Assembly (NCBI GenBank): GCA_045804885.1
Contig: JBJMMH010000091.1
Coordinates: forward strand, 1-45,189
Direction of reading: 5' to 3'
Source of the DNA: Chloroflexota bacterium
GTDB taxonomy: Bacteria > Chloroflexota > Limnocylindria > Limnocylindrales > CSP1-4
DNA: 45,189 bases
Below, piece by piece: positions 1-45,189 of the stretch. The number at the start of each line of letters is the position of its first letter. Positions within the stretch are counted from its first letter, which is position 1. Made by a program: the position numbers and the translations under genes. The notes beneath the pieces were generated by a model, which searched no databases, was not told the DNA's origin, and was given only the letters and a program-made list of their open reading frames with translations.

Positions 1-118
1 GTCAACGGCGCGCAGCGTCAGGCCGAGTGGACCCTCGTCGAGGGCTGCTGCTGCGTGGCGCTGGCGAAGGTCGCGGCCGAGGGCATGGCCGGACTCTCGG
101 CTACGCGGGGCGGCGATG

Positions 119-1084
119 TCAAGCGGGGCCCAGTCCGCCGATCGCGAGAACCTCGGCCCCGAGCCGGGCTCGGGCCGCGTCGTCGGACATGATCGTGTCA
201 GTGATATGCGGGCGAGGCCCGAGCGCCGCGATCTCGGACCCGAGACTGGAATCCACGGCGTCGACGACGAAATCCGTCGCGACGTCGGCATACAGTCGGG
301 CGACCCCGGCGGCCGTCGCCTCGTGGCCGAGCGACGCGAGCATCCGATCCGCCGGGCCCTTGAGCGCCTTGCCACCGACGATCCCGGAGACGGCCACGAC
401 GCGCGCGCCCCGCATCCGGGCCGTCCCGATCGCGGCGCGGACGCCGGACAGCGCCAGGATCGGCCCGACCGACACGATGGGGTTGGACGGCGCGATCACG
501 ACGAGGTTCGCGTCCTCGATCGCGGCCCTGACCTCGCGAGTGGCCGACGCCCGGTCGACGCCGCGGAACCGCACGTCGCGGACGTCGGGTTCCTGGTGAC
601 GTCGGACGAAGTAGTCCTGGAAGTCGAGCCAGCCGTCGTCGGTGCGGACCTCGGTCCGGACCTCGTGGTCGGTCATCGGGAGGATCGTCGCCGCGACCCC
701 GAGCGCCGCCTGCAGCCCGCGGCAGACGTCGGTGAGCCGCTCGCCGCGGCCCAGCCGCGCCGTCCGGACGACGTGCGTCGCCATGTCCCGATCGCCGAGG
801 CGGAACCACGTCTCCTCGCCGTACCGCTCGAGCATTTCCGCCATCGCGAACGTCTCGCCGTAGAGCCCCCAGCCGAGCTCGCGGTTCGCGAGGTCGGCGA
901 GCGTGTACATCACCGTGTCGTGGTCCGGCATGACGAGCAGGCCGTGCCGCTCGAGGTCGTCGCCGGTGTTGACGACGACGGTCAGCCGATCGCCGAGATG
1001 CGCCTGGAGGCCCTGGGCCAGCTTCGCGCCGCCGACGCCGCCCGCGAGCACGACGACGCGCTCGCCCGCGGCAGCCTCAGCCAT
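119..1084 (-). CDS. cofD: 2-phospho-L-lactate transferase (F420 biosynthesis)
   Basis: Motifs [53 protein letters not shown] at 1084 overlaps the end of the upstream gene. Confidence 0.95.
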
Positions 1085-2063
1085 GCACGCCGACGCCTCG
1101 GAGCAGCTCCGCCACCTCGGGCATCCGGTCGATGGTCTCGACGTCGTACGGGTTCGGCAGCCTGACAATCACCGTCGAGAAGCCGAGCTCCGCGTATGGC
1201 CGGAGAGCGTCGGCGACGAGGCGCGGGCTGCCGAGCAGCGTCGGAGCGTCGAGGTCGTCGGTGCCGTTTGCGGCGAGAACGTTGCGGAACGCGGCCTCGG
1301 CGTCCGCGGCCTCGTCGCGGATCACGATCGGGAAGCTGATCGTCAGCTCGATCTCGCCGGCGTCACGGCTGACGTCCGCGCAGTGGCCGCGGAGGATGTC
1401 GAGGCGGCCCCTCACCTCCTCGACCGTGCCCGAGGTGTTCCAGGCGTCGGCATAGCGGGCGGTCGTCCGGAGCGTCTTCTTTGGGCCGGAGCCGCCGATC
1501 AGGATCGGGAGCGGCCGCTGGATGGGGCGCGGCTCGCAGAGCGCGTCGTCGAGCCGGTAGAAGCGGCCCTCGTGACTGAACCGCTCACCGGCGAGCAGCC
1601 GCCGCATGATCCCGACCGACTCGTCGAGTCGATCGAGCCGCTCGCCGAAGCCCGTGCCCCACGCGTCGATCCCGTAGGCGTCGTGCTCCCGCTCGAACCA
1701 TGCCCCACCGATGCCGAGCACAGCCCGGCCGTTGCTGATGTTGTCGAGCGTCGTCGCGAGCTTGGCGGTCAGGCCCGGGTAGCGGAAGGTGTTCGCGCCG
1801 ACCATGAGCCCTAGGCGGACCTTGCTGGTCACGGCGGCCGTTGCCGCGAGCGTCGTCCAGCCCTCGAGGATCGGCTGCTCCCACGGCCCGAAGATCGCGA
1901 GCAGGTGGTCCCAGGTCCAGACGCTGTGCCAGCCCGCGGCCTCCGCCCGCAGGGCACCATCGCGGAACTGAGGCCACGTCGTGTGCTGCGACCAGAGCTG
2001 GGCGCCGAACTGCATCGTGTCGCTCGTCGCGGTTTTGCGCGCCGCTGCGTCGGTCGTCGTCAT
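1077..2063 (-). CDS. LLM-class (luciferase-like) oxidoreductase, probably F420-dependent
   Basis: Motifs [31 protein letters not shown]. Adjacent to cofD. Confidence 0.9.
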
Positions 2064-2072
2064 CGTCTCGCC

Positions 2073-2507
2073 TCAGTCGCGATCGAGGTGGTCGTGGATA
2101 CCCGTCGGCGTCAAGCGGAAGCTCACGCGGCGCTGAGGACGGAAGCGGCGCTCGATCAGCTCCTCGGCGGCGGCGGGGTTCGCGGCGTGGTAGCGACGGG
2201 CCATCGCGGCGATGTCGGCGTGGGCCTGATCCGGATCGTCGACGACCTCGACGGTCCCTGTCAGCCCGACCCACTGCTCGTTTTCCGCCGCGGTGATCGC
2301 GATCGAGACGCGCGGATCGCGTCGCAGGTTGGTCGGCCACAGCCGGCCCTCGAGGCTGTTGACGACGATCGTCTCGCCCTCGAGCAGGTACCAGACGACA
2401 GCCTGGCGCGGAGCCCCGTCGGCGTCCGTCGTCGCGACTGCCGCGTATCGCGGCTCAGCGAGGAACGCGCGGACGTGGTGGGGCAGGGGAGTGGTCAAGG
2501 TCGGCAT
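2073..2507 (-). CDS. PPOX-class F420-dependent oxidoreductase
   Basis: AVATTDADGAP..VWY...NLRRDPRVSI pattern. Leaderless ATG 6 nt after TACGAT (2514-2519). Confidence 0.88.
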   Translation of the reverse strand: MPTLTTPLPHHVRAFLAEPRYAAVATTDADGAPRQAVVWYLLEGETIVVNSLEGRLWPTNLRRDPRVSIAITAAENEQWVGLTGTVEVVDDPDQAHADIAAMARRYHAANPAAAEELIERRFRPQRRVSFRLTPTGIHDHLDRD

Positions 2508-2696
2508 CGGCGGATCGTAGCGCCACCTGTCAGTCCGCGGCGGCGGAGTCGTCCCGCTGGTCCTGTAGACCGGATCCTGATCTGGCATTGCCACACGGCC
2601 CGTGCCCAGCCGCTTCGACGTTGAATTCCGGTCCACGGGACCTGTCGGCGCGCTCAGGTGGCCGAACCGGACCTCGCGAGGGCGGCGCGGAGCCCG

Positions 2697-3890
2697 CTAC
2701 TTGGCCCCGGCTGTGCCCGATCGGTGGGCGGGGGCGGGCACGGCGCCCCGGACGCGCCGCGCGACGGCGGATCGGGCGTGATCCAGGCGTAGCTCGGTCA
2801 TGGGCCGCGGCGCTTGCGGATCGATCGACGGCCGCCCGATGAGATAGCCCTGGCCCAGCTCGACGCCGAGCTCCTTGAGCGTCGCGAGGTCGGCCCGCCG
2901 CTCGATGCCCTCGGCGAGCAACCGCGCCCCGATCCGCCTCCCGAACGACACGAATGCCTCCACCAGGGCTTGCTTCGCGTCGTCACGGGCGATGCCGAGT
3001 GCGATCAGGCGGTCGATCTTGATGATCGACGGTCGGAGCGACGCGATCAGCGAGAAGCTGGCGTACCCGGCACCGGCGTCGTCGATCGCGAACCCGAACC
3101 CGAGTCGGCGGAGCGCCTTGACCTGCCGCTTCAACGGGACGACGTCGGAAACCGCCTGCTGCTCCGTGCACTCGAGCGTGATCTGCGGCGGCTGCAACCC
3201 CGCCTCGAGCGCCAGGATCGCCAGCGCTCGTGCCTCGAACTGGGGGTCGAGAAGCGATGCCGGCGTGAAATTGATCGCGATGCGCAGCGGCGGATCGCCG
3301 ACCGCGTGGCGCGCGGCCTCGATCTCGCCGGCCCTGCCAAGGATCGTCCGGACGATGAACCCGTCGAGCTCGACCGACCGATCGGTGTCGATCGCCGCCT
3401 GGACGATCGCGCTGATCGACTGCGGGAGCATCGGCATCGTCGGCCGGAACAGGCACTCGTACTCGTGGAGGCGCCCCGTCGCGAGCTCGACGATCGGCTG
3501 GAACGCGACCTTGTGGAGGTTCCGGAGGCTGAAGAAATAGTCGAGCGTCTTCATCTGCACGAGCTGGCTCGAGGGCGACATCCCGATCCGGTCCGCGAGA
3601 CCCGACTGTTGAACGGCCTCGGCCATAGCCGCGATGTGGCGCTCACCCTCGGGTAGCGCCCGGTCGAGATCGACGAGTCCGTATGCCGGCGAATGGACCT
3701 GCTCGGCGATCGCGGCCGCCAGCGCGTCGGTCATCTCTGACGCCGGTCCGATCACCACGATTCCCGATTCGAGCTCGAGGATCCGGGAGTCGGCAGTCGC
3801 TGACGCGACGCGCGACGCGAACCGGATGTCGCGCGACCAGAGGAGGCGCTCCTGAGCGGCCGACTTCGACGACGAGAAGAGGCGGCGCAC
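2697..3890 (-). CDS. EAL-domain c-di-GMP phosphodiesterase
   Basis: Motifs FQPIV, ECLFR (EAL variant), AIN, LECTE, DDAGAGYAS, IKIDR, AEGIE, GQGY. GTG start with GGAG SD. Confidence 0.9.
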   Translation of the reverse strand: MRRLFSSSKSAAQERLLWSRDIRFASRVASATADSRILELESGIVVIGPASEMTDALAAAIAEQVHSPAYGLVDLDRALPEGERHIAAMAEAVQQSGLADRIGMSPSSQLVQMKTLDYFFSLRNLHKVAFQPIVELATGRLHEYECLFRPTMPMLPQSISAIVQAAIDTDRSVELDGFIVRTILGRAGEIEAARHAVGDPPLRIAINFTPASLLDPQFEARALAILALEAGLQPPQITLECTEQQAVSDVVPLKRQVKALRRLGFGFAIDDAGAGYASFSLIASLRPSIIKIDRLIALGIARDDAKQALVEAFVSFGRRIGARLLAEGIERRADLATLKELGVELGQGYLIGRPSIDPQAPRPMTELRLDHARSAVARRVRGAVPAPAHRSGTAGAK

Positions 3891-4026
3891 GTCACTCCAC
3901 CGGCGGCTTGTTCCGCGCGGACGCCGGCCAGTTGGCGCTCACCGGACGACAGCGCCCGGCGATTGTGGCGCCTGATGAACGGCCGAACGGGGGCACCAAC
4001 GGTCCAGCCCGGCCATGACCTCCGTA

Positions 4027-4728
4027 CTAACCCGCGTCGGCTGCGTCAGCAAGGCGCTCGCCGGCCCCGATCGGGATGTCGAGGCGGTTCTCGGGCGGCG
4101 CCAAGGGGCAGGCCCACTTCGGGTCGAACGCGCACGACGGCTGGTAGGCGAAATTGAAATCGAGGACCAGGGTGCCGTCGGCGGGGTCGCCGCCGAGGTC
4201 CGCCGACTTCGCGGCATCGAGCAAGTACCGGCCGGCGGCGTACGTCTCGCGGCCGTTCGTGGCGTCGCGAAAGGGGATGAACAGCCCACCGGCGTAGCCG
4301 GCCATCCAGAACACGCCGAGCGTGCGCGGACCCTCCGCGAACGGGATCTCGACGTGGCCGATGCGGCTGAAGCTCATCGATCCGCCGGCGCTGACCGGCA
4401 GCTCAATCGCGCCCCGTTCGGCGCCGTTCGAGATCGCGATTGACGGATCCGCCGCGGGCGGCGCTGGATCGGCGACGACGCGGACGACGAACCGGCGGGT
4501 CGGATCATGCTCGAAATGACGGGCCTGGAACGTCGTCCGCGCCTCTGCCGGCAACGGTGTCGAGGGATGCTCCCGGAACAGTTCCTCGCGGGTCACACGC
4601 CACAGCTTGAGCGCGGCCCCGATGTCCGTCGCCGACAAGCGCCGGACGTCGGCGTAGAGATCAGCGACGCGGCGGCGCCAGTCGGCAAGGTCGAGTGTTT
4701 CGTCGAGTCCGCGGCCGCCTTCCGTCAT
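4027..4728 (-). CDS. DUF1684 family protein
   Basis: FRDATNGRETYAAGRYL and LDFNFAYQPSCAF...CPLAPPENRL. Leaderless ATG 7 nt after TACGAT (4736-4741). Confidence 0.88.
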   Translation of the reverse strand: MTEGGRGLDETLDLADWRRRVADLYADVRRLSATDIGAALKLWRVTREELFREHPSTPLPAEARTTFQARHFEHDPTRRFVVRVVADPAPPAADPSIAISNGAERGAIELPVSAGGSMSFSRIGHVEIPFAEGPRTLGVFWMAGYAGGLFIPFRDATNGRETYAAGRYLLDAAKSADLGGDPADGTLVLDFNFAYQPSCAFDPKWACPLAPPENRLDIPIGAGERLADAADAG

Positions 4729-4804
4729 GACCGACATCGTAGGCGGGTTCCGCGCGACGCAGCCGGGCTAGAATCGCGCCGACCAGGGGGCCAGGGAGGT
4801 GAGC

Positions 4805-5653
4805 GTGGCGGATCAGGCCGAGATCGGGGTGTTCGGCGGGTCGGGGTTCTACTCGCTGCTCGATGACGTCCGCGAGATCAAGGTCGATACGCCCTACGGG
4901 CCGCCGTCCGACTCGTTCTTCCTTGCGACCGTGTCGGGTCGGCGCGTCGGCTTCCTGCCGCGCCACGGCCGCCGTCACACGATCCCGCCCCATCTCATCA
5001 ACTACCGGGCGAACGTCTGGGCGATGCGTTCGCTCGGCGTCAAGGCCGTCATCTCGCCGTGCGCCGCGGGCTCGCTGCAGCGGCACGTCAAGCCCGGCGA
5101 CTTCGTCCTGTGCGACCAGTTCGTCGATCGGACGCGGGGCCGCAACGACACGTTCTTCGACGGCCCCGTCGTGACCCACCTGTCGTCGGCCGACATCTAC
5201 GACCCGGAGCTGCGTCGGGTCGCCCTGGACGTCTGCCAGGAGCAGGGCATCGACGTCCACGAGCGAGGCACGATCGTCGTCATCAACGGCCCTCGCTTCT
5301 CGAGCAAGGCCGAGTCGAAGTGGTTCAGCGACGCCGGCTGGGAGGTCGTCTCGATGACGCAGTATCCCGAGGCGTACCTCTGCCGCGAACTCGGGATGGC
5401 GGTCGTGAACATCGCCCTCATCACCGACTACGACGCCGGCGTCCTCGAGGGTACAGAGGCGGTTGATGCCCGCTCCGTCCTGGAGGTCTTTTCACAGAAC
5501 GTCGAGCGGATCCAGAAGGTCGTGCTCGACATGATCGAGCGGTTTCCGACCGACCTCGACGCCCTCGGCGCGCGCGACGCGCTTCGGCACACGCGCGGCG
5601 ACGGCCACGCCGAAGCGCCCGAGGACATCCGGCTGTTCGAGACGGGGTTGTAG
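4805..5653 (+). CDS. mtnP: S-methyl-5'-thioadenosine phosphorylase
   Basis: Motifs IGVFGGSG, TPYG, PRHG..H..PPH.INYRAN, GPRFSSKAES, SMT..PE, TDYD. GGAGG SD at 4795-4799; TAGAAT at 4769-4774. Confidence 0.93.
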   Translation: MADQAEIGVFGGSGFYSLLDDVREIKVDTPYGPPSDSFFLATVSGRRVGFLPRHGRRHTIPPHLINYRANVWAMRSLGVKAVISPCAAGSLQRHVKPGDFVLCDQFVDRTRGRNDTFFDGPVVTHLSSADIYDPELRRVALDVCQEQGIDVHERGTIVVINGPRFSSKAESKWFSDAGWEVVSMTQYPEAYLCRELGMAVVNIALITDYDAGVLEGTEAVDARSVLEVFSQNVERIQKVVLDMIERFPTDLDALGARDALRHTRGDGHAEAPEDIRLFETGL

Positions 5654-5661
5654 GCGGGACC

Positions 5662-6504
5662 GTGGCCGAGCCGCCCCGGATCGGCGCGGTTCTCACGACG
5701 CTCGGCGTCGACGCGCGCTGGTGGATCGACGCCGCCCGACGACTCGAGGCGGCTGGCTACGCGAGCATCTGGTGCTGGGACCATTTCGTCAGCCGCGGCG
5801 AGAAGACGACGCCCGTGCTCGAGTCCTGGACGGTCCTGAGCGCGACGGCCGCGGTGACGGAGCGGGTGACCATCGGGCCGTTCGTCGCGAACGTCATGAA
5901 CCGGCATCCCGCGGTTCTCGCACGGATGGCGTCGACGCTCCAGGACGTGAGCGCGGGCCGGCTCCGCCTCGGCCTCGGGATCGGTGGCCACCCGGCTGAG
6001 CACCGGGCGTATGGCATCCCGTTCCCCGAGGCGGCCGTTCGGGCGGATCGGTTGCGCGAGACCATCGAGGCGTTGCGGGCGCTCTGGTCGGGAGGACCGG
6101 TGAGCTACCGCGGCGAGCACGTGGAGCTGACCGACGCGTACGCCTATCCCGCGCCACGGCCGGTGCCCCCGATCCTCGTCGGTGCCGGGACGCCCGCGGG
6201 GATCCGGATCGCCGCGACCCTCGGCGACGGCTGGGCGGCCGAGGCCGACGAGTTCTTCGAGCTCGAACCGCGCTATCGCGATGCGCTGGCCGGCGCGGGC
6301 AGACGACGCGAGGACCAAAGGGTGGTGCTTTCGTTCGGCGGCTGGCGGCGCAAGACGAGCGAATGGCTCCGGGACCATCCGCTGATCACCGCGCCGCGCG
6401 ACGAGCTCGCGCGGCTGAACGACGCAGGCGCCGACGAGGCGATCCTGACCGTCCGGACGAGCGAGGATGTCGACACGCTGGTCGCCGCCGCCGATCGCTG
6501 GTAG
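5662..6504 (+). CDS. LLM-class flavin/F420-dependent oxidoreductase
   Basis: Motifs WCWDH, ESWTVLSA, GRLRLGLGIG, PPILVG. Confidence 0.88.
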   Translation: MAEPPRIGAVLTTLGVDARWWIDAARRLEAAGYASIWCWDHFVSRGEKTTPVLESWTVLSATAAVTERVTIGPFVANVMNRHPAVLARMASTLQDVSAGRLRLGLGIGGHPAEHRAYGIPFPEAAVRADRLRETIEALRALWSGGPVSYRGEHVELTDAYAYPAPRPVPPILVGAGTPAGIRIAATLGDGWAAEADEFFELEPRYRDALAGAGRRREDQRVVLSFGGWRRKTSEWLRDHPLITAPRDELARLNDAGADEAILTVRTSEDVDTLVAAADRW

Positions 6505-6524
6505 GTGGCAGGATTGACCTCCCG

Positions 6525-7013
6525 ATGCCCACACATGTCAGCCCCGTCGCGCAGCCTCCCGCGAGCCCGCCCGCGCTGACTCACGCCTGCGCCAGGTGCG
6601 GCGCGCCGGTGCCGCTGGACGTCGGGCTCTGCGAGCGCTGCAATCCGCTCGGGCTGCGCGATGCGGCGAGCAGTCAGGTCCACGGCACCGTGTTCGTCGC
6701 GGTCGGCCTTGCGGTCGTCGTCCTCGCCGCGGCGGCGGTGCTGCTCGTGTCGGGGATCGGCCCGTTTTCGGCCCGCGTCCTGGCCTTCCATCCCAGCGGC
6801 GAAGGGCTCGCGGTCTCACTGAGCGTGACGAACTCCGGGACCTCGTTGGGCTCGACGACGTGCCGCATCACCGACCCGTCGACCACGACCGGTCGTGCCG
6901 CGCTCATCCAGACGCCCCGAATCGGGCCGGGGGCGACGCTCGAGTTCGACGCAACGGTGACCGGCATCGGAACGACGGCGAAGACGCTCGCCGTCGTCTG
7001 CTCGTCGCCGTGA
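6525..7013 (+). CDS. Hypothetical membrane protein with N-terminal zinc ribbon
   Basis: CARC...CERC, one TM helix, then a beta-rich domain. Its stop overlaps the next start (GTGA). Confidence 0.7.
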   Translation: MPTHVSPVAQPPASPPALTHACARCGAPVPLDVGLCERCNPLGLRDAASSQVHGTVFVAVGLAVVVLAAAAVLLVSGIGPFSARVLAFHPSGEGLAVSLSVTNSGTSLGSTTCRITDPSTTTGRAALIQTPRIGPGATLEFDATVTGIGTTAKTLAVVCSSP

Positions 7014-7849
7014 GCGCGACGTCGGCTTCGTCGGTTCCCGCGCCGCCCTCGGCATTGCGCGCCGCCGACCTCGCGTTCGCGACGGACATCGCCCGGGAGG
7101 CCGGTCGCATCCTCATGGACCGCTACGAGCGGATCGAGCGGATCGACTACAAGAGCGCCCGGGACATCGTCACCGAGGTCGACCACCTCAGCGAAGAGAT
7201 GATCATCGCGGCGATCCGCGAGCGCCATCCCGGCGATGGCGTGCTGGCCGAGGAGTCCGGCGCCCACCCCACGCGCGAGGGCCACCAGCCCGATGCCGGC
7301 AGCGGCCGCGTCTGGATCATCGACCCCGTCGACGGCACCGTGAACTACGCGAACGGCATCCCGTTCTTCTGCGTCTCGATCGGACTCGCGGTCGACGGCC
7401 GGCCGTCCGTCGGCGTCGTCTTCGACCCGGCCCGGGACGAGCTGTTCGCGGCCTCGGCCGACGGCCCGGCGACCCTCGACGGCGAGCCCGTTCGCGCTTC
7501 CGAAAAGGAGAAGCTGTCGGACTTCGTCGTGCAGATGGCGCTGGGCGGCCGGGCCGTCGTCCGCCGGGCCCGAGCCGTCCGCAAGCAGATCCGCATCTCG
7601 CGATCGATGGGCTCGTCGGCGCTGGCGCTCGCCTACGTAGCCAACGGCCGGTTCGATGCGTTCATCCAACAGGGCGGCATGTCGAACTGGGACGTGGCCG
7701 CGGCAGGGCTCATCGCCGAGCGCGCGGGCGCGACCGTCACCGCGATGGACGGCGGGCCGTGGTTCGAGATTTCGGCGAAGTCACAAAGCGTCGGTGTCGT
7801 CGCGGCACCATCGGCCCACCACGCGGCGCTCCTGGCGCTGACGCGTTAG
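7010..7849 (+). CDS. Inositol monophosphatase family protein
   Basis: Motifs DIVTEVD, LAEE, WIIDPVDGTVNY, WDVAAA. Confidence 0.93.
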   Translation: MSATSASSVPAPPSALRAADLAFATDIAREAGRILMDRYERIERIDYKSARDIVTEVDHLSEEMIIAAIRERHPGDGVLAEESGAHPTREGHQPDAGSGRVWIIDPVDGTVNYANGIPFFCVSIGLAVDGRPSVGVVFDPARDELFAASADGPATLDGEPVRASEKEKLSDFVVQMALGGRAVVRRARAVRKQIRISRSMGSSALALAYVANGRFDAFIQQGGMSNWDVAAAGLIAERAGATVTAMDGGPWFEISAKSQSVGVVAAPSAHHAALLALTR

Positions 7850-7858
7850 GGTGACCGC

Positions 7859-8098
7859 ATGCCAGAACCGCTGGGCATCGTCGGTTCCGTCGACCCCGAG
7901 GGGTACCTCCGCTTCCGGCACATCACCGTCGACCACGACGAGCTGATGGCCGAGAGCCTCGAGGAGGACGGCGTCCTCTACGAGTGCCCCGTCTGCTCGG
8001 GCGAGACGGTCCTGATGCCCGACTCCGGCCCGTACAAGCTGCCGAGCGGCCCCTCGCTCCACGGCGCCGCCGGCGCCGGCACGATCGCCGAGGGCTGA
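7859..8098 (+). CDS. Small acidic hypothetical protein with CPVC motif
   Basis: 79-aa ORF with GC3-rich codons, directly after the IMPase gene. Confidence 0.65.
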   Translation: MPEPLGIVGSVDPEGYLRFRHITVDHDELMAESLEEDGVLYECPVCSGETVLMPDSGPYKLPSGPSLHGAAGAGTIAEG

Positions 8099-8100
8099 CG

Positions 8101-9003
8101 CTACTCGCCCGACCAACGGTGGGGCCTGTCGCGCAACCGGGCGAGGCCCCACTCGTCGCAGAACGCCTGCCACCGCTTGCGCGGCGCACCCCGCCACTCC
8201 AGCTCCGCGGCTGTCTGTTCCCGGATCGTGACGCCGTCCTCCGCGGTTCGAAGGCGGGCCAGCGAGCGGTACAACAACGCGACGTCAGACTGCTCCCTCA
8301 GCGTCGCGGCGAGGAGGGGGGCGCCGCGGAGACTGGGCACCTCCCATTTGCTGGCCTGGGCCGGAACGCCCTCGAGCGAGCCGTACACGGCGAGGACGGC
8401 CGCGGCCGACTTCGCGCCCCAGCCCGGCAGCCCGGGATAGCCGTCCGATGAGTCGCCGACCAGCGCGAGCCAGTCCGGGATCGACGCCGGCGGCACGCCC
8501 CACTTGGCTCGGACCCCGGCGTCGTCGTAGACGAGGTTCCGGCGGCGGTCCCACAGGACGATCCTGGCGTCCTCTACGAGCTGGGCCATGTCCTTGTCGG
8601 GCGTGCAGATGAGGATCCGCCGGACCTCCGGGTCGGCGGCGAAGCGCCGGGCGGCCGCGGCGATCGCGTCGTCGGCCTCGAACTCGACCATCGGCCACAG
8701 CGTGAGCCCGAGGGCCTCGATCGCCTGCTCGGCGATCGGGAACTGATCGAGGAGCTCGCGGGGCATGCCGGCGCTCGACTTGTAGCCGGCGAAGAGGTCG
8801 TTGCGAAACGACTCGATGACGCGGTCGGTGGCGCAGCCGACGTGGGTCGCGCCCTGCTCACGAAGCAGGAACAGCAGCTGGTCGCAGAGGCCGGAAACGC
8901 CGCTGAGGACGACGTTGTCACGCCCGACGACGGGCGGTCGGGGCGCGTAGTGGGCACGAAACAGCTCGTAGGTTGCGTCGACGAGGTGGATCTCCACGCT
9001 CAC
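8101..9003 (-). CDS. Stand-alone 5'-3' exonuclease / flap endonuclease
   Basis: Motifs HLVD, SFRN...YK, EADD, DKD, LVGDSSDGYPG..GWG.KSA (H3TH). No polymerase domain. Confidence 0.92.
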   Translation of the reverse strand: MSVEIHLVDATYELFRAHYAPRPPVVGRDNVVLSGVSGLCDQLLFLLREQGATHVGCATDRVIESFRNDLFAGYKSSAGMPRELLDQFPIAEQAIEALGLTLWPMVEFEADDAIAAAARRFAADPEVRRILICTPDKDMAQLVEDARIVLWDRRRNLVYDDAGVRAKWGVPPASIPDWLALVGDSSDGYPGLPGWGAKSAAAVLAVYGSLEGVPAQASKWEVPSLRGAPLLAATLREQSDVALLYRSLARLRTAEDGVTIREQTAAELEWRGAPRKRWQAFCDEWGLARLRDRPHRWSGE

Positions 9004-9009
9004 GGATCG

Positions 9010-9672
9010 CTACCGGGTCGGCGTCGCCGCCGCCGTCGACGGTCGTGGAGGAACCCGTGCCTGCCACGGGACGCACCCGGCGGCCTGCATCGCTGCGATC
9101 GCGCGCTGGCCGTCGCCCGAGCGGAGGTTGACGGCGCGGCACGCGTCCAGCAGGACGTACGTGGGGAAGCCGAGGCGGCGGCCGTCGAGTGCCGTCGCGT
9201 TCACGCAGTAATCCGTGGCGAGGCCGCAGACGACGAGCCGCTCGATGCCGCGGTCGCGGAGGAGCGGCTCCAGCTCCGTCGGCGCTGTCTCGCCGGTGAC
9301 CGGATCGCGGGTCGTGAAGCCGGAGTAGCCATCCTCGCCGTTCACGCCCTTGCGCACCCGGGGAGCGTCGTCGGGTGCGCGAAGGCTGGGGAACAGCTGG
9401 GCGCCCCACGTGTCGGCGACGCAGTGGACCGGCCAGATGCCGCCGTCCTTCTGGAAGTGGGGCGTCGAGGCCGGATGCCAGTCCTGGGTCAGGACGACGA
9501 GCGCGCCGGCGGCGCCGGCCGTGGCGATCTCGTCGTTGATCGTCGGGATGATGTCGATGGCTCCGTTCACGGCCAGGCTGCCCGCCGGATCGGCGAAGTC
9601 GTTCTGGACGTCGACGACGATCAGCCCCGTCTGGGGCGTGTATCGCTCACGTTGCTGGGGCCGAGGCTGCAT
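9010..9672 (-). CDS. pncA: Nicotinamidase/pyrazinamidase (isochorismatase family)
   Basis: Motifs VVDVQNDF, DWH, WPVHC, KG...YSGF, GLATDYCV. Leaderless ATG 7 nt after TAGCGT (9680-9685). Confidence 0.92.
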   Translation of the reverse strand: MQPRPQQRERYTPQTGLIVVDVQNDFADPAGSLAVNGAIDIIPTINDEIATAGAAGALVVLTQDWHPASTPHFQKDGGIWPVHCVADTWGAQLFPSLRAPDDAPRVRKGVNGEDGYSGFTTRDPVTGETAPTELEPLLRDRGIERLVVCGLATDYCVNATALDGRRLGFPTYVLLDACRAVNLRSGDGQRAIAAMQAAGCVPWQARVPPRPSTAAATPTR

Positions 9673-9771
9673 GGAAGGAACGCTACCGCAGAACATCGCG
9701 ATGTCGCCGGGACCGGCAGCCAGCGACGCGGGCCGGAACCCGCGCCGCGCCGATCTGCCGGCCCGGGCAAC

Positions 9772-9804
9772 AAGAAACGGCGGCGTCCGGTGGGACGCCG
9801 CCGT
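9772..9804 (-). terminator. Intrinsic terminator after the YggT-like gene
   Basis: 12-bp stem ACGGCGGCGTCC / GGACGCCGCCGT, followed on the minus strand by TTCTTGTT. Confidence 0.75.
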
Positions 9805-9833
9805 GCTTCGGGGCGCGTTTGGAGCTGAGGAAC

Positions 9834-10226
9834 CTACACCGCCGGCTCGCGCCGGAAGACGCCGACCGCGGCAAGGATCAGCGCCTCGAGCAGCGTCCAG
9901 CCGATCAGGGCGAGGATCGCCGCGACGTCGAGGACAGAGCCGCCGGACTGCAGCGCGTTCGTGTTCAACATGCCCTCGAACGGAGCCACGAAGATCTGGC
10001 TCGCGTTGAGCACCCAGGAGACCAGGTCGTTGCCTTCGCGGGCGTCCATCAGGAGGAACACGATCCGCAGCAGGATCAGGACCTGGATGATCCCGAACAG
10101 CAGGATCACGATCCGGCTTGCGACGGCGCCACCGCTCGGTCGGGCCGTAACGGTGCGGCGGCTTACCCGGGTGTCACCGTCGACGTAGTCGTCATCGTGG
10201 ACGACCGTTCTCTCGTCGTATGTCAT
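9834..10226 (-). CDS. YggT-family membrane protein
   Basis: Pattern LILLRIVFLL...N.LV..V...S..FVAPF with hydrophobic helices. GGAGG SD. Confidence 0.82.
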   Translation of the reverse strand: MTYDERTVVHDDDYVDGDTRVSRRTVTARPSGGAVASRIVILLFGIIQVLILLRIVFLLMDAREGNDLVSWVLNASQIFVAPFEGMLNTNALQSGGSVLDVAAILALIGWTLLEALILAAVGVFRREPAV

Positions 10227-10275
10227 TACTCACAACCTCCCATCCAGGCACCCACCGCACACGGCGGGAACCTGC

Positions 10276-10341
10276 AGCGTGCGTCCCACCGGGGTACACG
10301 GCCGCAAGGCGCCCGGTCGGGCGCCTTGCAGTGGGGTGTCG
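10276..10341 (-). promoter_or_regulatory. Direct-repeat box + -10 (YggT gene)
   Basis: CGACAC-CCCAC-TGCAAG (10325-10341), 43 nt, CACGCT (10276-10281). Confidence 0.6.
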
Positions 10342-10378
10342 GTTGAACGTGCCGGCCGAGTGCCGCCACGCGCGAGGG

Positions 10379-11170
10379 TCAGCCGACCGCCGCCGCCTCG
10401 CTGCGCGCCGAAGCGGTCGTGCTCGCAGCGGAATCCTCGGTGTCGGCGTCGGCCGCGTCGCCGCCCGAGCTTTGCCCCGGGCCTTCCACGTCGAGCAGGT
10501 AGCCGATGCCCTGGAACGTCTTGATCCGGCCCGGCTCGCCCGGCTTGGCGCCAAGCTTGCGGCGCACTCGGCTGATCCAGACCCGCAGGTACTGGAGATC
10601 GTCGCGGTACTCGGGGCCCCAGACCTTCGTGAGGAGTTCCGTGTGCAGGACGACCTTGCCGGGGTGCGTGGCGAGGTGCTGCAGGAGCAGCCACTCGGTT
10701 CGCGACAGCTGGACGAGCTCGCCGTTCCGGCGAACCATCCGACGCTCGAGGTCGATCTCGATGTCGTCGAAGGCGAGGACACCGGCGCCGGGCTCGACTC
10801 CCGACGAGCGTCGGATGACCGCGCGAACGCGGGCCGCGAGCTCGTCCGGGTGGAACGGCTTCGCGATGTAGTCGTCGGCGCCTAGGTCGAGACCCTTCGC
10901 CTTGTCGGCGGTCGCGCCCTTCGCCGTGAGCAGGATGACCGGGACCGGCCGCTGCTCGCGCAGCTGGCGCATGACCTCGATACCGTCGAGGTCGGGCATG
11001 ACGATGTCCAGCAGGACGATGTCCGGGCGGACTTCCTCCGCCTTGGCGAGGGCGTCCTCTCCCCCTGTCGCGGTCACGACGCGGAACCCCTCCTCGCTGA
11101 GGGCGATCGAGACGAGCTTTGTGATTCGAGGCTCGTCATCCGCGACGAGGACGAGTGGTTGCGTACCCAC
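10379..11170 (-). CDS. OmpR/PhoB-family (KdpE-like) response regulator
   Basis: REC domain (ADDE, LLDIVMP, LLTA, IAKPF) plus winged helix (LLTKVWGPEY...YLRVWISRVRRKL...GIGY). No adjacent kinase or kdp genes. Confidence 0.95.
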   Translation of the reverse strand: MGTQPLVLVADDEPRITKLVSIALSEEGFRVVTATGGEDALAKAEEVRPDIVLLDIVMPDLDGIEVMRQLREQRPVPVILLTAKGATADKAKGLDLGADDYIAKPFHPDELAARVRAVIRRSSGVEPGAGVLAFDDIEIDLERRMVRRNGELVQLSRTEWLLLQHLATHPGKVVLHTELLTKVWGPEYRDDLQYLRVWISRVRRKLGAKPGEPGRIKTFQGIGYLLDVEGPGQSSGGDAADADTEDSAASTTASARSEAAAVG

Positions 11171-11260
11171 ACCACACCTCCGGCTTCAGGCCAACAGAGT
11201 ACCGATTCGAACAAGGAGCGCCGGCCGGCCGCACGGGGCGCCGGCGCGCGGCGTCAACGG

Positions 11261-11491
11261 TTACGGGGCCGCGGATCCACCGCCCGGCAGCGCTGGCTGG
11301 CTCGCAGCAGGCGGGTTGATCGTCGTGTTGTTGTTGTTGGTCGTCGTCCCACCGGATCCGGGTCCGAGGGCGAAGTACCAGACGGCGATGAGCAGCACGA
11401 CGATGCCGATGATCCCGAGGATCATGCCCATGCTCGAGCTGCCGCCGGAGTCGTCGACGACGACGGTGTCGTGATCGTGTTCGTGGGTCAT
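11261..11491 (-). CDS. Small single-pass membrane protein
   Basis: MTHEHDHDTVVVDDSGGSSSMGMILGIIGIVVLLIAVWYF, then an Asn/Thr/Pro tail. AAGGAGA SD. Confidence 0.75.
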   Translation of the reverse strand: MTHEHDHDTVVVDDSGGSSSMGMILGIIGIVVLLIAVWYFALGPGSGGTTTNNNNTTINPPAASQPALPGGGSAAP

Positions 11492-11571
11492 TGCCGTTCT
11501 CCTTGGGTCGTACGGCAGAGCGGATCGGCCGACCGACCGCCTGCCCATCTCCTCCCCGGGGATTGGCCGTC

Positions 11572-11638
11572 ATCCTCGGTCACGCGTCGTCGCGGCCAGG
11601 GGGGCCCGACATTGCAGAACCGTTACGGGGGCATATCA
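11572..11638 (-). promoter_or_regulatory. Triple direct-repeat box + -10 (small TM gene and response regulator)
   Basis: TGATAT-GCCCC-CGTAAC-GGTTC-TGCAAT (11611-11638). GAGGAT (11572-11577) lies 44 nt from the second half-site. Confidence 0.65.
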
Positions 11639-11719
11639 ATTCGGACGGATCAGGCACGTCGCCGTTTCGGCGCCAGAGGGTCTCGTCCGCCGCCGGGGCA
11701 ATCGCGCTACGCTGGCCCC

Positions 11720-12085
11720 GTGAGCTATTCGAGCGAGGATCTGGGGGCCCTGGCCGATGCCGAGGAGGTCGAGATCGAGACCCAGGCGCCCGAGGGCCCC
11801 AGCCACCGGACCGTGATCTGGATCGTCGTCGACGATGGCGAGGCCTTCGTCCGCACCTACAAGGGGCCAGGCAGTCGGTGGTACCGCGAGGCGATCGCGA
11901 ATCCGGCGGTCGCCCTCCACGTCCGTGGTCGACGGCTCGCCTCGACCGCGATCCCAGCCACGGACCCCGATTCGATCGACCGCGTCAGCGCTGCGTACCG
12001 CCGGAAGTACGCTGCCGACCGCGCGACGGACGCTATGGTCGCGGCCTCCAATCTCCCGACGACGCTCCGGCTCGAGCCCGCCTGA
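11720..12085 (+). CDS. DUF2255 / split-barrel family protein
   Basis: Pattern EVEIET...TVIWIV...FVR...SRWYR...TTLRLEP. Leaderless GTG 6 nt after TACGCT (11708-11713). Confidence 0.75.
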   Translation: MSYSSEDLGALADAEEVEIETQAPEGPSHRTVIWIVVDDGEAFVRTYKGPGSRWYREAIANPAVALHVRGRRLASTAIPATDPDSIDRVSAAYRRKYAADRATDAMVAASNLPTTLRLEPA

Positions 12086-12101
12086 CCACGAGGGTCCCGT
12101 C

Positions 12102-14783
12102 ATGTACTTCGACGAGTTCAAGCACCAGCTGCCCGACATCGACACCGACGAGACGAACGACTGGCTGGCGTCGTTCGACCAGCTCGTCGAGCAGGAGGGC
12201 GAGAGCCGCGCCCGGTTCATCGTCTACAAGCTGCTCAAGCGGGCGCGTCAGCTCCACGTCGGGCTGCCGCCGCTGACCCAGACGCGCTACATCAACACGA
12301 TCAGCCCCGAGCAGGAGCCCTTCTTCCCGGGCGACGAGGCGATCGAGCTCCGCATCCGCCGGATCATCCGCTGGAATGCCGTCGCGATGGTCCTCCGAGC
12401 GAACAGCCGGTTCAGCGGGATTGGCGGGCATCTCGCGACCTACGCCTCCGCCGCGAGCCTCTACGAGGTGGGGTTCAACCACTTCTTCCGGGGGAAGGAC
12501 GACGGCCAGATCGGTGACCAGATCTTCTACCAGGGCCACGCAGCGCCCGGTATCTACGCCCGGGCGTTCCTCGAAGGTCGGCTGAGCGAGGGCCAGCTCG
12601 ACCACTTCCGGCGAGAGTCCGTCCCCGGCGAGGGCCTGCCGTCCTACCCCCATCCGCGGCTCATGCCGGACTTCTGGGAGTTCCCGACGGTCTCGATGGG
12701 AATAGGGCCGATCAGCGCGGTGTACCAGGCGCGGTTCAATCGCTACCTCCAGAACCGCGGCCAACTCGACACGTCAGGCTCGCGTGTGTGGGCCTTCGTC
12801 GGCGATGGTGAGACAGACGAGCCCGAAACCCTCGGGGCGCTCCACGTTGCCTCCCGGGAGGGCCTCGACAACCTGACGTTCGTCGTGAACTGCAACCTCC
12901 AGCGACTGGACGGCCCCGTGCGCGGCAACGGCAAGATCATCCAGGAGCTCGAGTCCGCGTTCCGCGGTGCCGGCTGGAACGTCATCAAGGTCATCTGGGC
13001 CCGGGAGTGGGACGAGCTGCTCGCCCGTGACGTCGACGGCGTCCTCGTCCAGAAGATGAACGACACGCTCGACGGCGAGTTCCAGAAGTACTCGGTCGCG
13101 GGCGGCGCGTACATCCGGGAGCACTTCTTCGGGCCGGATCCGCGCCTGCGCAAGCTCGTCGAGCACCTGTCCGACGACGACCTTGCCAAGCTCCGCCGCG
13201 GCGGCCACGACTACCGCAAGGTCTACGCCGCCTACAAGGCCGCCACCGAGTACAAGGGCGCGCCGACGGTGATCCTCGCCAAGACCGTCAAGGGCTGGAC
13301 GCTGGGCCCCGGCGTGGAGGCCCGCAACATCACCCACCAGGCGAAGAAGCTGTCCGAGGCCGAGCTCACGATCTTCCGGGATCGCCTCGAGCTTCCTATC
13401 CCGGACGCGAAGCTCAAGGACGCGCCGTACTACCACCCCGGCCCCGACTCCGAGGAGGTCCAGTACCTCCGCGAGCGGCGCAAGGCGCTGGGTGGCTCGA
13501 TCCCGAGACGCGTCGTCCGATCGAAGCCGCTGCCGGCGCCGGCGGAAGGCGTCGACAAGGAGTTCGCGGCCGGCTCCGACACGCCGGTCTCGACGACTAT
13601 GGTCTTCACCCGGATCCTCCGGAACCTGATCCGCGACAAGGAGCTGGGACCGCGGATCGTGCCGATCATCCCGGACGAGGCGCGGACGTTCGGCATGGAT
13701 CCGCTCTTCAAGGAGGTCGGGATCTACGCCGCCCTCGGCCAGCGCTACGAGCCGGTCGACTCCGACCTCGTGCTGAGCTACCGGGAGGCTGTCGACGGCC
13801 AGGTCCTCGAAGAGGGCATCACCGAGGCGGGCTCGATGGCCTCGCTCCAGGCGGCCGCAACCTCGTACGCGTCACTCGGCCACCCCACGATCCCGTTCTA
13901 CATCTTCTACTCGATGTTCGGGTTTCAGCGGACGGGCGACCAGATCTGGGCGCTGGGCGACGCCCGCGGCCGCGGCTTCATGATGGGCGCGACCGCCGGC
14001 CGGACGACCCTGACCGGCGAGGGTCTCCAGCACGACGACGGTCATACCCACATCCACGCCTCGACCGTCCCGAACTGCCGGCCCTACGACCCTGCCTACG
14101 CCTACGAGCTGGCGGCCATCGTCCGCGACGGCATCGAGCGGATGTATTCGAAGGGCGAGGACGTCTTCTACTACATCACGATCTACAACGAGAACTACGC
14201 CCAGCCGCCCAAGCCCGACGGAGTCGACGAGGGCATCATCCGCGGCATCTACCGGCTCCGCGAGGCGCCCGACCTGGGCCGGAAGGCGCATCGGGCCCGG
14301 CTCGTCGGATCCGGCTCGATCCTCCAGCAGGCCGTCGCCGCCCAGGAGCTCCTCGCCGAGAAGTTCGGCATCGCCGCCGAGGTCTACTCGGCGCCCTCGT
14401 TCCCGCTGCTCCGCCGAGACGCGCTCGAGGCCGAGCGCTGGAATCGGCTCCATCCGGACGAGGCGCCGCGCATCCCGTACGTCGCTCAGGTCCTCGGCCC
14501 CGACGGTGGGCCGATCATCGCCGCAACCGACTGGCTGAAGGCGCTGCCCGACATGGTCTCGCGTTGGCTCCCGCCGTACTACGTCTCGCTGGGAACGGAC
14601 GGCTTCGGCCGCAGCGACACCCGCGAGGCGCTCCGGTCGCTGTTCGAGATCGACGCGCCGCACATTGCCGCGGCGACGCTCGCCGAGCTGGCCCGGTGTG
14701 CCGCGATGCCGGCGCCGAAAGCCGCCGCCGGCATCCGCGAGCGGGGGATCGAGCCAGACAAGCTGGACCCGGTCGCGCTCTAG
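12102..14783 (+). CDS. aceE: Pyruvate dehydrogenase E1, homodimeric type
   Basis: Motifs YINTI, GGHLATYAS, FPTVSMG, GDGETDE (TPP), NLQRLDGPVRGN, PDEARTFG, YSMFGFQR, GEGLQH, GTDGFGRSD. Confidence 0.97.
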   Translation: MYFDEFKHQLPDIDTDETNDWLASFDQLVEQEGESRARFIVYKLLKRARQLHVGLPPLTQTRYINTISPEQEPFFPGDEAIELRIRRIIRWNAVAMVLRANSRFSGIGGHLATYASAASLYEVGFNHFFRGKDDGQIGDQIFYQGHAAPGIYARAFLEGRLSEGQLDHFRRESVPGEGLPSYPHPRLMPDFWEFPTVSMGIGPISAVYQARFNRYLQNRGQLDTSGSRVWAFVGDGETDEPETLGALHVASREGLDNLTFVVNCNLQRLDGPVRGNGKIIQELESAFRGAGWNVIKVIWAREWDELLARDVDGVLVQKMNDTLDGEFQKYSVAGGAYIREHFFGPDPRLRKLVEHLSDDDLAKLRRGGHDYRKVYAAYKAATEYKGAPTVILAKTVKGWTLGPGVEARNITHQAKKLSEAELTIFRDRLELPIPDAKLKDAPYYHPGPDSEEVQYLRERRKALGGSIPRRVVRSKPLPAPAEGVDKEFAAGSDTPVSTTMVFTRILRNLIRDKELGPRIVPIIPDEARTFGMDPLFKEVGIYAALGQRYEPVDSDLVLSYREAVDGQVLEEGITEAGSMASLQAAATSYASLGHPTIPFYIFYSMFGFQRTGDQIWALGDARGRGFMMGATAGRTTLTGEGLQHDDGHTHIHASTVPNCRPYDPAYAYELAAIVRDGIERMYSKGEDVFYYITIYNENYAQPPKPDGVDEGIIRGIYRLREAPDLGRKAHRARLVGSGSILQQAVAAQELLAEKFGIAAEVYSAPSFPLLRRDALEAERWNRLHPDEAPRIPYVAQVLGPDGGPIIAATDWLKALPDMVSRWLPPYYVSLGTDGFGRSDTREALRSLFEIDAPHIAAATLAELARCAAMPAPKAAAGIRERGIEPDKLDPVAL

Positions 14784-14835
14784 GCGGGACCGGGTCCGGA
14801 CCGGCTCGATTGGGCTGGTCGCGCCAGCCGAGTCG

Positions 14836-15546
14836 CTATCGGATGCGCCGCCCGGCGAGGGTTCCGACGCGGCGCCAGGACGTCAGGACGACGCCGCCCA
14901 CAACGGTCGTCAGCGCGACGATCGCGGCGATCAGGCCGCTGTTGTCAGCAGCCGAGGCGCTCGCGACTGTGCCGGTGTCGGTCGGCGGAGGCGTGATGTT
15001 CCCGGCCGCGGCCGCGTCGCCACCGGCGGTGCCGCCGACGCCGAGGTCCGTGCCGTTGTCGGTCGGCGGGGGAGGCGGTTCCTCAGCCGGCTCTTCCGCC
15101 GCGCAGTCGACGACGAAGCTGCGGACGCCGTTGCTGCCGTCGGGCGGGTACTCGTCGTCCCAGACGATGTTGTAGTTGCCGTTCGGGACCGTCAGCGAGC
15201 CGGAGTCGGGGACGCGGAGCTTGCCGTCGGCGTCGGTCGGGCCGCCCTGGCCCTTGAGGACCGTGGTGCCGTCGAGCGGGGCCGCGTTCCACTCCTTGAC
15301 CTTCCAGCCGACGACGTCGGCCTGGATGCCGAGATCGAACTCGAAGAAGAAGTTGCAGACGTGGGCCTGGCCGTCGACGACCATCTCCTGGCCGCTGTCG
15401 GCGTCGATGATCGCGACGGTGCCGTACTTGTCTCCGTCGCTGGCCGCGGCGTGACCGGCGCCGAAGACGGCGAGGACCAGCGCGGCAGGGGCGGCCGCAA
15501 GCGCGAGCCGCCGGATTCTGGGTCGGGACCTTGGCAATGCGGACAT
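14836..15546 (-). CDS. Secreted/surface protein with signal peptide and C-terminal anchor
   Basis: Arg-rich n-region, hydrophobic stretch and AxA-type site, acidic domain, Pro/Gly linker, then PPTDTG, a TM helix and a basic tail. Confidence 0.75.
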   Translation of the reverse strand: MSALPRSRPRIRRLALAAAPAALVLAVFGAGHAAASDGDKYGTVAIIDADSGQEMVVDGQAHVCNFFFEFDLGIQADVVGWKVKEWNAAPLDGTTVLKGQGGPTDADGKLRVPDSGSLTVPNGNYNIVWDDEYPPDGSNGVRSFVVDCAAEEPAEEPPPPPTDNGTDLGVGGTAGGDAAAAGNITPPPTDTGTVASASAADNSGLIAAIVALTTVVGGVVLTSWRRVGTLAGRRIR

Positions 15547-15578
15547 GGGTTCATCTCCACTCATTGGGGGTCGACCGA

Positions 15579-15644
15579 AATCTCGGCGAAACCGGCTGCT
15601 ATCAGGCCAACGGGAATGGCCCTCGACCTTGCACGCGTGGAACA
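15579..15644 (-). promoter_or_regulatory. Direct-repeat box + -10 (secreted protein)
   Basis: TGTTCC-ACGCG-TGCAAG (15628-15644), 43 nt, GAGATT (15579-15584). Confidence 0.55.
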
Positions 15645-15655
15645 GCCGGATACCC

Positions 15656-15721
15656 CGACACGCCCCTGATACGGGGCACCCGGCAAATCGCGGGCGGTCG
15701 CCTCGGAGCCGTCCGTACCGT
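15656..15721 (+). promoter_or_regulatory. Direct-repeat box + -10 (glycine-zipper gene)
   Basis: CGACAC-GCCCC-TGATAC (15656-15672), 43 nt, TACCGT (15716-15721). Confidence 0.65.
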
Positions 15722-15778
15722 CAGTCCCAACGGCGTCCGTCCGACGCCGATCCCGCCCACCCAGCAAGGAGTTCGGAG

Positions 15779-16231
15779 ATGGGACACCACGACATGGATC
15801 CGGGTCACGGCGAGCCGGGCCACGTCCACGACGAGAACTGGAACCGCACGACGACCGGCGCCGGGTATGACACGACGCTTGGCGACCGGACTGCCGTCGA
15901 GAACGAGGAAGGCGGCAAGGAGGCTCTCGGCGCTGGGGCGGGTGCGCTCGCCGGCGCCGGCGCCGGTATGGCGGTCGGCGGTCCTCCCGGAGCGGTCGTC
16001 GGCGGCGCGATCGGCGCGGTCGGCGGCGCCGTCGCCGGTGAGGCGACCGAAGGCGACGACGAGGCCGGCTCCGGTGCCGGTGGACTCGCGGGTGGCGTTG
16101 GCGGCGCGGTCGTCGGTGGCGCGGTGGCGGGTCCTCCGGGCGCGGTCGTCGGCGGCGCGGTCGGCGCGGCCGGCGGCGCCGGCGCGGGCGACCAGGCGGA
16201 AGAAGAGACCGAGGAGAACGACGCGGTCTAG
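15779..16231 (+). CDS. Glycine-zipper membrane protein with internal duplication
   Basis: Two GxxxG-rich repeats, each containing GPPGAVVGGA.GA.GGA, with acidic linkers. AAGGAG SD. Confidence 0.8.
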   Translation: MGHHDMDPGHGEPGHVHDENWNRTTTGAGYDTTLGDRTAVENEEGGKEALGAGAGALAGAGAGMAVGGPPGAVVGGAIGAVGGAVAGEATEGDDEAGSGAGGLAGGVGGAVVGGAVAGPPGAVVGGAVGAAGGAGAGDQAEEETEENDAV

Positions 16232-16333
16232 ACCGACCGGTAGCTCCGCCGTTCCTCGCGCGGCCGGTTGCGCCATCGCGGTGCAGCCGGCCGCTCGCGC
16301 CCGAGGAGGAGGGTTCCGCTGGAGGAAGCACCA

Positions 16334-17500
16334 ATGCCAAATCGACTCCGGATCGCCCAGGTCGTGCCCCCAATCGAGCGCGTCCCGCCGACCGGCTACG
16401 GCGGCACGGAGCGAGTGGTGTTCGAGCTCGTCCGCGAGCTGGTCGCACGCGGCCACGACGTCACTACGTTCGCCTCCGGGGATTCCGAGGTCCCCGGTCG
16501 TCTCGTACCGACGGTGCCGGAGGCACTCCGCCCAGGCGGGTACGGCGACGACCCGTCAAATTTCATCAACGCAACGGTCCTGGACGTCCTCGACCGCGCC
16601 GACGAGTTCGACATCATCCACAGCCACCTCGAGTGGTCGAGTGTCCTGTTCAGCCGGGCAACCACTGTTCCCGTTGCCGCGACATTCCACGGCCGGCTCG
16701 ACCTTCCGTGGGCCAGGGCCCTCCTTCGCGCCGCGGATTCGACGTGGCTCGTCGCGATCAGCGACTCGCAGCCGCGCGACCACCCCGACGCCGACTGGAC
16801 TGTCGTTCACAACGGCCTGACGCTGTCCGGCGCGCCATTCGAACGCCGCCGCAGCGACGATCTCTGCTTCATCGGCCGCATCGCGCCCGAAAAGGGTGTC
16901 GCCGACGCCGTCGAGGTCGCGCTCAAGACCGGCCGCCACCTCAAGATCGCGGCAAAGATCGGCCCGACGGCGGCCGAACGGGACTACGAAGAGAACATCT
17001 TCCGGCCGGCCCTCAAGCGGGGCGGGTCGCTCGTCGAGTACGTGGGCGAGGTCTCAGGCGAGGAGCGCGATATGATCGTGGCGTCCAGCTACGCCACGTT
17101 GATGCCCGGGTCGTGGCCAGAGCCCTTCGGCCTGGTCGCGATCGAATCGCTGGCCTGCGGGACGCCCGTCCTCGCTCGCCGCGTCGGGGGCCTGCCCGAG
17201 ATCATCCGGGGCGGCGTCGACGGCTTCTTCGGTGACGACGTGACCCAGCTCGCATTCAGCGTCCCGCGCGTCGCTGGTCTCGATCGCGAGGCGATCCGGG
17301 CGTCCGTCATCGAGCGCTTCTCGGCGGCCCGCATGGCCGATGGCTACGAGGCCTTATATCGCCGGATGCTGGCGACCGACTCCGTCGAGGACGACGCGGC
17401 GTCGAGCGGTAGCGGCAGCGCCCGGGTGGACGGCGGCACGACGCGCGAGCGAGTCGTCGACATGACCACCCGACGCAGCGGAACGGGCGCCGCGTCCTAG
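16334..17500 (+). CDS. Glycosyltransferase family 4 (GT-B)
   Basis: Motifs PP.GYGGTE, DIIHSH, VHNG, GRIAPEKG, EPFGLVAIESLACGTPV. GGAGG SD. Confidence 0.93.
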   Translation: MPNRLRIAQVVPPIERVPPTGYGGTERVVFELVRELVARGHDVTTFASGDSEVPGRLVPTVPEALRPGGYGDDPSNFINATVLDVLDRADEFDIIHSHLEWSSVLFSRATTVPVAATFHGRLDLPWARALLRAADSTWLVAISDSQPRDHPDADWTVVHNGLTLSGAPFERRRSDDLCFIGRIAPEKGVADAVEVALKTGRHLKIAAKIGPTAAERDYEENIFRPALKRGGSLVEYVGEVSGEERDMIVASSYATLMPGSWPEPFGLVAIESLACGTPVLARRVGGLPEIIRGGVDGFFGDDVTQLAFSVPRVAGLDREAIRASVIERFSAARMADGYEALYRRMLATDSVEDDAASSGSGSARVDGGTTRERVVDMTTRRSGTGAAS

Positions 17501-17546
17501 CCGATCGTCGCTGCGCCAGGACGAGGCCCGAACCAACCGACCCGGA

Positions 17547-18737
17547 TCAGGCGCTGCGGAGCGCCCGGCGGAGGATGATCCAGGCGACGGCGGTGTACCC
17601 GACGACCTCGCCGACGAGGATCCAGACGGACGTGATCGCCTGGGTCGAGCCCCGCAGCATCACGTCGCCGATCAATTGGATCCCGTTCGTGACGGGCAGC
17701 AGCGCCGTCAGCGAGCGAACGGGCTCGGTGAACTCGTCCGTGCCCAGGACAAATCCGGAGAAGAACACCGACGCCAGCAGCAGCAGGAGCGACAGCTGGA
17801 CCGCCTGCCGCTCCGAGTCGGAGACTGCGGCGATGAGCATCCCCAGGCCAAGCGACGCGAGCACGAGGAGCGCCACGACACCGGCGAGCGCCGGCCAGTC
17901 GCCGAGCATTGGCACGCCGAGGCCGAAGATCAGCAGCGCGAACGTCGCGGCCGCGATCACGGCGGTGAGGAGCCCGAACGCGACGACCTTGCCGATGACC
18001 AGTTCGCCGGTCCGGATCGGCGACACGTGGAAGAGCTCGAAGAGTCCCGTCGTCCGCTCGCGAATGACCGACAGCGCGATCAGTGTCACGGCCATGTGCT
18101 GGAGGACCAGCGCGAGCACGGCCGTCCCGAAGAACTGCACGACGTTCGGCTGGGCCGGAGCTATGTTGTGGATCTCGGCCTTCGTGGGGGCGGCGACGAC
18201 CGACGGCGGGATCTGCGCGGCGTCGGCCGCGCCCTCGCTCAGTGCGTACGACTGGCCCTCCTGGACGATCCGCTCGACGATGATGCGATTGACCTCGCGC
18301 TCGAGGGCCCGGGCGAGGAATGTCGTGTAGTTCTGCTCGACGGGGTCGGTCACGTTCACTCGAACCTGGATGGCCGACTGCTGGCCGGACTTGAACTTCT
18401 GCTCGACGTCGCCGGGGGCGACGAGGACGACATCGACCTGGCGGTCGGCGAGCCGCTGCTCCGCGGACGCCTCGTCGGTGGTGACTTCCGTCACCTCGAG
18501 CCCCGCGCCCGAGATCTCCGCGTAGTCACTGACGTCCGTCGGCAGGCCGGAATTCGACGGGATGACGACGATCGTGTTGAGCGGCCGGCGGTAGCCGCTG
18601 TAGCCGGCGCCGAAGATCGCCAGGATCAGGAACGGCCCAAGGATCAGGCTGAAGAGCGCACCGGGCCGCCGAACGACCTCGACGAGCTCCTTCCCGACGA
18701 ACGCCAGGATCCTCGTGAGCGCCTTGACGAGCGTCAT
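17547..18737 (-). CDS. ABC-2 type transporter permease
   Basis: N-terminal TM, large extracellular loop, RER..G.FE....P motif, further TM helices, FFSGF. Confidence 0.92.
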   Translation of the reverse strand: MTLVKALTRILAFVGKELVEVVRRPGALFSLILGPFLILAIFGAGYSGYRRPLNTIVVIPSNSGLPTDVSDYAEISGAGLEVTEVTTDEASAEQRLADRQVDVVLVAPGDVEQKFKSGQQSAIQVRVNVTDPVEQNYTTFLARALEREVNRIIVERIVQEGQSYALSEGAADAAQIPPSVVAAPTKAEIHNIAPAQPNVVQFFGTAVLALVLQHMAVTLIALSVIRERTTGLFELFHVSPIRTGELVIGKVVAFGLLTAVIAAATFALLIFGLGVPMLGDWPALAGVVALLVLASLGLGMLIAAVSDSERQAVQLSLLLLLASVFFSGFVLGTDEFTEPVRSLTALLPVTNGIQLIGDVMLRGSTQAITSVWILVGEVVGYTAVAWIILRRALRSA

Positions 18738-19918
18738 GCCGCCGGCTCGGTCGCGGCGGAATCGTCTGCTTCGGCCCGTCGCGTGGCGGCACGATCGACG
18801 AGGAGCGCGAAGATGTCGTCGAATGAGGGTCGGAGCTCCTGGGCAGAGACGACCTCCGCGCCGGCTGCTAGGATCGCCTCGACAACGGCCGGCAGCGCGA
18901 CGGCCGAGTCGTCGACCGTCGCTGTGAACTCGCGCGGGCCACGCTGGCTAACCGCGGTGACGCCGGCGACGTGATGGATTGACGTCGCGTCGAACAGCTT
19001 GGCGGTTTCGACGCTGATCGCTTCGCCGCCGAGCGCCTCGCGCCGGAGCTCGTCCGGTGTCGCGAGTGCCACGAGCGTTCCGCCCGCGATGAGGGCGACC
19101 TGATCGCAATCCTCTGCATCGCCAACGTATTGGGTAGTGACGAAGATCGTGACGCCGGCGTCCCGGAGACGGTGCAGCTCGTCCCAGACCTTCGCCCGCA
19201 ACAGGGGGTCGATGCCAGCGGTCGGTTCGTCGAGGAAGAGCAGGACGGGCTCGTGGACGAGTGCGCAGGCGAGCTCCAGGCGGCGTTGCATGCCGCCTGA
19301 CATCGCGCTCGCCCGGCGGTTTCGGACGTCCCACAGCTCGAGCAGCTCGAGGACCTCGCGTGTCCGCCGCCGGCGCCGCGGCCACAGCAATCCAAACAGG
19401 CTGCCGACGAAGTCGACGTTCTCTCGCGCCGACAGGTCCGGGTAGAGGGTGAAGAGCTGGGGCATATAGCCGATCCGCTCGCGGGTCGCCCGGCGGAACT
19501 TCGCGGGGTCCTCGTCCAGGACGCGGATCTGGCCGGTCGTCGGCCGGAGCGCGCCCGTCAGCATCCGGATCGTCGTCGTCTTGCCCGACCCGGACGGGCC
19601 GATGACGCCGACGATCGTGCCGCGCGTCACCGAAACGTCGATGTCCCTGACGACGACGCGGTCGCCGAACGCGCGCGAGACGTCGGTCATCACGACGATT
19701 GAGTCGCCGGGAACGTCGCCGGTGCGCTTCGGGCGGTCATCGGGGCGAAGCGCGTCGACGGCCGCCTGCTGGGCCGGCCCGTCCGTGGTGCCCCGCGTGG
19801 CCGCAGCCGTCGGTGGCTCCGCGGTTCGCTCGGTCGACGGCTGAGTCGACTCGGTCGGCTCCGGCGGCTCGGGCGGGACCGACCGCTCACCGTCGGTCGC
19901 CCGCTGGGGCTCGGTCAA
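18734..19918 (-). CDS. ABC transporter ATP-binding protein
   Basis: Walker A GPSGSGKT, signature MSGGMQ, Walker B LFLDEPT. Probable TTG start after GGAGGAG; start uncertain. Confidence 0.92.
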   Translation of the reverse strand: MTEPQRATDGERSVPPEPPEPTESTQPSTERTAEPPTAAATRGTTDGPAQQAAVDALRPDDRPKRTGDVPGDSIVVMTDVSRAFGDRVVVRDIDVSVTRGTIVGVIGPSGSGKTTTIRMLTGALRPTTGQIRVLDEDPAKFRRATRERIGYMPQLFTLYPDLSARENVDFVGSLFGLLWPRRRRRTREVLELLELWDVRNRRASAMSGGMQRRLELACALVHEPVLLFLDEPTAGIDPLLRAKVWDELHRLRDAGVTIFVTTQYVGDAEDCDQVALIAGGTLVALATPDELRREALGGEAISVETAKLFDATSIHHVAGVTAVSQRGPREFTATVDDSAVALPAVVEAILAAGAEVVSAQELRPSFDDIFALLVDRAATRRAEADDSAATEPAA

Positions 19919-20010
19919 GGACTCTCCTCCCGTTGGGGTCGCGCGCCTGGGGGCGACGGCGCGAGCTTGGCGGCGCGACAGGCTGTGCATCGGCTGCCGC
20001 GCCGGCCCGG

Positions 20011-20076
20011 AGTATCGATCCGGTCGCATCCCAACCGTCCGCGGACCGAGCGTTCGCTCGCTACGGTCGCGTGTCG
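20011..20076 (-). promoter_or_regulatory. Direct-repeat box + -10 (ABC operon)
   Basis: CGACAC-GCGAC-CGTAGC (20060-20076), 43 nt, GATACT (20011-20016). Confidence 0.5.
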
Positions 20077-20124
20077 GTCGGGCCGGGTCGGCCGCGGGGG
20101 GATGCCGACGCCGACTCCGCGCGC

Positions 20125-20190
20125 TGCAACGTGTGTGCGACCGACCCGCCACGCGCCGCCGACCGGCCGTCATCTGCACCCGGCGATCCT
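20125..20190 (+). promoter_or_regulatory. Direct-repeat box + -10 (TopIB, leaderless)
   Basis: TGCAAC-GTGTG-TGCGAC (20125-20141), 43 nt, GATCCT (20185-20190), 6 nt, GTG. Confidence 0.65.
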
Positions 20191-20196
20191 CCGCGG

Positions 20197-21372
20197 GTGA
20201 ACGACATCGAGCTGGCGCGACCGCGGCTCCGCCACTCCACCGACGCCCGGCCCGGAATCCGTCGCCGCCGCCAGGGCCGAGCGTTCGTCTACCTCGACCC
20301 CGAGGGGCGGCGCGTCATCGACGACGAGACGCTCGCGCGGATCAAGTCGCTCGCCATCCCGCCGGCCTGGGAGGACGTATGGATCTGCCCCGACCCGCTC
20401 GGCCATCTCCAGGCGACGGGCCGCGACGCGCGAGGCCGGAAGGTCTACCGCTACCATCCCCGGTTTCGCGAGCGGCGGGAGTCCGCCAAGTACGAGCGCC
20501 TCGTCGCATTCGCGCGGGCGCTGCCGGCGATCCGGCGCCAGGTCGACCGCGATCTCCGACGACCGGGCCTGCCCCGGGAGAAGGTCCTCGCCGCAGTCGT
20601 TCGGCTCCTCGAGCTCACGTTGATACGCGTGGGCAACGACGAATACGCGCGGCTCAACCGGTCGTTCGGGCTCACGACGCTCCGCGACCGACACGCGACG
20701 ATTCGCGGCTCGTCGGTTCGTTTCCGCTTCCGCGGGAAGTCGGGCGTCATCCATGAGGTCGGGCTGCGCGACCGGCGGCTGGCAACCGTCGTCCGGCGAT
20801 GCCGCGACCTGCCCGGCCAGGAGCTATTCCAGTACGTCGGCGACGACGGCGAGCCGGTCGATATCGTGAGCGACGACGTCAACGATTACCTACGCGCGAT
20901 CGCGCCGGACGTGACTGCGAAGGACTTCCGGACCTGGGCCGGGACTGTCCTCGCGTACCGCGCGCTGCGCGCGCTCGACGAGCCAGCCACCGATCGGGAG
21001 GCGAAGAGCAACGTCGTCGCCGCGATCCGGGACACCGCCGACCAGCTCGGCAACACGTCGGCCGTGTGCCGCCGCTCGTACGTCCACCCGATCGTCGTTG
21101 AGGCCTACCTCGACCCGCGGCTTCGGGGCGCGCTGCTCGGCGCCGCGGAGGCGAGCGGCGGCTCACCCAAGGCGATCACGCCCCGGGAGGAGCGGGCCGT
21201 GATCCGGCTTCTGGAGCGGCGGCTCGCCAGCGATGCCGCCAGGACGCGCGGTCGGACTTCGCAGCGGGAGCGCCGGAAGGCGACGGCCGCCGCGGCCAAG
21301 GCGACAGACGCGGCGCGAGCCGCACGTTCGGCGGCGAAGGGATCGGCCCGAAGTCAGTCTGCGTCGGCGTAG
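20197..21372 (+). CDS. Bacterial DNA topoisomerase IB (poxvirus-like)
   Basis: Motifs IPPAWEDVWI, GHLQATGRDARGRKVYRYH, IRVGN, FRGKSG, KDFRTW, LGNT.AVCRRSYVHP (catalytic Tyr). Basic C-terminal tail. Confidence 0.95.
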   Translation: MNDIELARPRLRHSTDARPGIRRRRQGRAFVYLDPEGRRVIDDETLARIKSLAIPPAWEDVWICPDPLGHLQATGRDARGRKVYRYHPRFRERRESAKYERLVAFARALPAIRRQVDRDLRRPGLPREKVLAAVVRLLELTLIRVGNDEYARLNRSFGLTTLRDRHATIRGSSVRFRFRGKSGVIHEVGLRDRRLATVVRRCRDLPGQELFQYVGDDGEPVDIVSDDVNDYLRAIAPDVTAKDFRTWAGTVLAYRALRALDEPATDREAKSNVVAAIRDTADQLGNTSAVCRRSYVHPIVVEAYLDPRLRGALLGAAEASGGSPKAITPREERAVIRLLERRLASDAARTRGRTSQRERRKATAAAAKATDAARAARSAAKGSARSQSASA

Positions 21373-22442
21373 GCCGGGAGCGCGAACCCGAGCTCCGCCC
21401 CGCCGTCGGGCCGCGGCCTGGCCCAGACGCGGCCCCCCATCGCCTCGATGAGCCGGCGCACGACGAACAACGGGATCCCGAGTCGGAGCCGCCGCGGCGC
21501 TGTCGGCTCGTCGACCAGCGTGAAGCTCATCGACAGCTCCGCGCTCGATGCGTCGGGCCGGCGGTCGAGGACCCGGACGGCCACTTCCTGATCGCCGGGC
21601 TCGATTCGGACGATGACCGGGACACCGGGCGCACCGAACCTCGTGGCCGACGCGATCAGGTTCCGGACCGCGTGCTCGACGTGATCGGCGTCACCCCGGA
21701 CGACCGGCGGGTCGATCGCCCCCGCGACGATCAGCGGGACATCCGGACCGCGGGCGGACACGGTCCTGATCGCGGCGTCCACAACGCGCGGGAGGGACAC
21801 CGGTTCGCCAGCCGAGTCGACGAGCTCGCGCTCGACCCGGGTCAGCGCGAGCAGGTCCTCGACGAGATCGTAGAGGCGCGCCGCCTCGACGCTGATGTCC
21901 ACGGCAATCTGGTCGGCGGGTGGCGAGCCGCGGCGGATCTTCCGCGCGAGCAGGCGGCTGCCGGCGTAGATCGTCGTGATCGGTGTCCGGAGCTCGTGCG
22001 ACAGAATCGAGAGGTAGGCAGCGCGCTCGGCGGACTGCTGCTCGGATCCCGTGACGTCCCGCAGGACGAGGATGCGACCTTGGCTATGGCCGGACCGGCC
22101 AAGTGGCACCGAGCGCAGCTCGAACCAGCGGTTCGGCGTCCTGGTCGGCCGGACGAGGAGCGTGCCCTCCGTTGGCGAGCCCGCGGGGAGCGGCTCGAAT
22201 CGCGACATCAGATCGCGGTGATCCGTGATCGTCCGGCCCTGGAAGAGCCGGTCCACCGCCGGGTTGGCGAACCGGACGCGGCCCTCGGCGTCGAAGACGA
22301 GGACTGCCTCGGGGACCGCGTCGAGGACGGCGCGGAGCTCCGCGAGCGAGCCCGACGCCGACTCCGAGGGCGCCGCCGCGGATCGAGGCGCGACGCGTCG
22401 CCGGCTTCCCCCTTGGCTCTTCGTCGAGCCGGGCTGCTGCAT
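21354..22442 (-). CDS. PAS + HisKA histidine kinase-like protein with degenerate ATPase domain
   Basis: PAS domain and H-box SHELRTP present. N-box reads NLIASA, G1 reads DRRPD, G2 reads LRLGIP. Confidence 0.85.
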   Translation of the reverse strand: MQQPGSTKSQGGSRRRVAPRSAAAPSESASGSLAELRAVLDAVPEAVLVFDAEGRVRFANPAVDRLFQGRTITDHRDLMSRFEPLPAGSPTEGTLLVRPTRTPNRWFELRSVPLGRSGHSQGRILVLRDVTGSEQQSAERAAYLSILSHELRTPITTIYAGSRLLARKIRRGSPPADQIAVDISVEAARLYDLVEDLLALTRVERELVDSAGEPVSLPRVVDAAIRTVSARGPDVPLIVAGAIDPPVVRGDADHVEHAVRNLIASATRFGAPGVPVIVRIEPGDQEVAVRVLDRRPDASSAELSMSFTLVDEPTAPRRLRLGIPLFVVRRLIEAMGGRVWARPRPDGGAELGFALPAYADAD

Positions 22443-22476
22443 CTCCGTGGAGCTCCTTCGGTCCCTGATTGCGCTC

Positions 22477-22542
22477 AGGATCGCCGCCGAGGCGCTGACG
22501 CGACGAACCCTGATGCCGAGCGTGTGTTTCGGCGGCGTGGCA
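22477..22542 (-). promoter_or_regulatory. Direct-repeat box + -10 (degenerate kinase)
   Basis: TGCCAC-GCCGC-CGAAAC (22526-22542), 43 nt, GATCCT (22477-22482). Confidence 0.55.
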
Positions 22543-22559
22543 GGTGCGCGGCCAGACGG

Positions 22560-22624
22560 TGTAACGCCGCTGTGATTGCGGTGCTCTGAGCGTAGCGCCG
22601 GCCGTCGCGAGCGTGGCTCACGCT
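22560..22624 (+). promoter_or_regulatory. Direct-repeat box + -10 (hemerythrin operon)
   Basis: TGTAAC-GCCGC-TGTGAT (22560-22576), 42 nt, CACGCT (22619-22624). Confidence 0.7.
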
Positions 22625-22664
22625 ACGCCACCTGATCCCCGAAACGCACCGCAGCGAGGACGCC

Positions 22665-23123
22665 ATGAACGCCATCACCATGCTCACCGACGACCACCGC
22701 GCCGTGAAGCGGCTCCTCGAGGAGATCGAGTCGACAACGGAGCGGGGCGTCAAGACCCGCCAGGAGCTCTTCGGTCGGGTCAAGGAGATGCTGATGGTCC
22801 ACGAGATCATCGAGGAGGAGATCTTCTACCCGGCGATGCGCGACCATCCCAAGGCGAAGGACATGGTCCTGGAGGCCTACGAGGAGCACAACGTCGTCGA
22901 CACGATCCTCACCGAGCTCGACCAGACGCCGCCCGACGACGAGACCTGGGGCGCCAAGGCGACGGTGATGGCGGAGAACCTCCGCCACCACATCGACGAA
23001 GAGGAAAACGAGATGTTCCCGACGGCGCGCAAGCTCTTCGAGGAGGCCGAGCTGAAGGAGCTCGGCGAGAAGATGGCGGCGCGCCGCGGGACCGCCCAGC
23101 GGGAGGTTGCCGTCGCCCGCTGA
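22665..23123 (+). CDS. Hemerythrin-like HHE cation-binding protein
   Basis: Motifs DDH, HEIIEEEIFYP, EEH, HHIDEEENEMFP. Confidence 0.92.
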   Translation: MNAITMLTDDHRAVKRLLEEIESTTERGVKTRQELFGRVKEMLMVHEIIEEEIFYPAMRDHPKAKDMVLEAYEEHNVVDTILTELDQTPPDDETWGAKATVMAENLRHHIDEEENEMFPTARKLFEEAELKELGEKMAARRGTAQREVAVAR

Positions 23124-23164
23124 GGCGCGGCTGAACCGCGGGGGCTGACCCAGGCGGGAGGCGC

Positions 23165-23707
23165 ATGGAGGCGCTCGGCGAAGCGATCGGCGACGCCCTC
23201 GCGACCATCGTCGGCGATCCCGTCGCAGGGCTTCTGCTGCGGTTAGCGGCGGCCTACTGGATCCTGATCTGGCTGGCAGCCGCCCTATGGGCCTTCGTCG
23301 ACACCCGGCGCCGCACGACCAGTCTGGTGGCGGCCTACGGCTCCGCGGCCCTCGTGATCCTGGCCACGCCGCTACTGTTTCCGGCGGCGCTCCTGGTCCA
23401 CGTTGTCCTCCGGCCGGAAGGGTTCGCCGCCGATCGCCGGGTCGACGACCTGCGGCTTGCCGCGCTCTCGGAGGAGGGCGGACCTCGCTGTCCCGGCTGC
23501 GAGCGGGCGATCGACGACGAGTGGCTCGTCTGCCCGACGTGCCGCCGTCAGCTGGCGCACCGGTGCCACTCGTGCGGCGGGTCGATCGGACTTGACTGGA
23601 CGGTCTGCGGCTGGTGCGGTGCCGAGCTCGACGGCACCACGTTCCCAGCCCGAGGCGTGAATCGCCGCGTGCCGGGCTCGCGGGGGCCGGACCGGATCCG
23701 CGCCTGA
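23165..23707 (+). CDS. Membrane protein with C-terminal double zinc ribbon
   Basis: TM helices, then CPGC, CPTC, CHSC, CGWC. GGAGG SD. Confidence 0.85.
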   Translation: MEALGEAIGDALATIVGDPVAGLLLRLAAAYWILIWLAAALWAFVDTRRRTTSLVAAYGSAALVILATPLLFPAALLVHVVLRPEGFAADRRVDDLRLAALSEEGGPRCPGCERAIDDEWLVCPTCRRQLAHRCHSCGGSIGLDWTVCGWCGAELDGTTFPARGVNRRVPGSRGPDRIRA

Positions 23708-23727
23708 CGTCGGCTGCCGCGCCTCGT

Positions 23728-23766
23728 AAATGAAACGCCCCGTCGGCGGTGCCGGCGGGGCGAATT
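23728..23766. terminator. Terminator hairpin between convergent genes
   Basis: CGCCCCGTCGGC-GGT-GCCGGCGGGGCG. Minus-strand tail TTTCATTT. Confidence 0.7.
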
Positions 23767-23781
23767 CCGTTGTGCTTGGCG

Positions 23782-23988
23782 TCAGACCGGGCGGTCCTCG
23801 GCGTCGTCAGTGTGGCGACGGACGTCGTCGCCGGCGTTGCCGAGCTCGTTGCGAATGTCATCGCCGAGATTGGCAACCTTGTCGGAGGCGCTCTCCTCGC
23901 CGTCCGCCTTGCGCCAAGTCTCCTTGGCCTTCTCGTCGGCTTCTCGCATGGCCTTCTTGGTGTCGGCCTTCGCGTCTTCCCATCCCAT
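23782..23988 (-). CDS. Small hydrophilic CsbD/LEA-like stress protein
   Basis: 68-aa Lys/Asp/Glu/Ala-rich helical protein (MGWEDAKADTKKAMREADEKAKE...). AGGAG SD. Family call rests on composition only. Confidence 0.7.
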   Translation of the reverse strand: MGWEDAKADTKKAMREADEKAKETWRKADGEESASDKVANLGDDIRNELGNAGDDVRRHTDDAEDRPV

Positions 23989-24028
23989 GGTCAATCTCCT
24001 ACTCGAGGGGTGACGACCCCTTAAGCCG

Positions 24029-24094
24029 ACCGTACGGGGCGGACCCTGCGCGTGGCCTCGCGAGATCGGAGGCGCGAATGTCAGCGCGCTTGCA
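24029..24094 (-). promoter_or_regulatory. Direct-repeat box + -10 (CsbD-like gene)
   Basis: TGCAAG-CGCGC-TGACAT (24078-24094), 43 nt, TACGGT (24029-24034). Confidence 0.7.
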
Positions 24095-24104
24095 GACGAG
24101 CGGC

Positions 24105-24170
24105 TGTCACGCGCCTGCAATCGGCTGCCGTCGCGGCTACGGATAGGTGCCGCGAGCACCGGCCTACGGT
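24105..24170 (+). promoter_or_regulatory. Direct-repeat box + -10 (gene at 24221)
   Basis: TGTCAC-GCGCC-TGCAAT (24105-24121), 43 nt, TACGGT (24165-24170). Confidence 0.75.
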
Positions 24171-24220
24171 CAGCCCGTACTCCCGCACAACACCGATTGC
24201 GATGCTAGGAGGAAGGAACG

Positions 24221-24619
24221 ATGGCTGTCAGTCAGAGCGGGGAATCGACCAGGGGGGATGCCGACAACGCCGCACGCGACGTCGCCGGCGCCACCCGAGA
24301 CATGGCGAACGACGTCGCCGACAAGGCGAGTGCGGTCGCGGCCCGCCTGCCCGAGGCGGCGGCGACAACACGGAGCGCCGTCGAAGAGGCGACTCGCCGA
24401 ATGGAATCGGGCTCGGACGAGGCCCTGGCCGTCGGGGCGTCGCTGTCGGTCGGGCTCGCGCTCGGCCTTCTGATCGGCGGCGCCAATCGGCTGCTCGTCG
24501 TCCTGACCCTCGTCCCGGCGACGGCGATGACCTTCACGCTCCTCGACCGGTATGCAGGTGGACGGTTGTCCGGCAGCGGATCCTCGACCAGCTCACGTCG
24601 GAGCACGAGCAGCAGCTGA
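24221..24619 (+). CDS. Hypothetical protein, amphipathic helix + C-terminal membrane anchor (ElaB/YqjD-like architecture)
   Basis: Ala-rich helical repeats followed by hydrophobic segments. AGGAGG SD. Confidence 0.75.
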   Translation: MAVSQSGESTRGDADNAARDVAGATRDMANDVADKASAVAARLPEAAATTRSAVEEATRRMESGSDEALAVGASLSVGLALGLLIGGANRLLVVLTLVPATAMTFTLLDRYAGGRLSGSGSSTSSRRSTSSS

Positions 24620-24629
24620 GGCCCATCAC

Positions 24630-24836
24630 GAAGCCGACCCCCCGCCCGGACAAGGCGGAGGGTCGGCTTTTTCTTGTGTCACGCGCCGGATCCGGCGGAA
24701 CAGGCTCTGGACGCGCGGAACGCCCGGAGGAGGGGGCTCCGGGCGTCCGCGAGGATCGGGGTGGGTGACGCCCCGTCACAAGCGTCCCCACGCGGGGTTG
24801 ATCGAGAGTGGCACGGCCGTGACGTGTCGACCGAGC
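24630..24836 (-). ncRNA. Candidate small RNA A (~200 nt)
   Basis: Lies downstream of box 24893-24909 and TACGAT. No credible ORF. Strong hairpin with a CCCCCUC loop; ends at the hairpin 24631-24670. Confidence 0.45.
24631..24675. terminator. Terminator hairpin, potentially bidirectional
   Basis: AAGCCGACCCCCCGCC...GGCGGAGGGTCGGCTT, followed by TTTCTT on the + strand. Confidence 0.8.
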
Positions 24837-24842
24837 GCGCTC

Positions 24843-24909
24843 ATCGTACGGCTGACGCCTCGCCTGTCAGCCTCTCGCGAGCCCGTCCCGACATTACAAC
24901 GACATTGCG
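24843..24909 (-). promoter_or_regulatory. Direct-repeat box + -10 with no downstream ORF
   Basis: CGCAAT-GTCGT-TGTAAT (24893-24909), 44 nt, TACGAT (24843-24848). Confidence 0.7.
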
Positions 24910-24944
24910 GTCTGGCTCACTTCAATCGTGCCGTGGCCGGAATC

Positions 24945-25022
24945 AAAAGGCCCCGACCGACCGGGACCGGGAACCCTGGGTACGTCAGTGGGCTCCCGGA
25001 CCCCCAGTGGTCGGGAGCCCAC
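24945..25022 (-). ncRNA. Candidate small RNA B (~78 nt)
   Basis: Starts at the base of a long stem GUGGGCUCCCGACC-ACUGGG-GGUCCGGGAGCCCAC. A linker follows, then a GU-rich hairpin and UUUU. Confidence 0.5.
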
Positions 25023-25027
25023 AATTG

Positions 25028-25093
25028 AGTTTGCCCCGCGCCCCGTGTCGCCGATGCATCCGGCTGAGCCGGTGGAGTTGCAGAGGCGTGCCG
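25028..25093 (-). promoter_or_regulatory. Direct-repeat box + -10 with no downstream ORF
   Basis: CGGCAC-GCCTC-TGCAAC (25077-25093), 43 nt, CAAACT (25028-25033). Confidence 0.6.
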
Positions 25094-25117
25094 CTGGGGG
25101 AGCCCACGGCGTGGGCG

Positions 25118-25471
25118 TCAGCCCATGGCCTCGCGGCTCAGGATCTCGAGCACTGCGGCCGCGAGGTCGCGGGCGTCGGCGTCGCACCGCGGCGTGGGTC
25201 TCGGCGACGGTGCTGGCCGCGGCCCGACGAGCAGCGACTGGAGCGGCGGACGGCGGTCGGCGCAGAGTTCCGGGTCGGCGGTCAGCAGCCATGAGCCCGC
25301 CGTGGGTGCCTCCGGCAGCGCGTCGACGCTGCCGATCGACGGCTCGTCCGTCATGGTGCCCGGCAGCTCGCCGACGACGATCACTCGATGGCCGGTGTCC
25401 GTCAGGTGACGCAGCTGATCGGCCGCGTCCGGCATTCCGGCCGCGATCGGGTCCAGGTAGATGTCTGTCAT
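25118..25471 (-). CDS. Small hypothetical protein, possibly a degenerate HAD-like fold
   Basis: 117 aa. Segments PDAADQL..L...GHRVIVV, SWLLTAD, SLLVG and DARDLAAAV recall the HAD core. Leaderless ATG. Confidence 0.7.
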   Translation of the reverse strand: MTDIYLDPIAAGMPDAADQLRHLTDTGHRVIVVGELPGTMTDEPSIGSVDALPEAPTAGSWLLTADPELCADRRPPLQSLLVGPRPAPSPRPTPRCDADARDLAAAVLEILSREAMG

Positions 25472-25478
25472 GGACCGA

Positions 25479-25543
25479 AGCCTACCGTCCGCCGTGCGCT
25501 CTCAGAGTCCACGGCGTGCGTCGCCTCTTGCAGTCCTCCGGCA
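25479..25543 (-). promoter_or_regulatory. Direct-repeat box + -10 (leaderless gene at 25471)
   Basis: TGCCGG-AGGAC-TGCAAG (25527-25543), 42 nt, TAGGCT (25479-25484), 7 nt, ATG. Confidence 0.55.
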
Positions 25544-25558
25544 GTGGCCGGCCGAATC

Positions 25559-25590
25559 AAAACGCCCACCGGGGTCCGGTGGGCGTTTCT
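25559..25590. terminator. Intrinsic terminator after the GlsB-like gene
   Basis: Perfect stem AAACGCCCACCGG-GGT-CCGGTGGGCGTTT with T-tails on both strands. Confidence 0.85.
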
Positions 25591-25637
25591 CGGAGGCGTC
25601 GGGCGGGTGCCCGACGGTTCGTCGCTTGGTACGTCGC

Positions 25638-25919
25638 TTAGACCGCGCCGCGACCCGTCCGGGTCGAACCGGTCACGAGATTCACGACGACGACCGTGAC
25701 GATCGCGCCGATCGTCGCGACCACGATCGAGCTGATGTCAAGCGGACCGTCGATCGGGTTCGTGTTGAACAGGACGCCCGCCAGGAAGCCACCGACGAGA
25801 GCGCCGATGATCCCGAGGACGATGTGGCCGATGACGCCGAGGCCCTCGTCACCGCGGACGAGGAAGCCAGCCAGGTAACCGGCAATGGCGCCGAGGACAA
25901 TCCAGGCAATGATACTCAT
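25638..25919 (-). CDS. GlsB/YeaQ/YmgE family (transglycosylase-associated) stress membrane protein
   Basis: MSIIAWIVLGAIAGYLA...IVLGIIGALVGG...SIVVATIGA. Confidence 0.92.
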   Translation of the reverse strand: MSIIAWIVLGAIAGYLAGFLVRGDEGLGVIGHIVLGIIGALVGGFLAGVLFNTNPIDGPLDISSIVVATIGAIVTVVVVNLVTGSTRTGRGAV

Positions 25920-25976
25920 CTACTTTCCTACCTCCATCCCCTTGCGTGGTGGTCAGCCCTATCGGGCCGTGTAGGC

Positions 25977-26042
25977 ACTGTCGCTGGCTGGCCTAGGCCG
26001 TCCGGCAACGTCGGACCGGATTCCCGTATCAATGGCGTGAAA
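25977..26042 (-). promoter_or_regulatory. Degenerate direct-repeat box + -10 (GlsB-like gene)
   Basis: TTTCAC-GCCAT-TGATAC (26026-26042), 43 nt, GACAGT (25977-25982). TGATACGGG is shared with the 15656 box. Confidence 0.45.
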
Positions 26043-26177
26043 GGCCGACTGCGGCTCGAGGGAGCGACGCGTCGCCATTTCCTTGCCCGGGCCGACCGCG
26101 CCCGCCCGACGCGCGATCGTGCGATTGGAGTCGGTCTTCACGGGCGAGCTGTCGCACTGACATTGCGAAACGATCCG

Positions 26178-26244
26178 TGCAACTGGGCTGCAATGACAAA
26201 GCCCCGTTCGCGGTATGGCTCCGCACATGCCCCGTCAACAGGAT
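26178..26244 (+). promoter_or_regulatory. Direct-repeat box + -10 (gene at 26289)
   Basis: TGCAAC-TGGGC-TGCAAT (26178-26194), 44 nt, CAGGAT (26239-26244). Confidence 0.7.
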
Positions 26245-26288
26245 GTCGGCCACCGGTCGATCCGTCGCCGGCCACTTGGAGAATCCTG

Positions 26289-26531
26289 ATGGCAGCGATC
26301 CCGCTGATCGGGAACGACCCGATCGAAGACCACGAGACGAGCAGACGGGAAGTCGATGTCGGTCGCACCGCGCTCCGACTCCAGCTCAGCGGGCTGACGC
26401 TTGCCGAGGCCTCGAACCTGACGGCCCACCTGGCCGGACTGCCACCGGCGCGGACGGGCTGGAGCCTCCGCCAGGTCGAGCACCTGATGTTCCTCCGATC
26501 GATCGTCGAGACCGGACGCCTCTCGCCGTAA
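26289..26531 (+). CDS. Small hypothetical helical protein (80 aa)
   Basis: GGAG SD and GC3-rich codons. GLTLAEASNLTAHLAGL...WSLRQVEHLMFLR. Confidence 0.7.
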   Translation: MAAIPLIGNDPIEDHETSRREVDVGRTALRLQLSGLTLAEASNLTAHLAGLPPARTGWSLRQVEHLMFLRSIVETGRLSP

Positions 26532-26587
26532 TCCGCCCGCCCGGCGCGCGACGTCGTCGACGCCCGCATCCCGAATCCCACTTCCCG

Positions 26588-26652
26588 TGTCATGCCGGTG
26601 TAATGACGACGGCCCGAAATGCATCTCTCGTGTGACTCCCGCCGCCCACACT
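26588..26652 (+). promoter_or_regulatory. Direct-repeat box + -10 with no credible downstream ORF
   Basis: TGTCAT-GCCGG-TGTAAT (26588-26604), 42 nt, CACACT (26647-26652). Confidence 0.7.
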
Positions 26653-26658
26653 AACGGC

Positions 26659-26848
26659 GGCTCCACCGTTGGGATCCCGGATCCGAGACGACGGCTGGGG
26701 ACCTAGGGGGCACGGCGCGGCCGGGGAGCGGGCCGACGCCGCACCCGATGCGGCGTCGGTCGGGGCGAGACATCCCAACCACCGACGCCGCATCTGGTTC
26801 TCCGGACAAGGAATGACCCCCGGGCGTCCGACGCCCGGGGGTCGTTGA
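26659..26848 (+). ncRNA. Candidate small RNA C (~190 nt)
   Basis: Lies downstream of the 26588 box. Has alternative 12/14-bp pairings and an 8-bp long-range pairing; ends at the hairpin 26815-26843. Confidence 0.45.
26813..26846. terminator. Strong hairpin between convergent units
   Basis: GACCCCCGGGCGTC-C-GACGCCCGGGGGTC. Confidence 0.7.
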
Positions 26849-26866
26849 CTACGCGCTCGTTCGGAA

Positions 26867-27046
26867 TTACGACGAGCTCGGGCTCGGCATGCTGCTGCTG
26901 CTGGGGCTCGCGGCCGGGCTCGCCAGGGTCGGCGCGGACGGGCTCGACACTGTCGGCGCCTGCGGGCTCGTCGTGGCGGCCGGCGACGTGCACGCGGCCG
27001 CGATCGCGCCGAGGAGCGCAAGGACAAGGACTGTTCGCTTGATCAT
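26867..27046 (-). CDS. Small Ser/Pro/Thr-rich lipoprotein (59 aa)
   Basis: Lipobox-type signal MIKRTVLVLALLGAIAAA|C and a disordered mature part. GGAGG SD. Confidence 0.75.
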   Translation of the reverse strand: MIKRTVLVLALLGAIAAACTSPAATTSPQAPTVSSPSAPTLASPAASPSSSSMPSPSSS

Positions 27047-27123
27047 TCGGGGACCTCCGGTGGAGAAGTGGCCGGAGCGGCGCCGGCGCTTGATCGGCGG
27101 TGGTCGGAAACCCACCGCGAACG

Positions 27124-27189
27124 ACCGTAGCCACAGCCCGCCCACGGGGGCCGAGCGCTGGTGATGAATTCCGTTGCAGTCGCGTCACA
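27124..27189 (-). promoter_or_regulatory. Direct-repeat box + -10 (small lipoprotein)
   Basis: TGTGAC-GCGAC-TGCAAC (27173-27189), 43 nt, TACGGT (27124-27129). Confidence 0.75.
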
Positions 27190-27235
27190 GGGCCGACCAT
27201 TCGTACGCGGTGACGGTTGGCAACGCCTGGCCGGC

Positions 27236-27303
27236 CGTGACACGAGCGTGATAGACGCCTGTCGTGACGCCGGGCGCGGATGGCACCGAGGCGGTCCGAT
27301 GCT
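27236..27303 (+). promoter_or_regulatory. Direct-repeat box + possible -10 (microprotein-corA operon)
   Basis: CGTGAC-ACGAG-CGTGAT (27236-27252), 45 nt, GATGCT (27298-27303). Confidence 0.5.
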
Positions 27304-27376
27304 CCGGCTCATCGACGCCGCCCTCACCGGTGCGCCGTCGACCAAGTGTCGCCGGGCAGCCTACGAGGGAAACGAG

Positions 27377-27505
27377 ATGTTGAGAATTCAGCCGGCGAGT
27401 GCCGAGCGCGAGGACGCGCCGGATGACCCGGCCATGCACATAATCGAGGTCGGACTGGCGATCGTCGCGATCGTCGCCGCGGGGATCCTCGCCCTGCTCC
27501 GATGA
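27377..27505 (+). CDS. 42-aa single-TM microprotein coupled to corA
   Basis: GAGGG SD and a C-terminal TM (IIEVGLAIVAIVAAGILALLR). ATGA overlap with the corA start. Confidence 0.6.
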   Translation: MLRIQPASAEREDAPDDPAMHIIEVGLAIVAIVAAGILALLR

Positions 27506-28470
27506 CCGCGCGCGCGCGCCTCTACGACGCGCGCGGCGTAGACCGGGACGTTCCGATCGCCGAGATCAGGGCGAGCAAGGCCGACGATCGGACCCTGCTC
27601 TGGATCGACGTCGACGACCGCGGCGATGACCAGATCGACGAGGTCGCGAAGGCCCTCGAGCTCGAGCCGACCATCGTCCGCCAGCTGGGTCGCGAACGAC
27701 GGCGTCCGCGAATCATTCGCCAGCCCAACCGCATCGCCATGACCCTGATCGCGGTCGAAGAGGACGACACGGGAGCGCTCGTTCTCAGGGATCTCGACCT
27801 CGTCGCGGGCCGGAACCTCATCGTGACGGTCCACGACGGCCCCCTTGCCGCGGTCGAGGAGTTCCAGCAGCAGCTCAGCGGCGAACGCGAGCTTGGCCTG
27901 CTCGACGCCGGCGCGTTCCTGACCGGTTTGATCGACTCGGTCCTGGCCGGCTACCTCCGCGAAGTCGAGGCGGTCGAGCGCGAGATCGACAAGCTGGACG
28001 AGATCGCCCTGCGGATGGACAGGGGCGACGACGACTTCCTGTCGATGGTGGTGACGCTCCGCCACCGGATCGCGCTCCTCCGCCGGTCCCTCGCGCCGAA
28101 CCGGGAAGCGGTCACGCCGCTCGTTCGTCCTGACTTCGAAGTCGCGAAGGGCGATATCGTCCGGCCGTGGCCCGGCCTCGTCGATCGGCTTGAGCAGACG
28201 ATCTCGGCCGTCGAGAATGCCCGCGAGCTGCTCGTGGGCTCGTTCGACATCTACCTGGGCCGGGCGGCCCACCGCTCGAATGCCGTCATGAAGACGCTGA
28301 CGATCATCTCGGCCATCGCCCTGCCGGCCGTCGTCCTCGCCGGCGTCATGGGCATGAACTTCCACCTCGAGTTCTTCGATACGCCCGAGAACTTCTACAT
28401 CGTGCTCATGCTGATGGCCTTGTTCGCATCGGCGATCCTGCTAATCGCCCGCTGGCGACACTGGGTCTGA
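27502..28470 (+). CDS. corA: CorA-family divalent cation transporter
   Basis: LWID, N.VMKTLT, GMN signature (GVMGMNF) and two C-terminal TM helices. Confidence 0.92.
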   Translation: MTARARLYDARGVDRDVPIAEIRASKADDRTLLWIDVDDRGDDQIDEVAKALELEPTIVRQLGRERRRPRIIRQPNRIAMTLIAVEEDDTGALVLRDLDLVAGRNLIVTVHDGPLAAVEEFQQQLSGERELGLLDAGAFLTGLIDSVLAGYLREVEAVEREIDKLDEIALRMDRGDDDFLSMVVTLRHRIALLRRSLAPNREAVTPLVRPDFEVAKGDIVRPWPGLVDRLEQTISAVENARELLVGSFDIYLGRAAHRSNAVMKTLTIISAIALPAVVLAGVMGMNFHLEFFDTPENFYIVLMLMALFASAILLIARWRHWV

Positions 28471-28473
28471 GCC

Positions 28474-31400
28474 TCAGACCTCCTCGGCCATCACACGCAG
28501 CGTGAACGCGAACTCGGACCCGCCGTCCGGCAGCGGGCTCGCCCAGATCCGGCCGCCCATCGCCCGGATCAGCCGGGCGCAGACGAACAGGCCGATGCCC
28601 GCGCCAGCGGCGGTCGCCGCTGTGCCGCGCGACCTGAAGAAGAGCTCGAAGACGCGGTCGACCTCTTCCTCCGGGAAGCCTGGACCGTCGTCGATGACGC
28701 GAACCGTGACCTCCTCGGCGTCCGAGTCGACGTCCACCCGGACGGTCGTCCCGACGCCGCCGTATTTCGCGGCGTTCGAGAGCAGGTTCCGGACGACCTG
28801 CTCGACATAGGTCGGGTCGGCGATCGCCGTCGGCAACCCGGGCCGCATGTTGAGCTCGAACGTCACGCCCGGCCACCGTGCCCGCTCCGAGCGGATCACG
28901 GCCGGGAGGATCCGCTGGACGAGAACCGGCTCTGTGCCGACGTCCCCCTCGTCCTCGCCAAAGCGGGTCATTGCGATGACGTCCTCGACGAGGCGGTGGA
29001 GCCGCTCCGATTCGACGACGATGTCGGAGAAGATCTCCCGGCGGGTTTCGTCGGGAAGCTGGTCCCCGTCCCTGGAGAGGACCTTCGAGCCGGCGTAGAT
29101 CGTGGTCACGGGCGTTCGCAGCTCGTGTGACAGAACGCCGATGAAGGTGTCGCGTATCGCCTGCGCCTTGCGCCCCGCCGTGACGTCGCGAAGCATCACG
29201 ATCGTCTCCGGCGGTGGCTCGCCGCCGTCCCCGTCGTCGGGCTCCCGGACGACGGGGTAGGTGCTCAGCTCGATCCAACGCTCCTCGGGAGCGCGTGCCC
29301 GGAGCTCGACCGGAGCGCCGATCTCGCCGAGGCGCGGCGCCTCGCCTTCCGGGTCGTCGACCTGCTCGAGGATCTCCTCGTACGTCTGCTCGTGGACGTC
29401 GGGGAACATCGCCTCGGCGGCCGGGTTGGAAAGGCTGATCCGGCCGTCCGCGTCGCACACGAAGATGCCATCCCCGATCGCCCGGATCACCGCGTTGAGC
29501 TCCGCCGCGCGAGCGTGCTCCGACTCGGCCAGCCGGCGAAGGTTGGCCTGGGCCTCGAGCCGATCGCCGACGTCGCGCGCGACGGCCACGATCCGGCCGA
29601 CCTCGCCGGCCGGCGTCACGTGCTGGAGCAGGACCTCGACAGGGACCGTGCGGCCGTCCTTGTGGCGGTACGACAGCGTCGCGGTCCGAGCGTCCATCGT
29701 CCCAGTCACGAGCGGCTCGACGAGGCCACGCAGGCCGATCGCGTCGAGCTCGACGACGACCTTCGTCGCGTCGGCCCCGACGAGATCCTCGGCGGCGTAT
29801 CCCAGCTGGTCCTGGACACCCTGGTTGACGTACGAGATCCGGAGCGTCGCCGGGTCGAAGACCACCACCGCATCGAGCGTCGCGTCGAGCACCCGCTTGT
29901 AGCGGACGGCCTCCCGGAACGCCTTCGCGTTGGAGATCGCGAGCGCGACCCGGGCGGCGAGGTTCTCGGCGAAGCCGACATCCTCCGGTCCGAACCGGCG
30001 GCCGCTCTCGGCGGCGACGAGCGTGATCGCCCCGAGGGTCTGATCGCCGGCGACGATCGGGACGCAGAGCCAGGATCGGAGCCCCAGCCAGCGAATGATC
30101 TCGAGCTGCTCTTCATCGACCGCGGCGGCCGCAAGCATCTCGTCGGTGACCTCGAAGTCCATGTCCGGCTGCCCCGTCCGAAGGACGTAGGCGGTGCCTC
30201 GCGGCGCATCGGGGTCCGGCGGGTAGCGTTCCGCGAGCTCCAGCGCCTTCGCCACCTTCGCCGGGTCGTCGTGAGCCACCGCCAAACGACGTGGCACACC
30301 CTTGTCGTCGAGGACGTCGACCGCGACCCAGTCGGCGATCGTTGGCACGACGGTCTCGGCTACGCGCCGGATCGTATCCTCGTAGTCGAGCGACGATGCG
30401 AAGACCTCCGACGCTGTCGTGAGAATCCGCCGGTTCTCGCGGGCGAGCCGGACGGCCGAGATGTCGATGATCGTGGCGACGCCGGCGACGACGCCGCCGT
30501 CGCGGTCGAGCACAGGACCGGCCCGCTTGGCGACCCAGGTGCGGCTGCCATCGGGTCGTTCGAGCTCGATCTCCTGGTAGGGCACGGTCTCACCACGGAC
30601 CGCCCGGGCCAGTGGCCAGTCCTCGGGCTGCAGCTCGCGGCCGCTCTCGTCGTATCCGCGATACGCCTCGCCGCCGGCGATCCGGTGTAGAAGCTCGGCC
30701 TTGGGAATCCGGACGATCTCCTCGATGCGGTCGTTCGCGAGGACGATGCGGCCGGTCGGAGCTTCCGCGATCAGGAGGCCCTCGGGGGCCTGCTGGAGGA
30801 GCTCCTCGAGCCGCGCCCGCTCGGCCTCGAGGTCACCGACGAGCCGCTCCCGGATGTTCGTCAGCGCCACGCGGGCGAGAGCCTGCGCGCACAAGTCGGC
30901 GTATGCGCCGATATGGTTGCGTTCGACCTCGGTGAACGCGCGGGTCTCGGCGAACGACAGGCCCAGCGCGCCAAAGGTGATGCCGTCCGCGATGAGCGGC
31001 ACAGCGCATACCGAGCGGTTGGGGGACGACGCGATGACCGACGCTCCGAGCTCGTCGTCGGCCTCCGCCTCGCGCAAATCGCTCAGCCAGACGGGTGTCG
31101 CCGTCCGGGTCGCGACTGCGAGCGGCAGCCGCGAATCAAGGGGGATCGACCCCATCGACGCAACCGAATCCGGGTCGTAGCCGACGGCCTCGACGACGGA
31201 CAGGCCGGGCTCACCGAGGATCGCCATGACGCTGCCACTCGCCCCGAACGCCTCTCGGCCCTCCCGGACGATCAGGGCGACGACGCCGTCCCGCGTGGAC
31301 TCCGTAGCGAGCTCGCGGGTGACGCGCTGCAGCCGTTCGAGGCGCTCTGCCGCGCCCTCAGCTGCCCGCCGCGCTTCCTGCTCAGCGGCGTGCACCTGGG

Positions 31401-32742
31401 CGTTCGAGATCGCAAGGGCGGCGCGCTGCGCGAGCTCCGCGGTGACGTCGAGATCGGCGCTCGTGTACGCCCGATCCGGACCAACCCCGAAGAACATCGC
31501 GCCGATAGCCTCACCCTTGGCGAGCAGCGGCTGGACGATCATGCTCCGGGCGTCGATGGCCGTGACGATGGCGGCAAGGTCGTCGACCTCGCCGGTCGCC
31601 CGACGGAGATCGACGGGGTCGTTCAGGTTCTCGACCAGGACGGGCCGATGGGTCCGGACGACGCGAGCCGCCGGCTCCCTCGAGGCGGCCCCGATCGGGA
31701 GGTCGCCGATCGGGTCGAGGATTGCCTGCCGGACCGCATCGGCGGCGACCGCGGCCACAGGCCTGAGGGAGCCATCGGGATCGACGAGGTCGATCAGGCA
31801 CCAATCGGCAAGGTCCGGAATCCCAACTGCGGCTGCCGCCTCGATCGTCCCGGCGAGATCGCTCGATTCGTCGAGCCGAAGGCCGGCGTCGGCGACGAGG
31901 CGAGCCAGCTCGGCTGCGCGCTTCCGGCTCGAGCGCTCTTCATCGATGTCCGTGGCGGTTCCGATCCAGCCCTCGAGGACGCCGCCTTCACGGCACCGCG
32001 GGACGATCCGGACGACATGCCAGCGGTACGTGCCATCGTGGCGGCGGAGGCGGACCGTCGCGTCGAGAGACTCCTCCGCCGACTGCGCCGTCGACCAGGC
32101 CGCCTCGAGCTCGGCTCGGTCCTCGCCGTGGACGTGATCCAAGGACGGGAATCTGCCACTGGCCGCGATCGCGCCCGTGTAGGCGAACCAGCGGCCGTTC
32201 GCCGCTGCCAGGTGCCCCTCGGGATCCGACAGCCAGGCTACGACGGGCAGCGCCTCGACGATCTCACGGTAGCGGCGCTCGCCCGCGAGGCTGGCCTGCC
32301 CGGCCTCGATCTGCGAGGTCATCTCGTGGAACGTCGAGACCACGAACCGCTCGCCGTGCGGCGCGCCGTCCACAAGCCGCCCACGGACCAGGGACCAGCG
32401 CATGACGCCGGTGTGGCGATGCCGAAAGCCGACGACGAGCGGGTCCGGACGGTCGCCCGCGAGCACCCGCCGGCCAGGGAGGCGAGCCGGATCGAGCGCT
32501 GCCCCGGACTCGTCGACGATGTCGAACCGATCCAGCGTCTCCTGCGGAGAGGCCGCGAGCATCTCCTCGGGGCTCGCCCAGCCGCACAGCTCCGCCGCCT
32601 CCTGGTTCGCGAACACGACTCGGAGGTTCGTGTCCTGGACGGTGATGCCCGCGTCGATCGCCTCGAGGATCCAGGCCATCGGCTCGCCGAGCAACATCGG
32701 CGCTCCAGTCGCGTCCTGTGGCTCGACGACTCGCTGGCCCAC
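28474..32742 (-). CDS. Large cytoplasmic multi-PAS/GAF sensor histidine kinase
   Basis: About five PAS and three GAF segments. SHELRTP H-box; intact NLLSNAAKY, DDGPG, FELF and GAGIGL boxes. No TM helix seen. Confidence 0.95.
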   Translation of the reverse strand: MGQRVVEPQDATGAPMLLGEPMAWILEAIDAGITVQDTNLRVVFANQEAAELCGWASPEEMLAASPQETLDRFDIVDESGAALDPARLPGRRVLAGDRPDPLVVGFRHRHTGVMRWSLVRGRLVDGAPHGERFVVSTFHEMTSQIEAGQASLAGERRYREIVEALPVVAWLSDPEGHLAAANGRWFAYTGAIAASGRFPSLDHVHGEDRAELEAAWSTAQSAEESLDATVRLRRHDGTYRWHVVRIVPRCREGGVLEGWIGTATDIDEERSSRKRAAELARLVADAGLRLDESSDLAGTIEAAAAVGIPDLADWCLIDLVDPDGSLRPVAAVAADAVRQAILDPIGDLPIGAASREPAARVVRTHRPVLVENLNDPVDLRRATGEVDDLAAIVTAIDARSMIVQPLLAKGEAIGAMFFGVGPDRAYTSADLDVTAELAQRAALAISNAQVHAAEQEARRAAEGAAERLERLQRVTRELATESTRDGVVALIVREGREAFGASGSVMAILGEPGLSVVEAVGYDPDSVASMGSIPLDSRLPLAVATRTATPVWLSDLREAEADDELGASVIASSPNRSVCAVPLIADGITFGALGLSFAETRAFTEVERNHIGAYADLCAQALARVALTNIRERLVGDLEAERARLEELLQQAPEGLLIAEAPTGRIVLANDRIEEIVRIPKAELLHRIAGGEAYRGYDESGRELQPEDWPLARAVRGETVPYQEIELERPDGSRTWVAKRAGPVLDRDGGVVAGVATIIDISAVRLARENRRILTTASEVFASSLDYEDTIRRVAETVVPTIADWVAVDVLDDKGVPRRLAVAHDDPAKVAKALELAERYPPDPDAPRGTAYVLRTGQPDMDFEVTDEMLAAAAVDEEQLEIIRWLGLRSWLCVPIVAGDQTLGAITLVAAESGRRFGPEDVGFAENLAARVALAISNAKAFREAVRYKRVLDATLDAVVVFDPATLRISYVNQGVQDQLGYAAEDLVGADATKVVVELDAIGLRGLVEPLVTGTMDARTATLSYRHKDGRTVPVEVLLQHVTPAGEVGRIVAVARDVGDRLEAQANLRRLAESEHARAAELNAVIRAIGDGIFVCDADGRISLSNPAAEAMFPDVHEQTYEEILEQVDDPEGEAPRLGEIGAPVELRARAPEERWIELSTYPVVREPDDGDGGEPPPETIVMLRDVTAGRKAQAIRDTFIGVLSHELRTPVTTIYAGSKVLSRDGDQLPDETRREIFSDIVVESERLHRLVEDVIAMTRFGEDEGDVGTEPVLVQRILPAVIRSERARWPGVTFELNMRPGLPTAIADPTYVEQVVRNLLSNAAKYGGVGTTVRVDVDSDAEEVTVRVIDDGPGFPEEEVDRVFELFFRSRGTAATAAGAGIGLFVCARLIRAMGGRIWASPLPDGGSEFAFTLRVMAEEV

Positions 32743-32838
32743 GTTCCCTCACGCGCACGAAACAACCCACCGGGACAGGCGGGGAGGCTAGTGACGCACC
32801 GGGTGGATTACGCGGCCGCAGCGCGTACCGAGGACTGT

Positions 32839-32855
32839 CTTGCAGCGGCGTTACA
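32839..32855 (-). promoter_or_regulatory. Direct-repeat box upstream of the large kinase
   Basis: TGTAAC-GCCGC-TGCAAG; its first 13 nt are identical to the 22560 box. Nearest good -10, TAGCCT (32785-32790), is 48 nt away. Confidence 0.65.
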
Positions 32856-32869
32856 GCGCGTCGCGCCGC

Positions 32870-34105
32870 TCAGTCGGAGGCCGGTGCCTGCTTGGGCATT
32901 GATGGCGGCGCGTCGGCGGGTCGCTCCTCACGGCGGTCGGCCGACTTCCTGGCCCGCTCCGTCCGCCCCGAGCGCTCCGCCCGCGTCCCGGATGACCTCG
33001 CCGTCGCGCCCGCCGAGAGCGAGTCGTCATCGGCCTCGTTGCGGTCCGGGGCGGAGGCCGGATCCTGCGCGACCGGGACTTCGCGCGCCTGGAGTCCCTC
33101 GATGAGGACCTCGACGGTGGCCGCGATCGGGACGGCCAGGAGCGCGCCGACGAAGCCGCCGGCGGCCGCACCCGCGAGGACGCTGAAGAGGACGAGGAAC
33201 GGCGAGATGCCGACCGTGTTCCGCATCACGATCGGCACGAGGACGTTGCCCTCGATGAGCTGGAGGACGACGTAGACGCCGACGACGGCGAGCGCGAGCT
33301 GGGGTGAGACGGTGAGCGCCACGATCACCGCGGGGATCGCCCCGAGGAGCGGTCCGATGATCGGGATCGCCTCGGCGAGGGCCGTGATCAGGCCGAGGAG
33401 GAGCGCGGACGGTACCCCAAGGAGGGTGTACGCCACGGCCGTCCCGATCCCGATCGTCGCCATGAGGATCAGCTGGCCGCGGACCCACCGGCCCAGCCGC
33501 GTCTCGGCCGTATTCCAGACGTCGCGTGCCCGCGCCCGTCGGCCGGGGGGCACGAACGCGAGGGCGTAGCGCTGGAGCCGGGCGTGCTCTGTCAGCCAGA
33601 AGTAGACGACGGTCAGCAGCGTCAGGATCGACATGACGGCGGCCGCGATCGAGATCCCGACGGCGACGACCTCCTCGCCTGCGGGCGGGACGTCGGTCTG
33701 AGGCAGGGACCGTGCCGCGACCGTGATCACGGACGTGACCGTCCGGCCGACGATCGCCGGCTGGAGCGTCCCTGCCCAATCTCGCGCCTGCTCGAGGAAC
33801 GGCGGCAGCGCCCCGACCGCGTCGCCGAACTGGTCGACCGCGGCCGGAACCACGACCAGGGCGAACCCGATCACGATCGCCAGGAACATCCCGTAGACGA
33901 GCAGGATCGCGGCGCCGCGGCCGATGCGCAGGTAGCCGCGGAGCCACGACACGATGGGCTGCAGGCCCGCGGCGAGGATGACGGCGACGAACATCAGTAC
34001 GAGCACGGCGCCGGCCGCCCACGCGAAGGCGAGAACCGCGACGACCAGCGCCACGCCGATCGCCACGCCGGCGCCTCGCAGAATCCACGGGGCGAGTCCC
34101 GTCAT
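32870..34105 (-). CDS. AI-2E family (UPF0118/PerM) transporter
   Basis: Multiple TM helices; WVRGQL, IPIIGP, QLIEGNVLVP, GALLAVP. Confidence 0.92.
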   Translation of the reverse strand: MTGLAPWILRGAGVAIGVALVVAVLAFAWAAGAVLVLMFVAVILAAGLQPIVSWLRGYLRIGRGAAILLVYGMFLAIVIGFALVVVPAAVDQFGDAVGALPPFLEQARDWAGTLQPAIVGRTVTSVITVAARSLPQTDVPPAGEEVVAVGISIAAAVMSILTLLTVVYFWLTEHARLQRYALAFVPPGRRARARDVWNTAETRLGRWVRGQLILMATIGIGTAVAYTLLGVPSALLLGLITALAEAIPIIGPLLGAIPAVIVALTVSPQLALAVVGVYVVLQLIEGNVLVPIVMRNTVGISPFLVLFSVLAGAAAGGFVGALLAVPIAATVEVLIEGLQAREVPVAQDPASAPDRNEADDDSLSAGATARSSGTRAERSGRTERARKSADRREERPADAPPSMPKQAPASD

Positions 34106-34112
34106 GGCCGCA

Positions 34113-36800
34113 TCACGGTTTCGGTTTGGCCGTCGGCGCAGGGTCGTTGCCGCCGCCGCCACCGCCGCCGTCGCCTCCGCCGCCGGGGGGCGGGCTGCCG
34201 TGGCCCGGCGGTTCCTCCTTCGGCGGCTGCGGCGCCGGCTTCGGCTTGGGCTTGGGCTTGTAGCAGGGCCCGACGATCGTTCCGCCCCACGATCGCTTGC
34301 TCCAGAAATACGCCGTCCGCGAGTCGTGCGGGCCCCTGACGCCTGGACCCCGGCGTGCTCGCACCAGCCAGTTCTCGACGTCGCCGTCCCACGCTCGCGG
34401 TCCCAGCTCCGCCTTGAGCGGGTCGACCCGCCAGCCGCCGCAGGCTGCCCTGTAGAGGAGCCCGTCCCGGTCGATCGCGTGTCGTCCACCGGGCTGGGTG
34501 CCGCTGATGAACAGCTCCTTGACCCGGTCGCGCGTCCACGGCCCGACCCGCCCACCGGACCACGCATCGATCGTCGCCGACACGATGCCCTTGGGTTTCG
34601 CGAAATTCGTGATCGGCGTCTTGGCCGTCACGTCGCGGACGAAGGAGCGCCAGAGCGGCGCCGCGGCGGTCAGCGAGATCGCCGGCTTCCGGGAAACCGG
34701 GTTGGAGTGATCGCTGTTGCCGAGCCAGACCCCGACCGCGAGTGCCGGCGCCGCGGCGTCCTTCGGCGGCGGGAGATAGCCGTACGTCGCCAGGTCGCGC
34801 GCCTCGTTCGCCGTTCCCGTCTTGACTGCGGCCGGCCGGTGCTCCCCTTTGGGGCCGTTTCGGAGCTCCAGGGCGGCCGACCAGATCGGGTTCTGGCGGG
34901 GGTCGGTGTTGCCGGCGAGGATGTTCGTAACGAGGTAGGCCGCCTGCGGACTCACGGCCTGGACCGCCTCGGGATCCGGTGCCTTGTAGATCGTCCTGCC
35001 TGACGAATCGCGGACCTCGAGGATCATCCGCGTGGGAACGTGGGCGCCGCCATTGGCGAGCGCGCCGTAGGCCGACGTGAGGTCGAGCGGCCGCACTTCG
35101 ACCGTCCCGAGTGCTCCCGCAAGCCCGGCCTGGAGATAGGCGTCGCGACCGCCATGGAAGCGGATGCCCATCGCCTGGGCGCGGTCGGCGACGGCCTCGC
35201 TGCCGGTCCGGGCGAGCGCCCGGATCGCCGGAATGTTGAGCGAGTACTGAAGGGCCTTTCGGACGAGGACGGGACCGCGCTCGAGCTGGTCGGCGTCGCG
35301 TGGCGCCCAGTCCTCTCGGCGGTTGAACTCCGTCGTGATATCGAGGAGGAGGCTGCCCGGTGTGAGCTTGCCCGTGTCGAAGGCGCTCGCATACAGGATC
35401 GGCTTCCAGGCAGACCCGGGCTGACGCTCGCCGTCGCCGGCGACGTCGTACTTGGGTTCGAACTTGCGGGTGGCGAGCGATTCTTCGTAGTAGCCCGCGC
35501 TGCCGGCGTACGCGACGACGTCACCGGTGCGGTAGTCGAGGGCTACGAGCGAGCCGTTGTGGAGGTCCTTCCCGCGCAGCGCATTGATCCAGCGCCGGTC
35601 GGAGGAGCCGATCTTCAAGCTCCTGAGGAGCCGTGCGCTCGACGCGCGCTTGAGATTCGGTGCGATAACCGCGGCCTTCAGCCAGCGTTCGGCCTGTTGC
35701 TGCATCTTCCAGTCGAGCGTCGTGATCACCGTGTAGCCGCCCGTCTCGATTGGTGGCCCGTCGCCGACGATCGCCTCGAGCTGGCGGCGGACCTGCCACG
35801 TGAAATGTGGCGCCTGGAAGGCGATCGGCTGGTCTCCGGCGAGGACGACCGGCTCTGCGAGCGCCGCCGCGAGGGCCGCCGGCGAGAGCGTCGTCCAGCG
35901 CGACGTCGAGAGGTTCTGGAGGATGTAGTTCCGGCGCGCGACCGGCGGCGCGGACGCCGGCACGACGAGCTTGCCGTCGGCATCGCGGACGGCGTACCGG
36001 TAGGGGTCGAGGGTGGATGGCGACTTGGGCAGACCCGCCAGCAACGTCGCCTGGGCGGGCGTCAGATCGGCGAGGTCGCCGACGCCGAAGTAGATCTGGG
36101 CGGCGGCGGCGATGCCGTAGGCGTCGTGGCCGTAGAAGATCTGATTGAGGTAGGCCGTGACGATCTGCTCCTTGCCGGCCTCGCCCGGGAACATGTCGGT
36201 GACGCGCGACGCCTGGAGCAGCTCCTTGGCCTTGCGGATGTAGCGGTCCGCGCCATCGGCCGTCACGTTCTCCGGCAGCAGCCGGGCCCGTACGAGCTGC
36301 TGCGTGATCGTGGACGCGCCTCTCTCGCTGTCGCCGCTCGCGTTCTGGGCGATCGCCGACACGATGGCGCCCGGATCGAACCCGGCGTTCTGCCAGAAGG
36401 TCCGGTCCTCGGCGGTCGTCGTTGCGTCGAGGACGAGCTTGGGCACGTCGTCGTACGCGACGACGCGGCGCTTCTCCTGCTGGAACAGGCCCAGTTGGAC
36501 GGTCCCGGTTCGATCGTAGACGACCGTCGGCTGGGAGAAGGTGAGCTTGCCGAGGGTTGAGGGATCCGGCAGGTCCGTCGACAGGACGGCAACGGCGGCA
36601 GTCGCAGCGAGTCCGAGGCTGCCGGCGGCGACGACGATGATGACGAGCGGGATCAGCAGGAGGACGAGGAGAATCCGGGGGCCGTTCCGCCCGGGGCGCT
36701 CGTGACGTGACGCCCGGCGCCGTACGATCGTCGCCCAGCTGGAGCCGGCGGCAAGGCGCCGCGCATAGCGCGACCGGGCATAGCCCTGACGGGTATACAC
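34113..36800 (-). CDS. Class A penicillin-binding protein (transglycosylase-transpeptidase)
   Basis: TG motifs AEDRTF, GASTITQQL, RKAKE, YLN. TP motifs SAWK, SLN, KTG. N-terminal TM and Pro/Gly tail. Probable leaderless GTG at 36800. Confidence 0.95.
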   Translation of the reverse strand: MYTRQGYARSRYARRLAAGSSWATIVRRRASRHERPGRNGPRILLVLLLIPLVIIVVAAGSLGLAATAAVAVLSTDLPDPSTLGKLTFSQPTVVYDRTGTVQLGLFQQEKRRVVAYDDVPKLVLDATTTAEDRTFWQNAGFDPGAIVSAIAQNASGDSERGASTITQQLVRARLLPENVTADGADRYIRKAKELLQASRVTDMFPGEAGKEQIVTAYLNQIFYGHDAYGIAAAAQIYFGVGDLADLTPAQATLLAGLPKSPSTLDPYRYAVRDADGKLVVPASAPPVARRNYILQNLSTSRWTTLSPAALAAALAEPVVLAGDQPIAFQAPHFTWQVRRQLEAIVGDGPPIETGGYTVITTLDWKMQQQAERWLKAAVIAPNLKRASSARLLRSLKIGSSDRRWINALRGKDLHNGSLVALDYRTGDVVAYAGSAGYYEESLATRKFEPKYDVAGDGERQPGSAWKPILYASAFDTGKLTPGSLLLDITTEFNRREDWAPRDADQLERGPVLVRKALQYSLNIPAIRALARTGSEAVADRAQAMGIRFHGGRDAYLQAGLAGALGTVEVRPLDLTSAYGALANGGAHVPTRMILEVRDSSGRTIYKAPDPEAVQAVSPQAAYLVTNILAGNTDPRQNPIWSAALELRNGPKGEHRPAAVKTGTANEARDLATYGYLPPPKDAAAPALAVGVWLGNSDHSNPVSRKPAISLTAAAPLWRSFVRDVTAKTPITNFAKPKGIVSATIDAWSGGRVGPWTRDRVKELFISGTQPGGRHAIDRDGLLYRAACGGWRVDPLKAELGPRAWDGDVENWLVRARRGPGVRGPHDSRTAYFWSKRSWGGTIVGPCYKPKPKPKPAPQPPKEEPPGHGSPPPGGGGDGGGGGGGNDPAPTAKPKP

Positions 36801-36806
36801 CGCGGG

Positions 36807-36872
36807 ATGGTGAACCCGGGCGTGTCGCCGGCAGCCGCCGGCGGCGAACCTCGACATTGCAGCCGTCTTTCA
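36807..36872 (-). promoter_or_regulatory. Direct-repeat box + -10 (PBP, leaderless)
   Basis: TGAAAG-ACGGC-TGCAAT (36856-36872), 43 nt, CACCAT (36807-36812), 6 nt, in-frame GTG. Confidence 0.7.
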
Positions 36873-36900
36873 GCGGACCAAGTCGCCTTGACCTCCATAT

Positions 36901-36940
36901 TCAAGCCTGCTTGACCATTAAGCTCAGGGGTCGCTACCAT
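36901..36940 (+). promoter_or_regulatory. Sigma70-type promoter with an overlapping palindrome (FTR1 gene)
   Basis: TTGACC (36911-36916)-18 nt-TACCAT (36935-36940). Inverted repeat TCAAGC-CT-GCTTGA (36901-36914). Confidence 0.6.
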
Positions 36941-36995
36941 CGCCCCGCCAGGCGCGCCGAGCGCCGGGCTCGACCAGCACCAAGGAGCACCAGCG

Positions 36996-37865
36996 GTGGA
37001 TTTCGGCTCGTTCGCCAGCGGCCTCTTGACCGGTCTCCGCGAGGGCGTCGAAGCGGCGCTCATCGTCGCGATCGTCCTCGCCTATCTCGTTCGAACCGGG
37101 AACGGCGCCGAGGCCGGCAAGGTCTGGATCGGGGCGATCGCGGCCGTGATCCTGAGCGCGGGCCTGGGCTTCGCGATCTACTCGTCGGTGGGCGCGTTCG
37201 AGGAGCCGTACGAGCAGATCTTCGAGGGGACCACGATGCTGCTCGCGGCCGGGGTCGTGACCTGGATGCTGTTCTGGATGCGCCGAGCGGCTGGCGGGAT
37301 CAAGGGCGAGCTCCAGTCGTCGGTCGATCGAGTGCTCGTCGCGGGTGGAGCATGGGGCCTGGCGATCCTCGCGTTCACCGCGGTCATCCGTGAGGGAGTC
37401 GAGACGGCGCTGTTCCTCGTCGGCCAGGCGACGTCCGCCGAGAGCGGCGCGTCGGCCGTCCTTGGCGGGGCGGTCGTCGGAATCGCGGTCGCCGCGGCGA
37501 TCGGATACGGCTTCTACCGCGGCAGCCGGCGGGTGAACCTCGCCGTCTTCTTCAAGTGGACCGGCATCGCCCTGATCTTCATCGCCGCGGGGCTGCTCAG
37601 CCATGGCCTCCACGAGTTCATCGAGATCGGGCTATTCGGGAGCGGCCCGCTCACCCAGCCGGCGTTCGATGTCAGCGGCGTCCTGTCGCACGACGACGGG
37701 ATCGGGTCGATCCTGCGGGCGCTGTTCGGCTACTCGGCCAATCCGGAATGGCTGACGTTGATCGTCCACGTCGCCTACATCGTGATCGTGCTGGCGCTCT
37801 ACCTCAGGCCGCTGCCGCCGCGGCCCGCCCCGACACAGGCGGCTCCCCAGGCGAGCGGCTCGTAG
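36996..37865 (+). CDS. FTR1/EfeU-family iron permease
   Basis: Two REGVE motifs and about seven TM helices. AAGGAG SD. Confidence 0.93.
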   Translation: MDFGSFASGLLTGLREGVEAALIVAIVLAYLVRTGNGAEAGKVWIGAIAAVILSAGLGFAIYSSVGAFEEPYEQIFEGTTMLLAAGVVTWMLFWMRRAAGGIKGELQSSVDRVLVAGGAWGLAILAFTAVIREGVETALFLVGQATSAESGASAVLGGAVVGIAVAAAIGYGFYRGSRRVNLAVFFKWTGIALIFIAAGLLSHGLHEFIEIGLFGSGPLTQPAFDVSGVLSHDDGIGSILRALFGYSANPEWLTLIVHVAYIVIVLALYLRPLPPRPAPTQAAPQASGS

Positions 37866-37872
37866 ATCCTCA

Positions 37873-39168
37873 TCACCTGGACGCCGCCAGCCGGAGCAGG
37901 CGGCCGTTCGAGATGTCGGTCGCGTACAGCTCTCCTGCCTCGTCCTCGCCGAACGAGCTCAGGCTCCCGTCGAGCGCCCCGACGACGGTCGCCTCGCGCT
38001 CCTCGTCGCCGGCGGCGTCCATCGCCCAGATCGTGCCCGAGCAGTAGTCGCCGAACACGTACCCGCCGGTCACCGCCGGCTGTGCCGTCCCCCGGTAGAC
38101 GTAGCCGCCGATGACGGTGCAGCCATCGCTGTGCGAGTACTCCGCGACAGGCAGCGTCAGCCCGGCCCGGTCGCAGCCAGTCGATGGGCGAAAGCAGTGG
38201 GAGCCTTCCATCCGGTTCCAACCGAAGTCCAGGCCGAGCGTCCCCGCGCGGGCGACGTCGATCTCCTCCCACGTGTTCTGGCCAACGTCGCCGATCCACA
38301 GGTCGCCCGTGGCGCGGTCGAACGAGAAGCGCCACGGGTTGCGGAGCCCGAGGTGGTCCACGAGCGGCTGGGCGCCACTGCGATTGGCGAACGGGTTGTC
38401 TGCGGGAGCGGCAACGTCTCTGGCGTCTGCCGCACCGACGTCGACGCGGAGCAGTTTCGCGAGCGCCGTTGAGAGCTTCTGGCCGTTTCCGTGGGGGTCG
38501 CCGCCGCTGCCGCCGTCGCCGAGGGCAACGTACAGGAATCCGTCCGGGCCGAATTGGAGGCCGCCGCCGTTGTGGTTCGAATAGGGCTGATCGACGGACA
38601 GGAGCTGGCGCTCCGAGCCGGGATCGGCCCGGTCGGGGTTCGACTCGTCCACCGTGAACGCCGAAATCCGGGTGTCGCCCTCCGAGTTCGTGTAGTTGAC
38701 GAAGAAGCGCGGGTCGGTTGGGAAGTCGGGATGGAATGCCAATCCAAGCAGACCCTGCTCGCCGCCGCCGCTGATCCGATCCGACACGTCAAGGAACGGC
38801 CCGGGGACGACCGCACCGTCGCGCACGACCCGGATTCGGCCCCCCTGTTCGACGACGAAGAGCCGGCCCGATCCGTCGTTCGCCGAGACGACCGCAAGCG
38901 GCGAGTCGAGACCGTCGGCCACGAGATCGAACGAGACCTTGAGCCCAGTCGGGTCGAACCGCCCGGTGACGCGCGGCGACGTTCCCGGTGACGGCCCGAC
39001 CGACGGCCGTGGCGCCGCGGACGACGCCACGGGCGGAGAGGAGGTCCCGACGGACGACGGCGCCTCGGAGGCAGCCGGCGTCGTCTGGTTGCCGTTGCCG
39101 CAGCCGCCAACGAGGGCGACGGCCAGCGCGAGGCCGAGGGTGCGTCGAAGGGGGAGCATCGGATTCAT
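37873..39168 (-). CDS. PQQ-dependent sugar dehydrogenase (soluble GDH/YliI-like), lipoprotein
   Basis: LVGG|C lipobox; GEQGLLGLAFHP, NHNGG, GLRNPWRFSFD, DVGQ..WEE, SSFGED. Confidence 0.92.
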   Translation of the reverse strand: MNPMLPLRRTLGLALAVALVGGCGNGNQTTPAASEAPSSVGTSSPPVASSAAPRPSVGPSPGTSPRVTGRFDPTGLKVSFDLVADGLDSPLAVVSANDGSGRLFVVEQGGRIRVVRDGAVVPGPFLDVSDRISGGGEQGLLGLAFHPDFPTDPRFFVNYTNSEGDTRISAFTVDESNPDRADPGSERQLLSVDQPYSNHNGGGLQFGPDGFLYVALGDGGSGGDPHGNGQKLSTALAKLLRVDVGAADARDVAAPADNPFANRSGAQPLVDHLGLRNPWRFSFDRATGDLWIGDVGQNTWEEIDVARAGTLGLDFGWNRMEGSHCFRPSTGCDRAGLTLPVAEYSHSDGCTVIGGYVYRGTAQPAVTGGYVFGDYCSGTIWAMDAAGDEEREATVVGALDGSLSSFGEDEAGELYATDISNGRLLRLAASR

Positions 39169-39218
39169 CGTACGTCCGCGGTCGCGGAGTGGTTCCCGCC
39201 GCCTGCTAGGCTCCAGCG

Positions 39219-39551
39219 ATGGACGCCCACGAGCTCGACGACGTCGTCGCCCGCCGTGCCGCATCCGGCCGGCCCTATCTCGAGTTCATCTCCGTTCCGG
39301 ATCTCAGCGTCGGGCTCTACGTGCTCGCGCCGGGCGAGCCGGACCGCCAGCAGCCGCACACGGAAGACGAGGTCTATTACGTCGTCGGCGGCCGGGGCAA
39401 GATCACGGTAGGCGACGAGGTTCGCGACGTCCGCGAGGGCACGACGGTGTTCGTCGCCGCGGGCGTACCGCACCGCTTCCACGACATCGAGGAGGAGCTC
39501 ACGCTGTTCGTGGCGTTCGGCCCCGCCGAGGGATCACGCGCGTCGTCGTGA
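39219..39551 (+). CDS. Cupin-domain protein
   Basis: QQPHTEDEVYYV...G.PHRF. Leaderless ATG 6 nt after TAGGCT (39207-39212). Confidence 0.9.
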   Translation: MDAHELDDVVARRAASGRPYLEFISVPDLSVGLYVLAPGEPDRQQPHTEDEVYYVVGGRGKITVGDEVRDVREGTTVFVAAGVPHRFHDIEEELTLFVAFGPAEGSRASS

Positions 39552-39638
39552 CGCCGGCGCTTCCGCCGCTCCGATAGCAGGCCCTGGCGATCAGTTAAGG
39601 AACGTGCCCGCGCCCTCGCTGGCAATGACCGCACCGGA

Positions 39639-40352
39639 TCAGCCCGCGAGACCCGCGAACTCGAGCGCGAGCTCCGCGCCGCGGCCGGTCTCGTCGTGGC
39701 GGAAGAACACGAACGCGTCGAGGCCGTCCGCGATGAACGGCTCGAGTCGAGCGGCCCACGCCTCGAGGTCGGGACGACCGTAGTCGTGGCGCCGCAGCCG
39801 CAGATACAGGAACGGGCCCGTGCGGCGGATGGTGGGTGGCGTCTCGTCCTCGGGCAGCTCCGTCGTGCACAACGCGGCGCCCGCCGAAGCAAGCGACGCG
39901 AACACCTCGTCGACGTGCCACGACGGGTCCTGGAACTCCGTCGTGAGCGGCAGGTCGGGCGGCCATGCCGCGAGGAGCGCCGCGAGCCTCGCATCGTCGC
40001 GCCGGACGCCGTCCGGGACGCGGAACAGGACCGTCCCGAGGCGATCCCCGAAGCGCCGCAGCGGATCCGTGAGCCAGGGCACGTTCCCGACCGGGTCGAG
40101 CGCGAGCGAGCGGAAGGAACCACCGCGCTGGGCCTTGACAGCGAAGCGGAACGCGGGCGGCGTCGCCGCGAGCCAGGCGTCGACCTTCTCGGGCTTGGGC
40201 TGTTGGTAGAACGTGTTGTTGAGCTCGCAGGCCGAGAGGCGGGAGGCGTAGTAGCGGAGCAGGCCGTCGCCCTTGAGGCCGGCGGGGTAGAACCGCGGCG
40301 ACCAGGCTGGGTAGGCGAAGCCGCTCGTCCCGACGTAGAGCCGCCCGGTCAC
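39639..40352 (-). CDS. DUF72 family protein
   Basis: YVGTSGF.Y..W...FYP, ELNNTFY, FAVKA, YLRLR. Confidence 0.92.
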   Translation of the reverse strand: MTGRLYVGTSGFAYPAWSPRFYPAGLKGDGLLRYYASRLSACELNNTFYQQPKPEKVDAWLAATPPAFRFAVKAQRGGSFRSLALDPVGNVPWLTDPLRRFGDRLGTVLFRVPDGVRRDDARLAALLAAWPPDLPLTTEFQDPSWHVDEVFASLASAGAALCTTELPEDETPPTIRRTGPFLYLRLRRHDYGRPDLEAWAARLEPFIADGLDAFVFFRHDETGRGAELALEFAGLAG

Positions 40353-40858
40353 GCCCCCTGGCGCCGCTCGTCCGGTGCTTCCGCGTCGATCGTCGCGACG
40401 ACGTCGGCCATCGCCCGATCGACGGCGGCGAGATCGTCGGCCGCGATCGCGTCGACGAAGTGACTCTCGATGCCACGGAGATGCGTCGCCGACGCATCCC
40501 TCAGCCGCGCGAGCCCGGCAGGGGTCAGGACCGCCTCCGCGCCGCGCGCATCGCTCGCGCAGAGATCCCGCTCGACGGACCCGTCGCGGACGAGCCGATC
40601 GATGAGACGGGTCACGCCGCTCCGGCTGAGCAGGACGCGGTCGGCGAGCTGGTGCATCCTGAGCCGCCGGCCCGGCGCTTCGGCCAGCTGGAGCAGGGCG
40701 TCGTACTCAGCAAGGGAGAGGTCGTGCTCGGCGCGCAAGTCGTCGTCGAGAAGCCGCTCGAGCCGGGCGTGGGCAAGGAGGAATCGGCGCCACGTGGCGA
40801 TCCGTGGGTCGCGAGCCGGGATGTGCCGGCGCTCGGCCGGGCTTCGGGAATTCATCAC
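40349..40858 (-). CDS. MarR-family transcriptional regulator
   Basis: LSLAEYDAL, LSRSGVTRLIDRL, DARG....LT..G. Leaderless after TATGAT (40864-40869). Confidence 0.93.
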   Translation of the reverse strand: MMNSRSPAERRHIPARDPRIATWRRFLLAHARLERLLDDDLRAEHDLSLAEYDALLQLAEAPGRRLRMHQLADRVLLSRSGVTRLIDRLVRDGSVERDLCASDARGAEAVLTPAGLARLRDASATHLRGIESHFVDAIAADDLAAVDRAMADVVATIDAEAPDERRQGA

Positions 40859-40863
40859 CCGCC

Positions 40864-40898
40864 ATCATACCTGCCAGATCGTTGATGGAGCAACGATC
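40864..40898 (-). promoter_or_regulatory. marR promoter with a palindromic operator
   Basis: TTGCTC-18 nt-TATGAT on the minus strand. Perfect inverted repeat GATCGTTG-N6-CAACGATC (40877-40898). Confidence 0.7.
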
Positions 40899-40974
40899 CG
40901 TGGTCGGCACGGGGCGGCCGGCCGATCGGCTAGGATCGCGGGACCGCCCGGTCCGGGCCGCTCCAGAGGATCAG

Positions 40975-42234
40975 ATGACCGCCTTCGACGTCGACGCGAT
41001 TCGGGCCCGCTTTCCGGCACTCTCCATCGAGCAGGACGGCCGTCCGATCGCGTTCTTCGACGGCCCCGGCGGGACGCAGGTGCCACAGTCGGTGATCGAC
41101 GCCGTGACCGCGTACTACCGCGAATCGAACGCCAACGCCGACGGCGCGTTCCTGACCAGCCGTCGGAGCGACGCGATGGTTGCGGAGGCCCACCAGGCGA
41201 TGGCTGACATGCTCGGCGCCGCCGACCCGCACGAGATCAAGTTCGGGCCGAACATGACGACGCTCACCTTTCATGTCAGTCGCTCCATCACAGCGACGAT
41301 GGCGCCCGGCGACGAGATCGTCGTGACCGGCCTCGACCACCACGGCAACGTCGACCCGTGGCTCGGTGCGGCACGCGACCGTGGGCTCACGGTCCGGGTC
41401 TGGGAGCCGCGCCTCGACGACTGCACGCTCGAGCTCGCGGATCTCGAGACGCTGCTGGGCCCGCGGACCCGGCTGGTCGCCGTGGGCTGGGCGTCGAATG
41501 CCGTCGGCACGATCAACGCGGTCGCCGCGATCGTCGACCGAGCCCACGCGGCAGGCGCCTGGACCTACGTCGACGCGGTCCACGCCGCGCCGCATCTCCC
41601 CATCGACGTCGGCGCCGTCGGGACCGACTTCCTCGCCTGCTCAACGTACAAGTTCTTCGGTCCCCACGGTGGCGTCCTCTTCGGCCGAGCCGACGTCCTC
41701 GACGCGATCCCCACGTACAAGGTGAGGCCGGCCCACGACCGGTTCGAGACCGGCACCCAGAGCTTCGAGTCGCAGGCGGGGACGCTGGCCGCCGTCGAGT
41801 ACCTGGCCGAGATCGGGTCGCGGTACGGCTCCGCAGGCGCGGCCGACCCGCGCGGCGAGCGCGTCCGGGCGGGCATGCTGGCGATCCGAGCGTACGAGAT
41901 GAATCTCTACCGGCGGCTCGTCGACGGCCTCGAGACGATCCCCGGAGTCCGGCTATACGGCATCACCGATCGCGCCCGGTTCGAGTGGCGGACGCCGACG
42001 GCCGCGCTCACCGTGGAGGGCCATGCGCCGCGGGCGATCTCCGAGCAGCTGGGACGCGAGGGAATCGCGACGTGGGACGGGGACTTCTACGCGAGCGGGC
42101 TGATCGAGCGGCTGAGGCTGGCGGACGTCGGCGGGGTCGTCCGCATCGGGTTGACCCACTACAACACGGCTGCCGAGGTCGACCGCCTGGTCGAGGCCCT
42201 CGCCCGCATCGCGGAAGGAGCGGCGGTCGCCTGA
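40975..42234 (+). CDS. Cysteine desulfurase-like PLP enzyme (aminotransferase class V, VC1184-like)
   Basis: Motifs FDGPGGTQVP, LDHHGN, ASN..GT, VDAVH, CSTYKFFGPH, FETGT. Confidence 0.9.
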   Translation: MTAFDVDAIRARFPALSIEQDGRPIAFFDGPGGTQVPQSVIDAVTAYYRESNANADGAFLTSRRSDAMVAEAHQAMADMLGAADPHEIKFGPNMTTLTFHVSRSITATMAPGDEIVVTGLDHHGNVDPWLGAARDRGLTVRVWEPRLDDCTLELADLETLLGPRTRLVAVGWASNAVGTINAVAAIVDRAHAAGAWTYVDAVHAAPHLPIDVGAVGTDFLACSTYKFFGPHGGVLFGRADVLDAIPTYKVRPAHDRFETGTQSFESQAGTLAAVEYLAEIGSRYGSAGAADPRGERVRAGMLAIRAYEMNLYRRLVDGLETIPGVRLYGITDRARFEWRTPTAALTVEGHAPRAISEQLGREGIATWDGDFYASGLIERLRLADVGGVVRIGLTHYNTAAEVDRLVEALARIAEGAAVA

Positions 42235-42271
42235 GCGATCGTCTGCGGGCGTCCCTGAGCGCGCGCCCGAC

Positions 42272-43462
42272 GTGACGCCCCCGGTGTCGTCCGACGTCGT
42301 CGTCGTGGGCGGCGGGATCGTGGGGACGGCGACGGCGGCATTCCTCGCCGGCCGCGGCGCCCGCGTGACTCTGGTCGAACGGACGGAGATCGCCGCCGGG
42401 GCGTCCGGCCGCAACTCCGGCGTCATCCAGCAGCCTTTCGACGACGTGCTCGCGGAGCTCTACCGGGAGTCGCTCACGCTCTACCGCGAGCTCGCGGCGG
42501 CAGTGCCAGGCGCGTTCGAGGTGGCGAACGAGCCGGCGGGGCTGCTGCTCCTCGGGCCCGGACGCGCCGAGGCAGAGGCGCGACGCCTGGTCGCGGCGTG
42601 GGCGGGTGCCCATCCGGAGGCGCGGCCGGAGCTCGTCGCAGACGCCGCCTTACGGCGGCTCGAGCCATCGCTCGCCGATGGCCTCGCGGCATGCCGCCTC
42701 GCGATCGCCTACCCGGTCGCGCCGGCATCCGCCACCAATGCATACGCGGCGCTCGCGGAACGGCGGGGCGCGCGCATCGTCACCGGGGCGGACGCCCGGG
42801 TCTGGCGGGAGGGCGACGCGGTCGGCGGCGTCGAGGTCGACGGCCGGCGGCTGGCCGCCGGTGCCGTCGTCGTGGCGGCGGGACCGTGGACGACGGCGAT
42901 CACGGCCGCGACGGACGCGGGCCGGCTGCCGATCGGGGCCTCGTGGGGCGCGATCGCGTCAGTGAGTCTCGATCCCGCCCCGGATCACGTGCTTGAGGAG
43001 CTAGACATCGAGATCGAGCCCGACACGGACGTCGACGGGGCCGCCCCAGCCTCCGTCGCCCCGGAGGCTGGGTTCGGCTTCAGCCTCGTGACGGCGGCCG
43101 GGATCAGCGCGCTGGGCTCGACGTTCCTGCCGGAGCCGCCTGAACCGGCCGACGTGGTGGGCCGTCTCCGCGACCGTGGGGCGCGGTATCTCCCGGCGTT
43201 GCGCGACGCGGCCGTCCTCGGGGCCCGGGTCTGCGCCCGGCCGGTCACACCCGACGGCCGGCCGCTGATCGGGGCGATCCCCGGGCTTCGCCGCGCGTTC
43301 GTGGCCGCTGGCAACGGACCATGGGGCATCTCGACCGGTCCCGGGACGGCGCGGCTCGTCGCGGACCTCGTGCTCGGGTTGATCGACGCCGTGCCCGCGT
43401 CTGTCGACCCCGCGCGGTTCCGCTCGTGGTCGAGCGGTCAGCGTGAGCCGGTGCCCGGGTAG
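42272..43462 (+). CDS. FAD-dependent oxidoreductase (DAO/glycine oxidase family)
   Basis: Motifs VVGGGIVG, GASGRNSG, VAAGPW, RPVTPDGRPLIG. Confidence 0.9.
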   Translation: MTPPVSSDVVVVGGGIVGTATAAFLAGRGARVTLVERTEIAAGASGRNSGVIQQPFDDVLAELYRESLTLYRELAAAVPGAFEVANEPAGLLLLGPGRAEAEARRLVAAWAGAHPEARPELVADAALRRLEPSLADGLAACRLAIAYPVAPASATNAYAALAERRGARIVTGADARVWREGDAVGGVEVDGRRLAAGAVVVAAGPWTTAITAATDAGRLPIGASWGAIASVSLDPAPDHVLEELDIEIEPDTDVDGAAPASVAPEAGFGFSLVTAAGISALGSTFLPEPPEPADVVGRLRDRGARYLPALRDAAVLGARVCARPVTPDGRPLIGAIPGLRRAFVAAGNGPWGISTGPGTARLVADLVLGLIDAVPASVDPARFRSWSSGQREPVPG

Positions 43463-44652
43463 CGCGTCAGCTCGACGATCCGCTGGATCGTCCCGGTGTG
43501 GGACACGACGAACAGGTCGCCGTCGTCGTCCGTCCCGAAGGAGACGATGCTCGGCGCGGCGATCGGCAGGAGGCGCGGGATCGCCGGCGCCGCGGCCGTC
43601 GCGCTGACGACCCAGATGCGCCCGCTGCAGTAGTCGGCGAAGAAGTAACCGCCGCGCATCAGCGGGTAGTGGACGCCGCGGTAGACGAGACCACCGGTGA
43701 TCGAGCAGTTGTCGGTGCCCGACGCCGCGTGGGCGTACTCGGCGAGCGGGAGGGCCCGACCGGACGTCAGGCACCCGGACATCGGCTCGTAGCAGTGGCG
43801 GCCCTCCATGTCGTCCCAGCCGTAGTTGACGCCGCGGCCGCCGCCGCTCGCCGCCGTCGAGCGGTTGACCTCCTCCCACGCCGCCTGGCCGACGTCGCCG
43901 ATCCAGAGGTCGCCGGTGACCCGATCGAACGACCAGCGCCACGGGTTGCGAAGGCCCCATGCCCAGATCTCGTCGGCGCCCGTCTTGCCGACGCGCGGGT
44001 TCGAAGTGGGGATCCGGTAGGCCTTGCCTGACGAGGTCCCGTTGACGTCGATCCGGAGCATCTTGCCGAGCAGGCTGTTCAGGTTCTGGGCACGATCCTG
44101 CGGATCGCCGCCGGAACCGCCATCGCCCATCCCGATGTAGAGGTAGCCGTCGGGTCCGAACGCGATCCCGCCACCGTTGTGGTTCGCGTATGGCTGGGCG
44201 ATCGCCAGCAGCTGCCGGCGCGTGTTCTCGTCGACGTCGTTGCGGTTGGAGGTCACGCGGTACTCGTCGATGACGGTGGCGCCGTCGCCGGCGCGGGTGT
44301 AATCGACGTACAGCTTCCCGTTCGACGCGAAGCTCGGATGGAACGCGAGGCCGAGGAGGCCGCGCTCCCCGCAGCAGGAGATCCTCGTGTGGACGTCCAG
44401 GAACGGCGTCCCGACCGGCCCGGACTCCAGCGTCCGGACGCGGCCCGTCTGCTCGACGACGAAGTGCCGCCGCGATCCGTCATCGGCGTACGTCAGCAGG
44501 ATCGGGTTGTCGAACCCTGCGCCGGCCGGCCGCAGCGCGACGTTGACCTTGTTCGGGTCGAACGTCAGCCCGACCGTCGCGGGGACGGCGAATGTCAGCG
44601 CCGCGACGACCGCGACGACGATCGCCCCCGGCGCGCTCGCGCGGTGGATCAG
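43438..44652 (-). CDS. Second PQQ-dependent sugar dehydrogenase, secreted
   Basis: GERGLLGLAFHP, NHNGG, GLRNPWRWSFD, VSFG.D and a signal peptide. Start uncertain; best candidate is CTG at 44652 behind GGAGAG. Confidence 0.9.
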   Translation of the reverse strand: MIHRASAPGAIVVAVVAALTFAVPATVGLTFDPNKVNVALRPAGAGFDNPILLTYADDGSRRHFVVEQTGRVRTLESGPVGTPFLDVHTRISCCGERGLLGLAFHPSFASNGKLYVDYTRAGDGATVIDEYRVTSNRNDVDENTRRQLLAIAQPYANHNGGGIAFGPDGYLYIGMGDGGSGGDPQDRAQNLNSLLGKMLRIDVNGTSSGKAYRIPTSNPRVGKTGADEIWAWGLRNPWRWSFDRVTGDLWIGDVGQAAWEEVNRSTAASGGGRGVNYGWDDMEGRHCYEPMSGCLTSGRALPLAEYAHAASGTDNCSITGGLVYRGVHYPLMRGGYFFADYCSGRIWVVSATAAAPAIPRLLPIAAPSIVSFGTDDDGDLFVVSHTGTIQRIVELTRYPGTGSR

Positions 44653-44879
44653 CGCCAGCTCTCCGCGTCGAACAGGAAGAAGGTCAGCTGTGACCAGCGG
44701 TCGTGAACCGCCTCCCACCACAGGGCGAGGCCGTCCTCGTCGCGTGGCTGCGTCTCGACGACGGATGCGTCCCGCGCGCCGAGGCGGGAGCTCCACGATC
44801 GGGCGTCGATAGCCCGGGGTGGTGCAACGAGGTGCGGCCGCCCTCGGTCGATTCGGGCCGAGACCACGTAGGCTGCCAT
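44649..44879 (-). CDS. Small hypothetical protein (76 aa) with aromatic C-terminus
   Basis: Leaderless ATG 7 nt after TACGCT (44887-44892). Ends WWEAVHDRWSQLTFFLFDAESWR. Confidence 0.6.
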   Translation of the reverse strand: MAAYVVSARIDRGRPHLVAPPRAIDARSWSSRLGARDASVVETQPRDEDGLALWWEAVHDRWSQLTFFLFDAESWR

Positions 44880-44942
44880 CACGGCCAGCGTACGACGACG
44901 GGCCGTCGTTGGAAACCCGGACTCGCGGGCTATGCTGCCGCG

Positions 44943-45189
44943 GTGACCGTGACCCAACGGGCGTACGGCGCCCAGTCGATGACGGCCGATCTCCGCGAGG
45001 TTCTCGTCAGCCCGCCCGGATCCACGTTCGAACGCGCGTACGACATGCCCTGGTGCGGGTTCCTGCGGCCCGTCGACGGCGACCGCGCCCGGCGCGAGCA
45101 CGACGGACTCGTCGATGCGCTGATGCGCCTCGGCGTCGCGGTCCACGTCCTCGACGAGCCCGCCGGCAACGACGACCCCGATCTCGTCT
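44943..45189 (+). CDS. Amidinotransferase / arginine deiminase / DDAH family protein (5' part, runs off the window)
   Basis: Hand translation VTVTQRAYGAQSMTADLREVLV...ARREHDGLVDAL...V.V...DPDLV. GTG 6 nt after TATGCT (44931-44936). Confidence 0.75.
   Translation, partial: MTVTQRAYGAQSMTADLREVLVSPPGSTFERAYDMPWCGFLRPVDGDRARREHDGLVDALMRLGVAVHVLDEPAGNDDPDLV

What the first reader, a model, noticed from the sequence alone, without database searches (positions are those of the whole stretch)
9834..36800. General-stress gene set apparently driven by a two-component system rather than a stress sigma factor
SEEN: box-bearing units encode CsbD-like, GlsB/YeaQ/YmgE, ElaB/YqjD-like, YggT, hemerythrin-like, glycine-zipper (+GT4), TopIB, CorA, ABC-2 exporter, PBP/AI-2E and several microproteins. 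They also include all three signalling genes (regulator, large kinase, degenerate kinase). No sigma factor is encoded in the window. KNOWN: CsbD is SigB-controlled in Bacillus, ElaB/YqjD are RpoS-controlled in E. coli, and GlsB is a general stress protein in Enterococcus. INFERENCE: this is a physically clustered, self-regulating stress or dormancy regulon that uses housekeeping-type -10 elements plus an OmpR-type activator. I am not aware of such a system being described for this kind of organism.
Basis: inference. Interest (0 to 1): 0.8.

Follow-up and report, generated by a model that had tools for sequence, protein, structure and literature searches.

The report
Two-component stress regulon island, soil Chloroflexota
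An uncultured soil bacterium carries a gene cluster in which one response regulator, through a repeated DNA box placed at a fixed distance upstream of ordinary promoters, probably switches on about fifteen small membrane, stress-type and cell-wall genes plus a new small RNA.

Summary
The window is contig C91 of a Chloroflexota MAG (Candidatus Limnocylindrales). The box is real. It is a 17-bp direct repeat, CTGnnA-N5-CTGCAA. The strict pattern hits 5 times against 0.32 expected. A weight matrix puts 9 of 22 genome hits of 17 bits or more in this 1.4% of the genome.

The box lies 43-45 nt upstream of TAnnnT -10 elements. These are the same type as the genome's generic leaderless promoters.

Box and geometry are conserved in 10 same-genus genomes. 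The box also sits upstream of the OmpR-family regulator's own operon. A box pattern occurs 30 times in 8 genomes with the regulator and once in 8 without it.

No SigB/F/G-type sigma factor was found in 6 genomes. Each has a second primary-like sigma, so independence from a stress sigma is unproven.

The 'CsbD-like' and 'ElaB-like' labels fail the family models. I found no correctly oriented box for the ABC exporter in any genome. For CorA there is one, in 1 of 10 genomes.

Verdict: a real, partly clustered two-component regulon. The stress role is inferred.

The parts
10379..11170 (-). OmpR/PhoB-family response regulator (263 aa), proposed master regulator
   Evidence: Pfam Response_reg 108.8 bits and Trans_reg_C 72.4 bits. 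88-97% identical in 21 of 24 same-genus genomes (the count includes unpublished G010). Below every NCBIfam equivalog cut-off; the best is RpaB, 215 against 330.
11612..11639 (-). Tandem boxes (three half-sites at 11-bp phasing) upstream of mic56-RR
   Evidence: Matrix hits of 22.1 and 16.7 bits. Assigned to mic56 or RR in 8 of 10 genus genomes; the same sequence is present but unassigned in G013. A box lies 80-450 nt upstream of RR orthologues in 9 of 14 loci at 73-93% RR identity and in 1 of 5 at 53-61% (L093).
11261..11431 (-). mic56, a 56-aa membrane microprotein upstream of RR
   Evidence: Gene call. Orthologues in 4 of 9 relatives. RNA-library contigs reach 11550.
9834..10226 (-). YggT-like membrane protein, with its box at 10326-10342(-)
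   Evidence: Pfam YGGT 21.8 bits, below the cut-off. Box 15.8 bits. Box conserved in 5 of 10 genomes.
15779..17500 (+). Glycine-zipper protein plus GT4 glycosyltransferase, with a weak box at 15655-15671(+)
   Evidence: Pfam. The window box scores 11.7 bits, below my threshold. G023 has a 14.9-bit box.
20124..20140 (+). Box of TopIB; the box end plus 57 nt falls on the start codon at 20197 (leaderless)
   Evidence: 13.5 bits. Box in 8 of 10 genomes; the distance is exactly 57 in 4 of them. The start codon was called without reference to the box.
20197..21372 (+). Bacterial type IB topoisomerase
   Evidence: Pfam Topoisom_I 125.9 bits and Top1B_N_bact 92.3 bits.
21354..22442 (-). HK2: PAS-HisKA kinase with a degenerate ATP-binding domain; box at 22527-22543(-)
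   Evidence: Pfam. H-box kept; N, G1 and G2 boxes lost. Box 14.1 bits, present in 2 of 10 genomes.
22559..22575 (+). Box of the hemerythrin-DZR unit
   Evidence: 17.0 bits. Present in 3 of 10 genomes.
22665..23707 (+). Hemerythrin (152 aa) plus double-zinc-ribbon membrane protein (180 aa)
   Evidence: Pfam Hemerythrin 78.3 bits and DZR 35.4 bits. The two genes are 41 nt apart.
23782..23988 (-).
   Evidence: No CsbD hit in Pfam or NCBIfam. Falls among unnamed Chloroflexota clusters in the Atlas. RNA-library contigs from 3 studies cover it.
24079..24095 (-). Box A, serving the 68-aa gene; -10 TACGGT at 24029-24034(-), 44 nt downstream of the box
   Evidence: Footprint alignment of 10 genomes. 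Strict pattern hit. Box in 8 of 10 genomes.
24104..24120 (+). Box B, serving the 132-aa gene; -10 TACGGT at 24165-24170(+), 44 nt downstream of the box
   Evidence: 22.8 bits. Box and TAnnGT are conserved in 10 of 10 genomes.
24221..24619 (+).
   Evidence: Only a weak YtxH hit, E 0.011. Atlas lead DUF883_C at 0.79.
24894..24910 (-). Box of a new small RNA; -10 TACGAT at 24843-24848(-)
   Evidence: 21.0 bits. A box of 17.6-25.7 bits is present in 10 of 10 genomes.
24705..24837 (-). Conserved structured sRNA of about 120-130 nt with C-rich, anti-Shine-Dalgarno-like stretches
   Evidence: About 100 nt are nearly invariant across 10 genomes while the flanks vary. Three hairpins; hairpin 2 shows compensatory changes. 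No Rfam hit overlaps it at E up to 1.
25118..25471 (-). p117, an unknown 117-aa protein; box at 25528-25544(-); the box end plus 57 nt falls on the start codon
   Evidence: The window box scores 9.7 bits. Four relatives have a box exactly 57 nt from the start, with TAGnnT -10 elements.
25638..25919 (-). GlsB/YeaQ/YmgE-type (Transgly_assoc) membrane protein
   Evidence: Pfam 41 bits. 81-97% identical in 9 relatives. Box in 8 relatives; the window copy is degenerate at 8.4 bits. Covered in all 4 RNA runs.
26177..26193 (+). Box of mic80 (26289-26531, 80 aa)
   Evidence: 17.0 bits. Present in 4 of 10 genomes, each with a conserved GGTATGG 19 nt downstream of the box.
26587..26850 (+). Box (26587-26603) plus an unannotated structured transcript ending in a terminator-like hairpin
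   Evidence: 20.0 bits. Similar boxes in 5 genomes. Hairpins are conserved between the window and G004.
27174..27190 (-). Box facing a putative 59-aa lipoprotein (26867-27046, -); -10 TACGGT 44 nt downstream of the box
   Evidence: 20.5 bits. Strict pattern hit. It faces away from mic68-CorA.
27502..28470 (+). CorA (not shown to be box-driven)
   Evidence: Pfam 158 bits. A correctly oriented box only in G016, upstream of mic68 (1 of 10 genomes).
28474..32697 (-). HK1: a 1407-aa sensor kinase with multiple PAS and GAF domains and an intact catalytic core; box at 32840-32856(-)
   Evidence: Pfam. All catalytic boxes present. Box 21.3 bits, present in 3 of 10 genomes. HK1-like kinases lie next to or near RR orthologues in L086, L091 and L092.
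32870..36800 (-). Class A PBP (34113-36800) plus AI-2E-family transporter (32870-34066), a probable operon
   Evidence: Pfam Transgly 150 bits and Transpeptidase 70.7 bits; AI-2E 206 bits. The two genes are 46 nt apart.
36857..36873 (-). Box of PBP; the box end plus 57 nt falls on the GTG start at 36800 (leaderless)
   Evidence: 23.8 bits, the best in the window. Box in 6 of 10 genomes.
11720..14783 (+). DUF2255 plus AceE (pyruvate dehydrogenase E1): backbone genes, not box-driven
   Evidence: Pfam. No correctly oriented box in 10 genomes. Kept in the regulator-less genome G256.
17547..19918 (-). ABC-2 exporter (permease plus ATPase): no box in its orientation
   Evidence: Pfam. 0 of 10 genomes have a matrix hit of 13 bits or more.

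Best explanation
The cluster is the core of a two-component regulon in an uncultured soil Chloroflexota lineage (Candidatus Limnocylindrales).

Proposed mechanism:
1. The large cytoplasmic PAS/GAF kinase HK1 senses an intracellular cue. This is an inference.
2. HK1 phosphorylates the OmpR-family regulator at 10379-11170. The degenerate paralogue HK2 keeps the phospho-accepting histidine but has no ATP lid. It probably acts as a phosphatase or modulator. Both roles are inferences.
3. The phosphorylated regulator binds head-to-tail to an 11-bp-phased direct repeat, CTGnnA-N5-CTGCAA. The box and its geometry are shown. The binding is an inference.
4. The box ends 44 nt before a TAnnnT -10 element. 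That places its centre near -65. A few sites use a spacing of 20-22 nt, near -43.
5. From there the regulator would recruit RNA polymerase to promoters that lack any -35 element. This is an inference.

In the window this would switch on about 13-16 units:
- its own operon (mic56-RR);
- both kinases;
- small membrane and hydrophilic proteins (GlsB type, a 132-aa anchored protein, a 68-aa hydrophilic protein, YggT-like, a glycine zipper, microproteins);
- a hemerythrin, TopIB and a class A PBP with an AI-2E transporter;
- a new sRNA of about 120 nt.
It would also act on some 8-13 sites elsewhere in the genome.

The most likely physiological role is a stress, quiescence or envelope-remodelling programme. 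That reading rests only on the gene content.
For: BOX:
- Strict pattern 5 hits against 0.32 expected.
- Matrix hits of 17 bits or more: 22 in the genome, 9 of them in the window, against 5 in a reversed-genome control.
- 37 of 38 hits of 15 bits or more are intergenic, in a genome that is 90% coding.

GEOMETRY:
- 7 of the 38 sites carry TAnnnT at N43-45. Only 5 TAnnnT occur at all other offsets listed.
- The box end plus 57 nt equals the independently called start codon for TopIB, PBP and p117.
- The generic -10 of this genome is TAnnnT 12-13 nt before the start codon of 164 of 888 genes without a Shine-Dalgarno. These promoters have no -35 consensus.

CONSERVATION:
- Footprint in 10 genomes.
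- Per-unit counts: ElaB-like 10 of 10; CsbD-like 8; TopIB 8; GlsB 8; mic56/RR 8 (plus G013, unassigned); PBP 6. The sRNA promoter is 10 of 10.

LINK TO THE REGULATOR:
- A box lies upstream of RR orthologues in 10 of 19 loci at 53-93% identity (9 of 14 at 73% or more).
- The box pattern is found 30 times in 8 genomes with the regulator (controls 8) and once in 8 without it (controls 3). This includes same-genus contrasts.
- G095 (with RR) has the blocks and 9 matrix hits. Its congener G256 (without RR) keeps the backbone, lacks the blocks and has 0 hits.

FAMILY FIT:
- OmpR/PhoB regulators bind direct repeat units (PMC11825685, passages).
- Upstream RpaB sites activate (PMC6525291, passages).

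KINASE PAIRING: HK1-like kinases lie next to or near RR orthologues in L086, L091 and L092.

RNA LIBRARIES: contigs from 4 soil metatranscriptome studies cover pieces of 8 box units at 0-5 mismatches, or 8 mismatches for one RR piece. None of the listed pieces runs past a predicted start site. This is weak evidence: contigs only, and 32 of 1022 pieces were listed.
Against: - No binding, phosphotransfer or induction data exist.
- The matrix was trained on the window and its orthologues, so enrichment inside the window is partly circular.
- The motif is richer in A and T than the genome. That alone favours intergenic hits.
- The window regulator is only the fourth-best match in its own genome to the RpaB and YycF models. 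About a dozen OmpR-type paralogues could in principle bind the box.
- HK1 and HK2 are not a unique pair. Three further kinases share DHp domains at 45-55% identity.
- Boxes for HK1, HK2 and the hemerythrin are found in only 2-3 of 10 genomes.
- The window's own GlsB box is degenerate.
- Several -10 hexamers of box promoters carry G at position 5, against 17% in generic promoters. This could point to another sigma factor.
- The 'stress' label is by analogy only.
- The co-occurrence result also fits simple co-inheritance of one island.
Confidence: 0.62

Rival explanations
1. A stress sigma factor is involved after all. The second primary-like (group 2, RpoS-like) sigma reads these promoters, and the regulator acts only as a co-activator. 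The regulon would then be sigma-dependent, with a two-component system layered on top.
For: Every genome checked has exactly two sigma factors with region 3; G004 has a third. Group 2 sigmas recognise -10 elements like those of the primary sigma (recalled). Box promoters often read TACGGT or TACCGT, with G at position 5. Generic promoters have G there in 17% of cases and C in 54%.
Against: No box of 13 bits or more lies upstream of a sigma gene. The one hit within 1.5 kb of a sigma match (C119, 14.3 bits) falls inside the match itself. Other box promoters use TACGAT, TAGGCT and GATCCT, like generic promoters. No SigB/F/G-type sigma is over the cut-off in 6 genomes.
Confidence: 0.22
2. The mechanism is the same, but the programme is cell-envelope homeostasis of the WalRK/MtrAB kind rather than a general stress or dormancy response.
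For: [quoted passage not shown] Predicted targets include a class A PBP, glycosyltransferases (GT4, and GT2 on C150), a DPBB_1 lytic-transglycosylase-like protein on C186, a lipoprotein and many small membrane proteins. The regulator's best family scores are RpaB, MtrA, PhoB and YycF.
Against: The regulator is below all equivalog cut-offs, and another paralogue (C233) fits RpaB and YycF better. The kinases are multi-PAS/GAF proteins, and no WalK/MtrB model reaches its cut-off. The system is found in only 60 of 91 family genomes searched, so it is probably dispensable. Targets also include a hemerythrin, TopIB, an Fe-S assembly protein and an sRNA.
Confidence: 0.25
3. The box is bound by a different protein, either another OmpR-type paralogue or an unrelated factor. 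The window's regulator would be a target rather than the master.
For: The genome has about 12 full-length OmpR-type regulators. No experiment links this regulator to the box.
Against: The box sits upstream of the regulator's operon across orthologues down to 57% identity. The box pattern is essentially missing (1 hit) from 8 genomes without this regulator, including congeners. The blocks and the regulator are lost together.
Confidence: 0.1
4. The regulator represses from the box instead of activating. The units would be de-repressed when the regulator is dephosphorylated.
For: Generic promoters here need only a -10, so box promoters with a good TAnnnT could fire unaided. RpaB both activates and represses, depending on position. 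The distal half-site of the RR box overlaps a TATCAA on the opposite strand, upstream of DUF2255-aceE.
Against: The boxes end 44 nt upstream of the -10, centred near -65. That is clear of the core promoter, and the spacing is fixed. Several box promoters have weak -10 hexamers such as CACGCT, CACCAT and GATCCT, which fits dependence on an activator.
Confidence: 0.12

Closest known systems
DosS/DosT-DosR dormancy regulon of Mycobacterium tuberculosis (abstracts only; details recalled)
   Same: Two related cytoplasmic sensor kinases with GAF domains feed one response regulator. That regulator controls a dormancy regulon.
   Different: DosR is a NarL/LuxR-type regulator that binds a palindrome (recalled). 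Here the regulator is OmpR-type and the site is a direct repeat. One kinase here has a dead ATP lid. The gene content differs, and here the regulon sits largely in one accessory cluster.
RpaB and its HLR1 motif in cyanobacteria (PMC6525291, passages)
   Same: An OmpR-type regulator binds a pair of direct repeats of the TTACA type (read on the other strand, TGTAA). Upstream sites activate. Small RNAs belong to the regulon. RpaB is the regulator's best NCBIfam match, at 215 bits.
   Different: HLR1 has a 10-bp period (8 + 2), and activating sites centre near -51. Here the period is 11 bp and the centre is near -65. The score is below the RpaB cut-off of 330, and another paralogue scores higher. 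The targets are not photosynthesis genes.
WalR (YycF/VicR) of Firmicutes (PMC4168254, passages)
   Same: The consensus TGTWAH-N5-TGTWAH has the same half-site length, spacing and core as the box (TGyMAy-N5-TGCAAt). Cell-wall genes are among the targets.
   Different: The YycF model scores 187.5 bits against a cut-off of 340. There is no WalK-type kinase over its cut-off. The system is dispensable and patchy, found in 60 of 91 family genomes, whereas WalRK is described as essential in Firmicutes (abstracts).
SigB (Bacillus) and RpoS (E. coli) general stress regulons
   Same: A comparable assortment of small hydrophilic and membrane stress-type proteins, including a Transgly_assoc (YmgE/YeaQ) member.
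   Different: No SigB/F/G-type sigma in 6 genomes. No SigB/F-type promoter consensus in the window. The promoters are defined by an activator box plus a generic -10. The CsbD and ElaB family memberships are not met.
PhoP of M. tuberculosis and other OmpR/PhoB regulators (PMC11825685, passages; PDB hits)
   Same: Among the closest solved relatives by sequence: MtrA, RegX3 and PhoP, at E about 1e-48. They bind direct repeat units.
   Different: They are not orthologues. The regulons and kinases differ.

Membership tests
OmpR/PhoB-family response regulator | Receiver domain plus C-terminal winged-helix Trans_reg_C domain | tested here: met
   Response_reg 108.8 bits and Trans_reg_C 72.4 bits. The acidic-pocket and phospho-site motifs DDEPRITK, DIVMPDLD and DDYIAKPF are present in the query.
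OmpR/PhoB-family response regulator | Binds direct repeats with a period of about 10-11 bp | not testable with these tools
   The box is an 11-bp-phased direct repeat and co-occurs with the regulator. Binding itself was not tested.
WalR/YycF, MtrA or RpaB equivalogs | Score above the NCBIfam equivalog cut-off | tested here: not met
   RpaB 215 against 330; MtrA 204.9 against 300; YycF 187.5 against 340. A paralogue on C233 scores higher.
WalRK / MtrAB | Cognate WalK- or MtrB-type kinase | tested here: not met
   HK1 scores 159.5 against 725 for WalK and 107.3 against 450 for MtrB. HK1 and HK2 are PAS/GAF proteins.
SigB/SigF/RpoS-type general stress regulon | A dedicated stress sigma factor encoded in the genome | tested here: inconclusive
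   The SigB/F/G model TIGR02980 is over its cut-off in 0 of 6 genomes. A second primary-like sigma with region 3 is present in all 6. Its role is unknown.
SigB/SigF/RpoS-type general stress regulon | Promoters carry the alternative sigma's consensus | tested here: not met
   GTTT-N12-17-GGGWAW (consensus recalled) gives 0 matches in the window. The box promoters carry TAnnnT, like generic promoters.
DosRST-type dormancy two-component system | NarL/LuxR-type regulator with GAF-domain sensor kinases | tested here: not met
   The regulator is OmpR-type. HK1 has GAF domains, but HK2 has PAS only. Whether any domain binds haem was not tested.
CsbD family (PF05532) | Match to the family model | tested here: not met
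   No CsbD hit at E up to 1 in Pfam or 0.01 in NCBIfam for 23782-23988. The Atlas gives unnamed clusters.
ElaB/YqjD (DUF883) | Match to the family model | tested here: not met
   Only YtxH, at E 0.011. The Atlas lead is DUF883_C at 0.79, on 12% of members.
GlsB/YeaQ/YmgE (Transgly_assoc) | Match to the family model | tested here: met
   PF04226, 41 bits against a cut-off of 25.3.
Histidine kinase, catalytically competent | H, N, G1 and G2 boxes | tested here: met
   HK1 has all four boxes. HK2 has only the H box, so it is degenerate.

The most novel reading that the evidence does not exclude
In soil Limnocylindria, which have no SigB/F/G-type sigma factor, the stress or quiescence programme is packaged as a self-contained accessory 'regulon island'. 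The island holds one autoregulated OmpR-type regulator, an active and a dead-lid kinase, an anti-Shine-Dalgarno-type sRNA and about 15 activator-dependent promoters, many of them leaderless. It is gained and lost as blocks on either side of aceE. The regulator's own box may also cover the -10 of the aceE promoter, which would couple the programme to a shutdown of pyruvate oxidation.
Probability: 0.25. Interest if true: 0.72.

Novelty: new variant of a known kind. Interest (0 to 1): 0.55.

Why it matters
Limnocylindria (the CSP1-4 family) are abundant soil bacteria with no cultured model, and nothing is known about how they regulate genes.

This work gives a testable regulon for the lineage:
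- a defined cis-element;
- a strict promoter geometry;
- predicted start sites to the nucleotide;
- a candidate regulator and kinases;
- a new sRNA.

It also shows that this genome uses -10-only promoters and many leaderless mRNAs.

If the stress reading holds, it would show how a lineage without a SigB-type sigma factor organises such a response. It would also show that the whole programme can behave as an accessory module. The principle, a two-component system driving a stress or dormancy regulon, is already known from DosRST and RpaB. The advance is therefore one of lineage and architecture, not of kind.

Tried and rejected
1. Blind motif search by dyad counting and a seeded EM gave nothing usable. 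The box came from eyeballing and the footprint alignment.

2. The strict pattern CTGNNANNNNNCTGCAA was too rare to separate genomes. I replaced it with TGNNAYGNNNNTGYAAY after testing 10 patterns on the own genome.

3. The sRNA was not found by BLAST in 5 genomes of other genera, including one that has the regulator. That test therefore said nothing.

4. The ElaB-like protein is too divergent to trace. It was found in 4 of 8 genomes with the regulator and 1 of 8 without. The small follow-up scan is only anecdotal.

5. Rfam gave no hit at gathering thresholds. At E up to 1 there were two weak hits, sX13 at E 0.11 and BSR0602 at E 0.19. I treat both as chance.

6. An ECF-like pattern, GGAAC-N15-18-CGTC, occurs at chance level: 5 hits against 4.7 expected, all inside genes.

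7. RNA libraries. Several large neighbours (TopIB, ABC, DZR, most of HK2) had next to no cover in the four runs. Under the tool's own rules an uncovered part proves nothing, so I draw no conclusion about silence or DNA contamination. Depth over AceE is dominated by conserved sequence from other organisms. Contig ends that run into adapter-like letters at 25633 and 11407 were noted but not interpreted.

8. HK1/HK2 as a unique pair is rejected. Three more kinases have similar DHp domains.

9. I did not run complex prediction, structure prediction, fold search, the search for homologous proteins or the search of protein representatives. A kinase-regulator complex would probably pass by likeness to solved pairs.

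10. Supplementary files of papers were not consulted. Supplementary data of PMC13212565 might list regulators of this lineage.

Full report
WHAT THE WINDOW IS. The window is contig C91 of a 3.13-Mb, 235-contig MAG that is 83% complete and about 70% G+C. Close relatives of its response regulator sit in MAGs labelled Candidatus Limnocylindrales, Chloroflexia or Chloroflexota, several of them from soil projects. A 2026 paper on this class separates a soil family, CSP1-4, from the streamlined freshwater Limnocylindraceae. In the passages I read it does not mention two-component systems or CsbD (PMC13212565). I called genes with a hexamer model trained on the genome's own long ORFs and named them with Pfam and NCBIfam.

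CHECK OF THE OBSERVATION: GENES. Most named genes are there:
- OmpR-type regulator (10379-11170, -).
- A 1407-aa PAS/GAF kinase, HK1 (28474-32697, -).
- A 362-aa PAS kinase, HK2 (21354-22442, -).
- Hemerythrin, a Transgly_assoc (GlsB/YeaQ/YmgE) protein, a glycine zipper with GT4, TopIB, CorA, an ABC-2 exporter, and a class A PBP with an AI-2E transporter.
- YggT is a sub-threshold hit.

The H-box is kept, but the N-box Asn, G1 and G2 are lost. HK1 has all four. None of the 39 Sigma70_r2 matches in the genome lies on this contig.

Two labels fail. The 68-aa 'CsbD-like' and the 132-aa 'ElaB-like' proteins match neither family model. In the Atlas they fall into unnamed Chloroflexota clusters.

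THE BOX. An alignment of the divergent region between the 68-aa and 132-aa genes across 10 same-genus genomes shows two islands of near-invariant sequence in otherwise free DNA. Read in the direction of each gene, both are CTGnnA-N5-CTGnnA. The strict pattern occurs 5 times in the window against 0.32 expected, and all 5 are intergenic.

I trained a weight matrix on the window and nine syntenic regions, which makes it partly circular. Its consensus is yTGyMAyg-N3-cTGCAAtg.
- It finds 14 window hits of 13 bits or more. All lie between 10346 and 36877, and 13 of the 14 are intergenic.
- Genome-wide there are 22 hits of 17 bits or more. Nine are in the window, which is 1.4% of the genome. A reversed-genome control gives 5.
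- 37 of 38 hits of 15 bits or more are intergenic in a genome that is 90% coding.

The motif is relatively rich in A and T, so composition explains part of this bias.

PROMOTER GEOMETRY. Seven of the 38 sites carry TAnnnT exactly 43-45 nt after the box. Only five TAnnnT occur at all other offsets listed, and three of those are at 20, 22 and 35 nt.

In orthologous promoters the same spacing recurs with TACGGT, TACCGT, TAGGTT, TACGAT or weaker nAnnnT hexamers.

For TopIB, the PBP and p117, the box end plus 57 nt is exactly the start codon that my gene caller had chosen without knowledge of the box: 20140 to 20197, 36857 to 36800, and 25528 to 25471. The p117 box in the window scores only 9.7 bits. 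The same 57 nt recurs in 4, 3 and 4 genomes respectively. That fits leaderless mRNAs that start 7 nt after the -10.

An internal control supports this. Among 888 genes without a Shine-Dalgarno, TAnnnT starts at -12 in 104 genes and at -13 in 60. The 228 such promoters show no -35 consensus at all.

The box centre lies near -65. In the N20-22 class it lies near -43. These are activator positions, not operator positions.

WHICH UNITS CARRY THE BOX. One search counts genomes, out of 10, with a correctly oriented hit of 13 bits or more within 450 nt of the orthologue's start:

| Unit | Genomes |
|---|---|
| ElaB-like | 10 |
| CsbD-like | 8 |
| TopIB | 8 |
| GlsB (not the window, whose copy is degenerate) | 8 |
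| mic56 or RR | 8, plus G013 unassigned |
| PBP | 6 |
| YggT | 5 |
| p117 | 4 |
| mic80 | 4 |
| Hemerythrin | 3 |
| HK1 | 3 |
| HK2 | 2 |
| Lipoprotein | 2 |
| GlyZip, GT4, mic68 (leads into CorA), FTR1, p236 | 1 each |
| ABC operon, CorA directly, AI-2E, DZR, AceE, DUF2255 | 0 |

AI-2E and DZR probably ride in operons with the PBP and the hemerythrin. The ABC exporter is therefore not supported as box-driven, and CorA is supported only through mic68 in G016.

OUTSIDE THE WINDOW. 13 of 14 strong sites examined are intergenic. They precede these genes:
- a 69-aa protein that looks CsbD-like to me but has no Pfam hit;
- a DUF6766 membrane protein;
- an MFS transporter;
- a cytochrome c;
- a GT2 glycosyltransferase;
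- an Fe-S assembly protein;
- a DPBB_1 protein;
- two unknown proteins.

The regulon is therefore only partly clustered.

LINK TO THE REGULATOR. Four points.
(i) The regulator's own operon carries three phased half-sites. A box lies 80-450 nt upstream of RR orthologues in 9 of 14 loci at 73-93% identity, and in L093 at 57%.
(ii) Orthologues (E at most 1e-90) occur in 74 of 301 class genomes. By family: own family 60 of 91, f4 13 of 103, Limnocylindraceae 0 of 12, f3 0 of 92.
(iii) I chose eight genomes with the regulator and eight without, by regulator status alone. The pattern TGNNAYGNNNNTGYAAY occurs 30 times in the first group (backward control 8) and once in the second (control 3). This includes contrasts within genera g3, g4 and g5. 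Relatives are not independent, so I treat this as a pattern and not as a test.
(iv) In genus g5, G095 (with RR) has the whole arrangement and 9 matrix hits in 35 kb. G256 (without RR) keeps the backbone p300-p220-DUF2255-AceE-GT4...p431. It lacks RR, mic56, ABC, TopIB, HK2, both small proteins, GlsB, CorA, AI-2E and the PBP at that locus, and it has no hit in 37 kb.

The system therefore behaves as accessory blocks on either side of aceE.

HK1-like kinases lie next to or near RR orthologues in three other lineages. This supports the kinase-regulator pairing. However, three more kinases in this genome have similar DHp domains.

WHAT KIND OF REGULATOR. The closest solved relatives are MtrA, RegX3, M. 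tuberculosis PhoP and KdpE. The best family scores are RpaB, MtrA, PhoB and YycF, all below their cut-offs. Another paralogue (C233) fits RpaB and YycF better. So this is a distinct OmpR-family lineage, not the WalR/MtrA/RpaB counterpart. [quoted passage not shown] It also resembles RpaB's TTACA-type repeats, whose upstream copies activate.

THE SIGMA QUESTION. The own genome and five relatives, two of them 92% complete, each have two sigma factors with region 3. Both are primary-like. G004 has a third. None reaches the SigB/F/G cut-off. The own genome's other Sigma70_r2 matches, 37 of the 39, show no region 3. No SigB/F-type consensus (recalled) occurs in the window. No sigma gene sits behind a box.

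A group 2 sigma would use similar -10 elements. Box promoters also show an unexplained preference for G at hexamer position 5.

EXPRESSION. Soil metatranscriptome assemblies from four studies hold near-identical pieces of YggT-like, RR, mic56, GlyZip, the hemerythrin, both small proteins and GlsB, the last in all four runs. The listed pieces stop 5-31 nt inside the predicted start sites and never beyond them. These are contigs, and only 32 of 1022 pieces were listed, so this is a weak hint.

A NEW sRNA. The box at 24894-24910(-) is present in all 10 genomes and precedes no ORF. It precedes about 100 nt of nearly invariant sequence that folds into three hairpins. Hairpin 2 shows compensatory changes. 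A terminator-like hairpin has the loop CCCCCUC, and a single-stranded CCCCGAUCCUC stretch lies before it. Rfam has no match overlapping it. A second orphan box at 26587-26603(+) precedes another structured transcript.

COMPARISON AND NOVELTY. Two-component systems that drive stress or dormancy regulons are well known: DosRST (abstracts) and RpaB. I found nothing on such a system in this lineage. The searches were 'Limnocylindria' (17 papers, listing read); 'Chloroflexota' with 'general stress response' and 'sigma factor' (1 unrelated paper); and 'Chloroflexi', 'OmpR', 'regulon', 'stress response' and 'direct repeat' (none of the 10 listed held 'Chloroflexi').

I file this as a new variant of a known kind. 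It has a well-defined cis-element, a strict geometry, an accessory-island behaviour and a new sRNA. The stress function remains an inference from gene content.

Noticed in passing
window 24705-24837 (-): A new conserved structured sRNA of about 120-130 nt, driven by a box promoter. It has three hairpins and C-rich, anti-Shine-Dalgarno-like stretches (CCCCCUC loop, CCCCGAUCCUC). It is nearly invariant in 10 same-genus genomes, and no Rfam hit overlaps it.
   Followed up: partly
window 26587-26850 (+): A second orphan box promoter (20.0 bits) is followed by conserved hairpins and a terminator-like hairpin. This could be another sRNA or a small-gene leader. Similar boxes occur in 5 genomes.
   Followed up: partly
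whole genome G000: Generic promoters are -10-only (gcTAnnnTc) with no -35 consensus. At least 164 of 888 genes without a Shine-Dalgarno have TAnnnT at -12 or -13 from the start codon, so leaderless mRNAs are common in this Chloroflexota genome.
   Followed up: yes
window 11612-11646: The distal half-site of the RR box (TTGATAT on the minus strand) reads TATCAA on the plus strand, 81 nt upstream of DUF2255-aceE. Regulator binding might cover a -10 of the pyruvate dehydrogenase E1 operon. The half-site is conserved in 8 of 10 genomes.
   Followed up: no
L185-L188 (G256 vs G095) against window 9000-39000: The box-bearing units and the regulator form accessory blocks on either side of a conserved DUF2255-AceE-GT4 backbone. 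They are missing from a congener that lacks the regulator. RR orthologues are found in 60 of 91 family genomes searched.
   Followed up: partly
window 21354-23123; L088: The dead-lid kinase HK2 and the hemerythrin are divergently transcribed from one region that carries a box in each direction. The same kinase-hemerythrin pair recurs in locus L088, which suggests a functional link such as O2, NO or iron sensing.
   Followed up: no
box promoters in the window and relatives: Many -10 hexamers of box promoters have G at position 5 (TACGGT, TACCGT). Generic leaderless promoters have G there in 17% of cases and C in 54%. The difference is unexplained. It could reflect another sigma factor or a contact with the activator.
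   Followed up: partly
G004:C7:121323-122003: One relative has a third sigma factor with region 3 (310-aa open frame, 95 bits on the SigB/F/G model, below the cut-off). It lies about 90 kb from the cluster on the same contig. The other five genomes checked do not have it.
   Followed up: no
window 25633 and 11407: RNA-library contigs from two runs (X15, X17) run straight into adapter-like letters at 25633, just past the GlsB stop. One X17 contig does the same at 11407. This hints at defined RNA ends there.
   Followed up: no
window 24944-25032 (-): A weak Rfam match to sX13, a Xanthomonas sRNA (23.7 bits, gathering 50, E 0.11). It covers the hairpin downstream of p117. Probably chance, or simply a terminator.
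   Followed up: no

Follow-up and report, generated by a model that had tools for sequence, protein, structure and literature searches.

A conserved direct repeat most likely marks a stress regulon of an orphan OmpR/PhoB-family response regulator in a soil Limnocylindrales bacterium

We analysed a 45,189-nt stretch of DNA (the window) from an uncultured soil Limnocylindrales MAG (Chloroflexota; 83% complete), whose 3.13-Mb genome is 70% G+C and 92% coding. The window contains an orphan response regulator, the operon to which it belongs and a series of direct-repeat boxes. The features of the regulator operon are as follows, with box scores from a position weight matrix (PWM).

10379–11170, minus strand: orphan OmpR/PhoB-family response regulator, 263 aa (Pfam Response_reg and Trans_reg_C).
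11261–11491, minus strand: membrane protein gene, 76 aa (our own gene call; hydrophobic stretch in the translation).
11611–11638, minus strand: triple half-site box of the regulator operon, made up of boxes 11622–11638 and 11611–11627 (14.8 and 20.2 bits; −10 GAGGAT at 11572–11577).

The 76-aa protein matched no Pfam family, and its gene is the first of the box-driven operon that includes the regulator. Judged by its domains, the regulator is an OmpR/PhoB-family protein. All its NCBIfam matches were below the cut-offs (in brackets): RpaB 215 (330), MtrA 205 (300), PhoB 195 (296), YycF 187 (340) and KdpE 175 (325). The region of its phospho-acceptor Asp aligns with MtrA, and the nearest solved structure to its DNA-binding domain is KdpE 3zq7. 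The residues matching KdpE Y191, R193, R200 and T215 are kept, and Arg stands in place of H198; the roles of these residues are those described in passages of PMC3264566. The recognition helix is invariant among orthologues down to 56% identity.

The sequence-only reading had listed 20 boxes between 10.3 and 36.9 kb, and all of them were present where it had placed them. Site 11622 was real, but it forms part of the triple half-site, whose best box is 11611–11627. The other 19 are listed below together with one RNA candidate; for minus-strand sites the quoted box start is the low coordinate.

10325–10341, minus strand: box of the YGGT-like gene 9834–10226 (11.9 bits; −10 at 10276–10281).
15628–15644, minus strand: box of the gene for a 236-aa secreted or anchored protein, 14836–15546 (4.2 bits; −10 at 15579–15584).
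15656–15672, plus strand: box of the glycine-zipper protein gene 15779–16231 (Pfam Gly-zipper; 4.3 bits; −10 TACCGT at 15716–15721).
20060–20076, minus strand: box of the ABC-2 exporter operon (18734–19918, 17547–18737; 3.7 bits; −10 at 20011–20016).
20125–20141, plus strand: box of the leaderless topoisomerase IB gene (start 20197; Pfam Topoisom_I; 16.8 bits; −10 at 20185–20190).
22526–22542, minus strand: box of the cytoplasmic PAS histidine kinase 21354–22442 (Pfam PAS, HisKA, HATPase_c; 9.8 bits; −10 at 22477–22482).
22560–22576, plus strand: box of the hemerythrin gene 22665–23123 (Pfam Hemerythrin; 19.3 bits; −10 at 22619–22624).
24078–24094, minus strand: box of the gene for a 68-aa highly charged protein, 23782–23988 (5.9 bits; −10 at 24029–24034).
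24105–24121, plus strand: box of the gene for a 132-aa protein, 24221–24619 (22.1 bits; −10 TACGGT at 24165–24170).
24893–24909, minus strand: box of a conserved non-coding RNA candidate (21.7 bits; −10 TACGAT at 24843–24848).
24700–24836, minus strand: candidate sRNA with two hairpins, 24763–24789 and 24716–24749 (ends estimated).
25077–25093, minus strand: marginal box, target unassigned (9.3 bits; −10-like hexamer at 25028–25033).
25527–25543, minus strand: box of the leaderless 117-aa gene 25118–25471 (1.4 bits; −10 TAGGCT at 25479–25484).
26026–26042, minus strand: degenerate box of the Transgly_assoc (GlsB/YeaQ/YmgE-type) gene 25638–25919 (2.7 bits; −10 at 25977–25982).
26178–26194, plus strand: box of the 80-aa gene 26289–26531 (17.0 bits; −10 at 26239–26244).
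26588–26604, plus strand: box of a second non-coding RNA candidate, ~26660–26850 (20.1 bits; −10 CACACT at 26647–26652).
27173–27189, minus strand: box of the 59-aa lipoprotein-like ORF 26867–27046 (19.0 bits; −10 TACGGT at 27124–27129).
27236–27252, plus strand: weak box ahead of a small ORF and the CorA gene 27502–28470 (3.9 bits).
32839–32855, minus strand: box of the 1422-aa multi-PAS/GAF histidine kinase 28474–32742 (20.5 bits; gap 48 to TAGCCT).
36856–36872, minus strand: box of the leaderless class A penicillin-binding protein gene (start 36800; Pfam Transgly and Transpeptidase; 19.7 bits; −10 at 36807–36812).

The consensus box is a 17-bp direct repeat, TGYNAY-N5-TGCAAY, read toward the gene. 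The pattern TGYNAY-Nx-TGYNAY at x = 5 gave 18 matches genome-wide, six of them within the 10–37 kb block, and 14 of the 18 were intergenic despite the 92% coding density. All other spacings from 0 to 15 gave no match in the window and 5–14 each in the genome. At ≥14 bits the PWM found 48 intergenic and 24 coding matches, where coding density predicts 2.2 intergenic ones. The expectation of the sequence-only reading that the motif exceeds shuffled sequence was borne out: 60, 46 and 36 matches were observed at ≥12, ≥14 and ≥16 bits with a PWM refined on the same genome as was scanned, compared with means of 12.8, 4.1 and 0.75 in dinucleotide-shuffled intergenic DNA. The orientation of the boxes was also biased; of 62 intergenic matches at ≥12 bits, 50 pointed toward the next gene, nine away and three had no gene.

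We observed that the proposed gap of about 43 nt to a NANNNT hexamer is a property of the motif throughout the genome. This hexamer stood at gap 42–44 in 27 of the 48 PWM-picked intergenic sites (expected 2.7; binomial p ~1e-21) and was absent there in the other 21; the peak recurred outside the window (18/37, p ~1e-12), and a minor second peak was seen at gap 34 (5/48). A short distance from −10 to start codon was first noticed for topoisomerase IB, gene 25471 and the penicillin-binding protein. At six of 58 sites the predicted start codon lies exactly 55 nt past the box end, including the GTG starts behind boxes 20125 and 36856. These six genes are thus leaderless, which puts the box at about −72 to −56. 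The −10 of box promoters begins with T in only 8/30 cases, which fits weak, activator-dependent promoters; the hexamers most enriched in intergenic DNA genome-wide are TANNNT. Promoters of this genome generally lack a −35, so its absence does not set the box promoters apart.

The supposition of a 20-site regulon confined to this block held for the sites and failed for the extent: the regulon comprises roughly 50 sites genome-wide, about a quarter of them packed into the 27-kb block. Within the window, no intergenic box of ≥10 bits lies outside 10.3–36.9 kb, as had been noted for five promoters checked outside the block. By PWM score, ten of the 20 sites are strong (14.8–22.1 bits), three marginal (9.3–11.9) and seven weak (1.4–5.9), and most of the low scorers are conserved within the genus as footprints together with their −10. 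Box and −10 were conserved in 6/7 other aligned rows for 10325 (which overlaps a hairpin, 10306–10327, that follows the regulator gene), in one relative for 15656, in two for 20060, with divergent flanks, and in four for 24105. The core of box 24078 was nearly invariant across four relatives, again between divergent flanks. In G143, the one relative available for it, the orthologue of box 15628 scores 15.3 bits at gap 43, and G143 alone has the half-sites of 25077, at one syntenic place. Box 20125 was kept in two relatives, 22526 clearly in one and partly in a second, and 26178 in the closest relatives only. The 31 aligned rows of box 25527 displayed a conserved tGcC...ctgCAAcg, ~42 variable nt, TA.g.T, 6–7 nt and ATG; the 30 rows of box 26026 contained a strong orthologous box (consensus CTG.CAg.c.GtTG.aA.G) with a −10 at fixed distance. 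Box 32839 is real with an irregular gap, and three relatives have strong boxes likewise lacking NANNNT at gap 40–46. For the ORF downstream of box 27173, a Cys-containing signal peptide and a ribosome site of the GGAGG type were noted. Box 27236, kept in the single relative compared, is the least certain of the 20; its proposed −10 overlaps the predicted start codon at 27299. As a separate observation, RNA contigs cover gene 25638–25919, and RNA contig 24967–25103 crosses box 25077.

Two boxes precede candidate small RNAs. No credible ORF was found downstream of box 24893, whose orthologues score 20.9–21.9 bits at gap 43–44. The second hairpin of the candidate sRNA there has a C-rich CCCCCUC loop, and a 10-nt core recurs in 25/30 genus loci. 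RNAalifold on 20 sequences gave 24 pairs, five with compensatory changes; Rfam gave no match. No good ORF lies downstream of box 26588 either; across five aligned rows, box and −10 were kept along with a long stem and a terminator-like hairpin (26815–26843), with compensatory changes.

Across 24 genomes of this genus we counted 145 matches to the strict pattern, compared with 13 to the reversed control (139 and 12 when the unpublished G130 is left out), and clustering of boxes around the regulator was also seen in G143, G133, G124 and G125. Counting against the explanation favoured below, three genomes of the same class with an 80–81% identical orthologue had only 2–3 strict matches against one in the control, and the best-scoring box of the genome (C145:11239, 25.2 bits), next to another kinase–regulator operon, has its −10-like hexamer at gap 21, not 43. 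Other Chloroflexota lacking the orthologue showed modest enrichment of similar patterns (e.g. 39 vs 16 in G005), so the half-site is not unique to this regulator.

Among the 12 Trans_reg_C genes of the genome, only 10379–11170 has a strong, correctly oriented upstream box; the other 11 have no forward box of ≥12 bits. A forward box of ≥13 bits was found upstream of 9/13 orthologues at ≥73% identity, of 1/5 homologues at 50–61% and of 1/58 at 30–49%, and no reverse-strand match occurred upstream of the orthologues. The triple repeat also recurs upstream of orthologues, including a 57%-identical one in a Dehalococcoidia MAG, where it lies 135–146 nt upstream. This regulator, the candidate of the sequence-only reading, is most likely the box-binding activator. 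We consider it probable, with real room for doubt, that the boxes are sites for a head-to-tail dimer of its phosphorylated form, activating from upstream; an OmpR/PhoB-family regulator centred near −64 agrees with every computational test run. Less likely, at perhaps a third of that weight, a different winged-helix regulator binds these activator sites and 10379–11170 is only a regulon member. Eleven other Trans_reg_C genes are available, e.g. the C145 kinase–regulator pair or a 984-aa ORF on C163, and an upstream box speaks for membership, not identity, as both kinases are boxed too. Moreover, the best-scoring box of the genome is situated in the divergent region beside the C145 operon, and G079, of another genus in the family, retains an orthologue at 82% identity, its recognition helix unchanged, while showing no motif excess (strict 0 vs 2 in the control, looser 6 vs 6; only 196 nt upstream of the orthologue assembled). 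However, the C145 box faces away from that operon; none of the 11 genes has its own forward box; the box tracks orthologues of 10379–11170 and not distant homologues; and box density is highest around this gene in several species. Its KdpE-like domain also suits a 6-N5-6 site at −72 to −50, as described for KdpE in passages of PMC3264566.

An artefact of degenerate hexamers picked by eye was refuted by the tests run and is exceedingly improbable: seven of the 20 sites have chance-level scores and the expected distance was admittedly used in picking, but the excess at one particular spacing, the bias toward intergenic DNA, the shuffles, the blind spacing peak, the conservation in 24 genomes and the footprints of weak sites all oppose it. 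Hardly more credible is a sigma-54 promoter, whose −24/−12 consensus is TGGCAC-N5-TTGCA. The likeness of TGYCAC-N5-TGCA is superficial; the half-site Gs are 11 bp apart, not 12, the second G of GG is usually Y, and the −10 at 42–44 nt and leaderless starts at 55 nt put the start far downstream. Moreover, neither rpoN nor Sigma54_DBD was found in the 83%-complete genome, with a control positive in 4/14 known genomes. It is also quite unlikely that the box is read like an UP element, by RNA polymerase, an alternative sigma or an accessory factor. The very rigid distance to the −10, the fairly A+T-rich box in a 70% G+C genome and the lack of further conserved sequence between box and −10 would fit this, but UP elements usually lie at about −40 to −60, closer than the box. 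In addition, 1009 intergenic TANNNT hexamers genome-wide displayed no conservation 44–50 nt upstream (a scan of up to 50 nt, covering the promoter-proximal half-site only), and a dedicated factor would suit both the regulon-like set of genes and the presence of a box ahead of a regulator gene. Passages of PMC4168254 and PMC3264566 describe hexamers repeated directly at an 11-bp period as the hallmark of OmpR/PhoB dimers.

Under activation by 10379–11170, the box at about −72 to −56 would serve a promoter that lacks a −35 and whose −10 is degenerate (NANNNT). There the bound regulator would recruit RNA polymerase as KdpE does at kdpFABC, perhaps through the contact with alpha-CTD that the sequence-only reading proposed. 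The KdpE site, TTTATA-N5-TTTACA at −72 to −50, shares this 6-N5-6 geometry, and MtrA has its whiI-a site at −69 to −53 (in passages of PMC3264566 and PMC5650626, respectively). The earlier comparison with WalR was right about the family, but the nearest solved DNA-binding domain is that of KdpE; no kdp genes were found in the 83%-complete genome. At the triple half-site the regulator would switch on its own operon, presumably upon a stress signal, and positive feedback would arise from its probable activation of the two PAS-type histidine kinases. Other targets among the ~50 promoters would include those of envelope enzymes and transporters, of small proteins of stress type, of topoisomerase IB and of the two candidate small RNAs.

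All the 20 boxes that the sequence-only reading had claimed between 10.3 and 36.9 kb of the window (hereafter the block) were found where it had placed them; each is a 17-bp direct repeat, TGYNAY-N5-TGCAAY, read toward the downstream gene and named here by its start coordinate. The claim of a regulon of 20 sites in this block had to be corrected to one of genome-wide extent. We searched the genome with the pattern TGYNAY-Nx-TGYNAY, which makes no use of a weight matrix, and observed 18 matches at x = 5, 14 of them intergenic and six inside the block. Among the spacers from 0 to 15 tried, an excess was seen at 5 alone, and the other spacers gave no matches in the window. The resulting hexamer direct repeat has a period of 11 bp, within the 10–11 bp of OmpR/PhoB-type sites.

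A weight matrix of the box (PWM), refined under a false-discovery limit, converged to cTGyaAcGccgcTGCAAT. At 14 bits or more it gave 48 intergenic and 24 coding matches, where 2.2 intergenic ones were predicted from the coding density; 12 matches, coding ones counted, were inside the block. In the shuffle control that had been proposed (20 Altschul–Erickson dinucleotide shuffles of intergenic DNA), the mean was 4.1 and the maximum 8, against 46 observed. As the PWM was trained on sequences of this same genome, the PWM-free pattern and the relatives serve as independent checks. Across 24 further genomes of the genus, the strict pattern occurred 145 times, compared with 13 for the reversed control (139 compared with 12 on leaving out one unpublished genome, G130). 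The loci of four congeners (G143, G133, G124 and G125) exhibited the same clustering beside the regulator gene and the same 42–45 nt gaps from box to -10. These data confirm and extend the original observation.

The predicted spacing peak was also evident. With the PWM matches taken blind to the downstream sequence, the -10 hexamer NANNNT stood at a gap of 42, 43 or 44 nt in 27 of the 48 sites (2.7 expected, p~1e-21), and in 18 of the 37 sites outside the window, which the first reading had not seen (p~1e-12). A mirror-image control on the opposite side of the box was flat, without a peak, while five sites formed a minor peak at a gap of 34 nt, one helical turn closer. Most boxes (50 of 62 PWM matches) face the next gene. 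Leaderless starts are evident in this genome, and in 6 of 58 sites the predicted start codon lay exactly 55 nt from the box end (42–43 + 6 + 6–7 nt). These six leaderless genes indicate that the -10 is functional and that the box spans about -72 to -56, in agreement with the proposed site centred near -64. With the transcription starts deduced in this way, the box takes the position typical of class I activators, whose sites are centred beyond the -35 region, near -61 or whole helical turns further out.

We did not find any general -35 or third element conserved between the box and the -10. The most intergenic-enriched hexamers of the genome are of the form TANNNT (TAGACT being enriched 54-fold), and no -35 signal was detected upstream of its 1009 intergenic TANNNT hexamers; therefore, the missing -35 is ordinary in this genome. 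The box promoters are set apart by a weaker -10, where the first base is T in only 8 of 30.

When scored by the PWM, ten of the 20 listed sites were strong, three were marginal and seven did no better than chance; footprinting in relatives rescued most of the low-scoring ones. In the region 23989–24220, both divergent boxes and both -10s were identity islands across five species, and so were boxes 20060 and 20125 with their -10s in three species. Thirty aligned rows of the region preceding the Transgly_assoc gene have in common a strong box, a ribosome site and a -10 whose distance is fixed, the window copy of the box being the degenerate one among them. Similarly, 31 rows (some genomes being included twice) shared a box, ∼42 variable nt, TANNNT, 6–7 nt and ATG upstream of 25118–25471. 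Boxes 10325, 15628, 15656 and 22526 were kept in the one to seven relatives available. Box 25077 is supported by one syntenic match and box 27236 by one relative, and the -10 of the latter collides with a predicted start codon. Two sites stood in part: the box at 32839 is strong and conserved, but its downstream part is irregular, and a box is present at 11622, but it is made of three half-sites instead of two.

A conserved CGTTGCCG / CGTAGTCG element was also seen in the 30 aligned rows, ∼16 nt downstream of the Transgly_assoc box (26003–26010, minus strand); it contains the reverse complement of the half-site core and is not general among box promoters. After the regulator gene, a hairpin kept in relatives (10306–10327, minus strand) overlaps the downstream half-site of box 10325. 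Inside aceE, a 16-bit PWM match, TGGAAYGCNGTSGCGAT (12372–12388, plus strand), recurs in the same gene of many relatives without a -10, and we rejected it as a false positive retained by coding constraint.

The genes around the boxes were called with our own codon-usage caller, and their families were assigned by Pfam.

Genes called in the 9.8–37 kb region of the window
YGGT-like protein gene
10379–11170, minus strand, OmpR-type regulator gene, preceded by a gene for a 76-aa membrane protein
DUF2255 and AceE genes
Gene for a 236-aa secreted protein
Glycine-zipper protein gene
GT4 glycosyltransferase gene
ABC-2 exporter
Topoisomerase IB gene
Cytoplasmic PAS histidine kinase gene
Hemerythrin gene
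Double-zinc-ribbon protein gene
Several genes for 60–130-aa proteins without a family
Transgly_assoc protein gene
CorA gene
Gene for a 1422-aa PAS/GAF kinase
AI-2E transporter gene
Class A PBP gene

The caller missed a 59-aa lipoprotein-like ORF at 26867–27046 (minus strand; signal peptide with Cys, good ribosome site), which is served by box 27173, and called a weak opposite-strand ORF, 26889–27164, instead. When ten of the small regulon proteins were scanned leniently with Pfam, only sub-threshold hints appeared (e.g. YtxH, E 0.011). We scanned 20 genes downstream of boxes outside the window for families; among their products are BON-domain, SRPBCC, DUF6582, IscA-like, ACT and BNR proteins, an MFS transporter, a GT2, a beta-lactamase-family serine hydrolase and a GntR-aminotransferase regulator, while eight of the proteins have no family. 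Taken with the hemerythrin, glycine-zipper, Transgly_assoc and highly charged small proteins of the block, these products resemble the sets of general-stress and envelope proteins known from other bacteria.

No ORF was found downstream of the strong box 24893. The stretch 24700–24836 (minus strand) that follows it is a candidate small RNA, with conservation above that of every neighbouring gene, a 10-nt core in 25 of 30 genus loci and two conserved hairpins with compensatory changes in 5 of 24 pairs. The loop of the second hairpin is a C-rich CCCCCUC, which could pair with Shine-Dalgarno sequences. A second candidate non-coding RNA lies downstream of box 26588 (about 26660–26850, plus strand). 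Compensatory changes are seen in its long stem, a terminator-like hairpin occupies 26815–26843, and the element is kept only in the closest relatives. Neither candidate matched an Rfam family at gathering scores, and the region 24600–26900 gave only sub-threshold, chance-level matches. The best of these, to sX13 (23.7 bits, the gathering score being 50), probably arose by chance and falls on a perfect hairpin at 24944–25032 (minus strand), ∼100 nt downstream of 25118–25471 and directly after the marginal box 25077.

Next to consider is the protein that recognizes the boxes. The orphan regulator (10379–11170) has receiver and winged-helix domains scoring above their cut-offs (PF00072, 108.8 bits; PF00486, 72.4 bits). 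The phospho-acceptor Asp and the conserved Thr/Lys of its receiver are present: the LLD, LTAK and KPF motifs align with those of MtrA and are invariant in seven orthologues. By these features it is a normal phosphorylatable response regulator. Its recognition helix is likewise unchanged in all seven, the most distant of which has 56% identity. The sequence-only reading had proposed this protein as the obvious candidate, and the proposal was strengthened by the finding that, among the 12 genes of the genome with a winged-helix DNA-binding domain (Trans_reg_C), its gene alone has a strong forward box upstream. In public genomes, we looked for forward boxes of at least 13 bits within 600 nt upstream of its homologues, and found them for 9 of 13 at 73% identity or more (reverse-strand matches, 0), 1 of 5 at 50–61% (reverse, 1) and 1 of 58 at 30–49% (reverse, 3).

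Hence, the regulator probably binds the boxes and activates from them. That another winged-helix protein does the binding we regard as unlikely, and the remaining readings as very unlikely. Several observations speak against the assignment to this regulator. The phylogenetic profile of motif against regulator is positive in the genus and weakly positive in the sister family, whose genomes with an orthologue have only two to three strict matches, and is contradicted by a genome of the same family but another genus (G079), where an orthologue of 82% identity has the same helix and yet there is no motif excess. Related patterns are mildly enriched in Chloroflexota without an orthologue, and the top box of the genome adjoins a different two-component operon. 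This box (contig C145, 11239–11255, plus strand; 25.2 bits) has a 61-aa gene on one side and a divergent kinase-regulator operon on the other; TACAGT, the -10-like hexamer nearest to it, stands at a gap of 21, two helical turns short of the usual distance. In several other Chloroflexota without the orthologue (e.g. G005, G048, G060 and G099), the strict pattern is at ∼2-fold of its reversed control, an enrichment that points to related regulators, with similar half-sites, in other parts of the phylum.

Other readings of the motif were rejected or found no support. Sigma-54 promoters have GG and GC 12 bp apart; the boxes have a period of 11 bp with the second G not conserved, and no Sigma54_DBD (rpoN) was found in the 83%-complete genome. 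A Pho regulon was rejected for lack of a box at pstS: upstream of the pst-phoU operon on contig C216, the intergenic region contains no PWM match of at least 8 bits. Pho boxes take the place of the -35, about three periods downstream of where the present boxes lie. A true KdpDE system was not supported, with a KdpE score below the NCBIfam cut-off and, within the 83% of the genome covered, no match to KdpA and a best KdpD match of 20.8 bits, below the cut-off of 26.1.

None of the NCBIfam equivalog cut-offs was reached by the regulator, and we compared it with the known systems described in the cited papers. Hexamer direct repeats of 11-bp period characterize the sites of OmpR/PhoB dimers, as in the WalR box TGTWAH-N5-TGTWAH (PMC4168254). 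The regulator belongs to this family, and its closest solved DNA-binding domain is that of KdpE (3zq7, E 1.2e-15), with the residues aligned to KdpE Y191, R193, R200 and T215 kept. The box geometry also equals that of the KdpE site at kdpFABC, whose footprint, -72 to -50, has two hexamers with a 5-bp spacer (PMC3264566). However, the regulator scores only 175 on NCBIfam KdpE (cut-off 325), has no adjacent kinase, no KdpA found and no KdpD above cut-off, and carries Arg in place of KdpE H198, the position of PhoB R201 (PMC3264566). The half-sites also differ (TGYNAY/TGCAAY here, TTTAYA for KdpE; PMC3264566), and there are ∼50 targets here, whereas KdpE has essentially one operon.

The likeness to WalR held for the 6-N5-6 head-to-tail layout, but not for the closest DNA-binding domain, which is that of KdpE. 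Several boxes match TGTWAH-N5-TGTWAH literally (e.g. TGTAAC-N5-TGTGAT-type; PMC4168254), and the targets include a PBP and glycosyltransferases. On the other hand, the YycF score is 187 (cut-off 340), the third box base is often C, no WalK-type kinase lies beside the regulator, and the box position relative to the -10 is fixed. The best NCBIfam match was to cyanobacterial RpaB, at 215 bits against a cut-off of 330. The large regulon of RpaB was likewise deduced from where its direct repeats are positioned, and upstream sites, centred at -66 to -45, activate (PMC6525291). At sites that overlap the start, RpaB acts as a repressor as well, whereas nearly all the boxes here are at one position, and its HLR1 sites are two octamers with 2 nt between and a 10-bp period (10.1101/443713). 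MtrA of Actinomycetota shares the layout of 6-bp direct repeats 5 nt apart, its whiI-a site lying at -69 to -53 (PMC5650626), and 2gwr is the top full-length PDB match of the regulator. The MtrA score is 205 (cut-off 300), no MtrB or LpqB is adjacent, and the recognition helix is unlike its counterparts in MtrA, RegX3 and PhoP. PhoB has a similar half-site, TGTCAY, with the 11-bp period (PMC3264566), and the regulator scores 195 bits against its cut-off of 296.

The original interpretation is thus supported in silico, with its scope corrected to a genome-wide regulon and a KdpE-like regulator. The mechanism belongs to a type already described; the novelty lies in the lineage, in how large the regulon is and what it contains, in its packing into an island and in the two candidate small RNAs. 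We tentatively imagine an abundant, as yet uncultured soil genus of Limnocylindrales in which the general stress or desiccation response might be run not by an alternative sigma factor but by a KdpE-derived orphan regulator that lost kdp, acting through one box at -64 on ∼50 promoters and encoded within a 27-kb regulon island, where two box-driven PAS/GAF kinases would give positive feedback and two small RNAs would be commanded, one with an anti-Shine-Dalgarno-like C-rich loop.

Limnocylindria are Chloroflexota common in soil and freshwater, of which no cultured representative is known, and a full-text literature search found no paper on their transcription factors. The data offer a first promoter grammar for the group (TANNNT -10, no -35, frequent leaderless starts) and a single large, conserved regulon for which one named regulator, kinases and two small RNAs are candidates; a KdpE-like DNA-binding domain would here serve a broad regulon in a genome without kdp genes found. 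This regulon is approachable in vitro without culture and can be followed in soil metatranscriptomes.

The genome, of which the window is contig C91, has 3.13 Mb in 235 contigs, 70.5% G+C, 83% completeness and 92% coding density. The closest public homologues of the regulator (73–97% identity) are from MAGs labelled Candidatus Limnocylindrales or Chloroflexia, and 13 soil metagenome runs of four studies contain 67–81% of the words sampled from one stretch of the block. Logan contigs from four soil metatranscriptomes, which show neither starts nor strands and in which we gave uncovered stretches no evidential weight, cover parts of the block; they are a weak hint that its genes are transcribed, as presence in RNA libraries and not as a mapping of starts. 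The Transgly_assoc gene was covered in all four runs (25633–25959). Contigs of three runs end at 25958/25959, 11–12 nt short of the start predicted for this gene, other contigs end within coding regions, and two contigs carry the sequencing adapter directly at 25633, 5 nt beyond its stop codon.
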